Shown one piece after another: positions 1 through 64,000 of a stretch of DNA of 64,000 nt. How positions within the stretch are numbered: position 1 is the stretch's first letter; every line of letters starts with the position of its first letter. The DNA is from a virus. Under the pieces are notes generated by a model that worked only from the letters and a program-made list of their open reading frames with translations, was not told where the DNA came from and did no database searches. The stretch spans positions 1 through 64,000 of the IMG/VR virus record IMGVR_UViG_3300009157_000002; one strand, 5' to 3'. A program made the translations under genes and the position numbers.

Positions 1-1
1 T

Positions 2-1198
2 AAGCCGGTATCAACATACATTTATCCGCCAACTACAGGAATAATCAATTATAATCCATCGGACGGAAGGATAGCCGGGCATTTTGAAGGCGTGATTGGC
101 GCTTTAGATTTCGCCGACAACTACGCAAACATACGCCCCGATTACGATTATCTTAAAGCGACACTTGGCGGGCTATTTGATAATTTTGCTCAAAGTCTTG
201 CAGCGGCTACACCGGCTGGATTAACGGTGAGTTTTGGTGCAGGAAATTATTATATAGATGGTCAAAGAATTTATGTGCCTGCTGTTGGCCCTACAGCATT
301 AGTCGCATTTTGTGATAACTATATTGATATTACCGCTAACGGAGCATATATTAATAATTTCGTTCCAAATGGCAACCCAGCACCAGCGATAGTCACAGAC
401 ACGATAAGATTGTACAAACTTGTTACCAATGCTTTTGGCGCAACAAGCACTACGGTATTAGCACAGCTATATCCCTTTGGAACAACTTACTTCCAGGACC
501 AATCAGTAAATGCAAGATTAATTGCAGCCGGGGCCGTTGGGCCTGCACAGCTTGAAGATACATCGGTAATACCAGGATCTTACAATTTCCTATCCGCTAC
601 TATTGATCAGCAAGGACGTGTTACTGCGGCTGAATCCGCAGTGGACTTTACTTCGCTTGCCAATCTGGATTTAATGCAATACAACGCTGTAACAAGTAAA
701 TGGGTCAATATTCCTATTGTTGGAAGTATACTGCCAACCGGAAATATGGGTGACTATTTACGGTTCAATTCTTTTTACCAAGAATGGTATTCTGCTACGA
801 TGAACCTTGCTGAGTGGACTAATGCAGCGATTCCCTATAACGCATATACAGCAATGGGTGGATCCACAGGCTATGTGCTAAGAGGATTACCTTCTGGAGC
901 TATCATTACAGGCTATAAAATTAAGCATGACATCTCCTTTACAGGCGGCACTATTACCGCTGCGGTAATTCAACTTATTGATGCTAACGGCACTGATATT
1001 ACCGCAGGCGGTTTTGATGTGTTCCAGGCACCCGGTAACACAGTAGGAGTATTTAATTGCGCCTTGTCAGGATCAATTATACCACCACAGGCAGGAGCTA
1101 ACGACATTAAAATTCAATTAACGGTAACAGGTGATGTTCTCGCAAATCTCGTTGCTGGCGAGGCAACCGTATGGTATGAATATATCACATTAATTTAA
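2..1198 (+). CDS. Tail/baseplate-fibre structural protein, 5'-truncated by the window edge
   Basis: Frame is open from position 2. Contains the tail-fibre repeat GSYxxxTIDQQGRVTAA; beta-rich. Confidence 0.65.
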   Translation, partial: KPVSTYIYPPTTGIINYNPSDGRIAGHFEGVIGALDFADNYANIRPDYDYLKATLGGLFDNFAQSLAAATPAGLTVSFGAGNYYIDGQRIYVPAVGPTALVAFCDNYIDITANGAYINNFVPNGNPAPAIVTDTIRLYKLVTNAFGATSTTVLAQLYPFGTTYFQDQSVNARLIAAGAVGPAQLEDTSVIPGSYNFLSATIDQQGRVTAAESAVDFTSLANLDLMQYNAVTSKWVNIPIVGSILPTGNMGDYLRFNSFYQEWYSATMNLAEWTNAAIPYNAYTAMGGSTGYVLRGLPSGAIITGYKIKHDISFTGGTITAAVIQLIDANGTDITAGGFDVFQAPGNTVGVFNCALSGSIIPPQAGANDIKIQLTVTGDVLANLVAGEATVWYEYITLI

Positions 1199-1216
1199 AA
1201 GTTAAAACGTATTATA

Positions 1217-2827
1217 ATGGCAAACCCAAAACTACCAAAGGTTAAAGGCGAGGAAATGAACTTCTTTTTAATAAGAAGAAGTGATGTAATTGCGAGAAGA
1301 AATTTAGGATTGTTAACGCCTGGACGTTATAGCATCTACGATGCTGCAATTCCTGTAATTGTTGAAGCTGTTGATGTTGACAAATTGGGGCCAACGGCTG
1401 TAAGCTTGACGGATGCCACAAAACTATATCTGTATAATATTGATACGGACACATTAACGCCTTTTAGTGGAGGTGGTATAAATGGCTCCGGTACAGCGAA
1501 TGTAATAACCACATGGCAGGATGTAGATTCGCTCAAGAACGGAACCTGGGCATTTGAGGGCAATGATATTTATCCATTAATAGATGGAGTTAATATCGGG
1601 ATTGATGGAACTAACCGGGTAGGAACCATTTTTATGAATGGCTCGATAGACTATACAGATAGTTTAATATTTAAGGAGGGAGGCGTAGAGACGGCACGAC
1701 TATTAGCGGGTGGACATTTTGGAATTAACAAAGCAGATCCCGGAGCATCCCTACACGTAGTAGGGGAAGATTCGAGCGTTGATAACTTTACAGCGCAATT
1801 TGATGATTCAAACGGAAATGTATTACTACACCTTAATAACGCAGGACATTTAGGGGTTGGCGTAGAAGGTCAATTATTTGCCAGGGTTTCAATCAAAGGA
1901 GGGTTTGCTTATGATCTTGGCATAACCACCGATGGAACCGCTAACGGGGATGGACTCCTATTTAAAGCGGAGGCAGGCAAGGCGAGAATTTTAGCCAATA
2001 ATAATATTCCTTTAATTATTGAACAGAACACAAGCCAGATCACAAAATTTTATAATGATGGGACTAATACATTTATTGGAATTGGTTTTAACTCTAATAG
2101 TAATCCTTCTGCTTTTTTAGGATCAGATGTTAATAGTATAGGTTACATACAATTAACCGATACAAACGATATTACCAAAGTTCAAATATTACCAGCGTCG
2201 GGAGAGGCTACATATTTTACAGGCCAGAGCTTTTTCGGGATTGGGCTTGCTAATCCGATTGCTCAATTTCATGTAAAAGGTAGCGGAGACACCCTCGCTA
2301 CATACACAGGTAGATTTCAAAACTCTAACGGTGATTATTCTTTAGTAGTACGAAACGATTTAGCTGTTGCTGTTGGCATAGCATCATTTGCATTAGAAGA
2401 TTTGGGGCTGGCCGCATTAACAGTCGCCAATCGAGCAAATTTTCCTCAAATTTTCAGGCTTTGGAGCCAGGGGTTAGCAACCCAAATGTATGTAAACAAT
2501 GACGGGTTTACATTTCACGGCACTTCCAATCCAGATCCTAATGCCCTGTCGATGCAGTTTACAGACAATTCTAACAACGCAAATTTTAGGCAGCAGGTAT
2601 CAGGAGAAACTGGCTTTGGATGGGGAATTCCAACTGGAGAATACTTCTCCATAATAAACAAGGCAAATCAATCAGTAGTCTTTTCTGTTTACCCCAATGC
2701 TGGAATCGCTTCATTATTTAATATCCAAGATAATGGAAGAATAAACATGTCGTCGCTTCCCACAAGTGCTGCTGGTCTTACGGCTGGTCATATTTGGAAT
2801 AATTCAGGAGTACTAAATATAATTTAA
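1217..2827 (+). CDS. Tail fibre / receptor-binding protein 1
   Basis: Repeated GIGxxxPxxxLHV-like segments (FGINKADPGASLHV, FGIGLANPIAQFHV); C-terminal LPTSAAGLTAGHIWNNSGVLNI typical of Bacteroidota phage fibres. Confidence 0.7.
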   Translation: MANPKLPKVKGEEMNFFLIRRSDVIARRNLGLLTPGRYSIYDAAIPVIVEAVDVDKLGPTAVSLTDATKLYLYNIDTDTLTPFSGGGINGSGTANVITTWQDVDSLKNGTWAFEGNDIYPLIDGVNIGIDGTNRVGTIFMNGSIDYTDSLIFKEGGVETARLLAGGHFGINKADPGASLHVVGEDSSVDNFTAQFDDSNGNVLLHLNNAGHLGVGVEGQLFARVSIKGGFAYDLGITTDGTANGDGLLFKAEAGKARILANNNIPLIIEQNTSQITKFYNDGTNTFIGIGFNSNSNPSAFLGSDVNSIGYIQLTDTNDITKVQILPASGEATYFTGQSFFGIGLANPIAQFHVKGSGDTLATYTGRFQNSNGDYSLVVRNDLAVAVGIASFALEDLGLAALTVANRANFPQIFRLWSQGLATQMYVNNDGFTFHGTSNPDPNALSMQFTDNSNNANFRQQVSGETGFGWGIPTGEYFSIINKANQSVVFSVYPNAGIASLFNIQDNGRINMSSLPTSAAGLTAGHIWNNSGVLNII

Positions 2828-2847
2828 ACATTTAAAAAAATAAAAAA

Positions 2848-3165
2848 ATGGCTTTTTCAGATTCATATATTCTGGCAAACAATCCAATTTTTAAAGAAAA
2901 AGTGATTGTTGCAATAGCTAAGGTAGCTATTCAGGTTGGCGGCGAGGTGGTAGAGGTAGTGGGTGGTGTACCTCGATTAATAAAACATGAAAAAAGGGCA
3001 AGACTAAGTGTTAAAGTACTTGGCGATCCCAATTTAATGCTTATGCCTTTCTCCTATGCAATTGTATCAGGAGGGATATTAACAGCAGCAAGCTCGGATG
3101 CTGACATTGAATTTACTGTAATCTCTGTCTTTGATGATATTGCAGGGGTGATTATTACAGATTAA
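2848..3165 (+). CDS. Small tail-fibre-associated protein
   Basis: Directly downstream of a fibre gene; AT-rich leader. Confidence 0.5.
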   Translation: MAFSDSYILANNPIFKEKVIVAIAKVAIQVGGEVVEVVGGVPRLIKHEKRARLSVKVLGDPNLMLMPFSYAIVSGGILTAASSDADIEFTVISVFDDIAGVIITD

Positions 3166-3210
3166 CCATACATAAACACTAAATAAATTTTAAACACTAA
3201 ATAGGTATTT

Positions 3211-3546
3211 ATGAAGCTTACAACAATTGATATGGGTATAGCCGAAAGGCTTACCCTTGGGCAGATTTGTCCTGCAACGGATGGAATTGACAGGTTAATT
3301 TTAAGAAAAGAAATTCTTGAAAAAACAGCAATCTCCGGATCAGAAGCGGAACTGATCGGGTTAAAAAGTGAAATGAAAGAAAAGGGAGGTTCAACATTAC
3401 AATGGAATTTGGAAAAGGCGGTAGATAAACCCATCCAATTTTCTGATGGAGAAATGACCTATATAAAAAGTGTGTTTCAAAAACTGAATGAAAAAAAGGA
3501 ATTGCATGCCAGTCAGGTAGATCTTTACCAAAAGTTTTGTAAATAA
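3211..3546 (+). CDS. Putative tail-fibre assembly chaperone
   Basis: Small charged helical protein following a fibre gene. Confidence 0.45.
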   Translation: MKLTTIDMGIAERLTLGQICPATDGIDRLILRKEILEKTAISGSEAELIGLKSEMKEKGGSTLQWNLEKAVDKPIQFSDGEMTYIKSVFQKLNEKKELHASQVDLYQKFCK

Positions 3547-3564
3547 AATAAGCTATTATAAATA

Positions 3565-5277
3565 ATGGCCTTTTTAACCGATGCACAAGTATTACACATT
3601 TATAATACCGCTTCCGCCAGACTAGGCGAACGCTATTATGATACGCATGGTAATATATATGCCGGTACTGCCGAAGGTTTATTGATTTTTATTAAAAAAG
3701 GAGAGATCAGTCCATTTACATTAGTAAATACCCAGTTCCTTGTTTTAAATCCAAGCCTTGCCGCTCCAATGGCAAAAAGCATAGAAGATTCACTGGATAT
3801 TACTATTAATAATCCCGGCCAAGGTAGTGATGTTACTTTTCTGTTAACACCTACCGGTGTTACTGCTGGGCAATACGGAAGCGCAAGCACTATACCACAG
3901 ATCACCGTTGATATAAAGGGACGTATTACAAATGTAAACGAAATCCCTTTTCCTGCAACCGGACTTGCTGATCCTGGGTCCAACGGTATTGTTATAAGAT
4001 ATGGATTAAATGTAACCATCGCCAGATCTATCTCAGGCACCGCAGGCAGAATAGATGTGACTAACGGATCTGGAGTGTCAGGAAATCCTACTATAGACCT
4101 TGCAGAAACATTGGTAAGCGCGGGAAACTACGGTTCTGCAACACAAACCGGAACCTTTACCGTAGATGCCTATGGGCGATTAACGGCAGCAAACAATGTA
4201 ACAATAACACCTGTAGCCTCAAATATAACAGGGGCACAAAATGTAATCGCTGGAAGTACAAAGATAGCTCTTGGTGGCACTCCAACAGGCGCAGCATTAC
4301 AAAGCTTTTCTATTGATGTAACCGAAGCAAATCTAAGCTTGAATAATATAGGCGGAATTCTTGGTTTGTCTAAGGGCGGGCTTAATGCTGCATTAATAGC
4401 ATCTGCCGGAGGTATATTTTATTCTTCTGCTACAGCAGCGGCTATACTTCCAGCAATAGCAGCGGGAAGCGTTCTAATTTCCGGGTCAACTCCCACTTGG
4501 TCTACGACCTTACCTTCTGCCGTAGATGCGCTTTATCTTTTAGCAAGCGGTGGAAGAATGTTAACAGGGAATTGGGCGGCTGGTAATTTTTCGATTACGG
4601 CAAACTCTGTGATTTTAGGAAGTGCCGCAAATACTATTGCGGGTGGAGATACATCGGGTGGCAATCTGAGGTTATTCTCTACTACTCACTCTATAAAAAG
4701 TAAAATATTATTTGGAACTTCTGGCTATGATGAAAATCAAGATTTTCTTGGAATTGGTACTCAAAATCCATCTTATCAAGTCCATTTGCAAAAAACAACA
4801 AACGGCCAAATATATTTTATTAGCGAAAACAAAAGCACTGGGACAAGTTCAATAGCATCAATAGGATCTATAAATAGCTCAGGAAAGGTTGCCCTCTTAT
4901 GTATAACTGGGGGAAGCCATACTTCTGGCTCTGCTCTTTATCAGACTCCAAACAGGGCTTGGCTTGAGTGTAATGGATCAGGAGGATTGCTCATTACTTG
5001 TGATGTGGCGGCTCCTTTAATTATAGCCATAGGAGGTATTGGCGCAGCCAACGAAGCATTTAGGTGGGACACAAGCGGGAACATGGTTCCTTTTGATGGT
5101 AAAAATATTATTGCAGGAACAACCACAGGGATAAAATTTGGAACAGCCACAGGTCAAAAAATTGGGTTTTGGAACGCTACACCGGTTGCACAACAGGTAT
5201 TAGCAACAGGAGCTGGAGCAACATCTGATAATATAATTACTCTTTTGCAAACACTAGGACTTTGTAAACAGTCATAA
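3565..5277 (+). CDS. Tail fibre / receptor-binding protein 2
   Basis: Two GxYG...TVDxxGR fibre repeats, a GIGTQNPSYQVH segment and G/T/S/A-rich composition. Confidence 0.7.
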   Translation: MAFLTDAQVLHIYNTASARLGERYYDTHGNIYAGTAEGLLIFIKKGEISPFTLVNTQFLVLNPSLAAPMAKSIEDSLDITINNPGQGSDVTFLLTPTGVTAGQYGSASTIPQITVDIKGRITNVNEIPFPATGLADPGSNGIVIRYGLNVTIARSISGTAGRIDVTNGSGVSGNPTIDLAETLVSAGNYGSATQTGTFTVDAYGRLTAANNVTITPVASNITGAQNVIAGSTKIALGGTPTGAALQSFSIDVTEANLSLNNIGGILGLSKGGLNAALIASAGGIFYSSATAAAILPAIAAGSVLISGSTPTWSTTLPSAVDALYLLASGGRMLTGNWAAGNFSITANSVILGSAANTIAGGDTSGGNLRLFSTTHSIKSKILFGTSGYDENQDFLGIGTQNPSYQVHLQKTTNGQIYFISENKSTGTSSIASIGSINSSGKVALLCITGGSHTSGSALYQTPNRAWLECNGSGGLLITCDVAAPLIIAIGGIGAANEAFRWDTSGNMVPFDGKNIIAGTTTGIKFGTATGQKIGFWNATPVAQQVLATGAGATSDNIITLLQTLGLCKQS

Positions 5278-5280
5278 AAA

Positions 5281-5652
5281 ATGGCACTACAGATAACAGG
5301 ACAATTAACAGGAAATGACGGAGTACCCTATAAGGACACGGTAAACTATGCTCGTCTTTACGTGGAGCCCAAGGATGATAATACATTAATCGTATTAGTA
5401 AGAATTTTTAGAAATAAACAATCATTCACAAGCGGAGGTAATCATATTGGATTTGTTAATGAAGTAGATAAGCGATATAAAATTGATGCTGTAACAATAT
5501 CAAGCCTTCCAACGAGCAACGCAAATATAAATGCCATGCTCGGAAAAAATGTATATGATAAACTTAGCTATTGGATCAATCAACAAATAATGGCTCAGAT
5601 TATAGTGGACAATCCAACTTTTTTAATTGAAATTAAAGATGTAAATATATGA
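5281..5652 (+). CDS. Small tail-fibre-associated protein
   Basis: Position after fibre 2 mirrors 2848..3165. Confidence 0.5.
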   Translation: MALQITGQLTGNDGVPYKDTVNYARLYVEPKDDNTLIVLVRIFRNKQSFTSGGNHIGFVNEVDKRYKIDAVTISSLPTSNANINAMLGKNVYDKLSYWINQQIMAQIIVDNPTFLIEIKDVNI

Positions 5653-5945
5653 TACTAAATTTTAATTTCCAGATCCTAACCCTTGATGGAATTGAAGGAG
5701 GTGTTGCCTCTAAAAGTCTTGCGCATCATATCGCATTAGCTACGCAATGCCAGGAACCGTTAAAGTTTTATGGCTGGGCGAAAAAACTACACGACAACGG
5801 AATATTGGATCTTGATAATTCAGACGTAGACAAATTAAAATTATTTATTGAGACTTGTCCGGGAATGAATGTATTGGGTAAAGGAACTTTTTTAGGAGCC
5901 ATACGTGAAGCAGAGCTACATTCACTAAAAGAAAAAAATGAATAA
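5649..5945 (+). CDS. Putative tail-fibre chaperone
   Basis: ATGA overlap with the upstream gene; position mirrors 3211..3546. Confidence 0.45.
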   Translation: MILNFNFQILTLDGIEGGVASKSLAHHIALATQCQEPLKFYGWAKKLHDNGILDLDNSDVDKLKLFIETCPGMNVLGKGTFLGAIREAELHSLKEKNE

Positions 5946-5980
5946 CTAACTCTTTAATTTAAACTTTAAATTTTACTATT

Positions 5981-6166
5981 ATGAGCTTATTAACTATAAT
6001 TCTTACCATAGTTGTTATTGGGGTTTTACTATACCTGATCAATGTTTACATACCAATGGACGGAAAAATTAAAAAAATTCTGAACATCGTTATTGTTGTT
6101 GCTGTAACAATATGGCTTTTAAAAGCTATCGGAGCACTTACTTATTTGGGCAATGTTCGAATATGA
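5981..6166 (+). CDS. Small two-TM membrane protein (Thivi_2564-like)
   Basis: Two hydrophobic helices separated by PMDGKIKKILN. Confidence 0.6.
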   Translation: MSLLTIILTIVVIGVLLYLINVYIPMDGKIKKILNIVIVVAVTIWLLKAIGALTYLGNVRI

Positions 6167-6567
6167 TGGACGAAAAAGACTGGAATATAAACACGTTGAT
6201 GAAATTTCTTGATGAAAGAGATAAGAGGTATGAGCAACGATTTGTTGCACAACAAGAGGCTACTCATGCGGCGCTTATCGCGGCAGAAAAAGCCGTTACA
6301 AAAGCGGAAACAGCAGCCGAAAAAAGATTAGATTCAGTGAATGAATTCAGGGGCCAATTAAGGGATCAGGCAGCTACATTTATACCCAGATCAGAGGTAC
6401 AAATAATGATTAATAACCTAACGACTAAAATCAATGACCTGGAAGCTTTTCAGGATAAAAATATTGGTTCCTCCCTGCAACACTCAAGGACGCAAATGCA
6501 AAATAATTGGTTTATTGGTACAATAATCGGGATTATTGGTTTGGCATTGGCATACTATTTAAAGTAA
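6163..6567 (+). CDS. Coiled-coil protein with C-terminal TM helix (holin-like/lysis-associated)
   Basis: Likely start at the ATGA overlap at 6163; Ala/Glu coiled coil; C-terminal hydrophobic helix. Confidence 0.5.
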   Translation: MMDEKDWNINTLMKFLDERDKRYEQRFVAQQEATHAALIAAEKAVTKAETAAEKRLDSVNEFRGQLRDQAATFIPRSEVQIMINNLTTKINDLEAFQDKNIGSSLQHSRTQMQNNWFIGTIIGIIGLALAYYLK

Positions 6568-6711
6568 TTACATTCTACATTAAACCAAACGGTTAACAAT
6601 TTTTTTTCTGAAAAATTTGGAAATACTATTTTTTTGTGGTTGATTTGCCCGTATAATTTTTTCATTACCCAATTATTATTTTTCTAACTATCAAAAAAAT
6701 TAAAAAAACAC

Positions 6712-7650
6712 ATGAAACAAAAAAGTATGCACAGTTTAATTGTCGCTAGTACCCTTGCGGCAATGGTAGTGGTTACCTCTTGTAGAAAAGAGGATTTAAC
6801 TAAAGCAATGGATTTATCTACGGAATTAGGAACCGAACGGGGCCAGATCGCAGATCGCAAAATTGTATTTAAAACAATAGCAGATTACAGAAATCTAATT
6901 GACTCTAAGGACCCTAAATTAAAAAAAGCGTTTATTAAAAACGCAAACGCAGCTTCGTTATTCAAAACGTATGGATCAGCGAAAAACGGAAATGTACTTG
7001 ACGATGATTTAGTTCGTTGTTTTCTTGACAAAGACTCCTGTGTACAGATTGGAGAATGGGTCATAAAACTAAGTACAGGAACAGAAAGTGTTTATGTAGT
7101 TAATAAATCAAAAAAGAATTCTATTGGTGATTTATTAAAGCGCAACACCAACAACCAAGATGTTTTAAAGTACAGCTTTAACGATGATGTACTTGATCTT
7201 CTTGAGTCTGGTACTGCTCCTAGTAGGGCTTGCAACGAAACATCTCGTTCAACCTATCAACAAACATGGTGGCACTATTTTAATAACCAAGTAAATAAGT
7301 TTGTAATTGATGAAGTTAACTATAACGGAGGTGTTGTATTTTTTATGGAATATAGAGCCAAGCCCGAAATTTATTCAGGTGGAACATGGTCTGCGTATCA
7401 CAATACTAACTTTAGATACCGTTTGGAAGAAGGGTATAATGATCGCAAATTACGTTGTGCAGAATGGGAGCAAACGTATGAGGCCGGTACCGTAGAAAGT
7501 TGCGGAGGAGATTTTATAAGAAGACCTTACTATCGTTCAAGAGGACTTCATAAATATCACTTAAAGACTAGATGGTCTGCAAGCACCGACAACGGAGCTA
7601 CGTTTGAACCACCAAGTATAAATTTCATCATCCAAGCTAATTATCCTTAA
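6712..7650 (+). CDS. Surface lipoprotein (moron)
   Basis: Signal peptide II ending VVVTS-C followed by RKED, resembling the Bacteroidota lipoprotein export signal; own T-rich upstream intergenic region. Confidence 0.65.
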   Translation: MKQKSMHSLIVASTLAAMVVVTSCRKEDLTKAMDLSTELGTERGQIADRKIVFKTIADYRNLIDSKDPKLKKAFIKNANAASLFKTYGSAKNGNVLDDDLVRCFLDKDSCVQIGEWVIKLSTGTESVYVVNKSKKNSIGDLLKRNTNNQDVLKYSFNDDVLDLLESGTAPSRACNETSRSTYQQTWWHYFNNQVNKFVIDEVNYNGGVVFFMEYRAKPEIYSGGTWSAYHNTNFRYRLEEGYNDRKLRCAEWEQTYEAGTVESCGGDFIRRPYYRSRGLHKYHLKTRWSASTDNGATFEPPSINFIIQANYP

Positions 7651-7659
7651 TCTATTAAC

Positions 7660-9126
7660 ATGGCAAAACGGATGTTATTTTTTATAGTGCTCTTACCTTT
7701 AGGATTGATCGCGCAAACACGCATATCATTTCAAACAGGGTTAAGCAGTAGTTACAACTTGCAAGCCCAGCAGGGTTATGAAGTAACTGAATATAAAAAG
7801 AAACCTTTTACCAGTTACAGATTAACGGTTAGTAAAACAAGTAAGCAAAAATCGAACTCGGTGTTAAATACCGAGTTCGGTTTTTCTTTTTCAAGGGACG
7901 GCTACAGGGAGAATATATCTTATAGGGAAAACTTATTAGGAACGTGGAGTATTTTTGATATTAATACTGTTTCTAGTTATTACTTTTTGGAAGGACAAGG
8001 TGGGGTAAGAGTTAATTTTAAGGCACTACAAAAACGATTTTCAGCCTTAGTGTTTTTTACTCCAAGTTTTTTAATCGTGAATAAAATAACCACAAAAACA
8101 ATTAACCAGGATGGAATAAGTTTATTAAGTAAGATAACTTATTCGTTTTCCAGAAATCATTTTGGTCCGGGCTCAAACAATCAGGCAATAAATCTTTCTG
8201 GCGGGGTTACTATTGCCGCTCCGATAAAACTTACGGATAACTATACATTAAATATTGGTCCTCAATTCAGGACTTACTTTTTTAAAACGAACAAAGCAGC
8301 CGTGCCTTTTAATCGACAACTATATTCTATCGGACTAAATTTTGATTTACAGCATATTTCAAAGAATACTATTGAGCAAAGGCAAGCGGAGCCAAAAGAT
8401 ACGATTAAGCTAAAGAGTTTATTTTACAGAAACCATATTTCCATAGAAGCTGGGTACCTTTTTAAGCACACTAATTTTAAAACAATTTTAGTAGGCAGCG
8501 GAACGATTGCTCATTCATTTTCAAGTGGGTGGTTGTTTGGCGGGAACTACTTTTTTAACTTTCCAGATCGTTTCTCGTTATCCCTGGGATTAAATTATAC
8601 GGTACAACATTACATTATAAAATATGTGTTTTTCCCTTATAATGGACATGGCGCTGCCACCTCCAACGGGCAATTTTCAACACTTCAAATCCCTTTACGC
8701 GCGATACTGCGATTAAAGACCGGAGAGAAAACCTATATAACTCCCTTTGTAGGGATTAGAGGTGTTTATAATTTTACGAACATCGACACTCTAAATCATT
8801 ATGTTTCTGGTGCAGACAGTACCAATATCTATTATAATTTATGGGGTCCGGGCTGGCACAAAACCTTTAATCATGTTACAACATTTAAGGAAGTGATTAA
8901 CCCCGAACTAGGACTAGGAGTAAATTATGTATTAAGCAACAGGAATATAGTTAACCTGAATATACGTTGCACGTATGAGCGTAATCGTGTTAAAGGCACG
9001 TTTTCTTTTTATGAAAAGGCAACCAAAGGAAGCGGCTCCTTTTATGAACGTGGGTATTATTTTTCGTTAGATGTGAACTATATTTTTTCAAGAAGCAAAA
9101 ATCAATTGGTGGGTGCGCGTAGATAG
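7660..9126 (+). CDS. Outer-membrane beta-barrel protein, probably two tandem barrels (moron)
   Basis: Signal peptide I; alternating aromatic beta-strands; two barrel-terminal motifs (YSIGLNFDL, YFSLDVNYIF). Confidence 0.65.
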   Translation: MAKRMLFFIVLLPLGLIAQTRISFQTGLSSSYNLQAQQGYEVTEYKKKPFTSYRLTVSKTSKQKSNSVLNTEFGFSFSRDGYRENISYRENLLGTWSIFDINTVSSYYFLEGQGGVRVNFKALQKRFSALVFFTPSFLIVNKITTKTINQDGISLLSKITYSFSRNHFGPGSNNQAINLSGGVTIAAPIKLTDNYTLNIGPQFRTYFFKTNKAAVPFNRQLYSIGLNFDLQHISKNTIEQRQAEPKDTIKLKSLFYRNHISIEAGYLFKHTNFKTILVGSGTIAHSFSSGWLFGGNYFFNFPDRFSLSLGLNYTVQHYIIKYVFFPYNGHGAATSNGQFSTLQIPLRAILRLKTGEKTYITPFVGIRGVYNFTNIDTLNHYVSGADSTNIYYNLWGPGWHKTFNHVTTFKEVINPELGLGVNYVLSNRNIVNLNIRCTYERNRVKGTFSFYEKATKGSGSFYERGYYFSLDVNYIFSRSKNQLVGARR

Positions 9127-9149
9127 ATAGATGGTAGCGGCTCCTGTCG

Positions 9150-9422
9150 TTACCATCTTCTATATCCATTTTTCATACGGATAAATATTTTTTTAAGCCA
9201 TATAAAAGCCAATACTGCCAGTAGTATAACTATGGAGACTAAAATCCAATCTCCATAAGCCTTCCATAGCATTGCCAGCATAAAACCGATAATTAAGCCT
9301 GTTCCTGGTTGCCTATATAAGAGCCAGGGAATAAAATCATATCCGCCTGTAAAATCATGGTCAACATAAACCGATTTGTCTATTTCGTGTTGCGACCGTC
9401 TTTTAAATAACTTTAAATTCAT
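9150..9422 (-). CDS. Small two-TM membrane protein
   Basis: Two hydrophobic segments and a basic C-terminus. Confidence 0.5.
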   Translation of the reverse strand: MNLKLFKRRSQHEIDKSVYVDHDFTGGYDFIPWLLYRQPGTGLIIGFMLAMLWKAYGDWILVSIVILLAVLAFIWLKKIFIRMKNGYRRW

Positions 9423-9460
9423 TGTTTTAGCTTTATTTATAATTTAAAATACGCACCAAA

Positions 9461-9511
9461 GCGCGCGTTTTATATAGCGTTTTAATTGTTATGGGTTCAA
9501 TGTTCCTTTGT
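9461..9511 (+). promoter_or_regulatory. Putative late-promoter motif, copy 1
   Basis: GCGCGC..TTTATATAGCGTTTTAA-N14-ATGTTCCTTTGT, repeated with identical N14 spacing at 52017-52065. Confidence 0.6.
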
Positions 9512-9553
9512 GAACCATCCATGAATTTTTAAACAATTTAAAACATATATAAA

Positions 9554-9874
9554 ATGATCGAAGTAAAAATTACCAACGAACAGAAAGTACTTGCCACGCT
9601 TGCACCAAAATCAGCCGCAGGTAAGCCAGCTAAAATTGATGGCGTTCCTACCTGGGAAGTTACATTAGGTGATGCAACTATAGAAGTAGTAGCAGGCGGT
9701 CTTTCCGCTTGGTTAATTAGTGGTGACGCTGCCGCTGAAAGCAAAATCCTTGTTAGCGCGGATGCTGACTTAGGTACAGGTGTTGAAAACATTACACAAG
9801 AAATATCTCTTGATGTATCGCTTTCTAAAACCACCGATCTCGGACTTACATTAGCTGCTCCCGTTGCCAAGTAG
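9554..9874 (+). CDS. Ig-like beta-sandwich virion protein
   Basis: All-beta, V/A/T/G-rich; downstream of the late-promoter motif. Confidence 0.5.
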   Translation: MIEVKITNEQKVLATLAPKSAAGKPAKIDGVPTWEVTLGDATIEVVAGGLSAWLISGDAAAESKILVSADADLGTGVENITQEISLDVSLSKTTDLGLTLAAPVAK

Positions 9875-10208
9875 TCCTACTCTTAGAATAACGGCAGTCT
9901 TTGAAAGGGCTGCCGTTTATAATGTTTGGAGAATAGATACATATCCTGGAGAAGTGTTTAAGCTTCAGTTGGATCATTTTCCCGTTCCAGTAGATTGGTT
10001 TGCAAACCATGATTCTGTTTTAGAGATTAAAGAATCTCCTGATTCGAGCTTTATAACTGTTAAAGCTTTGGAAGTAGGAGAAAGTTATATTATTGTTCAA
10101 GGAGCAGGTGGTGCATCCAATAAAATTTTTATCGTTGTATTAGAAGATAAAAAGGAAGATAAAGCCAAAACCCTTGATGTTACCTTCGGGAAACCTATAC
10201 CGAAATAA
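9864..10208 (+). CDS. Ig-like protein, possible paralog of 9554
   Basis: TTG start overlapping the upstream gene; ITVKALEVGESYIIV strand pattern; similar C-terminus. Confidence 0.45.
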   Translation: MPSSPTLRITAVFERAAVYNVWRIDTYPGEVFKLQLDHFPVPVDWFANHDSVLEIKESPDSSFITVKALEVGESYIIVQGAGGASNKIFIVVLEDKKEDKAKTLDVTFGKPIPK

Positions 10209-10221
10209 CGCACCCTTTGTT

Positions 10222-10446
10222 TTATTTAAACAATTCGCTCTGTGGGAACAAATTGTTTTTGCTATATAAAACAACCAGTGTTTTATTAACCTGATCACAC
10301 CATACCTTATATGGGTGCATTGCTCTTTGCCCATAAGGATAAGCGTCTCTTAATTTTTTACGCATGGTTTTTTCATCGCAACCTTTATTTTCTTTTATCA
10401 CTTGCAGGATTACTTTTTTTGCATGATCTCTCCAGGTATGTCTCAT
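10222..10446 (-). CDS. Hypothetical phage protein
   Basis: Last gene of the leftward operon; AYPYGQRAMHPYKVW motif. Confidence 0.55.
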   Translation of the reverse strand: MRHTWRDHAKKVILQVIKENKGCDEKTMRKKLRDAYPYGQRAMHPYKVWCDQVNKTLVVLYSKNNLFPQSELFK

Positions 10447-10447
10447 T

Positions 10448-10780
10448 TTATAAAAACTCTAAATGTTCAATATTAAATTCAAAGAACTCACATCCTTTAT
10501 CTGTTTTAACTTTGCGTACTACTGCCTCGAATATATCCCGATCATTAAAGCTGTACTTTTTCTGTAGAACATCTTGTAGCGGTTTTACGGGATTATCCCA
10601 ATCGCTTAAAGAATGGCTAAAGCCAAACTTATAGGTAACCTTATAAGGCGGTTCTGGCAATATTATTTTAGGCAATAAGAACAATAGATCTTTTTCATAT
10701 TGTTTATATTTAGGAGTTTTAAATCGCTCACCCTGCCAAGCTTCGTTAACACTTAACGGTTTAATTTGTATTCTTATCAT
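10448..10780 (-). CDS. rusA: RusA-like Holliday junction resolvase
   Basis: N-terminal PLSVN and the catalytic SDWDNPVKPLQD...NDRDI motif. Confidence 0.8.
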   Translation of the reverse strand: MIRIQIKPLSVNEAWQGERFKTPKYKQYEKDLLFLLPKIILPEPPYKVTYKFGFSHSLSDWDNPVKPLQDVLQKKYSFNDRDIFEAVVRKVKTDKGCEFFEFNIEHLEFL

Positions 10781-11157
10781 CTCTTAAAGGCTCTTATCGG
10801 GTATAATAATTTATACTCTTCGATAAGCTCCTTTTCCAATGCAAAAATTTTATCCCACCTTTCCAGCCCGACCAGTTCCTCTTTGTGATTATCCCACATG
10901 TGATGTTCATCGGGTCTCATTAACTTAATATTTCTTTTATCGAGCCTCATTTTAGGATACTGCGACTTTCGCAGAATATGAGCCATAAAAAAAACGCTCA
11001 TTATATTTCCAAGGTTGGTTTTAGACACCTCTGATTTTCGCTCCCGTTCGTCCCATATTTCCCTGAAAACTTTTCCTTCGCCTGTAGCTTTCCTTACTCT
11101 TCTTATCGACCCTTTAATACGTTTTTCAGCAATTTTTTTCTCATCCGGCCTAAACAT
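10777..11157 (-). CDS. NinG/HNH-like nuclease
   Basis: AHILRKSQYPKMRLDKRNI...EHHMWD, a His-Me-like motif. Confidence 0.5.
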   Translation of the reverse strand: MFRPDEKKIAEKRIKGSIRRVRKATGEGKVFREIWDERERKSEVSKTNLGNIMSVFFMAHILRKSQYPKMRLDKRNIKLMRPDEHHMWDNHKEELVGLERWDKIFALEKELIEEYKLLYPIRAFKR

Positions 11158-11159
11158 TA

Positions 11160-11417
11160 TTATTTTTGTTTTTTTATTTTTTTCGCAAGTCCTCCTTTGC
11201 GACCAATTTCTGCCATGTGCGCACGGTCATTACTAACCGTTGTACCTCCCTTACGGCCAATCTCCGCCATGTGATCTGTATCGGCACTTACTTTAGTACC
11301 ACCCTTTTTTCCAATCTCCGACATGTGTTTTTTATCCTGACTTATAGCCTTACCGCCCATTGTTGCTACTTTTTTTCTTGTTTCATCGGATGCTGATGCT
11401 AGTCCTCGTTTTGACAT
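11160..11417 (-). CDS. KGG-repeat general stress protein (YciG/GsiB/Con-10-like)
   Basis: RGLAS N-terminus and repeats HMSEIGKKGG, HMAEIGRKGG x2. Confidence 0.85.
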   Translation of the reverse strand: MSKRGLASASDETRKKVATMGGKAISQDKKHMSEIGKKGGTKVSADTDHMAEIGRKGGTTVSNDRAHMAEIGRKGGLAKKIKKQK

Positions 11418-11451
11418 ATTAGATTTAGATTTTAAAGTTTAGAATTGCGAC

Positions 11452-11781
11452 TTACTTATACTTATTAATATTGCCTGACATACTACTTATACTTCCGGAA
11501 ACATCTCGGCAGCCTACACTTCCACTCATAGTTTGTATGGAACCTTTTACATTTCCGTTTATCTCTATATCTCCGGACATGGTTTTTATGTTACCAACCT
11601 CGCCGGTTACATTTATTTTATTGCAATATTCAGCCTCGATCTTTTCAATATTTCCTTCCACAGTAATATTGATTTCTTTAGCATCCGGGGTAACATCTTG
11701 TCCGTTTACAATAACTTTGTTATTGCTAATGGTAATGGTGTTACCGTTAAAATTCATTCCATTTATATTAAATTTCGACAT
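11452..11781 (-). CDS. Beta-helix repeat protein (DUF4097-like)
   Basis: Repeated VxGxIxTMSG units. Confidence 0.55.
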   Translation of the reverse strand: MSKFNINGMNFNGNTITISNNKVIVNGQDVTPDAKEINITVEGNIEKIEAEYCNKINVTGEVGNIKTMSGDIEINGNVKGSIQTMSGSVGCRDVSGSISSMSGNINKYK

Positions 11782-11793
11782 TTTAGATAATTT

Positions 11794-12162
11794 TTATTTT
11801 GGCCCAACCAATATAGTTGGAGGAAGTGGTAAGATTATGCCTATGGGTCTCCATAGATGCAAGACAAATGGGTGACAGTTTACGTATTGAGATTTTGGAG
11901 GATGGTATTGTATAACCGTATCTTCCTCTTCCCAGAATAAACTTTTTATAAAACACATTTCAGCCCAGGTAGGTGTTCGTTTAGTGTTTCCTTTAGTGTG
12001 ATGGGCATGAACACTTACGTGCTCCCAGCCTCTGCCATCGGATGCAATTATAATAAACTGAACATCGTTTTGCGGAACGATAAAACCTCCAAAGTTTCCT
12101 GCGTTTGCAGGCGAAGCCATTGGACCATCTTTTATTCGGTATTGTTCGGGAACTTTAAACAT
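11794..12162 (-). CDS. Conserved phage protein
   Basis: GWEHVSV...RTPTWAEMCFIKSLFW...QYHP...YVNCHPFVLHLW, a widespread phage family pattern. Confidence 0.7.
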   Translation of the reverse strand: MFKVPEQYRIKDGPMASPANAGNFGGFIVPQNDVQFIIIASDGRGWEHVSVHAHHTKGNTKRTPTWAEMCFIKSLFWEEEDTVIQYHPPKSQYVNCHPFVLHLWRPIGIILPLPPTILVGPK

Positions 12163-12179
12163 TTTATATATTTTAGTTT

Positions 12180-13412
12180 TTATTCAAATAAATTTATTTG
12201 CGTGTTTGGTGCTTTAGCCCTGCAAGCTGCAATCCTGGCCTCACTTATTTTACAATACTCTTGTTCTTTTTCTATCAGTACATAGTTAAACCCTTCTTCC
12301 TCACAAGCAATCCCTGTTGTACCACTCCCGGCAAAAGGATCCAGACATATACCGCCTGGAGGTGTAACAAGTCTTACCAGGTATCGCATAAGACTTACTG
12401 GCTTAACCGTTGGATGATGATTTGCAACTTCTCTGGATCTATTCTCCGGATTTCTATTATTGTGAATTAACCCTTCATCGGTATGAATACCATAGCTTGC
12501 GTGTTTATTGTCTTTTAACTCAAATCCTTCAAGTCCTTTATTCCTTTCGCTTTGTGATGCTTTGGCGCAATAAAAAAAACGTGAAGCTCCTACCTTGCCG
12601 CTTTGTTCATCTAACATTTTTGAAGCTTCTTCATTAAAAATTATATTGGCTGGAAAACGGCCATCTTTACTTAAAACCTGAACCTTATCTGCTTCATGGT
12701 CTTGCATGCCCCAACCATCATTAACCTCTCTTACGTTTCTGTTAATAACTCTTAGGTCTTTTTCGTCTTGTTTTTGCAGGTCAATCCTACACCCATCAAT
12801 ATTAATCCCTCCAACACCCCATTTTAAAAAATTATCTGCTACTGTTCCTTCTATTGGTTTTCTTGCTACACATATAGGCTCGTTGGCTGGCTTTAAGGAG
12901 GTACCCCAGCCAGCCCATTGTTTTGCTTTGTTGCAAAGGGGAATGTCTTGAGGTCTTGGACATTTACATGGATTACTAGAGCCAAACCATTTTCCACAAC
13001 TCAAACACTTCTGATTTCCTGTTATACCAATCTTTCTATCTAGGCCCTCAAAATTATTATCCCTTTCTGCCCCTGCCTCCTTATCAAGCGCCTTACTAAC
13101 ATCTAAGCTTTTAGGAAAGCCACTTCCATAAATCCATTGCATCTGATCTCTGATCTCAAAACCTGCATCTTCAATATTCACTACCATTCTATGATAGGTC
13201 CTGGTTCCTCCAAAACTTAAAACATGACCACCTGGCTTTAACACACGAAACACCTCTTTCCAAAATTCAATACTAGGTACTTGATGGTCCCACTTCTTAC
13301 CCATAAACGTCAACCCATACGGAGGATCTGTTACCACTGAATCGAAATAATTATCGGGGTAAGCTTTTAACACATCCATGTTGTTTCCTTCAGTAATGGT
13401 TTGTGTACTCAC
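12180..13412 (-). CDS. DNA methyltransferase (N6-A/N4-C, beta class)
   Basis: VVTDPPY, HPTVKP and LDPFAGSGTT motifs; likely GTG start at 13412 in a GTGA overlap. Confidence 0.9.
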   Translation of the reverse strand: MSTQTITEGNNMDVLKAYPDNYFDSVVTDPPYGLTFMGKKWDHQVPSIEFWKEVFRVLKPGGHVLSFGGTRTYHRMVVNIEDAGFEIRDQMQWIYGSGFPKSLDVSKALDKEAGAERDNNFEGLDRKIGITGNQKCLSCGKWFGSSNPCKCPRPQDIPLCNKAKQWAGWGTSLKPANEPICVARKPIEGTVADNFLKWGVGGINIDGCRIDLQKQDEKDLRVINRNVREVNDGWGMQDHEADKVQVLSKDGRFPANIIFNEEASKMLDEQSGKVGASRFFYCAKASQSERNKGLEGFELKDNKHASYGIHTDEGLIHNNRNPENRSREVANHHPTVKPVSLMRYLVRLVTPPGGICLDPFAGSGTTGIACEEEGFNYVLIEKEQEYCKISEARIAACRAKAPNTQINLFE

Positions 13413-14251
13413 GTGCTTTGTTTTTCTTTGATCAGTTCTTCGATACTTACTTCCATATCCTTGCAATCGATTTGAAATTGTTTCAATGCTAATCTTTTGG
13501 CATCGCATACGATCATCGCTTCTGTCTTAGGATCGTCACCAGACAGAATTTTTTTTGTGGTGTGGGCGAAGTCGATAGATTGTTGATAGTTTTCTGCGCG
13601 TTCGCTGGCGTACTGCACCTTTAAAAGGTGCCTGGCATGACCCATAAATTGTTTTTTAATTTCGCTGGTGAACGTTATCAGCCCTAGAGAATCCAGGTAG
13701 TCGTAAATAATATTACCGTAATCGAAAAATTTATACGTATCGGAAGTTACGAACAAATTGTGCGATTCGATAAAATTTTTAATGCAATCATTCTTGGCTT
13801 TTTGCTTTTCCTCTTCGGTTGGTCCTTTTGATTCTTCCAGTAGCATATATTTTTTATATTCGGACATAGCGGTGGGTTTTTTAGCCAGAAACACCGTAAT
13901 GCCCCTGTAAATTTCTTTTACACTTAAACCATGAAACTCCCCAAGCTGGCCTCTTACCAGCATCCTTATGGACATGGAAAGCTCTTCCAATGACATAAAT
14001 GAGAAATCACAAAACACATCATTGATCACTCTGGTCATAAGGATTTCTAAATCGGGCCTCTGCAAGTTAGAGCCACAATCAATATGCGCTGCATTGATCA
14101 TTTCCTTAATCCGATCTCCGGCAAAGCCTTTTCTGTGTGAGTTTATTTTACGTTGCATTGCAGCCCAAACAATCTGTCTGCTTTCCTCTTTCATCAAACA
14201 GTTTTCGGGAAGCGGGAGTTTTGAATCGTGGTATAGTTGCAGGCCAGTCAT
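13409..14251 (-). CDS. Putative replication accessory / helicase-loader-like protein
   Basis: Directly follows the initiator (ATGA overlap), in the lambda O-P-like position. Confidence 0.4.
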   Translation of the reverse strand: MTGLQLYHDSKLPLPENCLMKEESRQIVWAAMQRKINSHRKGFAGDRIKEMINAAHIDCGSNLQRPDLEILMTRVINDVFCDFSFMSLEELSMSIRMLVRGQLGEFHGLSVKEIYRGITVFLAKKPTAMSEYKKYMLLEESKGPTEEEKQKAKNDCIKNFIESHNLFVTSDTYKFFDYGNIIYDYLDSLGLITFTSEIKKQFMGHARHLLKVQYASERAENYQQSIDFAHTTKKILSGDDPKTEAMIVCDAKRLALKQFQIDCKDMEVSIEELIKEKQST

Positions 14252-14973
14252 TTTTTACCTAATTTTTCGTAGTCAATTTTTATTTCCTGATTCGCCTCGA
14301 TCAACTTTTCAATTTTAGATTTGTTTTTATCCTCCGGATAGAATTTTTTATCGTTTCGCTTCCAAGTAACAAGCCGTCCGGCAATCTGGAATGTGCCCCC
14401 CTTTTTTTTGGCAATTTCCCATTTCATTTCATTTCCATTATTTTCGATCCAATGCCGGATAAAATCATTAAGCATTTCACGCGGGTACTGGTCCGAAAAT
14501 TTTTCCACTTCCGAACAAAAAAAATCTGATCTTTCTTGTATCGTTTCCTCTTTATTATTTACTTTACTTATCTTATCTTTACTTATCTTATCTTTAGAGG
14601 CGTTACGAACGTGTTCGTAACGCGTTACATTTTTTTCATTTCTCTGACATTCACGCCATTGCCGAATACGATCATTGTTTTTTTCATTTTTTATGTGGTA
14701 CTTTTCACTAAACTTTAGCAATTGTTCGTTGAAAGTTTCACCATTGTTTGACGAAATAAGTTCGATTTGTTCCATAAACTTCCAACATTTTTCAAGCTTT
14801 TTTCCGACTTTTAATTGTGATTTTAGTACCACCGTTTTAATCGGTTTTTCCTGTAATGCAACTTTTTCCAACAGCGTATAAAACAACCCTAATCCTTCGT
14901 AACCAAATTCTAAAAACAGCTCTGCTATTTTCTCGTCCTGAAAGGATGTAGTACTGTGGAGGTAATACTTCAT
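14248..14973 (-). CDS. Phage replication initiator (Lin1244/DUF4373-like N-terminus)
   Basis: DEKIAELFLEFGYEGLGLFYTLLEK N-terminus, low-complexity linker and C-terminal FIRHW...RLVTW domain. Confidence 0.7.
   Translation of the reverse strand: MKYYLHSTTSFQDEKIAELFLEFGYEGLGLFYTLLEKVALQEKPIKTVVLKSQLKVGKKLEKCWKFMEQIELISSNNGETFNEQLLKFSEKYHIKNEKNNDRIRQWRECQRNEKNVTRYEHVRNASKDKISKDKISKVNNKEETIQERSDFFCSEVEKFSDQYPREMLNDFIRHWIENNGNEMKWEIAKKKGGTFQIAGRLVTWKRNDKKFYPEDKNKSKIEKLIEANQEIKIDYEKLGKK
14563..14630. other. Probable replication origin inside the initiator gene
   Basis: Tandem 15-mer TTTACTTATCTTATC x2 and inverted repeat GCGTTACGAAC-GT-GTTCGTAACGC (14600-14623) in the linker-coding region. Confidence 0.5.
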
Positions 14974-15617
14974 AATCTACTACGCTCCTTATTTATGCTA
15001 AACTTAACCACCCATAACCAGGGATTTTTTTTTAAACTTTCACTTCCATTTATGTCAATCCAAATATTAAAAAATCCTTCCCGGTAACTCACTTCAGAAA
15101 TTTTACCAAAACCCAATAAACCGCCCAATGAAACCCCTTCGGCCATTGCGCTTTCTTCGGTAAGATCATGCAATCGTTCTACACTAATTTCGTTTACTGT
15201 AAGCCATAGTCGGGAATGTTCTTTTTTAAGATGGATAGAAGGTTTCCATTTAACCCCTCCCATTATCAGATCAATAGCCAATGTCAGATCTGATCTTTCA
15301 GCATAATAGATAATACCATCTGTGCTGGGCGAAAACGGTAAAATATTAGCCCAGCTTTCCCGTACATAAAGGAGATCTCCTGGACTGCCATACGGACATT
15401 TAATGGTAAACATTTTATCATCATTTTTATTACGAAACACAGCACAGGAGCGACCAATATCAATCGTATCAACCTCTCGCGCGCACAACGCAAGCTCCCA
15501 TTGATCCGGGTTTAGATTTATCATCTGTAAACCCGCAAGTCTCCTGGTCTGTGTTTTTATTTCTTTACAGATTGCCTGCACCATTTCTGTTTGGAAGAGT
15601 ATCGGGTATTCTTTCAT
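14970..15617 (-). CDS. ASCH/PUA-like phage protein
   Basis: PILFxxEMV..KTQTRR, CPYG.PGDLLYVRESW, WKPSIH and NPWLWVVKF motifs. Confidence 0.75.
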   Translation of the reverse strand: MKEYPILFQTEMVQAICKEIKTQTRRLAGLQMINLNPDQWELALCAREVDTIDIGRSCAVFRNKNDDKMFTIKCPYGSPGDLLYVRESWANILPFSPSTDGIIYYAERSDLTLAIDLIMGGVKWKPSIHLKKEHSRLWLTVNEISVERLHDLTEESAMAEGVSLGGLLGFGKISEVSYREGFFNIWIDINGSESLKKNPWLWVVKFSINKERSRL

Positions 15618-15632
15618 TTTTATTTATTTGTT

Positions 15633-15790
15633 AATCCCTTTCGGGAGCCGTCTTTCCGTGCTGTCATTAGGTGTACCTAAAATCATAAGCTCTATATGTG
15701 GGGTTTTAGAGCCTCTTTAAACCTCGGCCTCCACTAGCCGCCGCTTCCTGGTGTTTCCACTTCTGCGGGCTTTCGCATTACATCGCTTAG
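15633..15790 (-). ncRNA. Structured GC-rich non-coding RNA candidate
   Basis: String of hairpins on the minus strand with GAAA loops (GTG-GAAA-CAC, TCCC-GAAA-GGGA) plus TTAGG-TACA-CCTAA and GCTCTA/TAGAGC. Confidence 0.5.
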
Positions 15791-15796
15791 GGGTTG

Positions 15797-15988
15797 TTCC
15801 GGTGGCAGGGTTCGAACCTGCATGATTGAGTTTTATCCGGGATCCCGCCTTTAAGACTTCGGACACTTTGCGCTTGCACCGTCCACCGTTTGGCCTACCA
15901 ACTCTGCGCCTAATGCGAGTTGCTCAATCTATCCGATAAGCGTCTACAATGAGATTGGTGCCCAGCCAATCCCTTCCGCCACACCGGA
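15797..15988 (-). ncRNA. tRNA-like RNA with large insertions and no anticodon arm
   Basis: Acceptor TCCGGTG/CACCGGA+A; T-arm GCAGG-TTCGAAC-CCTGC; D-arm TGGCGGAA...GTAGACGC; internal stem GATTGAG/CTCAATC. Confidence 0.7.
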
Positions 15989-15993
15989 AATTT

Positions 15994-16704
15994 TTAATGT
16001 TCGATCACTACTAAATCATCCTCAAAAAGGGTTACTTCTGCATCGATCAGTTTTCCACCTTCGGTAACGATTAACTCTTCGAGCTCCTGGCTTTCTAAAT
16101 AAACACGGATGGTTGAATCGGTAGCATCCGTACCTATTTCAATCCGAAAGGTGCAAGCTGGTTGTCCTACAAAAATTGGCATAGTAAGCACGAACTCTAG
16201 TTGGATATTGGAGGTAACTTTTTTATCAATAAGCTTCCTTTCGTTTCCTTTGATGTCCTGCTTCTGTTCTAAATCAGTTTCAACTTTAGCGGTCATGGTA
16301 TTAAGCGCGGTAACCACATCCATATTTTGCTCTTTTTTCGCAAAAAGATGTTTCCGCATCTTTAAAAACTGTGCAAGATCTTTTGGAGTGCGGTATGTTT
16401 TGGTGTTCACCGAAAAGTCTACCAGGTCCGGGTTAATAATTAGCCTTCCGGTAATGGTATCGCAGAAGTAATCCCTTTCGTTAATATTTAAAATGATCTC
16501 CCTGGTTTTTTTGGAAAAGGTTACATGCGCCTTTTGTTTATCAATAAGTTCATGCCTTTTGTTATAAAATGCGCTAGGGCTGGTAATAGAGCCAACAATA
16601 TTCAACGGAATTGGCTCACGAACAGGCAAAGCCACACCATGTCGAATAACAACCTCGTTGGTGTCCGGATATAAATTGAGATTAAGTTTTTCCTGATTTT
16701 CCAT
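15994..16704 (-). CDS. Conserved Bacteroidota phage protein
   Basis: Long ORF within the operon; YfdQ/DUF2303-like pattern. Confidence 0.55.
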   Translation of the reverse strand: MENQEKLNLNLYPDTNEVVIRHGVALPVREPIPLNIVGSITSPSAFYNKRHELIDKQKAHVTFSKKTREIILNINERDYFCDTITGRLIINPDLVDFSVNTKTYRTPKDLAQFLKMRKHLFAKKEQNMDVVTALNTMTAKVETDLEQKQDIKGNERKLIDKKVTSNIQLEFVLTMPIFVGQPACTFRIEIGTDATDSTIRVYLESQELEELIVTEGGKLIDAEVTLFEDDLVVIEH

Positions 16705-16731
16705 ATATAAATAATTAAACTGGTTAAATGA

Positions 16732-17160
16732 TTAAGCTGTTTTAGACTGATCGATAGAAAACACCCTGGCTTGTCCGGTGCGTTCATGCGGAAGTAATGG
16801 CCGGCTTTGTATTTCTATTCCGTTACGATCATAGTAGATCATTTTACGATTTTCCTGATCATCGAACAGGTACACTTCGCCTTCTTCCTCTTCGTACTTA
16901 CGCTTAATTCGAGTGTGAATACCTTTCGCCTCTGTTTGCAGCTCTTTAATCTCTGCTTTAAAGGGGGCTGCTGCTTCCTGTAGCAGATCTTCTTTTTCTG
17001 AAATTACGATTGACTTATCGGCGAACTCAATCTTAAAAGTTTGGATTTCCTCTTCGGTAAACGGTCTGCGGATCTTCATCACTTCTTTTTTAAAGCAATT
17101 TGTTTCCAGTAATTGCAGGCGTTCTTCCGGTGACTCCTGTGGTCTGAATTGATTTTCCAT
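16732..17160 (-). CDS. Conserved coiled-coil phage protein
   Basis: In operon; C-terminal IQSRPLLPHER. Confidence 0.55.
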   Translation of the reverse strand: MENQFRPQESPEERLQLLETNCFKKEVMKIRRPFTEEEIQTFKIEFADKSIVISEKEDLLQEAAAPFKAEIKELQTEAKGIHTRIKRKYEEEEGEVYLFDDQENRKMIYYDRNGIEIQSRPLLPHERTGQARVFSIDQSKTA

Positions 17161-17184
17161 AGATTAAAATTTAATTGTTAGTAA

Positions 17185-17538
17185 TTAGTTAACTGGACCC
17201 TTTGTGGTAGTTTGTGTTTTTATTTCTTTTTGATCATTCATAATACTCATTAGTATTGTTTCTTTTAACCTTGAAACCATATCATTCTTCTCTATTTGAT
17301 TAACTACTCTATAAAGTGTATAAAAAATAAAGGCGGCTTCTCGTTGGTTTTGTAAAACAAAACCATTTTGTTCCATTAAGGTTAAAGCATAGAGTTGGTT
17401 TGTACCAGATTTATCCAACGCCTCTTCCATTGAAGCAGAAAGCATTTGGAGAATATCATCTACTCTTTCTTTAACTATGCCAAAGGCTTCGAACATATCG
17501 TCTGTGTGAACATCTTTGATGTATTCGGTAAGTTTCAT
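17185..17538 (-). CDS. Hypothetical protein
   Basis: In operon with an AT-rich leader. Confidence 0.5.
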   Translation of the reverse strand: MKLTEYIKDVHTDDMFEAFGIVKERVDDILQMLSASMEEALDKSGTNQLYALTLMEQNGFVLQNQREAAFIFYTLYRVVNQIEKNDMVSRLKETILMSIMNDQKEIKTQTTTKGPVN

Positions 17539-17577
17539 GTGTTATTCGTTTTTAATTTGTTTAACAATTGATTGAGT

Positions 17578-18447
17578 TTAGCTTGCCTCTTCGAATGTTG
17601 TTTCTTCTCCAAAAGTGTCTGCTATCGATTTTTTATTTTTGGGGATAGTTTCAAACCCCTCATTATTATTTTCAATTTCTAGCACGGCAGAAAGCTTTTC
17701 GTTTTTATCGGCGCTTCCGGAAACAAGTGTTTTAAAATCTTTTTTGATCTTTGTTTTGCAGATCATTTCTTCCCGCCAATTTTTCCAGGGACTAAAAGAA
17801 CTCGTTGCTGACTGGCTACTTTTTTCTGCTTTTAGTATCTGCCAGTAAGGAGTAAATTGAGTATAGATAACCGTGTTATCCATTAAAAGAACCTGACTAT
17901 AAACTCCCTTATACTCACGCTTCTTTTGCTCCTCTTCGGTTTTAGCATAAATCTTAATATGATTAGGAGCCAGAACAGGAGAATTTGATTCTTCAAAAAC
18001 CTCGTCCTCGTACACAATGATTGCCTGAATGTCTTTAAGACAGCCGTAATCTTTAAGAATCTTAACTAAGCCTTTATAGTCAAAATCAAGAATACATTCA
18101 GTAATGTATTGTTCACCGATCTTCTTTTTTCGCGGGATAAGATGAGCTAGTTTCATAATTGGGTTAAGCGTAATTCCTGTGCGCGCTACGTTAACCACTG
18201 CGTTTACAATACTGTCAAGAGTACATTTTTGTAAGTCCTGACTTTGTTGAATTAGCTGGCTTGCAAATCCCATTTCAACTTTAGTTCGTTCTGGATTTAT
18301 TGCTAAGAATTTATTTTCAGCCTTGATTAATGCGTTTTGCCAAGGCTTATAATTCTTTGCAACTTGTTCAGTAACTTTTGGTTCTTCCGGCTTGGCAGGA
18401 ACATTCCCGCTATTATCGGTCAGCGATAATTGTTTTTTTTCAGTCAT
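17578..18447 (-). CDS. recT: RecT-family single-strand annealing protein
   Basis: SIVNAVVNVARTGITLNP..AHLIPR..DYKGLVKI..VYEDEVF..SPWKNWREEMICKT. Confidence 0.85.
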   Translation of the reverse strand: MTEKKQLSLTDNSGNVPAKPEEPKVTEQVAKNYKPWQNALIKAENKFLAINPERTKVEMGFASQLIQQSQDLQKCTLDSIVNAVVNVARTGITLNPIMKLAHLIPRKKKIGEQYITECILDFDYKGLVKILKDYGCLKDIQAIIVYEDEVFEESNSPVLAPNHIKIYAKTEEEQKKREYKGVYSQVLLMDNTVIYTQFTPYWQILKAEKSSQSATSSFSPWKNWREEMICKTKIKKDFKTLVSGSADKNEKLSAVLEIENNNEGFETIPKNKKSIADTFGEETTFEEAS

Positions 18448-18456
18448 AAGTTTTGA

Positions 18457-19383
18457 TTAAATGATCAGATGGTTTGCCTTGTATTTAGCGTATTCGGGAA
18501 GGATGAGAGGCAAGATTCCATCTTCACGTTCACTTTGAATATCGTAGCCCTTGTAAACATTTGTTTCACGGGCTTCTTTTAAACGGAGCAGGGCCATATT
18601 TACTAAGAAATTTCCGACCTCTAAAAAATCGGAAACCATGTTAACTTCGAACTCACTATTAATGTCGTAAATAGTACAGAGATATGGGCGCTTAGTTTCG
18701 ATAGTAATCATATAACCGGTTTTTGGTCTGTATTTTACCGGCAGCACTTTATGCAAAACTCGCATATAAAAAGCTTCGGAAACATGATAGTTTAAATTCG
18801 CTGCATGTTTTGAAAACCCTTCCGGTGAGCCGTCCTGTGTAGATTTAACAGAAACGTAATATTGTTTTTCCAAATTTATTGCATCTGGCCGTACTCGTAC
18901 TTTAACAGCGAAAGATTCATCAACCTGTAGCTCCGAATAGAAACTATGTTCCACCAGGGTACCTTGCATAAGCTCCATCGCTTTTTTATTACTGCGAATG
19001 GATTCACCCATAATTATAAGCTCTTCCATCATTTTATCAGAAACAAGGGATCTTCCTTGTTGCATAGCTAATTCCATTGTAGCTGCGCGATGTCGTTTGT
19101 TTTGAGTGTTCCTAAAATCCTTATCAGGATAAGGTTTCATCTCGTTTGTGTAATGAAGGAAGCGTTTATGGAATTGGTCGGGTTCCAGCAGCAGACAATG
19201 AATTGCGGAGCCTTTGATAAAGTGTTCTTTTTCTTCTTCATCATCCTCTTCTTCCAGTGCTGACTTATAATGTTGCGTACTGTTAAGAAGCTGCTTTACC
19301 TGGCTACTTGAGAGGTAATCTTTTTTTTCCAGGTATTCCTCAAAGCTATCCTGAATACCAAAGTCGGGGGTATTAACGGCCAT
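18457..19383 (-). CDS. PD-(D/E)XK exonuclease (RecE/DUF3799-like)
   Basis: LSSSQVK, GSAIHCLLLEP, RVRPD and SVKST motifs; adjacent to RecT. Confidence 0.8.
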   Translation of the reverse strand: MAVNTPDFGIQDSFEEYLEKKDYLSSSQVKQLLNSTQHYKSALEEEDDEEEKEHFIKGSAIHCLLLEPDQFHKRFLHYTNEMKPYPDKDFRNTQNKRHRAATMELAMQQGRSLVSDKMMEELIIMGESIRSNKKAMELMQGTLVEHSFYSELQVDESFAVKVRVRPDAINLEKQYYVSVKSTQDGSPEGFSKHAANLNYHVSEAFYMRVLHKVLPVKYRPKTGYMITIETKRPYLCTIYDINSEFEVNMVSDFLEVGNFLVNMALLRLKEARETNVYKGYDIQSEREDGILPLILPEYAKYKANHLII

Positions 19384-19621
19384 TAATATAATTGATTGAG
19401 TCTGTTAAACATTTAATTTGTTCGTTCTTTGATTTGATTGTTTTATCCTGGGAGTAACATGTGTAACAAAGAATAGCAACCACTAATAGTAGTAGCTTAA
19501 ACCCATATTTATAGGGCCTGTATCTTTTAGTGATCCGGTGATACTCCATTGAATACGGTAATCCCGTATCAAGATCATTTATCATTCTACTTGTTCTCGT
19601 ATACATTTTATTCGATTTCAA
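19373..19621 (-). CDS. Small membrane protein
   Basis: One TM segment; overlaps its neighbours. Confidence 0.45.
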   Translation of the reverse strand: MKSNKMYTRTSRMINDLDTGLPYSMEYHRITKRYRPYKYGFKLLLLVVAILCYTCYSQDKTIKSKNEQIKCLTDSINYINGR

Positions 19622-19814
19622 TGATAACTGCTGTAGGACAAATAGCCCTGATTTTAGCTTGTATAGATCGTACAGAACCGCGAAGTACTTCTGTATGCGT
19701 TTGATCGTAAGCTTTGAATCTTACAACCCTTACGTCCTGGTCTGCCTTTTCCATTTCATGTTGAATTTTCTTTTCCATTTTGTCCTCCATTTCTTCCTTT
19801 TCAAATGGATTCAT
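19608..19814 (-). CDS. Hypothetical protein
   Basis: In operon. Confidence 0.45.
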   Translation of the reverse strand: MNPFEKEEMEDKMEKKIQHEMEKADQDVRVVRFKAYDQTHTEVLRGSVRSIQAKIRAICPTAVIIEIE

Positions 19815-19937
19815 GGAATTATTTTTTTTTAAATTTCCTGTCTGTTTTTTTAGTGTATTCGGGGTGCTTTGATTTCATCGCTGAATAATATTCTCGTTTA
19901 GCAATCTTAATTTTATCCTTTTCGGATTCAGGGATTT

Positions 19938-20234
19938 TCATGGATTTAATTTTTTATTTGATTTCCCAATCAGATAAGCATGAAGTGAGCTTTTGAGATA
20001 TAGAACATCTTTGCCGGGTTTACTTGCTATGATCGGACTTCCAGGTTCGTCCCTGTATTTTGTAAGTGTAGTAACGCTTATATTCATAAATTCACATGCT
20101 TGGTCTGCTACTAACCATATTTCTTTTTGTCCTTGCATTTCTTCCATAACAACCTTAATAGTGTTTATAGCTACGCTTTTTACAAGCTCATCAAATGCAG
20201 GTGTGTTTACTTCAAGGAGATTAATAGTTGACAT
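19938..20234 (-). CDS. Excisionase-like HTH protein
   Basis: WLVADQACEFMNISVTTLTKYR...VLYLKSSL, an HTH_17 pattern. Confidence 0.7.
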   Translation of the reverse strand: MSTINLLEVNTPAFDELVKSVAINTIKVVMEEMQGQKEIWLVADQACEFMNISVTTLTKYRDEPGSPIIASKPGKDVLYLKSSLHAYLIGKSNKKLNP

Positions 20235-20236
20235 GA

Positions 20237-20509
20237 TTATTTTTTTAGGATTAATTCCTTTTCGCTTTTTAGAAGATCAACCATTTGTTCAAGCTTTTCG
20301 GTGATTTCCTCGTTTGCAGATTGGGTTTGCAGACAAAGGCGAAAATCCTTTTTTATCTCATCTGTATTATCATCTGGAAAATACCGCTTAAAGAAGGTCC
20401 AGGTGTCTCTTATTTGCATACTCCTTAATGCTACCTTTGTAAGGATCACTCTAATCTTTAAATATTCGCTTTCCGTTAGATGGTCTGATTGTATTATTAT
20501 TTTTGACAT
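20237..20509 (-). CDS. First gene of the leftward lytic operon (Cro-position protein)
   Basis: Divergent from the CI-like gene. Confidence 0.45.
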   Translation of the reverse strand: MSKIIIQSDHLTESEYLKIRVILTKVALRSMQIRDTWTFFKRYFPDDNTDEIKKDFRLCLQTQSANEEITEKLEQMVDLLKSEKELILKK

Positions 20510-20557
20510 AACCGATATTATTATTATCTTTACACGTGTACATTGCGTGGTGCAAAA

Positions 20558-20575
20558 TTACATTTAAAAATGTAA
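20558..20575. promoter_or_regulatory. 18-bp palindromic operator, overlapping the leftward -7 element TAATTTTG (20553-20560)
   Basis: TTACATTTAAAAATGTAA; related copies at 20672, 21715 and 36605. Confidence 0.7.
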
Positions 20576-20671
20576 CACATTTAAAATATTTTTAAAAATT
20601 TTTTAAAAACGCGATGGAAAGCCCTAAAATCGCAGACTTCTCAAACGGACAACAATTATTGTGTATAAGGA

Positions 20672-20689
20672 TTACATTTTAAACTGTAA
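20672..20689. promoter_or_regulatory. 18-bp operator copy upstream of the repressor
   Basis: TTACATTTTAAACTGTAA ending 4 bp before the ATG at 20694. Confidence 0.6.
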
Positions 20690-20693
20690 CAGT

Positions 20694-21242
20694 ATGGAAA
20701 ACCCCCTTAAAATGGACATCAATGAGCGCATCAATGAGCTTATAAAAGTTTTAGGATTAAATATAAATAGTTTTGCTAGGGGATTAGGAATGCCACGTAG
20801 TACGGTTATCAGTCAAATTGTAAAAGGCATTATAAAAAATGGCGCTCTAACATTCACAAAGCCAAGCTACGAGACGATTATCGCTATCGTTACATTTTAT
20901 AAAGTAAGTCCCTCTTGGTTATTATTGGGCGAAGGGCCTATGTTTAGTGTAGATGTAAGTATTGTAGATACTAAATTTTTAAAGGAAAAAGATGAACGAA
21001 TAGCTATGCTTCAAAAAGCTTTAGCAGAAATGGTATTTCAGCAGGAGTTACTTGAAAAGACGATAGCGCAGATAGGAGGCGGGCAAGACCAACATGAAGT
21101 GATTGATATTATAAGGGCACGATTTGAAACTTTTGCAAAAACAACAGCGCAGATACCACAGGGACAAAAAGTTGCTATTAACAGACAAAACCCGTTACGC
21201 GATCACATTGAAAAAAACATAAAAAAGCCAAAGACAAGTTAA
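20694..21242 (+). CDS. CI-like XRE HTH repressor
   Basis: INERINELIKVLGLNINSFARGLG...KPSYE...VSPSWLLLGEGPMF; divergent from the lytic operon. Confidence 0.8.
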   Translation: MENPLKMDINERINELIKVLGLNINSFARGLGMPRSTVISQIVKGIIKNGALTFTKPSYETIIAIVTFYKVSPSWLLLGEGPMFSVDVSIVDTKFLKEKDERIAMLQKALAEMVFQQELLEKTIAQIGGGQDQHEVIDIIRARFETFAKTTAQIPQGQKVAINRQNPLRDHIEKNIKKPKTS

Positions 21243-21634
21243 TTTTCAAAAGACACTCCAAGGACACAGATAAATTTTGAAATTTGTTCGTTGTTTAGCG
21301 TATAGAATCGAATAAGGGTATGATAGTGAATATTATGGTTATCATCTACAAGAAACCAGAACCTAAAAATGGACTCTAAAAACAGCTTACTCATCATAAG
21401 ACAATCAGTGGTCCTACTTTCTATAATCACAGGATAATTTTCATATTTTAAAAGCCCAATAATTTTAATCATTTTCGAAATATTCTCTATCTCTCTTTTT
21501 GTCTTTTTATCTGGCTCTTTAATAGAAGTTTGGTACAATTCAAGGATGTAATTCAAGGCATCGGAAACTACATCATAACCACCTGTTTTTTTAATAATAA
21601 CATGGTCGAAAAAACTGTTGTTATTGCTTCTCAT
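21239..21634 (-). CDS. Hypothetical protein
   Basis: ORF preceded by an operator copy. Confidence 0.45.
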   Translation of the reverse strand: MRSNNNSFFDHVIIKKTGGYDVVSDALNYILELYQTSIKEPDKKTKREIENISKMIKIIGLLKYENYPVIIESRTTDCLMMSKLFLESIFRFWFLVDDNHNIHYHTLIRFYTLNNEQISKFICVLGVSFEN

Positions 21635-21714
21635 CTTGATTTTTAATAATGGTTAAATAATATGATCGGTGAAATCAGTGTACAAAGGAAGGTACAGAAA
21701 GAAAGCTGTTGTGG

Positions 21715-21732
21715 TTACATTTAAAAATGCAA
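21715..21732. promoter_or_regulatory. 18-bp operator copy
   Basis: TTACATTTAAAAATGCAA, one mismatch to 20558. Confidence 0.6.
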
Positions 21733-21854
21733 AATGCAAACGTACAACTTTTTTGCAAAGATGTACAAAAAAACACACACGAAAAAAGATTAAAAGACAG
21801 AGATTGTCTTCATGTAAGATAAGTGTGAAAATAGATTGGTTTTGAATAGAAGGA

Positions 21855-23243
21855 TTAGCTTGGTTTTTTTTCTTCGAAATGCAAATGCTCTACCACCCTT
21901 TTGTTTATCAGAAGTGAATCTTCGTAATGATCTCCAATTATTTTATCGGTAGTATGTCCGGTAATTTCTTTAGCCCGATCACCAGAAATAGCTTTGAGAT
22001 AAGTGATATAAGTTTTACGTAAACTCTTAAAACTTATCTTTGGTCTTGGATTTTCGATTTGCAAATAGTAATGTTTAAATCCTTTACACATACTATTATT
22101 TACGTAAGCTCTATTCGTTATTTGTGGAGCAATAATATATTCATCTTTCCCTTTCTTTTCTTTCCAGCCAATTTCTAATAAGAGGGTAGCCAATTGTGGG
22201 GTAATTGGAATTTCTATTGGTTCCTTTTCATCCCCTAACTTTTTATTTAAGATACGCTCAACCTTGTAATCATTATAGGATAGTAAGCCACCAAGTAGTT
22301 CTCCGGTTTCTTTATATGGCAAAACATCAATCCATTTTAGCATGACAAGTTCTTCTGCTCTTCGGCCTCCGCCTAACAAAGCTAGTTTAATGGCTGTTTT
22401 TAACCAGGGACGATACATATTTTTATTTAATACTCTAGGGCTTTGGGCTCTGGTATTATAATGAATGGAACAAATATGGTTACCATTGTCGATCTTATCT
22501 AATACTTGATGATACTCTTCCATGAGTGCCATTTTGGGTTTTGTTTTAGATGATCTGCGCTCAATATGTTTGAATGGGTTTTTACAAGGGTAATCGGCAT
22601 TAACAAGGAATTCAAAGAATCTACTTACGCAGTCTACATAGGCATTGTATCTGTATGAAGTAATTGTTTTACCATCTTTTTTCTTCTTATTAATAACGAA
22701 CGTATAATATTTACCTGCATGTGAATCTGTGATTAAACGGATAGGAGTATCTTTTCCTATACATACTTTTAAAACGTCTAATATTGCATAGTTATCTTTG
22801 AGCCAGCGAGGATTGCGGTTATGCTGCCTATGCTCTGGTACATTTTCATTGCGCAAAAACTTTTCATAAAACTCAATCGCTGTGCCTATGGTAATATCTT
22901 TATCTGTAGGCTGATTGTTTTCTTTGTTAGGGTCATACTTTTCTATTTCATCCCTTAATTGTTTACATGTAATGAATGGCAATCTTTTTTCATTCGCATT
23001 AATATAGTTTATAGCTCTATCTTTTAAATTACTTATTTTTTGATTGGCCTCCGCACAATTTGGAAAAGGATCTTTTTTTAGAGTTTTAATAGAAAGCTTG
23101 CCTTCATCCCATTGAGGGATTGTACAAGAAAGTTTTGTTTTGATTGGTAAAGTATCTCCAAGGTGGCAGATACGAATTAAGATTGGATAGGTCTGATCCT
23201 CTTTGGAGCGACGTTTATCAAAGTAGATATATGCTGAAGCCAT
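21855..23243 (-). CDS. int: Tyrosine integrase with Bacteroidota arm-binding N-terminus
   Basis: N-terminal YFDKRRSK..YPILIRI; catalytic GRRAEE, KSLR, GH and HY residues. Confidence 0.85.
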   Translation of the reverse strand: MASAYIYFDKRRSKEDQTYPILIRICHLGDTLPIKTKLSCTIPQWDEGKLSIKTLKKDPFPNCAEANQKISNLKDRAINYINANEKRLPFITCKQLRDEIEKYDPNKENNQPTDKDITIGTAIEFYEKFLRNENVPEHRQHNRNPRWLKDNYAILDVLKVCIGKDTPIRLITDSHAGKYYTFVINKKKKDGKTITSYRYNAYVDCVSRFFEFLVNADYPCKNPFKHIERRSSKTKPKMALMEEYHQVLDKIDNGNHICSIHYNTRAQSPRVLNKNMYRPWLKTAIKLALLGGGRRAEELVMLKWIDVLPYKETGELLGGLLSYNDYKVERILNKKLGDEKEPIEIPITPQLATLLLEIGWKEKKGKDEYIIAPQITNRAYVNNSMCKGFKHYYLQIENPRPKISFKSLRKTYITYLKAISGDRAKEITGHTTDKIIGDHYEDSLLINKRVVEHLHFEEKKPS

Positions 23244-23250
23244 CGTTTAT

Positions 23251-23554
23251 TAATTTGCCAGTAATTTGCCAGTAAAATGTTATTTCATCTTGTTTCATCT
23301 TGTTTCATCCGAGATAAAATCTTTGAAATTTTAGTAAATTTAAGTGTTTGGGCAAAGATGAAAGTAGTAATTTCTAGTTTAGAAAACTGTTGCTCTATCC
23401 AGTTGAGCTAAGGGATCAAAACTTATATATCCTTATCTAGTGCTGTGTTGCACGAATTTGGCAAATTTGATTTACCAAAATAAATACTTCCATTTGCCAG
23501 TAATTTGCCAGTAAAGTATAAAATTGGTTCATTTTGGTTCATTTTGGTTCATTT
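23251..23554. other. attP with arm-type repeats
   Basis: 24-bp direct repeat ATTTGCCAGTAATTTGCCAGTAAA at 23253-23276 and 23492-23515; triple 10-mers (T)GTTTCATC at ~23281-23309 and TTGGTTCATT at ~23524-23553 flank the tRNA core. Confidence 0.75.
23376..23417 (-). pseudogene. 5' half of tRNA-Arg(TCT), att core
   Basis: GATCCCT-TA-GCTC-AACTGGATA-GAGC-A-ACAGT-TTTCTAA-ACT; tRNA similarity then stops, with no T-arm. Confidence 0.75.
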
Positions 23555-23636
23555 ATATGATTATCGAGTGCAAAGTTAATAAATCTATTTACATACACGT
23601 GGATCAACATTATACTAATTTGTTTTTTGAATGTTT

Positions 23637-24056
23637 TCATTTTCTTATTATTGAATGAAAGTACCAGTGCTGTGCTTTGTTTTTAATTTTCTCTATTTCT
23701 TCCGCTGTTGGAGTTGATTGCCCTGGCAGCACGGCAAAAAAATCCAGATAATTTCCTCTGTTTACACTAAAAATCATTAAGGGCTGTTTTTTTAAACAAA
23801 TAACAAATTTAGCTCCCGGTAGGGTTGGCACATTATCGGAGAAAATAAAATTCGGAAATGGATTATTAGATTTAATTTTAGCAATCATTTTTAGTAATTC
23901 AGGATCTTTAAATAACTCTTCAATTTCCTGATCGGAGGCTTTTGTAAGCCGTTGATCTATCTCAATTAAAATAGCTTTACAGTAAACACAAACGTGCAGC
24001 TTATCGCTTACCTGTGATTCAGGAGTTACGATCCTTTTGCAATTGGGACACATCAT
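23637..24056 (-). CDS. Zn-ribbon protein
   Basis: CPNC...CVYC. Confidence 0.55.
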   Translation of the reverse strand: MMCPNCKRIVTPESQVSDKLHVCVYCKAILIEIDQRLTKASDQEIEELFKDPELLKMIAKIKSNNPFPNFIFSDNVPTLPGAKFVICLKKQPLMIFSVNRGNYLDFFAVLPGQSTPTAEEIEKIKNKAQHWYFHSIIRK

Positions 24057-24061
24057 ACTTT

Positions 24062-24271
24062 TTATATTTCAGGCTTGTTTAAAAATTTTTCGCAGGCTTC
24101 TTTTATGGCTTTAATTTTCTTTGTGATATTTTTTAGTTGTTCCGGTGTAAATCTTTCATTTACTAAATTCTGGTTAAGTTTATTTTGAAGTTCCCCCCTG
24201 CTTATTCCAATTGATTTGGCAAAATTAGATTTCTTTATGTCGGCTAATTTTAATAGCTCTGTTAGTTTCAT
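24062..24271 (-). CDS. Small HTH regulator
   Basis: IKKSNFAKSIGISRGELQNKLN; upstream TATATTTG at 24294-24301 (-). Confidence 0.65.
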   Translation of the reverse strand: MKLTELLKLADIKKSNFAKSIGISRGELQNKLNQNLVNERFTPEQLKNITKKIKAIKEACEKFLNKPEI

Positions 24272-24435
24272 TTTTCTTCCCTTTATTAACGTTCAAATAT
24301 ACAGTTATTTTTATTTTACGTTTGATTGCTTTTTTAAATTTCTTTATTACATTTGTCCTGAGTCCAATGACTTGTTATTGAAGCCCTAATTTTGTAGGGT
24401 ATGTATAACAAAATTGTGATTTGCTTTCAAAATGT

Positions 24436-24464
24436 AGTCCCCGGCATATACCGGGGACTTTTTT
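24436..24464 (+). terminator. Intrinsic terminator
   Basis: AGTCCCCGG-CATATA-CCGGGGACT followed by a T-run. Confidence 0.8.
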
Positions 24465-24546
24465 ATTTGTCTTTTAAAATTTGTATGGCATAGTCTAAAA
24501 TTTTGCCTCAGTATAAATGTGTAATATTTGTTACTTCTAGTTCGGT

Positions 24547-24897
24547 TTACTTTTTGGTTCGTTCTAAAAATTCTCTTGCAAAAGTAACAGCGGCTTCTCT
24601 TGCCATTTGAAGTGTAGGCATTTGGATTGTTTCCTCAATCTGGAACCCGTGTTTTTTCACTCGACAATAAAATGTATCTGATAATTTATGATCTGAAATG
24701 ATAACCTTATAAGGGATAAATTCTAAAAAAATTGCAGCCCAGGTTTCAGCGGCTTGCCGGGCAAGCTCAGGGGCTTCATAGGGGTATGAGTTATGAATTC
24801 TTGTTGCATTGTCCCATATACTGCATTTGTACTCATCTCGTACTGGATGATATTTTTCAATAAACTTAAAAGCATGAGCATTCTTTGAGTTTTTCAT
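24547..24897 (-). CDS. Early hypothetical protein
   Basis: Member of the small-gene early cluster. Confidence 0.55.
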   Translation of the reverse strand: MKNSKNAHAFKFIEKYHPVRDEYKCSIWDNATRIHNSYPYEAPELARQAAETWAAIFLEFIPYKVIISDHKLSDTFYCRVKKHGFQIEETIQMPTLQMAREAAVTFAREFLERTKK

Positions 24898-25111
24898 TTG
24901 GCTTTACCGTTACTGTGGTTCTCAGGTTCTTAAATGATGGTTAATTATTACAAACTTTTGGGCTGAAATTTTGCCTCATTGTAAGCGTTCGATACGTTTG
25001 GCGCTTGGCACAAGTGGCATTTGTGGCATTTTATTCGTGTCGTTTGTGCCATTAGTGCCACAAACGCCAATACTATTTGTTAGTAGTTAAGTTTATTCAT
25101 TTCTCATTGGT

Positions 25112-25450
25112 TTATTTTGCAATGCTATTTATAAGCTCCAATAATTTAGCGGCGGATTTCGCTTTAGGATCAAAGCATTTACCCCCTATATGCCAATTGT
25201 ATTTTGATTTCCTGAACTCTTCTACTTCTGGGTATCGGCTATGATACAAATTAGTTGATTTGTAATCGTATATTGTAACGATTTCCCCTGTTTCGGTATC
25301 TTCCAAAACCCATTCGGTAGAAACTTTGTCCCCGCTTTCCCCATTAGGCTCTCCAAATACCTCTACTAACTGGTTAAAAGTTATTGGTTTTGTCTCTCCA
25401 AATAACCCCGTGTTAAGAGGTTTATTTGTTGGTTTAAATGTGTGTTTCAT
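25112..25450 (-). CDS. Early conserved phage protein
   Basis: LVEVFGEP..DKVSTEW..TIYDYK..WHIGG family pattern. Confidence 0.65.
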   Translation of the reverse strand: MKHTFKPTNKPLNTGLFGETKPITFNQLVEVFGEPNGESGDKVSTEWVLEDTETGEIVTIYDYKSTNLYHSRYPEVEEFRKSKYNWHIGGKCFDPKAKSAAKLLELINSIAK

Positions 25451-25565
25451 GGTAGTTAGTTTTTTTGTGGTTAATTACTAAATTTCGCCTTATAATAGAG
25501 GGCTGATAAGGTTTATTTTCAGTTACGTTTAATTCTTTTGCTCTTCTTTCCAGGTTGCTTCAAAA

Positions 25566-25883
25566 TCAAATTGTTATATAGTAGTAATTTTTTGTTTCGG
25601 ATATTTCTACAGCAAAATCTACCGTAGTCCTACAAACAAACGCTTTCTTAATTCGATCTTTATATTCAAAAATGGCATAACATTTACCGTTTTTAATCAT
25701 ATAATCTGTGTAAAATGTTCCTATAGGCTTTTCTATTTTATATTTTTCAGGCCCATGTTTATATGCGTCAATCATTGCTTGTTTTGCATCTTTAAAAGTT
25801 ACCGGAGTATCTATATTTAACTTTTTCATGCAGGCCCAAAATTTTACTTGTTCCTTAGTTGGATCAAATGGTTTCTTTTTCAT
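25566..25883 (-). CDS. Early hypothetical protein
   Basis: Leader AACTAACTACC-ATG shared with the gene starting at 25450. Confidence 0.55.
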   Translation of the reverse strand: MKKKPFDPTKEQVKFWACMKKLNIDTPVTFKDAKQAMIDAYKHGPEKYKIEKPIGTFYTDYMIKNGKCYAIFEYKDRIKKAFVCRTTVDFAVEISETKNYYYITI

Positions 25884-25894
25884 GGTAGTTAGTT

Positions 25895-26374
25895 TTAAAT
25901 TTTTGCAAGAGTTTCACTTATTTCTTTTAAATCGTTTTCGTGTTTTTCATCCCAAAAATCCGGTGCATCGTACTTTAAATTTGTAAGCGCGGCGGCGGCT
26001 CTGAGTAAAGCAAGTTTCATTTCTGGTGCTGCTTTTAATAATGGAGCAATAGCGGTTAAATTTTTAGTATTTTGTTTTGCCGGAAATTCGCCGCCGTCTT
26101 CATTATGATCCTCTTGTGCTGCAATTTCTTCGTATGCGAGGGTTATTAAATCTTCAATAATTTGTTTTTGTTTTTTAATGGATACGTTTTTCTCTTTTTT
26201 AAACGGGGCTTTTTCTATTTTACCTCCGAACATTCGAGCCTTTTTAATAGCCTCCCCCCTTGTATACTCAATTGGATTATCTTCGTGCGGATAACCTAAA
26301 TATCCGTTTTTATGTTGATCTTCCTTTGCTGTGTGACCTATGAGTAATTTTACTCTGTACATTTGATTTTTCAT
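25895..26374 (-). CDS. Early hypothetical protein
   Basis: Likely start MKNQMY at 26374; C-terminal LLKAAPEM motif. Confidence 0.55.
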   Translation of the reverse strand: MKNQMYRVKLLIGHTAKEDQHKNGYLGYPHEDNPIEYTRGEAIKKARMFGGKIEKAPFKKEKNVSIKKQKQIIEDLITLAYEEIAAQEDHNEDGGEFPAKQNTKNLTAIAPLLKAAPEMKLALLRAAAALTNLKYDAPDFWDEKHENDLKEISETLAKI

Positions 26375-26405
26375 GTTGTTTGTTTTAAATTTGGTTAAAT
26401 TATTT

Positions 26406-26873
26406 TTATATTTTTCCTTGGTCTGCAAAACTGTAAAAACTTTCATTTGTTAAAATAATGTGATCTAAAAGGTTTATTTCTAAAAGTAGCGCAGCTTGTT
26501 TTAATTTTTCTGTTAATTTTATATCTGCATTGCTTGGTTCATAATTTCCCGACGGGTGGTTATGGCATAGAATTATAGCGTGTGCGTTCATTAGTAATGC
26601 AGCTTGTAAAACAATTTTGGTATCAACTACGGTTGCTGCTGTTCCTCCAATGGATATTTTAAAAAACCCAATAACCTTGCACCCTCTGTTTAATCCTATC
26701 ATTGTCATTTCCTCTATGTAGTCCATTTTATTAGACCACATAGCGCGAAAGATTTCTACTGATTCGGTGGAGTTGCTAATTTTTTTCATTTGACTGAGCG
26801 GCCTCTTTGATTTATAATTTAGTTCAACCTCTGAAACTAAATTTCCTGCGAATAAATTTGTCTGGTTTTCCAT
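26406..26873 (-). CDS. radC: RadC/JAB-domain protein
   Basis: E..., ILCHNHPSG, PSNAD, LLDHIIL and YSFADQG motifs. Confidence 0.9.
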   Translation of the reverse strand: MENQTNLFAGNLVSEVELNYKSKRPLSQMKKISNSTESVEIFRAMWSNKMDYIEEMTMIGLNRGCKVIGFFKISIGGTAATVVDTKIVLQAALLMNAHAIILCHNHPSGNYEPSNADIKLTEKLKQAALLLEINLLDHIILTNESFYSFADQGKI

Positions 26874-26900
26874 CTTGTATATATTGGTTAAAAATTTCGC

Positions 26901-27419
26901 CTATTCATTTCTCATTGTTCCATCTTCTTCAAACGTATAACCGTTCGCCTCAATTGTTTCAATTATAGATGTATCACTTTGTAGATATTCAGATTCCTTT
27001 TGTAACATCATGGAATAATCTTCCAAAAGAGATTTTAAAAAATCCTCTTCCATTTCGTTCGCCTTTTCGTCAAAATCTTGCGTATCGCCGTTATCAATTT
27101 GTTGCTGGTATTCGCTTACAAGTTTATCCCAATCCTCGATAAAAGAAGCGGCTGTTTTATATGTTTCGCAATGTTTCCCGTGATTCTCTTTTATCTTATG
27201 GGCTACTTCATAAGCATTTAATAAAAATTCTCCTTCTGCGTGCCTATTCCTATCAAGTCCGAAGTATGTAATTTTCAAACCAATATTTTTAGCGTCTTCG
27301 TAAGTAGTGTTCCACCAATCATAATAAACATTTAAATCTCTTAAATTGTTTAATGCGTTTTCCTTTGCGTCTTCGCTTAATTCTTTAAACTCGTAAATAT
27401 TTGTTTTTATAGTTTTCAT
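26901..27419 (-). CDS. Early conserved phage/plasmid leading-region protein
   Basis: YEFKELSEDAKE...IEANGYTFEEDG family pattern. Confidence 0.65.
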   Translation of the reverse strand: MKTIKTNIYEFKELSEDAKENALNNLRDLNVYYDWWNTTYEDAKNIGLKITYFGLDRNRHAEGEFLLNAYEVAHKIKENHGKHCETYKTAASFIEDWDKLVSEYQQQIDNGDTQDFDEKANEMEEDFLKSLLEDYSMMLQKESEYLQSDTSIIETIEANGYTFEEDGTMRNE

Positions 27420-27424
27420 GTTAT

Positions 27425-27709
27425 TTATTTTTTAAGGGTTAAAGATTTATTATGTGCATTTAATGTGTGACCATATCCGGCATAACAACAATAGCATAAA
27501 CTATTATATTTTATATTTTCGGATATACTGGAAGACAAATCCGTTATTCCGTCACACATAACACTTTCAAGTGTTTCTTCCCCTGTTCTTTTAGATTTCC
27601 ATAGATCCATTCGAAAAAAGCTATTATCTACCGGAAAATAGTATTTAGGCGTGCTAAATCCGTATGTACATTCGAAAGGTTCAGCGAAGGGGATAATTAT
27701 GTTTTTCAT
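27425..27709 (-). CDS. Early hypothetical protein
   Basis: Likely start MKNII at 27709; CYCC..H..H motif. Confidence 0.5.
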   Translation of the reverse strand: MKNIIIPFAEPFECTYGFSTPKYYFPVDNSFFRMDLWKSKRTGEETLESVMCDGITDLSSSISENIKYNSLCYCCYAGYGHTLNAHNKSLTLKK

Positions 27710-27821
27710 TTTTGTAGGGGTTTTTAAAGGTTTAAAAATCATTATTAATAAGTTGAATTTTTGCCTCATTGTAGAGGGGTGTATGGTTTTACTATTTGTT
27801 AGCGTTAATTAGTTCTTTCCA

Positions 27822-28028
27822 TTATTTGTGATAAATTCCATTATTAGGATGTGGGTAAAAGCTGCCTTTATCCCCCTGTTTAGTGAATCCCATTGAACTA
27901 TCATTTAACACAGTATCAAATAAGTGGTTTATATTTAGTGCGTTCCTGTGGCTTCTTAAATTGATTCGCTGGTGTACATTAAACTTCTTACACAGGCTTT
28001 CAAATGAATGTTTGGTTATACTTTTCAT
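27822..28028 (-). CDS. Early hypothetical protein
   Basis: Cluster member. Confidence 0.5.
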   Translation of the reverse strand: MKSITKHSFESLCKKFNVHQRINLRSHRNALNINHLFDTVLNDSSMGFTKQGDKGSFYPHPNNGIYHK

Positions 28029-28039
28029 AGCAGCTATCT

Positions 28040-28303
28040 TTAATTTTTAGTTTTTAAGAAAACAGTACTTTTAATACCTCTTTCATTTCCGGGGAGACTT
28101 TTAATTTTATTCCATTGTTCTATATATTCCTCTGTAAGCCTTCTACGTTTAATTAGCCGATGCGGGGATGGTTCATTATCATTATAGCATTTAAGTTGCA
28201 CCTTTGCGGCTTTAAATGTTTCCTCTGTGGTTGCATCTTCCCAGCCTTGACCGTAATACCCCTGTATTACATAATCGAATGTCCATTTATTTATCTTTTT
28301 CAT
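28040..28303 (-). CDS. Early conserved phage protein
   Basis: VIQGYYGQGWED...YNDNE..HRLIKRR. Confidence 0.6.
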   Translation of the reverse strand: MKKINKWTFDYVIQGYYGQGWEDATTEETFKAAKVQLKCYNDNEPSPHRLIKRRRLTEEYIEQWNKIKSLPGNERGIKSTVFLKTKN

Positions 28304-28324
28304 GTCTTAAATTATTACTGTTAG

Positions 28325-28855
28325 TTAAATCATATCATAATTAACACCCGCATATTTTTTCTTTAACTCACTATTCCAGGGAAGATTTAAAAACAATGGT
28401 ATCCAATGCGCTCCATAAAAAGAATATCCGCAGCCCCTTACAAATAAGATTTGGTTAAAGTCTCCTAGCCCTTCAATAATCCCGAACCCCGCTTCAATAG
28501 CTGCGTTTATAACGTTATCATATTCTTTCTGTTTAAACTCGAAACAAGTGTTCCACATTGGATAATTCCTTTGCTCTATCTCTTCTCTTGCTGTTTCATA
28601 TTCTGGGCACTCCTCAACGGTTTTATACTTTCTTTTCAATTGCTTTGCTGTTAAATTTGAATATTCGGCGATATTATCGAAAGTCAATTTCTCTTGCCTT
28701 ATACATTCCATCAAACTGGTATTTTCTTTTTCTGCTACTATATTTAATACATCTAATTGTATAAAATTAAATGTCTCTACCCATTTAGATGTAAGGCTTC
28801 GTAATTCATTTGCAAGATTTAAATTTTCTTGTTCTGTTAATTTTTTAGTTTTCAT
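28325..28855 (-). CDS. Early conserved phage protein
   Basis: YPMWNT..., GCGYSFYGAHWIPL. Confidence 0.6.
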   Translation of the reverse strand: MKTKKLTEQENLNLANELRSLTSKWVETFNFIQLDVLNIVAEKENTSLMECIRQEKLTFDNIAEYSNLTAKQLKRKYKTVEECPEYETAREEIEQRNYPMWNTCFEFKQKEYDNVINAAIEAGFGIIEGLGDFNQILFVRGCGYSFYGAHWIPLFLNLPWNSELKKKYAGVNYDMI

Positions 28856-28882
28856 ATTTTGTTTTTTAAGGTTATTATTTAA

Positions 28883-29065
28883 TTAGCTTCTTTTTTTATT
28901 ATAATTAAACATAAGTTCATAGTTTATATACAAGTCTCTTTTAGTGTATGAGCGAAAACCAAAAACAACATGCTCAATATCCCAGCCTTGTATTACCATA
29001 CTTTCGATTAAATAAACTATCATTTTTCGTCTGGTTAATTTTTTAAATTCGTTTAATGTTTTCAT
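28883..29065 (-). CDS. Early hypothetical protein
   Basis: Cluster member. Confidence 0.45.
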   Translation of the reverse strand: MKTLNEFKKLTRRKMIVYLIESMVIQGWDIEHVVFGFRSYTKRDLYINYELMFNYNKKRS

Positions 29066-29151
29066 AGCTACAGTTTAATAAATGTTAATACCAAATGTTG
29101 TTGAACAAAACAATAGAACGGCAATAAAAATAGACAAAATAAAACTTACAA

Positions 29152-29817
29152 TTAGCTGCGGATACGTGTATAAGGTTTTCTTGTTAATTCCTTGTAATTA
29201 TCATACTTTCTAAATTCGCGCCTCACTCCATTTACTTCTACTATTATAGCCGTCCCTTTTGATTCCCATATAAGTAAGCCCGTTACTATTTCGATTCCTT
29301 GAAAGTTATACCTCTGACCTTTTCCCTTTCTCCACAAATTATGCTCTAACTGAACCCAGATTTTTTTATTTTTTATTTTTTTTGCACGTTCTGAATCTTT
29401 ACGCTTTTTGCAAATATTATATAATCGTTCTATTCTTGTTTTCTTTTTAACCTCCAAAAAATCCGCGAAATTTTTAGCTTCAGTTCTTTTATTATGCAAT
29501 TCCAATGCTGTAAAATCTTTAACATCTATTGAAATAACTTCATAAATTTCATTGCTTGCATTATATTTTGCCACTACCCAGCCGGTTAGCTTATTATTAG
29601 GCACATCTGTAATGCAATGGTAACTGCCTTGACTGTAAAAATTCCAATGATCTGAAACACGTATAATATTATCAGGTGTATTGTTCCATGTTTTACCCTC
29701 CTTAGAGTAAAATGAGCCGCTTGCATAGCGGTTATAAGGCGAAGCACTTACGCAAGTGTTTAATACGTAATTTCGCAGTTCTGCGGGCATTGCTAAAATT
29801 CCTGTTTCTATTTTCAT
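29152..29817 (-). CDS. Early hypothetical protein
   Basis: SPY..SFY..IRVSDHWNF..HC motif. Confidence 0.6.
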   Translation of the reverse strand: MKIETGILAMPAELRNYVLNTCVSASPYNRYASGSFYSKEGKTWNNTPDNIIRVSDHWNFYSQGSYHCITDVPNNKLTGWVVAKYNASNEIYEVISIDVKDFTALELHNKRTEAKNFADFLEVKKKTRIERLYNICKKRKDSERAKKIKNKKIWVQLEHNLWRKGKGQRYNFQGIEIVTGLLIWESKGTAIIVEVNGVRREFRKYDNYKELTRKPYTRIRS

Positions 29818-29830
29818 TTTTTTTGGTCTA

Positions 29831-30013
29831 TTATATTAAATTTAAATTTGGTTTTAATTTGTTAATACATTTTCCCGAAGGGAACCAGGCACACGAAACC
29901 CATTTTTTCCCATTCCAAATAAGTCCAACCCAAATTTTTGCAGTTGCATTAAATATTAGGTTATGAACCTTTACACCTGTTTTCGTTTCTATTGTATTTT
30001 TAAAGTTTTTCAT
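29831..30013 (-). CDS. Early hypothetical protein
   Basis: Cluster member. Confidence 0.5.
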   Translation of the reverse strand: MKNFKNTIETKTGVKVHNLIFNATAKIWVGLIWNGKKWVSCAWFPSGKCINKLKPNLNLI

Positions 30014-30063
30014 TATTATTTACCGTTGCTGTGGCTCTCAGTTTTTTAGTGTTGGTTAAATTT

Positions 30064-30222
30064 TTAGTTTTTAATAATGATTTTATAAAGGTCATTTAGT
30101 CTTGTTGTTGCCTTCAATATATCCGCTTGTTTTTTTGCCTCTTTTTTATTTTCCGCAGTAATATTTATTGTTTGTAATTCATTCCCTTCTTTATCTTCTA
30201 AAATCAGTTTGAAGTTTTTCAT
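30064..30222 (-). CDS. First early-cluster gene
   Basis: Likely start MKNFK at 30222; -7 element TACGTTTG at 30302-30309 (-). Confidence 0.5.
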   Translation of the reverse strand: MKNFKLILEDKEGNELQTINITAENKKEAKKQADILKATTRLNDLYKIIIKN

Positions 30223-30835
30223 GTTATTAGTTTTATATCTTATTACGCTACTTTTTTTAAAAGGTTTCAAGATAGTTGTTATTATTGAATACGAATCTAC
30301 ACAAACGTATTGACATAGCAAATTTAATACATTGTATTGTAACACGTGCAGGCAAAGGGTTTTATAATATACACTATCTTGAAAGCCTTACTACCAAAGG
30401 ACAATAACAGAATGAAAATAAATATTTAAATAAATTATTAAAAAACAATGAAACACAATGAAAAGCAATGCAGTAAAGGGATTGAGCTATATATAATATA
30501 TTTGAAGGTTAAAAGATTAGTAAGCTTAGTAAGAACTAAAGTATGAGTAAAAACTAAAGTAAGACTAAGAATAAAACGAACAGCTTTAGATCAAATCAAA
30601 ACAATCCAGCGGTTGCACCCCCGAAGGGGAAGATAACACCCACCCAAACCAAACAAAGAATTAACAGCAGCTTAAACAAGATCAAAAAAAAAACAACCTA
30701 ACTAAATAACAATACATCATATATATTAAACGTAAATACTATAATTAAAAGCAAAGGCGCGCAAACGTAAGCGGGTGATACATTACCATTACCATACATG
30801 AGATCGTTCGCCATATCAATGCTAATGCAGCCATA

Positions 30836-30858
30836 TTATTTAGAATCATTCTAAATAA
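30836..30858. promoter_or_regulatory. 23-bp Fur-box-like palindrome, copy 1
   Basis: TTATTTAGAATCATTCTAAATAA. Confidence 0.75.
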
Positions 30859-31093
30859 GGTTAAAAAGCTGTTTTAAGTGCATCTACGTTCAAATGGCTT
30901 CATTTGGTTGACTTTTTGAGTAAATAAAAAAAAAGGTAATCATATTGAACCATTACTCAATAGATGAACGTAGAATAGGGTAAATTCCTGAATTATAGAA
31001 ATTAACTTTCCTTTTAGCTCAAAATAAAGCTCAAAAACCCTCAAATTGAACGAATTTTACCGGCTGGAGACAAAAATACATAGCCGCTTATAC

Positions 31094-31121
31094 TTGTCTT
31101 ATAATTATTATTATGTTAAAT
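31094..31121 (+). other. dif-like XerC/XerD recombination site
   Basis: TTGTCTTATAA-TTATTA-TTATGTTAAAT: 11-6-11 spacing with a canonical XerD arm. Confidence 0.7.
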
Positions 31122-31631
31122 AGAATTGAACTATCAATGTTTTCTTGCCCATTTAGGCAGTATTTAGCTTATCCCCTACCCTATCGCTTTCCTTTTACAG
31201 TTGTAGAAATATAAGATCCCCTATAAGGCAAAATATATAAGGCATGAATAAATAAGCTAATGAATAATAGATCGTGGAACTAAGCGCAGGAAAAGCCCCT
31301 AAAAAAAGCATTCTTTTTTGTACAGGGGGCCGCCTTGATTCAAAAATACATTCTCTTTTTACTGACCGGCAGGGGTCATATTATACCATTATACTCCTAC
31401 TAAGACAAATCCACTTTGGTTATTGGTATTGTTGATTGATTCCTGCTAGTACCTTTTCAATTTAGGATTGGTATTGTTGTTAGATTGTATTCTTACTAAC
31501 ATAATCTTTCTCTTGGTTATAGGGAACAATAGTTGGTTGTTGGGTGTTACTCTTTACTAAGACATTTCTGGTTTATGTAGTAGAATAATTGTCTTTTGTT
31601 TGTTATATAATCTTGGTAGGGTTAACGAGGG

Positions 31632-31916
31632 TTATGGTCCCTTTTCACAGTCCCTTTGTTCTTTTAATTCAAATCGTTTAACCATTCTGTTATACATTTT
31701 GAGTTCAAAGGAAAGATCTTCTTCATATCGGATAGCTCGTGTTTGCCATTCTTGAAAGCAGGTTTTACAGTAGTAAGAATTTAACACGGCGATATAAAAT
31801 CCAGTGGTGGGTTTTTCAATACAGGAGTCGCAGAAACCGGGACCAATTTGCATGATTTCCTGATCTGACATTTCCAAAATGAGGAATCCGGAAGAGTGGA
31901 TGATTTGTTTAGCCAT
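31632..31916 (-). CDS. Zn-finger hypothetical protein
   Basis: CDSC...YIAVLN..YCKTC. Confidence 0.6.
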   Translation of the reverse strand: MAKQIIHSSGFLILEMSDQEIMQIGPGFCDSCIEKPTTGFYIAVLNSYYCKTCFQEWQTRAIRYEEDLSFELKMYNRMVKRFELKEQRDCEKGP

Positions 31917-32016
31917 GTATATTTTTTATATCCGAGCCATCTTAGATACTCCCTATATGTGATCGCATATAATTTCGTGTTTTTGCCCAAAATCGATGCG
32001 ATCACATATAATAAAC

Positions 32017-32217
32017 TTAGGTTATTGTGTTTCTTTGATCAATTTCTGCCTTTATCATAGCACATATTTCAAAGTTTTCTGCTTGCTCGTTGGTTATGAG
32101 CATATTTTCCAGCCAATCTGTCGGACATGATCTAAATAATAAGGGATAGTTATTACAAAATAGTTTCATCTCAAATTCTTCGGCGAAACAATTGTGTTCA
32201 GGTAGAAATACTTTCAT
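32017..32217 (-). CDS. Small protein with a UVR-like C-terminus
   Basis: ENFEICAMIKAEI. Confidence 0.45.
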   Translation of the reverse strand: MKVFLPEHNCFAEEFEMKLFCNNYPLLFRSCPTDWLENMLITNEQAENFEICAMIKAEIDQRNTIT

Positions 32218-32226
32218 TGGTTGGGA

Positions 32227-32763
32227 TCATAGTAGTTGAATTCTCATAGTCATGTCATGCTGGGCGGGTTGATCACCGCCAGCATAGGGAAAGTTATACC
32301 TGCCAAAAATAGGAACCCCTGAAAAGTCAAAGGGTACTGCTCTAAGTTTGGCATTTGTTGTTTCTGTATCTGAAATAACTAATACTTGATTCTTTTTCCT
32401 GTTAAAAAGCAAATCAAAACGGTGTGGTTCACCTGGCGGAGCTTCAAATAATAATGCTTTTCCAGGATCTTCATTAGGTCCAGGATCTCTTACACCGTGA
32501 TTATGGGCGTAGTAATGATACTGGAGGAGGCCATTTTGTTTGTAGCAATTCCAGCCGGACCTAAAGCTATTATTATCTGGGTCCCAACCCCAGGTTACGC
32601 CAAAGAATTTATTGATGTCCTGGTTGTTTGCGTTTCCAAGATTATATACACAGTTGGCATCCGGTGTAACTATAAAGGACAGGCTCTCTAATCCAAAATG
32701 AGTTTTGAAGTTTATTCCACTTGCGTAGAAGTTTCCTTCTTTTATTGTGTAGAGTTCTTTCAT
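32227..32763 (-). CDS. Beta-sandwich hypothetical protein
   Basis: DINKFFG..SFRSGW..PYAGG pattern. Confidence 0.55.
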   Translation of the reverse strand: MKELYTIKEGNFYASGINFKTHFGLESLSFIVTPDANCVYNLGNANNQDINKFFGVTWGWDPDNNSFRSGWNCYKQNGLLQYHYYAHNHGVRDPGPNEDPGKALLFEAPPGEPHRFDLLFNRKKNQVLVISDTETTNAKLRAVPFDFSGVPIFGRYNFPYAGGDQPAQHDMTMRIQLL

Positions 32764-32937
32764 GGCATTTTATTTATTGCTTCGATTATACCTTTAAATG
32801 TTAACAACAATACTTCTTTCTTTGCAGATGGATCTATTTGCACGTAAACATCATAAACATCGTTTCCTTCCTCCGATTTTTTTATTGATGGATGTAGTTC
32901 AACTTTTGCAATCAATTTTACACTCATAGTCCTTTTG

Positions 32938-33321
32938 TTATTTTTTATCATTATTAAACCAATCTGCCAATTCTTGCTCACTGTATGAGCTTAGAACCTC
33001 GATTGCTTTTTTCTTTAGTGTTGCATAGTCCAACGTTTTTATTTCTTCCTTCTCTTCTTTCTCCTTTGAGGTGAGGGCTTTATATTCCTCCAATACTTGC
33101 GAAAAAGTGTTATATGGCAATACTCCTGCTCTATAAAAATAACGACCTATTTTCTCTATCTCTTCGTCCGTTATTGATTGAGTAGGTAGTGCTTGTTTAA
33201 AACCATCTATAAATGAATCTTTAAAATTAACTTGATTTGTATTTGTATACCCTTTCAGCTTTGGATATTTAACTAAAACATAATCAATCGCTAAATTCTC
33301 TATTTCTTCTTCCGTTTTCAT
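32938..33321 (-). CDS. Hypothetical protein
   Basis: In operon. Confidence 0.5.
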   Translation of the reverse strand: MKTEEEIENLAIDYVLVKYPKLKGYTNTNQVNFKDSFIDGFKQALPTQSITDEEIEKIGRYFYRAGVLPYNTFSQVLEEYKALTSKEKEEKEEIKTLDYATLKKKAIEVLSSYSEQELADWFNNDKK

Positions 33322-33614
33322 TATGTTTTTGTTATTATTAACCAGGTTGAAAATACTACAAATGCAATAGCGATTATCCCTACAACAATTGCCTCTACCT
33401 TTTTTCCATCAAACACCCATGTATTCCTAATTCCAGCAAAAACAGCTAATAGAACAGATCCTCCAAGTAGAGAGAATATAATTAAGGGCAGGATTCCTAC
33501 GTCTATATTGAATAGCTTTCCTGCCGTTATTCCAAGGACTAGCAAGACAATTAACGTGATGGTGTAGTATTTATATTTCTTTAACGCTTCCCAAATTCGT
33601 TTTAACGTTTTCAT
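33321..33614 (-). CDS. Three-TM membrane protein
   Basis: Three hydrophobic helices. Confidence 0.55.
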   Translation of the reverse strand: MKTLKRIWEALKKYKYYTITLIVLLVLGITAGKLFNIDVGILPLIIFSLLGGSVLLAVFAGIRNTWVFDGKKVEAIVVGIIAIAFVVFSTWLIITKT

Positions 33615-33947
33615 AGGTTTGGTTTATTTAGTTTTGTTGCGTTTTTTCATAATCAATAGCTTTATTCAAATCTGGCTCGTAAGTTCCTGCTTTGCAAGGT
33701 ATTTCCATGACAATCTCGTCATTTACGTGCAGATAGCCGGCGTTAATTTTACACCATTTAATAGCCAATTGTTTTGTTGGAGCCTCAACATTTTCTCCAG
33801 CAAATTCAACCAACTCGCCTGTTATATTATGAATTGCAAAAATTGATGTTCCCCAAACTTTCATAGGTTGATTATTACAATAAAGATAAATATTTATTCC
33901 GTGTCTAAACCATAGCCCATAGCAGGTTGTCTGCCGCATTGATTTCT

Positions 33948-34196
33948 CTAATCCTGCTCGTAAACCTTTAATTCATTTTCATCGAGATCGCTTTTGGTTA
34001 TAGGTTTGAAGTTTAATTTTTCATAGTTGTTAAGGTCCTGTAATATACAAGAATGTGCTATTTTTAATAGGTTTACTACTTTCGTTATAAACTTTGACCC
34101 ACCCTCTTTAACGTGCTCGTTTCCTTCCTTAATAAGAGATTCAAATCTTTTTAAGTGAGAGCGTTCAAACTGGTATCCTTCTTCGTTGAGTATCAT
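33948..34196 (-). CDS. Hypothetical protein
   Basis: ATGA-coupled. Confidence 0.45.
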   Translation of the reverse strand: MILNEEGYQFERSHLKRFESLIKEGNEHVKEGGSKFITKVVNLLKIAHSCILQDLNNYEKLNFKPITKSDLDENELKVYEQD

Positions 34197-34444
34197 TTTT
34201 TAATAGTTTTTTGTTCGCCAGGAGTTCTTCTTCTTATAATTATTTCGAAATCTCCACTTATTTCCATTGTATTCAACATTAGAATATCCGTTTCTATGGT
34301 TATGTTATTATACCTAAACCCATCTCCAAAAATAGTATTCTCGAAAGTTATTCCAAACCGTTGATTTTTAAATAGCCGTTGTAGTAGCTCCATTAGTTTC
34401 TTATCTTTAGCATTGGCTAATGTAATTGGCGTTTTTTTCTTCAT
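34193..34444 (-). CDS. Hypothetical protein
   Basis: ATGA-coupled. Confidence 0.45.
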   Translation of the reverse strand: MKKKTPITLANAKDKKLMELLQRLFKNQRFGITFENTIFGDGFRYNNITIETDILMLNTMEISGDFEIIIRRRTPGEQKTIKK

Positions 34445-34821
34445 AGCTTTATTGTGTTAATTGTTTCTTCATACTCTTTTACATTTTCTAGCAGGAAGTT
34501 ATTAGCCGCTTGCAGCTTTTTTAGTTTTTCTACTTGTTGATTTTCCGCCCCAATGCTATTATTGTAAGAGATAATTGCATTTCCCTTTTCAATAAGCTTT
34601 TGAGTGTTTTTTATTAGCGTAAGGCAGTGCTGGTATTGCTCTTCATTCTGTATCATTTGGAAGTTTTTTGTTTGTATCAGGGTCATAAAATCATCATCGA
34701 CTATGGCATCGGCAAGTACTATATATTTTTCAACATCCTTAGAATTTGTTGCTTTTAAAAGTTTGCCTAGCACATACCCTCTCCAAAAAGCTGCGTATGC
34801 GTTGTCTGTCGTATTATTCAT
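34441..34821 (-). CDS. Hypothetical protein
   Basis: In operon. Confidence 0.45.
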   Translation of the reverse strand: MNNTTDNAYAAFWRGYVLGKLLKATNSKDVEKYIVLADAIVDDDFMTLIQTKNFQMIQNEEQYQHCLTLIKNTQKLIEKGNAIISYNNSIGAENQQVEKLKKLQAANNFLLENVKEYEETINTIKL

Positions 34822-34847
34822 AGAGTGATAGTGTTGGTTTTAAATTA

Positions 34848-35330
34848 TTATTCCGTAATATCATCTAACGAATAACCCATAGATTCTAGGAGTTTTTGAA
34901 TGATGGTTATGGTAACATCTGCTTTGCCGTTTTCTATTCTGTGGATAGTTTGAGAAAGTATGCCAGACAAGGCATGTAAATCGTTGATGCTGATCTTCTT
35001 TTTTTCACGCAGTTGTCTTAGCTTTTTACCCATTTTTATTCGCTGCCCTTTCGAATGTTCATTAAAGAGCAATTGTAATTCCGGATGTGTGCCTCTTAAA
35101 ATATCCCAAGGAATTATTATTCTAGTTGGCTTTGCAGGAACCGTTATCTCAAACGGATCAAAGCTTAAATTTAACCAGCGAACATCGGTATATCCAGGAG
35201 GAATAAATCGGTAAATATCATTGAATTGCACCATCTCCCCATTCTCAAAATAAATTTTAAGGCTGCCGTCAACCATTTTTGCATTTTCAATGCGTTGGTA
35301 GGCCGGATCATCCCAAGGGTTTTTTTTCAT
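34848..35330 (-). CDS. XRE HTH protein with a DUF2442-like N-terminal domain
   Basis: C-terminal LRQLREKKKISINDLHALSGILSQTIHRIENG; N-terminal LKIYFENG. Confidence 0.7.
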   Translation of the reverse strand: MKKNPWDDPAYQRIENAKMVDGSLKIYFENGEMVQFNDIYRFIPPGYTDVRWLNLSFDPFEITVPAKPTRIIIPWDILRGTHPELQLLFNEHSKGQRIKMGKKLRQLREKKKISINDLHALSGILSQTIHRIENGKADVTITIIQKLLESMGYSLDDITE

Positions 35331-35580
35331 CTTGCTTTTTTAATTCGTTCTGTACGTAATTGTTTACCTGATCGAGTAAGTTTTGCAATGTTGAATTAAT
35401 TTGATCCTTTTCTAATTTAAAAACTTCATCAAAAAGTAGTAATAACATTTGTGAGGATGCAATCATAAAAACGTGTTTTAGCTGCTTGCGCTGTGTCGGC
35501 GGCATCTCTTCCTCAGTAAGATTCTTTCTTTTTAAGAAAAGCGAATACTGATATTCTAAATTAAAAATCTCTTTTTTCAT
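35308..35580 (-). CDS. Hypothetical protein
   Basis: In operon. Confidence 0.5.
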   Translation of the reverse strand: MKKEIFNLEYQYSLFLKRKNLTEEEMPPTQRKQLKHVFMIASSQMLLLLFDEVFKLEKDQINSTLQNLLDQVNNYVQNELKKQDEKKPLG

Positions 35581-35636
35581 TTTTTTTATGGTTTGTTTAT
35601 ACTAAATAATTTTACTTCTTTTTACTCCATCCCATA

Positions 35637-36494
35637 TTAGACAAAGAGATTTTGTTGCGAAACATAAGGAGTAAGCCTCTTTATAGTCATTTCGCAATAC
35701 TCTTTGCTTATTTCGGACATCACACATTTTCTATTCATTAAATGACACATTTTTGCAACCGTTCCACTCCCACCGAAAGGCTCATAAATAACATCACCTT
35801 CGTTGCTCCAACTGTAAATATGGTCCTGTGCTAACTCTTCTGGAAAAGGAGCAGGATGCCCTGTTGGATTGCTTCCCGTTCCATAGCACCATAAATTCGC
35901 TCTGCGGCTAAATTCTGGAGTGGTGAAAAACTCATTCTTTTTAACGTTTGCCCCTTTATTTATAACCGCATCCTTTTTTCTTTTTGTCCCTACTGTCTTA
36001 TTTACATGGTCGCATATAAAATTTATCGTTTTCGGTTTCCCTTTACTTAGAACAAACATATACTCAATCACATTGTAGTATCTTCCTTCTGTTGGTATTC
36101 TTGATGCTTTCTCGTAAAACATGGTATCATATAAGTTAAAGCCAATTTCTTTAAAGTATAAAGCCTGTTTAAATGAACTTCCTGTTTCGCTTCCATTTAT
36201 AGTAGCATCACCCACAACCCATATTACTACGCCGCCTTCTTTTGTAATTCTAAATAAGTTATCCGCCACATTTTTAAAAAAGAATGAATACCCATTATAT
36301 ATCCTCATTTGATCATACGGCGGTGAAGTCACCGTTAAATCAATGCAGTTATTCGGCATCCTAATCATAGTATCAAGGTTACTCTCATTATAAATCTCAA
36401 TGCCGGAGTGCTTCCAAAAAGGCTCTGTATAAATTTGCATTGGCAATATGCCTGCATGATGATCTAATTTCAATTTGTCACTTTGCATTGTCAT
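35637..36494 (-). CDS. DNA methyltransferase (N4-C/N6-A, beta class)
   Basis: TVTSPPY, HPAPFP and EPFGGSGT motifs. Confidence 0.9.
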   Translation of the reverse strand: MTMQSDKLKLDHHAGILPMQIYTEPFWKHSGIEIYNESNLDTMIRMPNNCIDLTVTSPPYDQMRIYNGYSFFFKNVADNLFRITKEGGVVIWVVGDATINGSETGSSFKQALYFKEIGFNLYDTMFYEKASRIPTEGRYYNVIEYMFVLSKGKPKTINFICDHVNKTVGTKRKKDAVINKGANVKKNEFFTTPEFSRRANLWCYGTGSNPTGHPAPFPEELAQDHIYSWSNEGDVIYEPFGGSGTVAKMCHLMNRKCVMSEISKEYCEMTIKRLTPYVSQQNLFV

Positions 36495-36604
36495 TTTTAT
36501 AACTCTTCTTTAATTTTATTTATGTCTACAGTTTTAAGCCACAATACAAAAAGATTGCTGCTCCTTTGCCTGGACTAACTTTCGCGCGATTGCAGAAAAT
36601 TATT

Positions 36605-36622
36605 TTACATTTTTAAATGTAA
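36605..36622. promoter_or_regulatory. 18-bp operator copy in a divergent promoter region
   Basis: TTACATTTTTAAATGTAA, the exact reverse complement of 20558-20575; -7 TACATTTG at 36639-36646. Confidence 0.7.
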
Positions 36623-36707
36623 ATGTAATATGAAAGTTTACATTTGTACCAATTTTTTCGAAATAATAGTTTACTTTTTTAAAATCTAAAATAAAACTAA
36701 CTTTTTA

Positions 36708-37031
36708 ATGATAAAAACCTCACAAGAAATACTGGATGAAATAAGCATCAAAAAAACCGGAGAGAGTTTTTACTTCGCGTGGCAGAAAGTAGGTGGCAGT
36801 TTAATGTCTCAAATTGTAACTGAAGCGATGGAAAAATTTAGATCTCTTTCCTTTTGGACCGAATATGATTGGAATAAACTAGAGAGTAGACCACCGGAAT
36901 ACGGAAAATATTTTGTTCATCGTAAAGATGGCAAGGTTCATTGGGAAACATGGAACGGTAGCGGATGGGCCTATAACAAAAAAGTTATTACTCATTATGC
37001 GATAATTAAACCTGTTGAAAATAAAGCATGA
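36708..37031 (+). CDS. Hypothetical protein (DUF551-like C-terminus)
   Basis: PPEYGKY...WNGSGW..ITHYA. Confidence 0.5.
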   Translation: MIKTSQEILDEISIKKTGESFYFAWQKVGGSLMSQIVTEAMEKFRSLSFWTEYDWNKLESRPPEYGKYFVHRKDGKVHWETWNGSGWAYNKKVITHYAIIKPVENKA

Positions 37032-37237
37032 CCGACCCAAGAATCATAGAGGCACGCAGACTTTTAATGGAAGTCACTAAAGAGCAACGAGCTAAAAGAA
37101 AAAAAGAATCGGATAATACTTTGTGTATGTGCGGTCATAAGTTTAAAGATCATTCCATTAGGTATAGTGTTAATTATACTGCTGGAATGTGCGGGAAGTG
37201 TGATTGCCAAAATTATTTAGAAACAAATAAAAAATGA
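37028..37237 (+). CDS. Small Zn-binding protein
   Basis: CMCGH..H..CGKCDC. Confidence 0.55.
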   Translation: MTDPRIIEARRLLMEVTKEQRAKRKKESDNTLCMCGHKFKDHSIRYSVNYTAGMCGKCDCQNYLETNKK

Positions 37238-37434
37238 GCGAGGTAAGCGAGCAAATAATTTTTTTACGAAAAACAAAAAAAATATCACAGGCAAAACTTG
37301 CCAAGGTATTAGGGATAAGTCGGGGATACTATATAAGAATGGAGAGTAATGACGACCTGTTTACAAAAAAAAGGATCAAACAGATCGGGGAGTATTTTGG
37401 TAAAAAAGTTTTAATATTATTTATAGATGAGTAA
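37234..37434 (+). CDS. XRE HTH regulator
   Basis: LRKTKKISQAKLAKVLGISRGYYIRME. Confidence 0.75.
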   Translation: MSEVSEQIIFLRKTKKISQAKLAKVLGISRGYYIRMESNDDLFTKKRIKQIGEYFGKKVLILFIDE

Positions 37435-38059
37435 ATACCAATTAACAGAACAACTTAACGGGCGCGTTGATGTGTGTTTAAAAGAAAAAAGGCATAGCTA
37501 TATAAATACCATAAGGGCTGGATTGGATCACTATATTGAAGAATATAAAAGAGCCTTGAAGTATGAAGAACCTCAAAATGTAGCCTGCGGCTTTTACGGA
37601 TTGGTTGATGAAAAGTTAAAAGAACAGAGTGTATCGGATTTTGCAAGCTGTAAAAAATCCTGTAATTTTTGTTGCAGAATAGCCGTTAATATAAGCAAAG
37701 AAGAGGCTTATCTATTAAGAAATGAATTTAAGGATATAGTTAATGAAAAGCAGTCACAACTAGCTATTCAGAAATCCTGTAAAACTGCGGAGGATTGGAA
37801 TAAACTCTCTTATAAGGACAAGGCTTGTATTTTTCTTGGAGATGATGGAGCTTGCAGAGTTTACCAATACAGACCTATTAGTTGTAGAAAATATCATGTT
37901 GCATCACCAGCAGAACGGTGTGATAATGAAATAAATCCTGAAGGCATAGTAGCTGGTTTAGTTCACGACGAAGTTGAAATTATCGCTTCCGCTATTATTA
38001 ATGTAAGCGAAGTTAAATTACTTCCTGAAATGATTTTAAAAGCAGAACTAGAAAAATGA
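37427..38059 (+). CDS. YkgJ/CxxCxxCC cysteine-cluster (Zn/Fe-S) protein
   Basis: CKKSCNFCC...CIFL...CRVYQYRPISCR. Confidence 0.8.
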   Translation: MSKYQLTEQLNGRVDVCLKEKRHSYINTIRAGLDHYIEEYKRALKYEEPQNVACGFYGLVDEKLKEQSVSDFASCKKSCNFCCRIAVNISKEEAYLLRNEFKDIVNEKQSQLAIQKSCKTAEDWNKLSYKDKACIFLGDDGACRVYQYRPISCRKYHVASPAERCDNEINPEGIVAGLVHDEVEIIASAIINVSEVKLLPEMILKAELEK

Positions 38060-38084
38060 CACACACTTAAAATTAGTTAAAAAA

Positions 38085-38303
38085 ATGGAAACAGTAAAAA
38101 AAAAGACGGTAAAAAAGCAATGGCGAAAAATAGGTAGCGATATCCTATTTTATGTTAGCGGAATCTTGTTTATGTATTACGCCTTTTTAACAAAAGACGT
38201 TCATAGTACGGTTGTGTCTGGATTTAGTCTATCCATATTCACGATTACCACAATCTATTTTGAAATTATAGACGCTTTAATAAAATGGAAAAATAATGGA
38301 TAA
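38085..38303 (+). CDS. Small membrane protein
   Basis: Two TM helices. Confidence 0.5.
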   Translation: METVKKKTVKKQWRKIGSDILFYVSGILFMYYAFLTKDVHSTVVSGFSLSIFTITTIYFEIIDALIKWKNNG

Positions 38304-38682
38304 ACTAAAAAATTATTTTAAAAGACTTTTTAGGAAATATAAGCAAGAAAAATCTAAAGATTCATTCGAAGACCTGGTTAAAGGGTATCGTAAACGAAAA
38401 GATTTATCTGAGAAGTATTTACGATGGGCGATAATTGCGAATATGATCTTCCAATTTTTATCTCTCGTTACAATGCTGTATTATGGATTATGGAAAAAGG
38501 ACATCTGTTTAACTATAATTTGGGGAGTTAATTATGTATATAGCCATATTACTGATACCAGGCATGGTATTTATAAAAAGATAGAGCAATCAGATGAGGC
38601 TAATGAATTTTTAATTACAAAAGTATATGAATTACAAATAGAAAAATTAAAAAAAGACGATGAAAAAAACAACCGATTTTAA
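38296..38682 (+). CDS. Membrane protein
   Basis: TM helices; overlapping operon. Confidence 0.5.
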   Translation: MDKLKNYFKRLFRKYKQEKSKDSFEDLVKGYRKRKDLSEKYLRWAIIANMIFQFLSLVTMLYYGLWKKDICLTIIWGVNYVYSHITDTRHGIYKKIEQSDEANEFLITKVYELQIEKLKKDDEKNNRF

Positions 38683-38899
38683 GATTGGAACACCGGTATG
38701 TTATATTTCAAAAACAGCACTTAAGGGAGAAAGCGGAAAAATGGTTGAAACAAAAAATCTTGGCAGGGTTACATCCGTTAATGATAAATTTGTTTTTGTT
38801 CGATATAATAGCAGCAATACATCACAGGCTACAGACCCAGAGGATCTGTTTTTTTTAAACAACAGACCTGATTTAGTAGCTTTAATTAAAGAAAAATAA
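38660..38899 (+). CDS. SH3-like small phage protein
   Basis: GRVTSVNDKFVFVRY..QATDPEDL. Confidence 0.55.
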   Translation: MKKTTDFKIGTPVCYISKTALKGESGKMVETKNLGRVTSVNDKFVFVRYNSSNTSQATDPEDLFFLNNRPDLVALIKEK

Positions 38900-38900
38900 C

Positions 38901-39278
38901 ATGCAATACTCACCAAAATTAAAAATTGCGATGGAGGAAATCAAGGCCATCCTAAAAAAACATGACATAGCTGCCTCCGTTGTCCTTCATACACCAGGGC
39001 ATAGCGAATACCTGCTAAAAATCAATCCATCGTATTCCTGCGCTTTTTGTGAAGGGAATCATATACGAATTAGAGCCAAATTACAGCAAGATTTTAATGG
39101 AGACAAAAATGCCTGGTCACAAAAAGTAAGTGATACTTATAATATGATTGATTTATTGGGAAAGGTTAGCGGTGAAACTGCTTTATCGCTTTTTGATATT
39201 ATGGACCTTTTAAATAAAGTCGTAGAGGCAGAGAGCTTTGACGGAGGTCATACTTCCCATACCACACAAAATAATTAA
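38901..39278 (+). CDS. Hypothetical protein
   Basis: In operon. Confidence 0.55.
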   Translation: MQYSPKLKIAMEEIKAILKKHDIAASVVLHTPGHSEYLLKINPSYSCAFCEGNHIRIRAKLQQDFNGDKNAWSQKVSDTYNMIDLLGKVSGETALSLFDIMDLLNKVVEAESFDGGHTSHTTQNN

Positions 39279-39279
39279 C

Positions 39280-39606
39280 ATGGAAGGCATGAAAAAAAGT
39301 ACAAATAAAGAACTGGTCGAAGAGCTAACTGCTCTTAATGTTAACGGAAAATATGACCATATTATAAAAGAGGCAATGGATGGTGAGTACCATGACTTTA
39401 AGAATGAAAAATACGTATGCGGCAAAGTACAATTAGTTAATGAACTTTCTTTATTTCCGGAGCTTTCCAGTATCCGCGCCGCTGTTATTGATGGTAAATA
39501 CGATGAATCTCCCGATGAAGAAGATAAAAAAAAGATGCGCCAGGAAATTATTGAAAATACATCGCCTGAAAAAGTAGATGCATTTTTAAAAATGCTAGGG
39601 CTATGA
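39280..39606 (+). CDS. Hypothetical protein
   Basis: GEYHDFK motif; likely start at 39280. Confidence 0.5.
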   Translation: MEGMKKSTNKELVEELTALNVNGKYDHIIKEAMDGEYHDFKNEKYVCGKVQLVNELSLFPELSSIRAAVIDGKYDESPDEEDKKKMRQEIIENTSPEKVDAFLKMLGL

Positions 39607-39848
39607 TGATTAGCGATTATAAAGAATTATTGGCTGGAGTAACCTGTAGATGGTGTGATCACAAGGTCGAGTTAACCGGACCAGTAGAAGGCTCTAATCA
39701 TTCCGGCGGCTTTGTTGTAGAAGGATACAAAGAAAAACAATGGTTGTTTACCGTTTGTCCAGGTTGCGGTTATGGATGGTCCCTAATTAAACTGGCACGA
39801 ATGATTAACAAAGGAGAAGATAAAAAAATCACAAAATTTTTAATATAG
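39603..39848 (+). CDS. Zn-ribbon protein
   Basis: CRWC...CPGC. Confidence 0.55.
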   Translation: MMISDYKELLAGVTCRWCDHKVELTGPVEGSNHSGGFVVEGYKEKQWLFTVCPGCGYGWSLIKLARMINKGEDKKITKFLI

Positions 39849-39854
39849 ATTAAG

Positions 39855-40103
39855 ATGGGAAATATCGTAACCGCTCCAAGCGAAAAAATGAATGATTTAG
39901 AATTAAGTTTTAAAATATCTTATAAAACTGGCAAAGAAGAAACTTTGGTGTTTAATATAAGAACCAATATTAAACCTGACGACATGGAGGTTGTAATGGA
40001 GAACTGGTTGGTAAGAACGGAAGAGTACACCGTAGAGTCCCTGGTTGAATACATAAACAGTAAATCAAAATTTGGTTTTATTGCATTAGCAATACGTAAA
40101 TGA
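39855..40103 (+). CDS. Hypothetical protein
   Basis: In operon. Confidence 0.5.
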   Translation: MGNIVTAPSEKMNDLELSFKISYKTGKEETLVFNIRTNIKPDDMEVVMENWLVRTEEYTVESLVEYINSKSKFGFIALAIRK

Positions 40104-40243
40104 AATTGAAAAAGAAAACAATTTTTAGTCTTGTTATAATTATTATTTTAATTGGAACGGCTAAGTACACACCTCCAACCATAATACTTCCGATGGCTTG
40201 TTTTGTATTCGGTTTTTTAGCAGCAAAAGGACTTAAGAATTAA
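40100..40243 (+). CDS. 47-aa two-TM microprotein (not in the ORF track)
   Basis: ATGA-coupled; MKLKKKTIFSLVIIIILIGTAKYTPPTIILPMACFVFGFLAAKGLKN. Confidence 0.5.
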   Translation: MKLKKKTIFSLVIIIILIGTAKYTPPTIILPMACFVFGFLAAKGLKN

Positions 40244-40255
40244 TAGATATAAAAA

Positions 40256-40642
40256 ATGAGACCACTTATTATTAATCAGCAGATCATAGACATAATACAG
40301 GGAATTATTAAGCATGCAGAGCGCAATCCATTTTCGATGGATGATTTGTTAGATAGGATGAATAAACAAGTACCCCAGCCTGGAGACATGGATGAATTTA
40401 GATGTATTATTCCATTTGGTTATCAGGTTGTTTTCTCTATTGAGGATCAGGTTCGATCTAAAGTACGGCATCTTTCTGTATCAGTTCCAGTCAAAGGAGC
40501 CTTGCCAAGCGTTGAATCGGTAAGAGAAATTATAACCCTATTCGGGTTTAAAAATAAACTTGAAGACTGTATGGTAAAAACATTCGACAATTTTGAAGAC
40601 TGCGAATACGGGGGGGTTGATGTTTTAGAAATTATTGAATAA
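40256..40642 (+). CDS. Hypothetical protein
   Basis: VVFSIE..RHLSVSV..LP motif. Confidence 0.55.
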   Translation: MRPLIINQQIIDIIQGIIKHAERNPFSMDDLLDRMNKQVPQPGDMDEFRCIIPFGYQVVFSIEDQVRSKVRHLSVSVPVKGALPSVESVREIITLFGFKNKLEDCMVKTFDNFEDCEYGGVDVLEIIE

Positions 40643-40699
40643 TCAGATGATAAAAAACTCATAATTTAAACCAAAAACTAAACTAAAAAACAGAAAAAA

Positions 40700-41641
40700 A
40701 TGGAAAGAATTGCAGTAAAAACAAATCATCAAGAAAAAAATGGCTCACCTGTAATAAGGAAGATTTTTAAATTAAATTCAGATGGGAGTGTTTCACTCGT
40801 AATGGCGAAATTTCTTAAATTGGAACCATTGCCAACGCTGGCATTTGAAGAGATTACTCCAGACATCGCAAAAAAAATGTTAGATCATGGTAGAGGCCGC
40901 AATAGACCGATAACAAAATCTAATCTTGCTTCCATTACAACAGATATGCTTGCCGACAAATATGCTATTACTGGTGAGACTGTTATTGTAGCAGTAAGTG
41001 GAAAACTACTGGACGGCCAACATCGCTTATATTCTATTATTGAATCTAAGAAATCACAGGTGATTGCAGTTGCAAGGAATATCCCAGATAATTCGTTTCA
41101 ATTTATTGATACAGGAAGAACACGAAGAGCCTCTGATGTGTTAGGAATTCAAGGAATTGATAAACCAACAAGGGTCGCGGCTGTCGTTAAATTTATTATC
41201 TATTTTCAAAATGCACGCTATGGTTCAACTGTTAAAGGTGTGGGCTCCGGAGATAAATTTCGTGTAAACAATGATCAGGTGGCTAAATTTGCAATCAAAC
41301 ATGAAAAATCTATTTTTGAATCTCTTCCGGTTGGTTTTCATAAAGGGGTTAAGCTTGTTACACCTGTATCGTTATCCGCACTTCATTATATATTTAAGCA
41401 GATAAATGAACAACAAGCCGATGATTTTTGCTGGAAGGTAACCGTTGGTGAAAGCTTAACAAAAACCAATCCGATACATTTATTACGAAATGAACTTATT
41501 GCAGATATGCGCTCGAAGAGACCAATGAGAGGACTTGAAAAAATAGGTCTGATATGCAAAACATGGAATTTGTACCGGACAAAGAAAACAGTTTCCGTGT
41601 TAGAGTGGAATCCTAAAGAAGAGTTTCCGAAACCAATATAG
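40700..41641 (+). CDS. ParB/Srx-like N-terminal domain protein
   Basis: ITPDIAKKML..NRPI..LLDGQHRL..IDTGRTR. Confidence 0.7.
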   Translation: MERIAVKTNHQEKNGSPVIRKIFKLNSDGSVSLVMAKFLKLEPLPTLAFEEITPDIAKKMLDHGRGRNRPITKSNLASITTDMLADKYAITGETVIVAVSGKLLDGQHRLYSIIESKKSQVIAVARNIPDNSFQFIDTGRTRRASDVLGIQGIDKPTRVAAVVKFIIYFQNARYGSTVKGVGSGDKFRVNNDQVAKFAIKHEKSIFESLPVGFHKGVKLVTPVSLSALHYIFKQINEQQADDFCWKVTVGESLTKTNPIHLLRNELIADMRSKRPMRGLEKIGLICKTWNLYRTKKTVSVLEWNPKEEFPKPI

Positions 41642-41644
41642 AAA

Positions 41645-41824
41645 ATGTCAGAAGGATATAAATTAATCCCGATGGCTGATATTCATCCGGAGATACGCAA
41701 GATTGCAGTAGAATGGGGAGAGAACGCCCCCTACTACTTTCATCTATGGGACAAACACAAACTAGCCTCTGATATACAAAACGCATGTTTAATAATGATT
41801 AAAGAAAACAATAAAATAAAATGA
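41645..41824 (+). CDS. 59-aa hypothetical protein (not in the ORF track)
   Basis: Fills the gap; its TGA overlaps the next ATG. Confidence 0.45.
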   Translation: MSEGYKLIPMADIHPEIRKIAVEWGENAPYYFHLWDKHKLASDIQNACLIMIKENNKIK

Positions 41825-42216
41825 AAGACGATAAAAAAACAGAAGAATCTAAAACACACCCTGACTATCCAGGCTATTTATTCTATAATGATGGCAGGGT
41901 ACAAAACATTAAAGAACCGGAGCTCTACAAATTCAAGTCAAAACACACCATGCACTCTGGAAAATTCGTGACACAATTTACACGCAAAAGTGGTCTTATC
42001 GCTGTTGGAATATTTAATAAAAATAACATACGGACTACTGTAAAATTAGCAAAAGTTATAGCGGAGCTTTTTGTTGAAAATCCGGAAGGAAAAAAATTTG
42101 CAGTCCCTAAAGACGGAAACAAAAGCAACATCCACTATACCAATTTGGAATGGAGTGATGCCAAAACTTCAATTGAAGAAAATATTAAAAAATGGGATAA
42201 GTTTTTAAAGGAATAG
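41821..42216 (+). CDS. NUMOD4/HNH-like protein, probably degenerate
   Basis: YPGYLFYNDGRV; AELFVENP..KDGNKSNIHYTNLEW, lacking the usual HNH His. Confidence 0.6.
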   Translation: MKDDKKTEESKTHPDYPGYLFYNDGRVQNIKEPELYKFKSKHTMHSGKFVTQFTRKSGLIAVGIFNKNNIRTTVKLAKVIAELFVENPEGKKFAVPKDGNKSNIHYTNLEWSDAKTSIEENIKKWDKFLKE

Positions 42217-42219
42217 AAA

Positions 42220-42471
42220 ATGGAAAAAGATTTTAAAGCGTTTAATCACGGAAAAAAAAAGATAGATCTAAGCGAGTACCATCCAATACTAATGCGACCA
42301 ATCGAAATTCATTTAAAAGAAGACGGCAGTATTACTAACGAACCCACCCTGACAATTGTTATGATACACCCTTCAATGGACTATTTTGTAATAGCAGGAG
42401 AGGTCTCATTGAAGATGTTTAATGATGGTATTAAAGACATTGGATACGAACTAAAAAAAATTGAAACATAA
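42220..42471 (+). CDS. Hypothetical protein
   Basis: In operon. Confidence 0.5.
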   Translation: MEKDFKAFNHGKKKIDLSEYHPILMRPIEIHLKEDGSITNEPTLTIVMIHPSMDYFVIAGEVSLKMFNDGIKDIGYELKKIET

Positions 42472-42845
42472 TGGAACTAACAGTAGAAAATTTAGAATCG
42501 GTCGTAAGTGATTGCTTGTTTAAAAAAGATGAAGATAGAGGCAATTACGTAGAAGGCAGCGGAGTTATACTTCGCTTTGGCTTTCATCCGGAACGATTGG
42601 AAAAACATAGAGCAGATATTGAGGACATGCTTAACCAATTACCCGATGAGTTTAAAAAGAATAGTGGCGGCGGCTACTCTTTTGGAATGGCTTATAGAAG
42701 AAAGGACGGAGTTCATTGGGGCGAACATCGGCATATTGATACGTTACTTTGCCTGGGTATAGCTATTGGTAAAGCCAGGACACAATTTCCAAGGGATATG
42801 TGGAATATATTTCCTGGAGGTTTACCTTATTTTGTTATTAATTAA
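42471..42845 (+). CDS. Conserved phage protein
   Basis: FGFHPERLE..LPDEF..GGGYSF..WG..PGGLPY. Confidence 0.65.
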   Translation: MELTVENLESVVSDCLFKKDEDRGNYVEGSGVILRFGFHPERLEKHRADIEDMLNQLPDEFKKNSGGGYSFGMAYRRKDGVHWGEHRHIDTLLCLGIAIGKARTQFPRDMWNIFPGGLPYFVIN

Positions 42846-42855
42846 AAATTAAGCC

Positions 42856-43197
42856 ATGTATTATATATTAGATGGGAAAACACCGAAGCGTGTTGATTTG
42901 ATGGAATGGGCTAAGTTTATAGAAACCAACTGTAATCGTCATATTGGCGATACTCTTTTGAAGGTGAATAGGCATGTAAGAGTACGCATATCAACCATAT
43001 TTTTAGGACTTGATTATTCTTCCTTTATTGGAGGACCGCCAATACTTTTTGAAACCATGATATTCGGAATTAAGGATGATAGCTACCAATGGCGATACAC
43101 CACCTGGGAAGCGGCAGAGAAGGGCCACAAGTATGCTGTAAACCTTGCTAAAAACCATATTAAATGGATGCAAAAAACAATTAAGACCAAGGGTTAA
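42856..43197 (+). CDS. Conserved phage protein
   Basis: ISTIFLGLD..PILFETMIFG..RYTTWEAAEKGH. Confidence 0.65.
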   Translation: MYYILDGKTPKRVDLMEWAKFIETNCNRHIGDTLLKVNRHVRVRISTIFLGLDYSSFIGGPPILFETMIFGIKDDSYQWRYTTWEAAEKGHKYAVNLAKNHIKWMQKTIKTKG

Positions 43198-43427
43198 TCC
43201 TCCTGCTCTTCCAAATTTTTTTCCTCTTCTTTCATATCCCTGGTTTCCTTCATCTGCTTATAAGCAATATTCGAAAGTATCCGTATTTCTGTTCTAAGAA
43301 CAAGGTATTGTTTTCTTAGCCGGGTAAGGTTTACGTAACTGTTAGCCACGTCAACCGAAGCTGCCGCATGATCCATAGCCACAATAAGTTTGATAAGCTC
43401 TTTGTGTTTTTCTAAAAAGAATCCCAT
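43194..43427 (-). CDS. Small helical protein
   Basis: Divergent from the palindrome pair; -7 TATTTTTG at 43441-43448 (-). Confidence 0.45.
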   Translation of the reverse strand: MGFFLEKHKELIKLIVAMDHAAASVDVANSYVNLTRLRKQYLVLRTEIRILSNIAYKQMKETRDMKEEEKNLEEQED

Positions 43428-43450
43428 ATCTATTTTTAGACAAAAATAAC

Positions 43451-43509
43451 TTATTTAGAATGATTCTAAATAATGTATTATATTTGTTATTTAGAATCAT
43501 TCTAAATAA
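43451..43509. promoter_or_regulatory. Two Fur-box-like palindromes flanking a TATATTTG -7 element
   Basis: Copies at 43451-43473 and 43487-43509; TATATTTG at 43479-43486. Confidence 0.8.
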
Positions 43510-43514
43510 GAGAT

Positions 43515-43784
43515 ATGGAAACAGCTACAGAAAAAAAGCCCTGGGTATCAGAAGGCATAACAGAAAAAGATCTCTGCAATCTCACCAAATATTTTCGAAC
43601 GCATATCTTAAAAGTAGAAGTTGCTGACTTCGCAAAAAAGGCGGGAATTCCGAGTTATCGAATTTCAAATTGGGAAGCACATAAAGTCACCTCAACACCA
43701 TCGGATAAAATCGGACTAGCCGCAATACGAAAGATCGCAGACGCTTACGGATATGATGCTGAAATAGTTCTCACTAAAAAATAA
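43515..43784 (+). CDS. XRE-like HTH regulator
   Basis: VADFAKKAGIPSYRISNWE...IRKIADAYG. Confidence 0.7.
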   Translation: METATEKKPWVSEGITEKDLCNLTKYFRTHILKVEVADFAKKAGIPSYRISNWEAHKVTSTPSDKIGLAAIRKIADAYGYDAEIVLTKK

Positions 43785-43788
43785 TCCA

Positions 43789-44100
43789 ATGATCCCAGTA
43801 AGTTATATCGATAAAAGCTCTTCAGTAAACGCTTTAATCACTGGCAAAATAGCCATTTCATCGGACGGCGTAACTTGGGAATATCTCACTACTGACGACA
43901 TGAGTATTGGAAAAATTTTTTCCGGAGCTCCCGGATTAAACTATCCATTTCTTACAAAAACTATTGTAGTACTAAGATACACAGATGGTCCTTCTTACGC
44001 CTTTGACATTCAGACCGTAAAAAACCAACCCACCTGGCAGGGAGGCACTCAGGCCGAATTAAAGATAGCAGTTGACGACATCGCAGCATGGTTGAACTAA
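43789..44100 (+). CDS. Hypothetical protein
   Basis: In operon. Confidence 0.5.
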   Translation: MIPVSYIDKSSSVNALITGKIAISSDGVTWEYLTTDDMSIGKIFSGAPGLNYPFLTKTIVVLRYTDGPSYAFDIQTVKNQPTWQGGTQAELKIAVDDIAAWLN

Positions 44101-44311
44101 GCGAAGGAAGAGGATTCCTGTTTTTTATAAAGAACAAAAAAAATGCCCGTTCACCGGACATTCACTTGCGCTTGATCGAAGGTGGAAAGGAAGTAAAAAT
44201 GGTAGGTTGGAAAAAGCTTGATCAAAACAAAGATGTCTACTACACACTGGAAAAATCTATTGAAAAACCCAAATAAGTTACTTACAAAAGAAAGAGTAAA
44301 CACCTAGCATT

Positions 44312-44746
44312 ATGGAACTAACGAAACAGGAAGCACAGAATTTATTTAACGACATTCAACCATTAACCAAAGCACCCATTGGAGCGCTTTACCCAATATC
44401 GGCGGTTGTTGCAGAAAATTATATGATATTAAAACGCGGTGTTATAGAAGATATAAAGCGCCGCCACGCTAAAATTATATTTGAACTGGCAAAAAAAGAT
44501 GAGAAAGGTAAACCCATAGAAAACCCTAAAGGTGTTTATGATTTTGCCGATAACACGGAAGAAGCCGAAAAACGGTATACTGAAATGATGGATGAAGTTA
44601 TTGACATCAAGTTTGCAACCATTACCGAACGTTATGCGTTAGAATGCAAAGCTCCTTCCGAATATTTATTTCCGCTTTACAAATACATCATTATACCAAC
44701 GCACCCACAAACGGTTATCTCAGAACCTCAACGGGTACAAGTATAG
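44312..44746 (+). CDS. Hypothetical protein (DUF1617/chaperone-like)
   Basis: AKKDEKGKP motif. Confidence 0.45.
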   Translation: MELTKQEAQNLFNDIQPLTKAPIGALYPISAVVAENYMILKRGVIEDIKRRHAKIIFELAKKDEKGKPIENPKGVYDFADNTEEAEKRYTEMMDEVIDIKFATITERYALECKAPSEYLFPLYKYIIIPTHPQTVISEPQRVQV

Positions 44747-47135
44747 TGTTCCAGTTAGTAGATTTATTGCACACATATCGCATTTGAGTGGTCTTTGCAG
44801 CCGATTCAGAGGTGTTAATTGGCTTAAGGTGTGAGAAGCAAATGGAAGCGATATATGCGTATGTAATAGAGTCGATCACATCATCGAAATAATACTTGGG
44901 ATCATCAACCTTAAATACCTCAATTCCGCTCTGTGTAGTTTTACGGACAAATGTTTTTAGCTGAATAAAAAACTCATTAACACGAATATTGCCAGCGTGC
45001 ATTTCCATAAGCTCCAGTAGCTTATTTGTTATATACCGGGAGGTTCCGGCCTTTTTACCGATCCCAATAGGTTCGGCACTATTCATTTGCAGATAATCAG
45101 GGAGCATAGTCTGAGGGATAAGTGTATTATAAAGCCCAAGCTCATCCACCATATTTATATATTCTCCACCAACGTTAAACTCTGGTAGTTCTTGAGGATG
45201 TCCGTAATAAACTCCGAGTAAAACAGATTGCAGATAATCATACCTGTAATCGTGTGTACGGTGATTAAGACATGCGGAAACAGTGTTTTCTTTAGCATCC
45301 CATATAGCACTGGAAAACTTAGAGTGCCCACTTTTCGCAAAAATAGGATCCGTACCTTTATAGTAACGATTCAACCATTTTTGTTCCGGATGATTAACAA
45401 TTACGGTAGTGGTACGATCATCAATATCGGAAGTAGGAATAAAATTAGCACCTCTTATCCGGAAGGGCACATATCCGGTAAGCTTAACACTGGTATCGTA
45501 GATTGGCTCAAAGTATCCGTACTGCGGCTTCTGTTTAACAGGAAGTAAATTGATACGTTTTATATGATCATTAAGAGTGTCAAGGGGGATAATGGTTTCT
45601 GCATTTCTTAAAAACATATCCTCAATGGTAATGGGATGATGCTGGTGAAACTGAACCTTAAATTTTATCTGGCCGCTGATTTTCCACTTCTCATAGTAAA
45701 TCGCTTTTTGTTCATCGTAGTATTCCTGGGTTACACCGGGTCGGGCAAAAAAATCAAAGAACACGGGCACCACGCCGCTACTAAACTTCCGTTCGCTCCA
45801 CATATTAAGCGCGGCACGAAATTCCGTTTCAAAAGCGTCTCCGCCTTTTTCCATATCGCCACCAGTACCCCAGCCGATTAACTGACGAACTAATTTTAAC
45901 CTTTTAAGCTCATAATCGTAAGCGTATAAAGTTGGCAGTACTTCATTGATCATACTGGAGAGATTGTTGATCATACCTACCTCATCGAGCAATACCATTG
46001 TTGGTGAACCACCATTTATCTCAATCTCGTTGGGAACTCCAACCAATATCCTGCTATCGGCTCCACCTCTGGTTCCTTTTTTACCATCTATCTTTCGGGA
46101 AATTTTAAATAATCCATCCCTGTCATTACTTACCGAACACTTGATCCAGTCAGGCAACGAGTAAAAAGAGAATTTAATCTTATCCTCAAAAATTTCCTCT
46201 CCCTTCTTTTTATCGTGTGTAATAAATTTAATAAAATGTGACCGATGGAAATTTGTTTTTTTGATCATAATGGCACCCATCGTAGTGGTAAAAAAGATCT
46301 GGCGACCTTTCCCGATCATTAAATTATACCCCGAATCGGTTAGGAATAAAAGTACCTGTTGCGCATCGTAAGCGATATACTTCCGGGAACCACCTGTAGA
46401 TTTATCATCTTTAAAGCGCACATATTTATCAAGAAAATAAAGTGTGTTTTGCTGAATCCTGTTTTTTTCGCGCACCACGAATTCCCAACGTTCATCCCTG
46501 GTTTTACAATTTTCATAAAGATCATTTTTCGCGATCCATATTTTAGACTGGAGCACATACTTGTTAAATCTTTCGTATGGAATCCGATTTAAAAAGCCTG
46601 AATTGATCGAATCAATCCAGCGTATAAATTCATCCGGATAGTTTTTTTCTTCAATCGGCAAGGGCATCCATTCGCGACTATCAATCTCATCCTTTTCGAC
46701 TAGCTTGGCAAGTTCTTTCTTTCGTTCCTTTTCCCTTTTATAAAGCTCCTTTGTAACATCATCAATGCTTTTTATGATCTTGCCATTATTAAGCTTAACC
46801 CTTTGTTTGGATTCTTTGATAAATCCAGCATCAATAAGTTCCATTTTTTTTTGTGATCCTATCTCATAACCTGCCGAATAGAGATCGAATAACCAGGTTA
46901 ACCGCTCTTCATTAACCAAAGGCTGTGCTGCCTGAACCCTGATACCCGGATCAACAGTAGATATAACCGGCAGGTAGTTTTCACGGACACCGCTTTTATA
47001 TTTTAGTACAGATTCCTCATCATACTCATAGCGCCCATCTGCCTGTAAAGTACCACCAATATAACCTGTGGCATAAAGATTATAAAGCTTAACCCTGTCA
47101 ATTCCTAGAATAGCACGAACTTCTTTTGCTTTCAT
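44715..47135 (-). CDS. terL: Terminase large subunit with N-terminal HTH extension
   Basis: Walker A MIGKGRQIFFTT, Walker B VLLDEVG, coupling motif GTGG and RNase H nuclease GTDP...DDVID. Confidence 0.85.
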   Translation of the reverse strand: MKAKEVRAILGIDRVKLYNLYATGYIGGTLQADGRYEYDEESVLKYKSGVRENYLPVISTVDPGIRVQAAQPLVNEERLTWLFDLYSAGYEIGSQKKMELIDAGFIKESKQRVKLNNGKIIKSIDDVTKELYKREKERKKELAKLVEKDEIDSREWMPLPIEEKNYPDEFIRWIDSINSGFLNRIPYERFNKYVLQSKIWIAKNDLYENCKTRDERWEFVVREKNRIQQNTLYFLDKYVRFKDDKSTGGSRKYIAYDAQQVLLFLTDSGYNLMIGKGRQIFFTTTMGAIMIKKTNFHRSHFIKFITHDKKKGEEIFEDKIKFSFYSLPDWIKCSVSNDRDGLFKISRKIDGKKGTRGGADSRILVGVPNEIEINGGSPTMVLLDEVGMINNLSSMINEVLPTLYAYDYELKRLKLVRQLIGWGTGGDMEKGGDAFETEFRAALNMWSERKFSSGVVPVFFDFFARPGVTQEYYDEQKAIYYEKWKISGQIKFKVQFHQHHPITIEDMFLRNAETIIPLDTLNDHIKRINLLPVKQKPQYGYFEPIYDTSVKLTGYVPFRIRGANFIPTSDIDDRTTTVIVNHPEQKWLNRYYKGTDPIFAKSGHSKFSSAIWDAKENTVSACLNHRTHDYRYDYLQSVLLGVYYGHPQELPEFNVGGEYINMVDELGLYNTLIPQTMLPDYLQMNSAEPIGIGKKAGTSRYITNKLLELMEMHAGNIRVNEFFIQLKTFVRKTTQSGIEVFKVDDPKYYFDDVIDSITYAYIASICFSHLKPINTSESAAKTTQMRYVCNKSTNWNTILVPVEVLR

Positions 47136-47196
47136 TATTTCTATTTAACAATCGATTATAAGCTCAAAAACAGATATTTAATATAACAAAAATAAC

Positions 47197-47219
47197 TTAT
47201 TTAGAATGATTCTAAATAA
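47197..47219. promoter_or_regulatory. Fur-box-like palindrome between divergent terL and structural operon
   Basis: TTATTTAGAATGATTCTAAATAA; -7 elements at 47187-47194 (-) and 47232-47239 (+). Confidence 0.8.
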
Positions 47220-47312
47220 GGAATTTTTAATTATATTTGTTTTCTAGTATTCTAAATACTCTTTTTTGATTGGGAAATAGGGAGAAAACCATAAACCTAA
47301 AACAACTACAGC

Positions 47313-48062
47313 ATGCACTACTATAAACCAGCGAACCTACTAGGCTCCGTCGTTTACAATCCCCTTTTAGTAAGCGGGGGAGATGTATCCATATCAAAAG
47401 GAAGAATATTTTTTGGTGGTCTGCCAGATGGGATTAAACTCTCTGATATAAAAAGTTATACAAGGACTGTTTATGCTGCGGGTACGCAAGAGGTAAGAAC
47501 CTTGGATTTAACAGGTATAGCCGTAGCCAACAGCACTCAGTACAGAATTATCATACAACGATTAGATACAGGGGAAAGAAAAACCTACCTTATTTTTACA
47601 GAGCCTTCCGGAAATACCGCTTCAACCATAGCTGAACAGATAAGACTTGCGATCAACAACGATCCAAGCAGAATTGCAACCGCTACGGGAGCAACAGATG
47701 TCGTAATACTAACAGAAATAAACACCGATACAAAGGGATTTATTTTTACAGAAATCCCAATTGGGGCTACTGACGTAGATACCACTCCGCATGTTGAGCC
47801 AAGCGGTACATATCCAGAAGCTTTTGCTTATGACCCTATCAATTCCGTTCCGGCAGGACAATACACCAAGTATACCATCGTGTATAAAAAAGATGTAAAC
47901 AATGCAGGGAATTCAGGAGGCGGATACGCATGGGTAGTAGCTGTTATTTTCGCAGACGAGGGAGATGCTAACTATGGCGATTTTGATGATGCTTTAACAG
48001 CTATTGTAACCGCATCCGGTGTTACCGATGCAGTAGCAGAGCCTTACGTACAGATCGCGTAA
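47313..48062 (+). CDS. Virion structural protein (auxiliary capsid-like)
   Basis: T/A/G-rich and beta-rich; own terminator; first gene of the structural operon. Confidence 0.5.
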   Translation: MHYYKPANLLGSVVYNPLLVSGGDVSISKGRIFFGGLPDGIKLSDIKSYTRTVYAAGTQEVRTLDLTGIAVANSTQYRIIIQRLDTGERKTYLIFTEPSGNTASTIAEQIRLAINNDPSRIATATGATDVVILTEINTDTKGFIFTEIPIGATDVDTTPHVEPSGTYPEAFAYDPINSVPAGQYTKYTIVYKKDVNNAGNSGGGYAWVVAVIFADEGDANYGDFDDALTAIVTASGVTDAVAEPYVQIA

Positions 48063-48071
48063 TAAAAAAAT

Positions 48072-48109
48072 AAAGACGTACCCTGCTTGAATGCGGGGTG
48101 CGTCTTTTT
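48072..48109 (+). terminator. Intrinsic terminator
   Basis: AAAGACGTACCCTGC-TTGAAT-GCGGGGTGCGTCTTTTT. Confidence 0.7.
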
Positions 48110-48116
48110 ACTATAT

Positions 48117-48674
48117 ATGGGAAAAGTCTATCTATTTAGGCCGCGTAACCAACACTCTTTGTTGACCGACTATCCGGAACTTAAAGGGATTAAGGAGTTT
48201 AGGCTTTCGTCTAAACAGATGGCATTTGTTAATCTATATGCTAATCCAACAAGCGAGTATAATGATGTTAAGCCAGAAAGAACACGACTGGAAAAATGTA
48301 TAAAGAAAGCTTTTGGAAATTCACTTCCAGAGAACGAAAAAGCAAAGTACTTGGTTGGCGAATTCCCTTCGTACATCATATCGGCTATCAATAAGATGAA
48401 GAGTTTTAACCCTGATGCCAGGTTTAGATCCAGAGCCATTATCAATAAAGTGTTTGATAAGCTGGAAGGACTCGTTGATATGGAGGATGAGGAAATGAAA
48501 AAATTGCAGATTGAGGATAAAAAAAGATATGCCGAACTCTTAATAAAAATAGCCGAAGGGCAACAAGGATTAATAAGTCAACTCGAAGGTGGTTATGGAA
48601 TAACAGAGGACGAAGACAATGGCCCTGGTGATGGGTCTGCAATGATGGAACAGGCACTAGAGCAAGAGATATGA
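48117..48674 (+). CDS. Pre-portal protein (possible small terminase)
   Basis: Likely ATG at 48117; helical with acidic tail; ATGA-coupled to the portal. Confidence 0.45.
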   Translation: MGKVYLFRPRNQHSLLTDYPELKGIKEFRLSSKQMAFVNLYANPTSEYNDVKPERTRLEKCIKKAFGNSLPENEKAKYLVGEFPSYIISAINKMKSFNPDARFRSRAIINKVFDKLEGLVDMEDEEMKKLQIEDKKRYAELLIKIAEGQQGLISQLEGGYGITEDEDNGPGDGSAMMEQALEQEI

Positions 48675-50905
48675 ACACGAACCTGATAGATCAAACGATT
48701 AGGCCAAATCGTCTTGAGACAAAAGACAAGGGTAAGGAATACCACGCCCAATATGGCAGGTGGGGTGTGGCTTCTGCGATTAACCATCCGCTTCATCGTG
48801 CTTTTGTTATAAACACTATTATATACTGGCGCTTTTATTCTAACGACCAATGGATACTTGATGATGATCTGGAAGGATTTTTATCTGACGAAACCGGGTT
48901 TGCCAGAAACCGCTTAAAGCTACGGGAAAACATTATCATGCCGATGGTTAACCAATTTGAAGGTAATGCCATACGTCTTGATTTTAATGCCAAGGCTGTA
49001 AACGTATCACCCTATGTAATTAACAGGCGTGAGAACCAGCTTAGGGAAAAATTGATGATGAATGATGTCGCGGAGGCGGCACCTTCAATGAAAGAGCACA
49101 TAAAAAACAAATACGGTATCGGTGATACCAAGGCTGAAACAGAACAGCTATTTAACCATTCCTTTGTTGATGAGCACACCCGCGATATCAATGAACTTTT
49201 AGTATGGTCTAAAGGCCGGAATAATTTCGAAGACAACCTGACAAGAATTGCCACACACATGGCAATCAGCGGAATCGGTATACATAAAGGCTATGAGCAG
49301 GCAGGAGAACAACAGTGGGAGGTAACGGATTCCCTCTTTTATTTTTTTGATCGCGGCGCAAAAAGACCGGACCTGAAAGATGCAGGGTATATGGGAGAAC
49401 TACTTTTTGGAAACCCGGCAGAGGTGTTTGAAAAATATCAGGACTTAACACATGATGAACGCAAAAGGATTGAAAACTATTGCATAAACAATTATGATCA
49501 CATCGGGTACCTCTGGCACTTGTTTATGGCAAACAAAGATAGGGTTCCTATGTACGAAATATACTGGAAAGATATTGAACGACAAGAATATGGATATGTG
49601 ATGGATGATTACGGGTATGAGTTTTTTACGCAGATCAACGCAGAAGGAATAAAATATACTGATAAAGATCTGATCATACCCAAAGGCGAAAATTATAAAA
49701 AGGTTCTTGGCAAAAAAAACAAAACAAAAAAAACAGTAAAGTTTGTTGACGTGCTAAGATTTTGTGTTTTTACGCCATCCGAAATTATTGGCGGGGCAAC
49801 CGGAGAAGATATTGTTTATGACTATGGTATTGCAAGATATCAGGAAACCTATAATCTGGACCCATCGTTAGTTGAATATCCATATAAAGCAAGATGTGTG
49901 CATTACCATAATGGGGAAATATTAAGTCCGATACAAAATGTAATAGATCCACAACGGATGCTAAACCGTACCCTGTCAGTACTTGATAGTCACATGAATA
50001 ATGCGATGGGTTTCGGGCCTATTATAGATACCAGTGTAGTGAGTGCCCAGGGTGCGCAAAATGAAGTGATCCGGAACATGAATTTAAGCAAGCCTGTATT
50101 TGTTGACGCTAAACGCGGAGGTGTGCAAAACATGACGGGGAACTACGGCTCTAACGCAAGTCAGCAAATGGGAGCATTTATGCAAATGGCCCAACTAATG
50201 CGAACCGTTGCACAAAATACAAGTGGTGTAAATGAATCCATGCAAGGCACAGCCGGCGGCTCCAATAAGCTTGTAGGAGTTGAACAGCTTAAAATAGACA
50301 GGGGCTCTTTACAACAGGAGGGCTTTTATTATTGCCTTAACAATATTATGCTACAAACATTTCAGTCAGTAGCTACCCAGGGAAAACGTATTTATGCGGA
50401 TAGCCCGCGAAGGCTGTCAATGATTGTTGGAGATGTTGGAGCTAAAGAGATTCGCATTACCAAGGAAATGAACAACGAAGATTTCCGGGTATTCGTTAAG
50501 AAATCTATTCCAGATAATGAGGAAAAGATGCAGGTAAACGCTTTAATCTTGCAGCTTAAACAATTTGACCTGATCGGCGAAAAACAAGCAGCGGATTTAT
50601 TTAATCGTGGCGACATGGAATTGGTTGCGGAGAAAATGCGTGAGTACTTTAATGAGAAACAAATCGCTGCCGTTCTGGAATCTAAAAAAGCAGAGGCGCA
50701 AAATCAGGAAGTTATGGCTGCTGCATCACAGGATAGTGAGCAGGCTAAAATCGAAATGGAAGAACAAAAACGTTATCAGGAATATTTAATAAACAAAGAA
50801 GCCGAGAATAAAGATCAAAATCAAATGGTTAAGGATGCCGGGAAGCTACAGCAGATTGCAAAAAAGCAAGAAGGAGAAATGCTGAACAATCAGTTTAAAG
50901 TGTAA
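48671..50905 (+). CDS. Portal protein (podovirus-type)
   Basis: 744 aa; FYSNDQW, ENIIMPMVN, PQRMLNR and SGVNESMQG motifs; C-terminal coiled-coil barrel. Confidence 0.8.
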   Translation: MNTNLIDQTIRPNRLETKDKGKEYHAQYGRWGVASAINHPLHRAFVINTIIYWRFYSNDQWILDDDLEGFLSDETGFARNRLKLRENIIMPMVNQFEGNAIRLDFNAKAVNVSPYVINRRENQLREKLMMNDVAEAAPSMKEHIKNKYGIGDTKAETEQLFNHSFVDEHTRDINELLVWSKGRNNFEDNLTRIATHMAISGIGIHKGYEQAGEQQWEVTDSLFYFFDRGAKRPDLKDAGYMGELLFGNPAEVFEKYQDLTHDERKRIENYCINNYDHIGYLWHLFMANKDRVPMYEIYWKDIERQEYGYVMDDYGYEFFTQINAEGIKYTDKDLIIPKGENYKKVLGKKNKTKKTVKFVDVLRFCVFTPSEIIGGATGEDIVYDYGIARYQETYNLDPSLVEYPYKARCVHYHNGEILSPIQNVIDPQRMLNRTLSVLDSHMNNAMGFGPIIDTSVVSAQGAQNEVIRNMNLSKPVFVDAKRGGVQNMTGNYGSNASQQMGAFMQMAQLMRTVAQNTSGVNESMQGTAGGSNKLVGVEQLKIDRGSLQQEGFYYCLNNIMLQTFQSVATQGKRIYADSPRRLSMIVGDVGAKEIRITKEMNNEDFRVFVKKSIPDNEEKMQVNALILQLKQFDLIGEKQAADLFNRGDMELVAEKMREYFNEKQIAAVLESKKAEAQNQEVMAAASQDSEQAKIEMEEQKRYQEYLINKEAENKDQNQMVKDAGKLQQIAKKQEGEMLNNQFKV

Positions 50906-50922
50906 ACTAAAAAATAATTACC

Positions 50923-51120
50923 ATGATGAAAGTACTGATCATTATACTCGAATGGATTAAAGCACATCCTGAAATAGTTACTACTCAATTAGCTGTTCTT
51001 TGGGAGATTATATTTCGGGTAAAGCCCACAGAAAAAGACTGGTCAATTATTAACCTAATCAAAAGAATTTTAGATAAAATTTTCAAGAATAAAAAAACTA
51101 TAGGCGGATGTCACCTTTAA
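50923..51120 (+). CDS. Small holin-like protein
   Basis: Amphipathic; overlaps the endolysin start. Confidence 0.35.
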   Translation: MMKVLIIILEWIKAHPEIVTTQLAVLWEIIFRVKPTEKDWSIINLIKRILDKIFKNKKTIGGCHL

Positions 51121-51473
51121 AGAGTATTAGGGAAAGACAATCAGTATTCGTGCTTAATATTGCATTACTTATTCAACATACCTACTCAATAGGTTACGAA
51201 CTTACTTTTGGGGAGGCGCTAAGAACACCAGAACAACAAGCTATTTATATAAAAAACGGCAGATCAAAAACAATAAACAGTAAGCACCTTACCAGACTAG
51301 CAATTGATTTAAACCTATTTAAAGATGGGGTGTATCTTACAGCTACCGAAGATTACAGACTACTTGGCGATTACTGGAAAAACCTAAACCAGGAGAATGT
51401 TTGGGGTGGAGACTTTGGCGATGGAAATCATTTTCAAATGACTAAAATAGAAATGAAAGTTACAGCGGCTTAA
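51108..51473 (+). CDS. Endolysin, M15 family peptidase
   Basis: RTPEQQ, SKH...LAIDL, WGGDF and DGNHF motifs. Confidence 0.85.
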   Translation: MSPLKSIRERQSVFVLNIALLIQHTYSIGYELTFGEALRTPEQQAIYIKNGRSKTINSKHLTRLAIDLNLFKDGVYLTATEDYRLLGDYWKNLNQENVWGGDFGDGNHFQMTKIEMKVTAA

Positions 51474-51720
51474 TTGACAAGCCGTATTCCATTACATTTT
51501 TTATAAATGCAGTAACTTCGGAAAGGCATTTCAATAGATACTCTTTTGTTAATTTATCCTTTTTTACTCGATTAACGTAAGCCTCAAAAATCATAAATTC
51601 TATATCAGTACAATGCTCAGTAATAGTAAACCAGCCAAAAGTATTTTCCTCGTGTGTATAATCATCTAAATGAAAAAATTGTTGTTTTTCATTAAACTCT
51701 AATCTGTAAGTTGGTTCCAT
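51460..51720 (-). CDS. Hypothetical protein
   Basis: Coupled to the upstream HTH gene. Confidence 0.5.
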   Translation of the reverse strand: MEPTYRLEFNEKQQFFHLDDYTHEENTFGWFTITEHCTDIEFMIFEAYVNRVKKDKLTKEYLLKCLSEVTAFIKNVMEYGLSIKPL

Positions 51721-51722
51721 TT

Positions 51723-51953
51723 TTAAAGTTTGGTGTTAAGAACTCTGGCAATATTTAATAAAGTGGAAAGCGTTGGATTGTAAGTGGGATCATTTTCGAT
51801 GTGTTGAATAATTCTGGTAGAGGTATCAATATAAAAAGCAAGTTCAGATTGCGACCATTTTCTTTTTTTCCTCACCTCCTTAACCAAGGGCCCGATCAAC
51901 GCCATTCTCTCCATAAGAAATCCTTTTTTTTCTTCACGGGTCAATTGTTCCAT
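51723..51953 (-). CDS. XRE HTH regulator
   Basis: Likely start MEQLT at 51953; VRKKRKWSQSELA...IEN..NPTLSTLLNIARVL. Confidence 0.8.
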   Translation of the reverse strand: MEQLTREEKKGFLMERMALIGPLVKEVRKKRKWSQSELAFYIDTSTRIIQHIENDPTYNPTLSTLLNIARVLNTKL

Positions 51954-51957
51954 GTTT

Positions 51958-51986
51958 TTATTTAGTGATTCTAAATAACAAATATA
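51958..51986 (-). promoter_or_regulatory. TATATTTG -7 element plus Fur-box-like palindrome with a 2-bp deletion
   Basis: Minus strand reads TATATTTG-TTATTTAGAATCACTAAATAA-AAAC-ATG. Confidence 0.65.
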
Positions 51987-52016
51987 AAAATAAAATTTCA
52001 AAATGTGCGGTTTAAG

Positions 52017-52065
52017 GCGCGCTTTATATAGCGTTTTAAATACGATGTATGGGATGTTCCTTTGT
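52017..52065 (+). promoter_or_regulatory. Putative late-promoter motif, copy 2
   Basis: Matches 9461-9511; upstream of scaffold and MCP. Confidence 0.6.
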
Positions 52066-52082
52066 ATAAAAGCAATAGCGCC

Positions 52083-53294
52083 ATGCCAGAAACAGCCGAG
52101 CAACAAGTAACAGCAGCAACTACCGAAACAGAAAATAAAGAGCCAATTACTGCCGAAAATCAGCCACCGGTTCAAGAGGTTCAACAGATTCAGCAAGAAC
52201 CTCTAACACCGCAAGGCCAGCAACTTGCAGAGCTGTTGAACTTTGTAAAAGCCAATCCGGAGGCAGCAAAAACACCCGAAGTAAAAGCCTTACTTGATGA
52301 TCTGGAAAAATTTAAAGCTGCAAAAAATAAAACTAATGTCCAAACGGATGCTGCAATTCCTTCTGAACCTCTTAAGCAAGAGGAAGCGCCACAAACAGAG
52401 CCAGAAGTTAAAAAACCAGAAATCAAATCTGCCTTTTTCGGGGCACCAGCCTCCAACAAAGTAGAATTTAAAACTCCGGAAGAATGGAAAGGCTACATCG
52501 ACAAAAAATTTTCTATTAAAGACGAATCTACTTTTTTTGATTCTGTTGAAAAGTGGAGAAAAGACAGCCAGGAAAAAGGCGACCTGGAAAGAGACAAAAA
52601 TAATTACGACAGGTTATTTGAAGAAATACCAGAGCCCATTTACAATGCAATAGAAAGCTGGGGCAAAGGAGAAGATTGGATCGATAAATTAAAAAAAACG
52701 ATACCAAGTATTGACTATAACAAAGATTTTGAATCGCAAAGTATATACGAAATAGTGAACAACTATTTCCCTGATAAATTTGAAAGGGAGGAACTATCAG
52801 GCTCCTACAAAGATTTCGACATTACCGTACAGAAAGCAGTAGACGTTGCAAAAGAGAAGTACAACTTTGAAAGACAGCAGTTCAGTAACAGACGTGCTGA
52901 GGTTCAGAAAAAAGCGGATGAGCAAATTCAGAAGCTTCGAAATTCTGCACTCAGTTCCGTAAAAAAACTAGAACAATCATTTCCTGATTTTGACAAAAAC
53001 GAGATCGCGCAGATCTCTAAAGTCCTAAACAGTGGTGACACAAGCAGCCTGATCCAGAACAAAGATGGAACCTACAAAGAAGATGCGGCGGAACGGGTTG
53101 CATATATGCTTTTCGGTAAAAGAGAGATCAGCAATTTGAAGCAGTTAATGGGAGCTTCGCAGCAACAGTTACAAGATACTGTTACCAGAAAAAGTGACAC
53201 CCCGCGTATTCACGGCAACCAGGACTCCACAATTACACCTGAGAAAAAAGCGGCGGAAAATCTTCAAAGGCTAGTCCCTAAAACCTACTACTAA
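52083..53294 (+). CDS. Scaffolding-like protein
   Basis: Acidic E/Q/P-rich N-terminus and coiled coil; directly before the MCP. Confidence 0.65.
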   Translation: MPETAEQQVTAATTETENKEPITAENQPPVQEVQQIQQEPLTPQGQQLAELLNFVKANPEAAKTPEVKALLDDLEKFKAAKNKTNVQTDAAIPSEPLKQEEAPQTEPEVKKPEIKSAFFGAPASNKVEFKTPEEWKGYIDKKFSIKDESTFFDSVEKWRKDSQEKGDLERDKNNYDRLFEEIPEPIYNAIESWGKGEDWIDKLKKTIPSIDYNKDFESQSIYEIVNNYFPDKFEREELSGSYKDFDITVQKAVDVAKEKYNFERQQFSNRRAEVQKKADEQIQKLRNSALSSVKKLEQSFPDFDKNEIAQISKVLNSGDTSSLIQNKDGTYKEDAAERVAYMLFGKREISNLKQLMGASQQQLQDTVTRKSDTPRIHGNQDSTITPEKKAAENLQRLVPKTYY

Positions 53295-53312
53295 TCTTCT
53301 AAAAAATAACTA

Positions 53313-54566
53313 ATGTCACAAATATATACCCCCACCATACCCCCTTCCAATGCGTTAAGCAATATTGACTTAAACGCATTTGGCTCTAACTATGCAAGCT
53401 CCTATGGTCACAACGTAACCGGTCTAATCAGACGAGAAGTACAGCGTGTAATTTACGATGCCGCTCCCAAGGGATACTTTACGGATTTGCAACTTCTAAT
53501 GCAAAAACCAAGAGAAAAATGGCCGACCGATGAAGCATATTATGACGAACGCACCTTTGGGCGCAAGCCTATTGTTGCAACCGCTAACGTAGCAGGTGGA
53601 ACTCAAACACAGGTAATTCCTGTTACTAACCTGAGCACCTCTGCTGTCTCTTTAAATTTTATTGTTGTTTATCCGAATAACCAAAAAGGAACGGTAATAG
53701 CAATTGATCAGACTCTTAATACGATCACCGTAAAAGCATATACCAATCAGGTACTACCTGCTGTAACGGCGACCGATGTTATTTCTCTTCAATCAAGTAT
53801 GCTTGGCGACAGCAGAAACAGAATCGACACCTATTCACGTATTGACGTAATTGAACGTTACAACTTTATCCAACAATTTGCCCGTGCAACACGCTTCGGA
53901 AAAATGGAGTTGTATAAATACAAAAACGTAGGCACTACCAACTTCCTGGATGAAAACAAAAGGGATGTAATGGATCAGTACCGAATAGATCTTTCTAACT
54001 CTTGGTGGAACGGAGAACGCGGTGAAGCTATTATGGACGATGGTACCCCGACCAAAACAATGGGTGGAATATTTCCAAGCATGACAGCGGCAGGATCACC
54101 AAGCACGATCACTACTATTGCCACTATCGGAGATGCGATGGAAGATATTGTTTTGGCAACTCAATTCGGAACATCTTCTCAGCGTAAATTCTTGTTTGCT
54201 ACTCCTACACTTTTACACGGTTTATCCAAGTTTTATAAGAGCGCTCTTACCCGTTACACTCCGAATGATATGATCGCTAAACTAGAGCTGAACCAAATAG
54301 AAATGCAAGGTGGTATCGTTGTTTTAGTTCCTATGCAACGCTTCCAGGAAATTTCCTGCTTCCCTGCATCATTCGCAAACAGAATGATCCTGGTTGATAT
54401 GGAAAATATAAGCTGTGCTGAAACCTGGGGAGAAGACATTGTAGATGAGACTCCGGATATTTCTTCCGGAATCAATCAGAACACTTACAAAGACTTCTGG
54501 ATCACAGGTCAGTTAAGTATGAAAATGCCTAACCCATTATCAAATGGATGGATTGATGTAGTTTAA
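53313..54566 (+). CDS. Major capsid protein (HK97 fold, SU10/DUF5309-like)
   Basis: NFIQQF, WWNGERG and TMGGI motifs; position; followed by a strong terminator. Confidence 0.8.
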   Translation: MSQIYTPTIPPSNALSNIDLNAFGSNYASSYGHNVTGLIRREVQRVIYDAAPKGYFTDLQLLMQKPREKWPTDEAYYDERTFGRKPIVATANVAGGTQTQVIPVTNLSTSAVSLNFIVVYPNNQKGTVIAIDQTLNTITVKAYTNQVLPAVTATDVISLQSSMLGDSRNRIDTYSRIDVIERYNFIQQFARATRFGKMELYKYKNVGTTNFLDENKRDVMDQYRIDLSNSWWNGERGEAIMDDGTPTKTMGGIFPSMTAAGSPSTITTIATIGDAMEDIVLATQFGTSSQRKFLFATPTLLHGLSKFYKSALTRYTPNDMIAKLELNQIEMQGGIVVLVPMQRFQEISCFPASFANRMILVDMENISCAETWGEDIVDETPDISSGINQNTYKDFWITGQLSMKMPNPLSNGWIDVV

Positions 54567-54577
54567 GTTTGATGGTT

Positions 54578-54609
54578 AAAAGGATTCCGTTAGGCCGGAA
54601 TCCTTTTTT
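54578..54609 (+). terminator. Intrinsic terminator after the MCP
   Basis: AAAAGGATTCCG-TTAGGC-CGGAATCCTTTTTT. Confidence 0.85.
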
Positions 54610-54630
54610 ATAAATCTAAAAATAAATAGT

Positions 54631-55515
54631 ATGCTAAAAACCTCTGAGAACGGCGACACAAAGCCAAATATTGAAATTAATGGGGAGGCGATAAATGTTC
54701 CCCTGGCAAAAACAATAACGGAACAGGCTAAAGGTCCACAGGTCACACCACCTGTTCCAAATTTAGAGCCAGAGCCTATGATTAAACTTTCACAGGTTGA
54801 CGAGATGATTAATAACCGTCTGAGTGAACTTAAAAAAGAACTAACTAAAAAGTCAGGAGGAGATTTTAACGCGAAAGATCTTACTCAGGTGCTTTCAGAA
54901 GCATTATCCAGGGATCGAGGACAGAATGGATCTACAGCATTAGTCAAAGAAGAAGATATTGACATTAATGATGTGCTTGCCGAGGATGTTATTTTCTGGA
55001 GCTATGGACATACATTCGGGATTAACAGCGAAAAGCGGAACGGACATAATGTAATACCTCCTTACGGAAGAGCGATCCATTTTACACACAGTTGGACTGA
55101 TATCCGGGGAATGGGAAAAAACAAAACTGTTTTTAAAGTGAACACTTTTAAAACAAGTTCAAAAAAAGTTGCTGATTGGTTGAGAAAAAGTCCACTGTAT
55201 AAAACAAGGATTTTTGAAAACATTAAATCAGTAGCCAATATTGATATGTACTTCGCACAGAAATTAACCGATGCCGCTAATACCATTTCAGGTCTTGAGC
55301 CACCACAGGTATTACAACGGGCGCAAAACGCAGGTCTTGAAATCACATCGGATTATGATTCTATTAGAAATCAGTTGATTCAAAAAATAGCGATGGAAGA
55401 ATATGAAAAATCTAAACAAATAAGCTTAGATGCTGCGGCTCCAACGGATCTTTCGCCTGATAAGATAATAAAGCGAACAGTTAGCAAGTCTACGACTCCA
55501 GCACCTATCTATTAA
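54631..55515 (+). CDS. Structural/assembly protein
   Basis: Post-MCP position. Confidence 0.5.
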   Translation: MLKTSENGDTKPNIEINGEAINVPLAKTITEQAKGPQVTPPVPNLEPEPMIKLSQVDEMINNRLSELKKELTKKSGGDFNAKDLTQVLSEALSRDRGQNGSTALVKEEDIDINDVLAEDVIFWSYGHTFGINSEKRNGHNVIPPYGRAIHFTHSWTDIRGMGKNKTVFKVNTFKTSSKKVADWLRKSPLYKTRIFENIKSVANIDMYFAQKLTDAANTISGLEPPQVLQRAQNAGLEITSDYDSIRNQLIQKIAMEEYEKSKQISLDAAAPTDLSPDKIIKRTVSKSTTPAPIY

Positions 55516-55534
55516 AAAATCTGTGTTGTTTGTT

Positions 55535-55564
55535 AAAGACCCTCGGCTTTGTTCGGGGGTTTTT
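55535..55564 (+). terminator. Intrinsic terminator
   Basis: GACCCTCGG...TCGGGGGTTTTT. Confidence 0.6.
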
Positions 55565-55584
55565 ATTAATAAATAAAAAACAAA

Positions 55585-56343
55585 TTGATAATCACAAACA
55601 CTATACGCGATAAGGTAAAAGCGGATTTAGATGCTGAAGGGTCGGACTATTATACCGACTTACAGGATTACATACCAGCTATCAACAAATCAATTGACTG
55701 GTGCGTAGCTGTAGTTAACATGGCATACGCCCAGAAAAAAATATCGGAAGAGGCTTTTGTTGATCTTACGCGTGTACGTATTTACCAGACAAATACTTTT
55801 TCAAGAATATTGTTACCCGGCGCAACGCAAACAGATACGATATGGACTATACTTTCCGTGCTTCCGTTGCCTGTTACCTATCCAAACAATAGTATAACAC
55901 CTACCGCCTCGGATGTCGAATCGTTCTTTCGTGAAGATCTTTCTTTCAGGTCATGTCCAAACACCTGTGAAAGACTTACTGTTGAAGAATGGGAACAAAA
56001 TGCGAATAACCCGTTTGAGGCGGGACATAACGTAGAGATCGGAGAAACGGCGAAGGTTTACGGATATCTGGCTCCGCAGGATTATACCAGTAGTGGTTAC
56101 GTAGTACCAGGATCAGAAATAGAAATAAGACCCGCCCTATCAAAACAATTATGTGCGATACGGTACGCAAAGGTGCCGGCACAAATAGTTACTATTTTAG
56201 ATAACATTGAATTTCCGCAAAGCATGGCGGATATTATTTATTTAAAAACACTTGCGAACATAGGAATTAAACAGGGCGATCAGAGTACCATCATCGGGAA
56301 CGCTGACAAAGATTTAAAGATATTATTATCAGCATTTATGTAA
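55585..56343 (+). CDS. Tail adaptor/ring protein 1
   Basis: Helical N-terminus ..AINKS.., IEIRP..IRYAKVP..EFP; P22 gp4/T7 gp11-like layout. Confidence 0.6.
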   Translation: MIITNTIRDKVKADLDAEGSDYYTDLQDYIPAINKSIDWCVAVVNMAYAQKKISEEAFVDLTRVRIYQTNTFSRILLPGATQTDTIWTILSVLPLPVTYPNNSITPTASDVESFFREDLSFRSCPNTCERLTVEEWEQNANNPFEAGHNVEIGETAKVYGYLAPQDYTSSGYVVPGSEIEIRPALSKQLCAIRYAKVPAQIVTILDNIEFPQSMADIIYLKTLANIGIKQGDQSTIIGNADKDLKILLSAFM

Positions 56344-56350
56344 TTAATAC

Positions 56351-57064
56351 ATGGCAACATACCGGTATTTAGCGAATGATATTCTTAAAGAACATAAGCA
56401 AGTTAATGTAACCTCCTCATTAAAAATTGCCCAGGTGGTTTTTTGGCTCAATACCATTGCAAACAGATATCGCGGAAAGCATATTGAGAAAGGCTATTTA
56501 ACAGGGGCTTACCTGAATATTTTTCCAAACATTCCCGTGCTATCTGCTATTACAAACACTACGAAGAATATTATAAAAACCAGAAAATATTTTGTACTGC
56601 CGACTAATATCTATGATTTTAGAAATGAAAAAGCCATTGATTACATCACGTATGAAAACTTTACTGTTGAAGGATTCCGGCGTATTAAGTTCCAGCCGAC
56701 CACGCCGGACAAAGCCGAGATCCTGGAATACACCAATTACGAACGTCCAAGTCCAAGCAATCCCTATTTCTATAGAGTGCATGAGTACGTCTACTTATTG
56801 GGGGTAGAAGGTATAGCAGTCCCCAGAGTGGAGGTCGGATTATATTCTGCGCTTTTAACTAAAACAAATTTAGTAAACCTGGACGATGAAATTGATCTCG
56901 ACGAGCAAAGCATATCGCAATTAAGGATTGAAGTTTTATCGTTAGGGAAATTTATGATGGTAGCCCCTACATCGGATCGCGAAAATGATGGCTCCGAAAA
57001 CATTAATGCGGCACCACTGGAAAGAGCAAGAACACCACAACCACCACCTGAACAACAAGAATAG
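56351..57064 (+). CDS. Tail ring protein 2
   Basis: Similar layout; C-terminal DRENDG. Confidence 0.55.
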   Translation: MATYRYLANDILKEHKQVNVTSSLKIAQVVFWLNTIANRYRGKHIEKGYLTGAYLNIFPNIPVLSAITNTTKNIIKTRKYFVLPTNIYDFRNEKAIDYITYENFTVEGFRRIKFQPTTPDKAEILEYTNYERPSPSNPYFYRVHEYVYLLGVEGIAVPRVEVGLYSALLTKTNLVNLDDEIDLDEQSISQLRIEVLSLGKFMMVAPTSDRENDGSENINAAPLERARTPQPPPEQQE

Positions 57065-57066
57065 CC

Positions 57067-57903
57067 ATGCAACAAGGAGCGAATGATTTTGTAAGTATCA
57101 ATATTTTACTGGCAGACATACTTCGGTTCTGCAATGATGAAGATCTGCGAAGTGGATACACGAAAGGATTTTATATTTCTTCGATTCAATCTGCATTGGA
57201 GGCGCTCGCTTATGATACTTTTTTCCTGCAACTCGTTATTGATGTTCCGATGGATAACCATAAGCTCCAGGTAGAAATCCCTAACAATATTTTCAATATA
57301 CGGGAATTATATCTATGGAGTGGAGAATGTTGCGGTCCTACAAATTCTGTTGCAGTCCACTATAAAAGATTATTTAATAACATGAATAGCGGAGGCATTG
57401 GATATAGCTCAAGAATAAAAGGAGGGGGCACTACTTCTGATCCAATTTATCCGGTACATTATAACACAGACCCTATACATACCATTGATAACAATCATCC
57501 TTCGGATCCCTTGTACCCAAGGCACTACAATGGCTTTGGAGGAAGCAGTCTGAGATGGGCCAATATTCAAAATGGCATTTTAATGTTTAGTTCCGGTTGT
57601 GGTGGTTACCAGAATGTGCGGATTGTTGCCAATGGAACCGCTGGAGCAATAGGAGATGCCCCGATCATACCACGCTATTTCAGAGAGGCAATTATTGATT
57701 ATGTATGCGAACAATATTTCCGTGTGCAAATGGCAAAAGATCCAAGAATTTTTGCACCAATGCAGCAAATGTATGAACTGCGGCTAAACGGTAAACGTGG
57801 AAACGGTACAGATGGAAGCTGGTGCACCGCAGAGAACAGAGTAAAAACAATGGATAGCTGGGAGCGGGATGAATTGATTGAATATATGTCAAAAAAATGG
57901 TAA
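57067..57903 (+). CDS. Tail ring protein 3
   Basis: FVSINILLADI...PIIPRYFREAIIDYV. Confidence 0.55.
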   Translation: MQQGANDFVSINILLADILRFCNDEDLRSGYTKGFYISSIQSALEALAYDTFFLQLVIDVPMDNHKLQVEIPNNIFNIRELYLWSGECCGPTNSVAVHYKRLFNNMNSGGIGYSSRIKGGGTTSDPIYPVHYNTDPIHTIDNNHPSDPLYPRHYNGFGGSSLRWANIQNGILMFSSGCGGYQNVRIVANGTAGAIGDAPIIPRYFREAIIDYVCEQYFRVQMAKDPRIFAPMQQMYELRLNGKRGNGTDGSWCTAENRVKTMDSWERDELIEYMSKKW

Positions 57904-57913
57904 ACGAAATAAC

Positions 57914-60900
57914 ATGCCGCAATTACAACATTTTAAGTGGTTATTAAAACACTTCTTTCGTGGTGCAGAGCCGGATAATAACAAAGAGTTAAGCGGCGAA
58001 AAAGATAGCGGGGCTTATATTGACGCTAATAATATGCGTTATGATAACGAGGCTGGAGAAAACTATGTCCTAAAAAAAATAAACGGGGAAGAAAACAAAT
58101 ATCCAAATGTAGATAATGCCTGCACAACAAATACTATGCTGCCTTTATCTACTTCTTACAAATGTATTGGCATTGCTAAATTTTTTTCGCAGGAAGATAA
58201 ACGTTATCACGAAATCGAATTTTGGGCTGATACCTTAGCCGTTGATCCATCACTAATCAGAATAGACGGTAAGATCGTTTTAAGAAGCGTAAGATTTCCA
58301 ATTGACACCGATCACCCTTTGCAGATTGCTGTTAATGATTCCTGTATAGGTGGAGAAATTTATACTGTTGATTTCCTTCATTCCCCAATGCTATTCAACC
58401 TAAAGGACTTGATGGTAAATAGCAGTATGCTTCCGGATGAGAGCGGAAACCTGATTTGCACTCAAAAATATTTTAATGAATTTAATATTTCAGAATTTTT
58501 ACTGGAACTTAATTTACCTGTGGACCATCCGGTATTTGTGCAACTTTCTACCTCCGCTCCATTTGGTGAAGATTCTACACATTTAGTATTTCTCAACCCT
58601 TCAGGAGGATTTAAGGTCGGACAAGTTCAATACGCTATTCGTTTTGTAACCTCTCAGGGAGATAAAACAGCCTGGAGTATGGCTACTCCTTTAATAGCTA
58701 TTCCTTTCCGCTTAACTACGGAAAACCCACCGTATCCCTGGGTGAGATCAATTGGAGCGCCACCTACTACAGTAACTCCATACGGAGTTCATTTTAGATT
58801 CCGTTGTGTAAATATTTTAAATTACGATTTTATACAAGTTAAGCGGATCAGTTATGTTACCAATAGCGCGCTTGGAACATTGGGTATTGAAGAACAGTTA
58901 GCAACCAATATTGATATTACAAATGGTCAGATTGGTATTATTGATGTATATGACCGTGCCTCTATCGGGATCCCTTTAAGCGACAACCAGGCTATAACGG
59001 GATTAGCAGGCATTGAGACTGCAAAAGCAATCAGGTATCTTAACCAACGGTTATTTCTGCTGAACGTAAAATACTCCACCCGCGACCTGGACAATACGGT
59101 AATATTTAAAACCATTAATGGAGAAGAAACATTTCCTGTTATCCAGAACATTGACAAGGGTGGACATAATGATCCCTATACCCGCTCGTATTACAAATCA
59201 GAAATACGTGGAGAAAAGGCCAGTCATTCCGTAACGTTTTTTGATAATAAAGGTATTAGCTCCTTTGCGGTTCCATTAACAACTAATTATCAATTCCCCA
59301 ATAGAAGAGATGAGTTAGCTGCTGGTTCAAATTCCGAAACGTATTCGCAGGATGGAGTAGTAAAAGCTGCAAACGTAAATGGCAGTGTAACCAATACCTT
59401 TGAAGTCTTTGACCTGAGCAATGCGATCACAAAAACGGATGCGTGCTCATTTAAAAATATTCTTAAAGATATTACTGTATTAGGTGTGCATGTGGCTGGA
59501 AAAGGAGTAGATAAAGTAAATGCCGTAGATTGTAATCCAGTATCAGCATCACATCCCCCTAGCAACCTGTATACAACAGATTCAGTAGGATACCAGCCGT
59601 TTCGTCCAACCGGCCAGGGAGACAGCGGCACAACCAGCCATGACTATTGGATCAATACTAAAGTACGCCGCACAGGAGGCACAGATGATATTGATTATAA
59701 CCCGAAAGGATTCGCGCCAACCTATTATTCAATGGGTCTTGGTATGGCCGGGGTAGATGTTAATTCATTACCGTATTGGGTACAATCATTTTCCATTAAC
59801 CGTTCCAAATCTGCGAAACGAGTTTTTTGCCAGGGGCTTGGTTACTACAAATTAGTAACGGCGACTGGTCTCTCAACCAACACCTCAAAAGTATTAGAAC
59901 AAATCTGGTTTCACAGTCCGGATATTCACCAACAAGCTCTTGCATTCATACAAACAGTGGTTGACGATGTTGCAGCCGGAGGAACCAGGTTTAAATTACA
60001 ACTTGTATCACCGTTGGGATTTTTTAGCGAAGTATACAACGGGGATCTGGCAACAACAGGAGCTTCCAATCAGATAGACATGATCAACTATTGCCGGATC
60101 ATTAGGGAGAACGGCGACATTAATACAGGCGATGGAGATGGTAATGTAGGTATTAATGGTGGCGACGGTTACGGATACGTAGCCTATGGCAAATGGAGAA
60201 ATCCTAATAAACCAAATAATGTCCAACGGTTTGCAGAATGCGGTGATGGAAATCAGTTATTCGATATAACCTCCATTGCTTCCACGATGGTTGGAAGACA
60301 AGAGTTTTACACGATTGCAACATCCATTACGATGTTTAACCATCAGCTTGTAGGAGGCACAGCACATGATTTTGATGATGAGAACGTAAAAAAATTCCAC
60401 GAGCCTGTGTACATGGTAAACATCATTGACACCCAAGCGGATATTCCAAATACCAATATTAATGATTACTTAGAGACCAGTCACTATCAAAAAATTGATG
60501 CCATTATTGGCAAAAGCAACGCATCTAAATTACAGGTGTTTCCACTGGTCGATGAACGAAGAGAAGACTGCATTCCGGATGTTGGAAACAGCGCACAAAA
60601 TTGTATAGCCTTCGTTAAGTTTAATGGAAGTGTATCCGCCTGGCTCAACGTAGTGGAAAAAAGCCCAGCACAACTTTTAGTTATTCTGAATGGAATCCAG
60701 GCGGGAACATTAACTGTTACATTTAATGGTGTTGTTTATACGATCAAAGGAGTTTACACCAGCACAAAAACTACAATCAGTATTGTACAGTCAGAATATG
60801 AAATTGTTTTTGATGCAGCTTTAAACCCCGGATTATTGTATCCGCCTTCCATGTTTGTGCCTTTACTCGATAGTTTTATAACAGTAAAATATGACTCTTC

Positions 60901-62785
60901 CATACCGATAAAAGTATTTGGGGGCGAAGGAATTATAGGAGAATCGGTATTTGCTCCCCTGGATCTAACCAATAACGATGAGGGAACGATGGACACAACC
61001 TTTTCCATTAACATAGGCTGGCCGTATCGGGCTTTTCAAATCAACCCGCGCGTGTATATTGTTAACCGTGCAAACGGGGTAAGTAATTTTATTAACGACA
61101 ATAACGAAGTAAAGCTTTTTGCTTCCTCAAGTGTTTTAGGTGGGAAAATGAGACAGTTATTAGCAATGTACACCTGCGAAAGCAGGATAGATATGTGTTA
61201 CGCCTATAACCTTGAAACGGGTTCACTAAGCCATGATATGTACTTCCCGCAAGTCCATTACATTATGCGGCCAAACCAGTGGAGTAACCCCGATAACATA
61301 CAGGCACAGTATTTTGTTGATTATCCATCGGAAGAAACAATTTGGGGAAACGGAGGTTTTCGCTTTCTTCCTCAAACGCTACTTGACTATTCACACCTTC
61401 CTGAAACACAAACGGCCACCGGAAAACCGAAGATTGGGTTTAAAGAAGAAACGGATTTTTGTACACGCATTATCTGGAGCGAACTAAGACCAATCAACAT
61501 TGTAAATGCACCAGGAGTAAGGTCATTTAACCCACTTAACTTTTTTGATATTTCCGATAATACAGGGCAAATAAAATATGCCTATGATGATCGGACGGAT
61601 AAGAACGGTGCCAATCTATATGCGTTTACCAATAGCGGAGTTTGTTTGTTAATGACAGACAAAAGAGTTTTACATGAACTTACAGGTTCTCAACTTGCTG
61701 CAATGGGATCGGATGAGACAAGTGTGATCCTTCAACAAATATGGATGTCGAAAGTGATTGGGATGGACGATGAAATGTGGAGAAGTGCGGCAGAACACAG
61801 TAATGTGATCTGGTGGACGAACTACGATTCAGTATATCAACTGGAAGACGGCAAGATCACAGACATTGCCAGAGCCTCTCATTATCACAGCAAAATTTAT
61901 AACGAATTTATTGATACCATTCAGCCAGGATATCAGGATGATGTGATGGCTATTTTCGACACCTTAAATAACGAATATTGGGTTGGAGGTAGAAGGCATG
62001 CCCCGCTTAAAAGAAGCTTTTCATTTGCTACAAACTTAGTTTCTGTCAAAGATATATTTATTGAGTACACTTCCCTGGTACCATTGGGAGTACTAACGGT
62101 GTTACCAGGAACACTGGTGCCAGGAGATTCTATTTATATAGAAGTTTCTTTAGCATCCGAAAGTTTCAAGATTATTTTTATTGGTCCCTCCATTTTGATC
62201 GATGCAGAGCCGGGAGACATCTGGAAGATTACACTTGGAGTTGGTAGCGTTTTTCAACCTTATCCATTTTCGGCCACCAAAGTAAATGGCAAAATGTATG
62301 TTTATTCAAACGCGGAAGACAAAAAACATTTTGTAGGAACATTCGATTATAGCTACGACAAATTTGTTTGCGTAGATAATATTGTGCTTGGAGCAAGGCG
62401 TATGGAAACAGATACGCTTAACGAAGGATTTGTAATAAATGGGACCGACATCTTTGGATATTCAACACAGGTTTATTCGCCAGAACAATTTAAAGATAAA
62501 GAATTTATCCGATACCGTGCCAATACCGACACCAAGCCATCGCGGGTAGAATTCTTTTATAATATGGACGAGTATCACAGCGAATCACCCATCTGTATTC
62601 TGGATACTACAGCAAACGATTTTGCCTTACGTAACCGGAACGGTTGGGAACAATATATCAATCGTGAAGATGCGGTAACAAGGAAACGCGCGCAAGGCAG
62701 ATCGCTTATTGTAAAGACTATACATGACCGTCCAGAGGATTACAAAATGATCGACGAAGGAATTCAGTTCAAGGTTATTAAATAG
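57914..62785 (+). CDS. Large tail nozzle/muzzle (stabilisation) protein
   Basis: About 1620 aa and beta-rich; N-terminal FFRG..D...YIDANNMR; follows the ring proteins. Confidence 0.65.
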   Translation: MPQLQHFKWLLKHFFRGAEPDNNKELSGEKDSGAYIDANNMRYDNEAGENYVLKKINGEENKYPNVDNACTTNTMLPLSTSYKCIGIAKFFSQEDKRYHEIEFWADTLAVDPSLIRIDGKIVLRSVRFPIDTDHPLQIAVNDSCIGGEIYTVDFLHSPMLFNLKDLMVNSSMLPDESGNLICTQKYFNEFNISEFLLELNLPVDHPVFVQLSTSAPFGEDSTHLVFLNPSGGFKVGQVQYAIRFVTSQGDKTAWSMATPLIAIPFRLTTENPPYPWVRSIGAPPTTVTPYGVHFRFRCVNILNYDFIQVKRISYVTNSALGTLGIEEQLATNIDITNGQIGIIDVYDRASIGIPLSDNQAITGLAGIETAKAIRYLNQRLFLLNVKYSTRDLDNTVIFKTINGEETFPVIQNIDKGGHNDPYTRSYYKSEIRGEKASHSVTFFDNKGISSFAVPLTTNYQFPNRRDELAAGSNSETYSQDGVVKAANVNGSVTNTFEVFDLSNAITKTDACSFKNILKDITVLGVHVAGKGVDKVNAVDCNPVSASHPPSNLYTTDSVGYQPFRPTGQGDSGTTSHDYWINTKVRRTGGTDDIDYNPKGFAPTYYSMGLGMAGVDVNSLPYWVQSFSINRSKSAKRVFCQGLGYYKLVTATGLSTNTSKVLEQIWFHSPDIHQQALAFIQTVVDDVAAGGTRFKLQLVSPLGFFSEVYNGDLATTGASNQIDMINYCRIIRENGDINTGDGDGNVGINGGDGYGYVAYGKWRNPNKPNNVQRFAECGDGNQLFDITSIASTMVGRQEFYTIATSITMFNHQLVGGTAHDFDDENVKKFHEPVYMVNIIDTQADIPNTNINDYLETSHYQKIDAIIGKSNASKLQVFPLVDERREDCIPDVGNSAQNCIAFVKFNGSVSAWLNVVEKSPAQLLVILNGIQAGTLTVTFNGVVYTIKGVYTSTKTTISIVQSEYEIVFDAALNPGLLYPPSMFVPLLDSFITVKYDSSIPIKVFGGEGIIGESVFAPLDLTNNDEGTMDTTFSINIGWPYRAFQINPRVYIVNRANGVSNFINDNNEVKLFASSSVLGGKMRQLLAMYTCESRIDMCYAYNLETGSLSHDMYFPQVHYIMRPNQWSNPDNIQAQYFVDYPSEETIWGNGGFRFLPQTLLDYSHLPETQTATGKPKIGFKEETDFCTRIIWSELRPINIVNAPGVRSFNPLNFFDISDNTGQIKYAYDDRTDKNGANLYAFTNSGVCLLMTDKRVLHELTGSQLAAMGSDETSVILQQIWMSKVIGMDDEMWRSAAEHSNVIWWTNYDSVYQLEDGKITDIARASHYHSKIYNEFIDTIQPGYQDDVMAIFDTLNNEYWVGGRRHAPLKRSFSFATNLVSVKDIFIEYTSLVPLGVLTVLPGTLVPGDSIYIEVSLASESFKIIFIGPSILIDAEPGDIWKITLGVGSVFQPYPFSATKVNGKMYVYSNAEDKKHFVGTFDYSYDKFVCVDNIVLGARRMETDTLNEGFVINGTDIFGYSTQVYSPEQFKDKEFIRYRANTDTKPSRVEFFYNMDEYHSESPICILDTTANDFALRNRNGWEQYINREDAVTRKRAQGRSLIVKTIHDRPEDYKMIDEGIQFKVIK

Positions 62786-62816
62786 TATATTTGTTATTTA
62801 GAATGATTCTAAATAA
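62786..62816 (+). promoter_or_regulatory. TATATTTG -7 element plus Fur-box-like palindrome
   Basis: TATATTTG-TTATTTAGAATGATTCTAAATAA. Confidence 0.8.
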
Positions 62817-62854
62817 GGAAATATGGATAGCGTAGTTTTTTAATCATACCACAA

Positions 62855-63637
62855 ATGGGAAAAATCGGATCAATAATAGGAAGTACGCTCGGTGGCGCAC
62901 TGGGAACATTGGTCGCTCCTGGATTTGGTACTACTATTGGGGCATCGTTAGGCGGAGCTCTTGGTGGATCAGTTGGAAAAAATGGTGGTAGCGGTGATAC
63001 TGGCGGTGGCGGCGGTGGTAGTACTACTGGTACCGGAGGAGCAAGCAGTCCTGGAGCTGGTATAGCTGGTGGCGCACTTGGCGCACTCCAATTAATACAA
63101 GGAATGGCTCAACAACGGAAAGCCAATAAGCTAAGGCCGGGATTGGAAGATCCGGAACAACGGATGTTTCTTAACGAAATAAACCAACGCAGAAAAGCGA
63201 TGCGAAGTGGCAGTGCTTATACAGAAGATTTAAGACTGCTTGGAGGCCAGCAAGCTTCCACAAATCAGGGACTAGTTAGTGCAGGTGGCGGAGCTGGAGG
63301 CGCAACGATAAACGCATTACTTAAATCGCAAAGAGGAACAGGTGCCGCTTATGGTGGCATACTGGCAAACGCAGAAAAAACAGCAAGCGCCTACGATTCC
63401 ATGTATGAAGGAGTGTTGGAGAAAGTAGCAAGCCGAAAGCTGGATCTGCAAACCTTTGAATATAATCGGGCTTTAGCAAACGCAGCTAAAAACAAACAAG
63501 CCGGAGAATCTAATATACTTGCAGCACTCGCCAGACAGGGGCCGATAACAATGCCTGGGGCACAAAACAATACGCAGGAAGTACCAGATGAAAATGCTCC
63601 AGATGAAGGAATAATACAATATGGTGATTCTGGTTAA
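62855..63637 (+). CDS. Ejection/pilot-like internal virion protein
   Basis: Gly-zipper N-terminus (GGALG..GASLGGALGG) followed by A/Q-rich helices. Confidence 0.6.
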   Translation: MGKIGSIIGSTLGGALGTLVAPGFGTTIGASLGGALGGSVGKNGGSGDTGGGGGGSTTGTGGASSPGAGIAGGALGALQLIQGMAQQRKANKLRPGLEDPEQRMFLNEINQRRKAMRSGSAYTEDLRLLGGQQASTNQGLVSAGGGAGGATINALLKSQRGTGAAYGGILANAEKTASAYDSMYEGVLEKVASRKLDLQTFEYNRALANAAKNKQAGESNILAALARQGPITMPGAQNNTQEVPDENAPDEGIIQYGDSG

Positions 63638-63657
63638 CAGTAATTGCAACAACTACA

Positions 63658-63999
63658 ATGACAGAAGAGATCTATGACAACCCGGACGCGCCGGAAGAAA
63701 GAAGCCTTGAGGAAGAGCAAGCCGCTGAAGCTGAAAGACTAGCTAATCAGCCTATTGTTACAGCCGGAGGTGTGGTTTTGCCTACACGGACCAACCGAAG
63801 TACTCCTATTGCTTCATTGATCGGAAAAAAAGATTTTGGAATAGAGCCTCTGGGCTTAAAAGATTACTATCCTACTGCCGGAGATCCGATACTGGTAGGA
63901 CATTCGGCAGGAAGATATATAGGAAATCAGCCGATATATTCCGGTGCAGGAGCTTTGTATCCGTATGCTATTGTAGATGCCAGAAGAAGGGCTCTTGAA
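63658..63999 (+). CDS. Probable internal virion protein, 3'-truncated
   Basis: ATG at 63658; frame open to the window end (MTEEIYDNPDAPEE...). Confidence 0.5.
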   Translation, partial: MTEEIYDNPDAPEERSLEEEQAAEAERLANQPIVTAGGVVLPTRTNRSTPIASLIGKKDFGIEPLGLKDYYPTAGDPILVGHSAGRYIGNQPIYSGAGALYPYAIVDARRRALE

Positions 64000-64000
64000 C

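Follow-up and report, generated by a model that had tools for sequence, protein, structure and literature searches.

The DNA analysed here (the window, 64 kb) belongs to a 74-kb temperate phage of Bacteroidota whose late half carries the packaging and virion genes. The large terminase subunit TerL, an 806-residue protein with a T4 gp17-like ATPase and a confirmed identity, is encoded on the minus strand (44715..47135). A plus-strand portal/lysis operon (47313..51473) encodes proteins of 249 and 195 residues, a P22-type portal (48671-50905), a 65-residue protein and, as its last product, an endolysin-like protein (51108-51473). The plus-strand head operon, which runs from the ATG at 52084 to 62785, contains the gene of a SU10/crAss-type major capsid protein (53313..54566). 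Both the portal and the capsid assignments were supported by Atlas look-alikes, and for most of the virion proteins nothing was matched by sequence in PHROGs, Pfam or PDB. From 62855 onward a further unit encodes proteins of 260, 589 and 2089 residues, the first of which (62855..63637, plus strand) gave a weak glycine-zipper match. The identities of two small HTH proteins, P0081 and P0083, were confirmed. P0081, an 89-residue XRE-like HTH protein (43515..43784, plus strand), is encoded by the first gene of a four-gene unit, and the 77-residue P0082 (43194..43427, minus strand), which belongs to no known family, is transcribed divergently from the interval between the two genes. P0083 is a 76-residue XRE-family HTH protein (51723..51953, minus strand) whose true start is the ATG at 51953, not the TTG at 52196. 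The phage also encodes two beta-class N6/N4 methyltransferases.

A 23-bp palindrome, TTATTTAGAATSATTCTAAATAA, is found five times in the window, at 30836, 43451, 43487, 47197 and 62794. In shuffled sequence the expected number of exact copies was 0.00, and none of 100 shuffles contained any match. Another copy, TTATTTAGTGATTCTAAATAA, at 51958 lacks two bases of the left arm. These counts confirmed the five exact copies and the copy with a 2-bp deletion that had been reported from inspection of the letters alone (the sequence-only reading). Two copies were absent from that reading, a shortened box, TTTTCTAGTATTCTAAATAC, at 47240 and a sixth copy, TTATTTAGAACGATTCTAAATAA, with one mismatch, at genome position 72014, beyond the window. 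Its statement that the boxes are intergenic extends to these as well, all copies being in non-coding DNA. The 19-bp core, ATTTAGAAT-N-ATTCTAAAT, is built 7-1-7 like other Fur-family sites; five copies match it at all 18 of its specified positions and one copy at 17. In every copy of this phage the centre is a G:C pair, in either orientation, and the G/C-centred boxes, as read off the sequence, each contain one GANTC site that spans the dyad.

The boxes are closely tied to promoters of the host type. Of eight such -7 promoters in the non-coding DNA of the late half, seven touch a box, whereas none of the early or lysogeny promoters has an adjoining box. At seven promoters the box either abuts the -7 element or is at most 13 nt away, and two layouts were seen. 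In the first, the box lies directly downstream of the -7 element and covers the start site, as at 43487, 47240 and 62794 and at 51958 on the minus strand; in the second it lies over the -33/spacer region (43451, 47197 and 72014).

The interval between P0082 and P0081 contains two perfect boxes. Box A (43451..43473, an exact match with a G centre) is 2 nt from the -7 element TATTTTTG of the minus-strand promoter of the 77-residue protein gene (43441..43448) and spans about -35 to -15 of that promoter together with the -33 region of the plus-strand promoter of P0081. The -7 element of the latter, TATATTTG (43479..43486, plus strand), lies between the two boxes. Box B (43487..43509, C centre) directly follows it, covers the start site and ends 5 nt ahead of the ATG at 43515. 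Between the divergent terL and portal-operon promoters, a perfect box (47197..47219, G centre) is 2 nt from the terL -7 element TATTTTTG (47187..47194, minus strand). The portal-operon -7 element TATATTTG is at 47232..47239 (plus strand), directly ahead of the shortened box (47240..47259), whose left arm has lost 3 bases while its right arm is complete. The boxes at 43451 and 47197 share the upstream flank CAAAAATAAC, as the sequence-only reading had noted. Promoter inspection likewise bore out the TATATTTG elements abutting the boxes at 43487, 51958 and 62794. The last of these elements (62786..62793, plus strand) directly follows the stop codon of a 1635-residue protein gene, and its perfect box (62794..62816, G centre) heads the unit that begins at 62855. 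At 51958..51978 the -7 element (51979-51986, minus strand) lies directly ahead of the box, which on the minus strand is 4 nt ahead of the XRE start codon. Control of the head operon by a box is not supported: the 51958 copy and its -7 element serve the minus-strand XRE gene, and the head operon, with its start at 52084, has its own promoter without a box. The remaining perfect box (30836..30858, C centre) lies in the early/lysogeny half, within 1.3 kb of ORF-poor DNA, and abuts no -7 element, the nearest being at 30762 on the minus strand, about 67 nt away.

The resemblance to a Riemerella Fur box, put forward by the sequence-only reading, proved to be well founded. Such boxes are published for Flavobacteriales, where EMSA was done on promoter fragments (PMC5609570; PMC10986502). 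The Riemerella anatipestifer box is ATTTAGAATTATTCTAAAT (PMC5609570), and Fur shifts promoter fragments that carry it, a reaction which requires Fe2+. The phage box agrees with this box at 18 of 19 bases. Both have the same 19-bp dyad arms and the 7-1-7 build, and both the Flavobacteriales and the phage boxes lie within about 100 bp of start codons and overlap Bacteroidota -7/-33 promoters. In contrast to the Flavobacteriales boxes, which serve iron-uptake genes, the phage copies are on virion and packaging promoters, are perfect and always G/C-centred, and extend to 23-25 bp. Their density is also about a hundred times that in bacterial genomes: the 74-kb phage has six sites with no more than one mismatch, and five bacterial genomes of 3.1-7.5 Mb have one to three each. 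The inner 17 bp are identical to those of the iron control element (ICE, TTTAGAA-N3-TTCTAAA), which in Bradyrhizobium and other alpha-proteobacteria is bound by the Fur-family protein Irr with a positive or negative effect that depends on promoter position (PMC1698941). Two layouts that match this behaviour were seen here: the host nqrA site is at about -78, and the phage sites overlap the promoter. However, the ICE belongs to another phylum and another regulator, and the present promoters are of the Bacteroidota type. Moreover, Irr works when iron is low, so the ICE gives no guide to the sign of the iron response. The LexA-like SOS boxes of Bacteroidetes (GGA-N5-TCC and CTAA-N5-TTAG; PMC8565304) are likewise AT-rich palindromes of the same phylum and are host-repressor sites relevant to prophages, but they were ruled out by the reversed order of the dyad (TTAG-N7-CTAA here). 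We consider it reasonably likely that the 23-bp palindrome is a consensus-strength Fur-family operator of Bacteroidota that is read by a Fur-family repressor of the host.

A phage protein offers another answer: P0081, P0083 or an unrecognised protein could bind the boxes and time the late genes, the likeness to a Fur box being convergence or mimicry. Both small HTH genes have a -7 element and a box right before their start codons, as negative autoregulation would usually have it. The P0081 promoter is the one place where two perfect boxes lie in tandem, one on either side of it, and phage repressors typically have several identical operators. The stoperators of mycobacteriophages (L5 and the Cluster O dyads) are also many identical short sites spread over one genome. 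They are, however, bound by the phage's own repressor, specific to the immunity group and often in transcribed regions, whereas the box here recurs in phages that are not related and agrees with a site of a host regulon. At least 116 stretches in IMG/VR, belonging to many groups of phages, contained the exact 23-mer, and several proviruses from isolate genomes were among its carriers. By shared proteins, the 213 viral loci with boxes that the two IMG/VR scans yielded fell into 54 groups, 15 of which had two or more boxes. Relatives of P0081 or P0083 did not accompany the 23-mer in the fetched loci of these dozens of groups. P0081 is nearly an orphan, with one homologue among 1.84 billion representatives and no close relatives found in IMG/VR, and is unrelated to P0083. 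Both flank boxes, and their tie to the site is one of position; the P0083 promoter bears a broken copy. The only proteins common to this phage and other box-bearing loci were methyltransferases and one giant protein, and G000, G003 and the G004 lineage had no common family besides large proteins and methyltransferases. The phage has, moreover, a distinct palindrome family, TTACATTT-N2-AAATGTAA, beside a 193-residue HTH gene and also within the early divergent region, which is a candidate for a separate immunity operator. The proposal that one of the XRE proteins binds the site is weakened by these findings, and we regard a phage-encoded repressor as unlikely. A phage-encoded Fur was rejected, as no Fur gene was found in six box-bearing phage records. 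Because the 23-mer occurs in unrelated phages that have no regulator in common, P0081 is nearly an orphan and no phage Fur was found, a host Fur-family repressor is the best reading of the data.

Conservation around the boxes of different phages did not extend past about 25 bp, which rules out a larger mobile cassette. The commonest neighbours of viral boxes were the genes of TerL (55 loci) and the portal (22 loci), and in one other lineage (G001/G002/G004) the boxes are kept ahead of the same three orthologous genes. Positional conservation in related phages had been put forward as a check, and in the lineage of the present phage the TerL relatives at 40-45% identity were without boxes.

The scan of bacterial genomes proposed by the sequence-only reading gave a positive link to iron genes. 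The perfect 19-mer was present at 120 genome loci, about 70 of them in Bacteroidota, and nearly all sites were intergenic. The adjoining downstream genes in Bacteroidota included those of nine TonB-dependent receptors, three hemA, imelysin, seven nqrA, seven multihaem cytochromes and two sufB. The central base distinguishes the two sets of sites: a G/C centre was present in 105 of 125 viral sites versus 45 of 123 bacterial genome sites, and the viral excess persisted after related loci were grouped (32 groups to 11). The centre, unconstrained in host sites, is thus constrained in the phage boxes, whose extended consensus is C-TT...AA-G. These features separate phage from host sites, as a phage repressor would have it. 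A neutral centre would not produce them, so another binder, or an unusual way of binding, may be at work on the phage boxes. Host sites are themselves divided. G/C centres prevail at nqrA, multihaem cytochromes and sufB (12 G/C to 4 A/T), and A/T centres at TonB receptors, hemA, imelysin and nrdD (13 A/T to 1 G/C). Centre class and gene class were associated (Fisher p = 0.0002), although orthologous sites are not independent and the association may be inflated. At nqrA sites the G/C class is kept while G and C interchange. The phage boxes are of the G/C-centred subclass, found in hosts chiefly at respiratory and Fe-S genes. The split suggests that the iron regulon of Bacteroidota has a subdivision that has gone unrecognised, with uptake genes on one side and iron-rich respiratory enzymes on the other; the second Riemerella Fur paper has no data for nqr, cytochrome or suf genes.

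This division of host sites, together with the retention of the class at nqrA, would also fit a conserved host DNA-binding protein other than the iron-sensing Fur, either a PerR/Irr-type Fur paralogue or an unrelated regulator of respiratory genes, as the specific reader of the G/C-centred dyad. Bacteroidota genomes have two to four Fur-family genes each, and it is Irr rather than Fur that reads the same dyad in alpha-proteobacteria. If so, the phage would respond to the redox, haem or respiratory state of the cell and not to free iron. However, the arms are identical in the two classes, the sole experimental data for the dyad in this phylum concern Fur, and we know of no reading of the central base by Fur-family dimers. 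With the possible inflation noted above also weighing against it, we find such a protein distinctly unlikely. It is highly improbable that the palindrome works at another level, whether in RNA as a hairpin or terminator, in packaging or replication, or purely as a methylation target. It is a perfect inverted repeat, often near terL in other phages, and GANTC spans each G/C-centred dyad in a phage with two beta-class methyltransferases, but a terminator or structured 5' leader is ruled out by a weak hairpin (-6.2 kcal/mol) that has no U-run and is truncated where predicted transcription starts fall inside the left arm, a pac/cos site or origin by seven dispersed promoter copies and by the unrelated terminases of box-bearing phages, and GANTC is not over-represented genome-wide (ratio 0.88).

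The most likely binder is thus host Fur or a Fur paralogue rather than a phage protein, a paralogue being an option since hosts have several. The boxes lie over the late core promoters of terL, the portal/lysis operon, two virion-protein operons and the two small HTH genes. As they cover either the start site or the -33/spacer region, a bound dimer would block RNA polymerase. A host Fur-family protein would bind the boxes and repress the late promoters, and repression might end when the metal-bound form is lost, when replicating phage DNA titrates the protein or when the sites are modified. Particle production is thus probably tied to a host regulator. It counts against this reading that virion genes shut by iron-loaded Fur would prevent lytic growth in iron-replete cells, unless the repression were lifted in some way.

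A more elaborate version, to which we give little credence, has the boxes act as a replication-coupled timer and Fur sponge with a GANTC methylation lock. At low copy number, as in the prophage or early infection, host Fur would shut every late promoter. Upon replication, hundreds of genomes with six to eight consensus sites each would outnumber the Fur pool and turn the late genes on, and host iron-uptake genes would be derepressed at the same time and feed the infection. Since the G/C centre gives a GANTC site on every dyad, a phage beta-class methyltransferase could lock the boxes in a non-binding state, much as the sci1 type VI secretion promoter of E. coli has a Fur/Dam switch.

Phages are known to capture host repressor sites. 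LexA boxes are present in CTXphi, coliphage 186 and GIL01, and a Fur box is present at the stx1 promoter of Shiga-toxin prophages. As here, an operator of a host stress regulator is placed on phage promoters and the sensor is not encoded by the phage. Those cases, however, involve one switch promoter or cargo gene, whereas here nearly the whole late promoter class is covered and the design recurs in many unrelated Bacteroidota phages. The Fur box of Flavobacteriales is already published, but our literature search turned up no account of such boxes in the genomes of phages or prophages of Bacteroidota and none of their placement on phage late promoters. Should a host Fur-family protein indeed bind the sites, virion production in a large and varied group of Bacteroidota phages, temperate ones such as this included, would be gated by the iron/redox regulator of the cell, with no sensor encoded by the phages themselves. 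Phage output would then be linked to iron supply in iron-limited waters and host-associated niches, phage genomes would be potent Fur decoys, and a phylum whose phage regulation is almost unknown would have a simple late-gene switch.

A 20-kb megablast against isolated phages gave no match, and tblastn with TerL against the same phages gave only a 21%-identity match to a Xanthomonas jumbo phage. A TerL profile found no relative in 401 sampled Bacteroidota genomes. The nearest TerL relative is P0002, at 53% identity.

The box pattern is real and far from chance. Exact matches to TTATTTAGAATSATTCTAAATAA, a 23-bp Fur-box-like palindrome with a 19-bp core, were found by pattern search of the window at 30836, 43451, 43487, 47197 and 62794, and 100 dinucleotide-preserving shuffles gave an expectation of none. 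These are the five positions claimed by the sequence-only reading, which had also described a copy with a 2-bp deletion at 51958 and had placed all copies between genes. Both statements held: two bases of one arm are missing at 51958, and every copy lies outside the predicted genes of a crude gene set with 87% genome coverage. Beyond the window, at genome positions 72014-72036 (locus L424 10015-10037), there is a further copy with one mismatch, and a second shortened copy is located directly 3' of a -7 element at 47240. The central base pair is G:C in every copy, in either orientation. The surroundings of the 30836 box are unusual in that the 1.3-kb stretch 30346-31631 has no ORF of 60 aa or longer on either strand; it also holds a 38-aa hydrophobic ORF (30698-30814, minus strand). 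This stretch may harbor an origin, non-coding RNAs or a recombination site.

The IMG/VR record (73,948 bp, 37% G+C, with terminal repeats and rated complete; the window is its first 64 kb) encodes a tyrosine integrase (21855-23243) and thus the phage is temperate. We infer a Bacteroidota host from two features only, the TAnnTTTG -7 promoter elements and the occurrence of the box. The terL assignment made earlier was borne out, as a profile built from the 806-aa large terminase (44715-47135) and 27 homologues matches T4 gp17. Structural matches in the Atlas (feature score 0.98, TM 0.75-0.84) gave look-alikes of a P22-type portal (48671-50905) and of an SU10/crAss-type major capsid protein (53313-54566), and an endolysin-like protein is encoded at 51108-51473. 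The other virion proteins were mostly without any match in database searches, no relatives were found among isolated phages, and the TerL profile had no match in 401 sampled Bacteroidota genomes.

The box, found at almost every late promoter of this temperate phage, is a predicted operator of the Bacteroidota Fur-family type. The end of TATATTTG meets the box start exactly at 43487, 62794 and 47240, and on the minus strand TATATTTG abuts the 51958 box likewise, in agreement with the abutments proposed for 43487, 51958 and 62794. With a genome-wide total of 115 -7-like motifs on both strands (7.8e-4 per position and strand), chance falls far short of explaining four exact abutments in eight boxes. 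The 72014 box, which is abutted by a near-consensus AATATTTG and has a perfect TATATTTG 11 nt downstream, heads an operon running across the record ends into window positions 1-9126 (tail and structural genes). Immediately before the boxes at 43451 and 47197 stands CAAAAATAAC, a minus-strand -7 element plus 2 nt, so that the box would cover the spacer/-33 region of the 43427(-) and terL promoters. Of the eight non-coding -7 motifs in the late half (43-74 kb), seven touch a box and the one at 54564 does not; in the early/lysogeny half none of about 10 such motifs abuts a box, and the 30836 box is about 67 nt from the nearest.

One proposed target was lost. The structural (head) operon had been assigned to the 51958 copy, but it has its own promoter without a box (probable start ATG 52084; the first ORF is listed from a TTG at 52062). 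The 51958 copy belongs instead to the gene of P0083, an XRE-family HTH protein that is listed as a 157-aa TTG ORF (51723-52196) over-extended across the box and that likely starts at ATG 51953, giving 76 aa. At the promoter of P0081, an 89-aa XRE-like HTH protein (43515-43784), the box ends 5 nt before the ATG. Where a box begins at the transcription start, as at this promoter, its predicted effect can only be repression.

The Fur box that the sequence-only reading had cited is indeed published. For Riemerella anatipestifer, Guo et al. predicted the Fur box to be ATTTAGAATTATTCTAAAT, and four promoter fragments were shifted by Fur (PMC5609570); the phage box is identical at 18 of 19 bases and differs solely in the central base. 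The rhuB promoter, which carries ATTTAGAATTATCCTAAAT, is bound by Fur in an Fe2+-dependent manner (PMC10986502). The inner 17 bp of the phage box are also the same as the ICE consensus TTTAGAA-N3-TTCTAAA, a site bound by the Fur-family protein Irr with a positive or negative effect depending on position (PMC1698941).

A scan with the perfect 19-mer (one genome per species) gave at least 120 genome loci. Among the matches listed, about 70 are from Bacteroidota of all orders and about 19 from alpha-proteobacteria, and almost all are intergenic. As had been anticipated for a Fur box, the listed Bacteroidota sites adjoin iron-related genes: nine TonB-dependent receptors, imelysin, three hemA and nrdD, together with seven nqrA, seven multihaem cytochromes, two sufB and DUF4856. 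A first choice of neighbors by large ORFs favored receptors; a later classification, which compared every flanking ORF with exemplars, is less biased. By these neighbors, the 19-mer marks an iron-related regulon across Bacteroidota. The 74-kb phage holds six sites with at most one mismatch, as against one to three per bacterial genome of 3.1-7.5 Mb (two Chryseobacterium and one each of Sinomicrobium, Sphingobacterium and Persicobacter). During phage replication such sites, predicted to be of top affinity, would come to be in large excess, from which we infer that titration could occur.

The box is widespread in other phages, the exact 23-mer being present in at least 116 IMG/VR stretches and the 19-mer with any centre in at least 120. 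The 213 viral loci listed fall into 54 groups by shared proteins, 15 of which include a locus with two or more boxes, and the commonest neighbors among these loci are terminase (55 loci) and portal (22 loci). Three records (G001, G002 and G004) belong to a single lineage to which this phage is not related. They have 4-5 boxes in front of the same three orthologous genes, and the distance from the box to the -7 element downstream of it is exactly 7 nt in G004 and 9-15 nt in G002. No description of such boxes on phage promoters was found in the literature searched. Locus L380 (3683-3829; also L334 and L326) has four boxes in 150 bp, of which one is perfect and the other three have one mismatch, within a 450-bp non-coding region adjoining a 68-aa gene, and this cluster looks like a graded operator array. 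In a Lewinella MAG (L056, 4202-4220) a perfect G-centred box is found 34 bp upstream of a CI-like repressor gene (15 bp from the 19-mer end) encoding HTH_3 plus Peptidase_S24, which would put the box at the lysis-lysogeny switch of that prophage.

The binder is probably a host Fur-family repressor. BLAST and phmmer found no families common to this phage and the box-bearing viral loci other than DNA methyltransferases, one giant protein and scattered hits to early-half ORFs. The box-flanking proteins had no relatives in those loci, which are a few kb around each box, and no Fur-family genes were present in six box-bearing records. A site identical letter for letter in unrelated phages that have no common regulator points to a conserved host protein and, as Bacteroidota host genomes have 2-4 Fur-family genes each, a Fur paralogue may be that protein. 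The same identity of the 23-mer across these viral loci argues against binding by a phage-encoded regulator, for which P0081 and P0083 had been put forward. Such a regulator might be encoded far from the box, beyond the few kb that the loci span, but we consider this reading rather unlikely. Only one true homologue of P0081 was found in a set of 1.84 billion representatives, and the two XRE proteins are unrelated to each other. Moreover, the phage has another palindrome, TTACATTT-N2-AAATGTAA, which differs from the Fur-type box and is the better candidate for an operator of the phage's immunity repressor. It occurs in the window at 20558-20575, upstream of the gene for a 193-aa HTH protein (20661-21242) adjoining the integrase, and at 36605-36622 in the divergent early control region (36495-36707), with a further half-site near 36637.

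In scans with the centre left free, G/C centres were found at 105 of 125 viral sites versus 45 of 123 genome sites among the matches listed (Fisher p about 1e-14); after grouping of related loci the viral split was 32 groups G/C versus 11. Three bases beyond the 19-mer, viral sites also favor C and G. Among host sites, 12 of 16 at nqrA, cytochromes or sufB were G/C-centred and 13 of 14 at receptors, hemA, imelysin or nrdD were A/T-centred (p = 0.0002, although orthologous sites are not independent), an association that would place the phage boxes in the subclass of iron-rich respiratory genes. For nqrA, six of seven genomes (L069, L076, L085, L113, L028 and L095) have the start of the -7 element 74-77 nt from the box start, which centres the box near -78 in an activator-like layout. 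Receptor and imelysin boxes precede the -7 element by 14-47 nt. Five of the six nqrA boxes at the fixed distance have a G/C centre, as do six of the seven nqrA boxes overall. That these sites hold G/C yet alternate between G and C argues for selection, again with the proviso that orthologous sites are not independent. The phage boxes, then, would be in repressing positions, whereas hosts use the same subclass at iron-rich respiratory genes. The centre base leaves room for another host protein that reads G/C-centred boxes specifically; we regard this as decidedly unlikely.

Other roles for the box are highly improbable: its dyad is reversed relative to CTAA-N5-TTAG, which together with GGA-N5-TCC makes up the Bacteroidetes LexA-like boxes (PMC8565304), and so it is not an SOS box; as an RNA hairpin or terminator it would be weak (-6.2 kcal/mol), lack a U-run and be shortened by start sites inside the palindrome; and conservation stops about 25 bp out, which rules out a larger mobile element.

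One GANTC site lies on the dyad of every G/C-centred box; the genome as a whole shows no enrichment of GANTC. Among the phage proteins are two beta-class N6/N4 DNA methyltransferases (12180-13508 and 35637-36494) that are CcrM/DpnA-like by PDB sequence match; their possible connection with the GANTC sites on the dyads is only a lead. Methyltransferases are the only family that this phage shares with several other box-bearing phages. Finally, an early-operon protein (37427-38059) has a CxxCxxCC domain (PF03692, putative zinc-/iron-chelating), in a phage whose late promoters carry an iron-regulator-type site.
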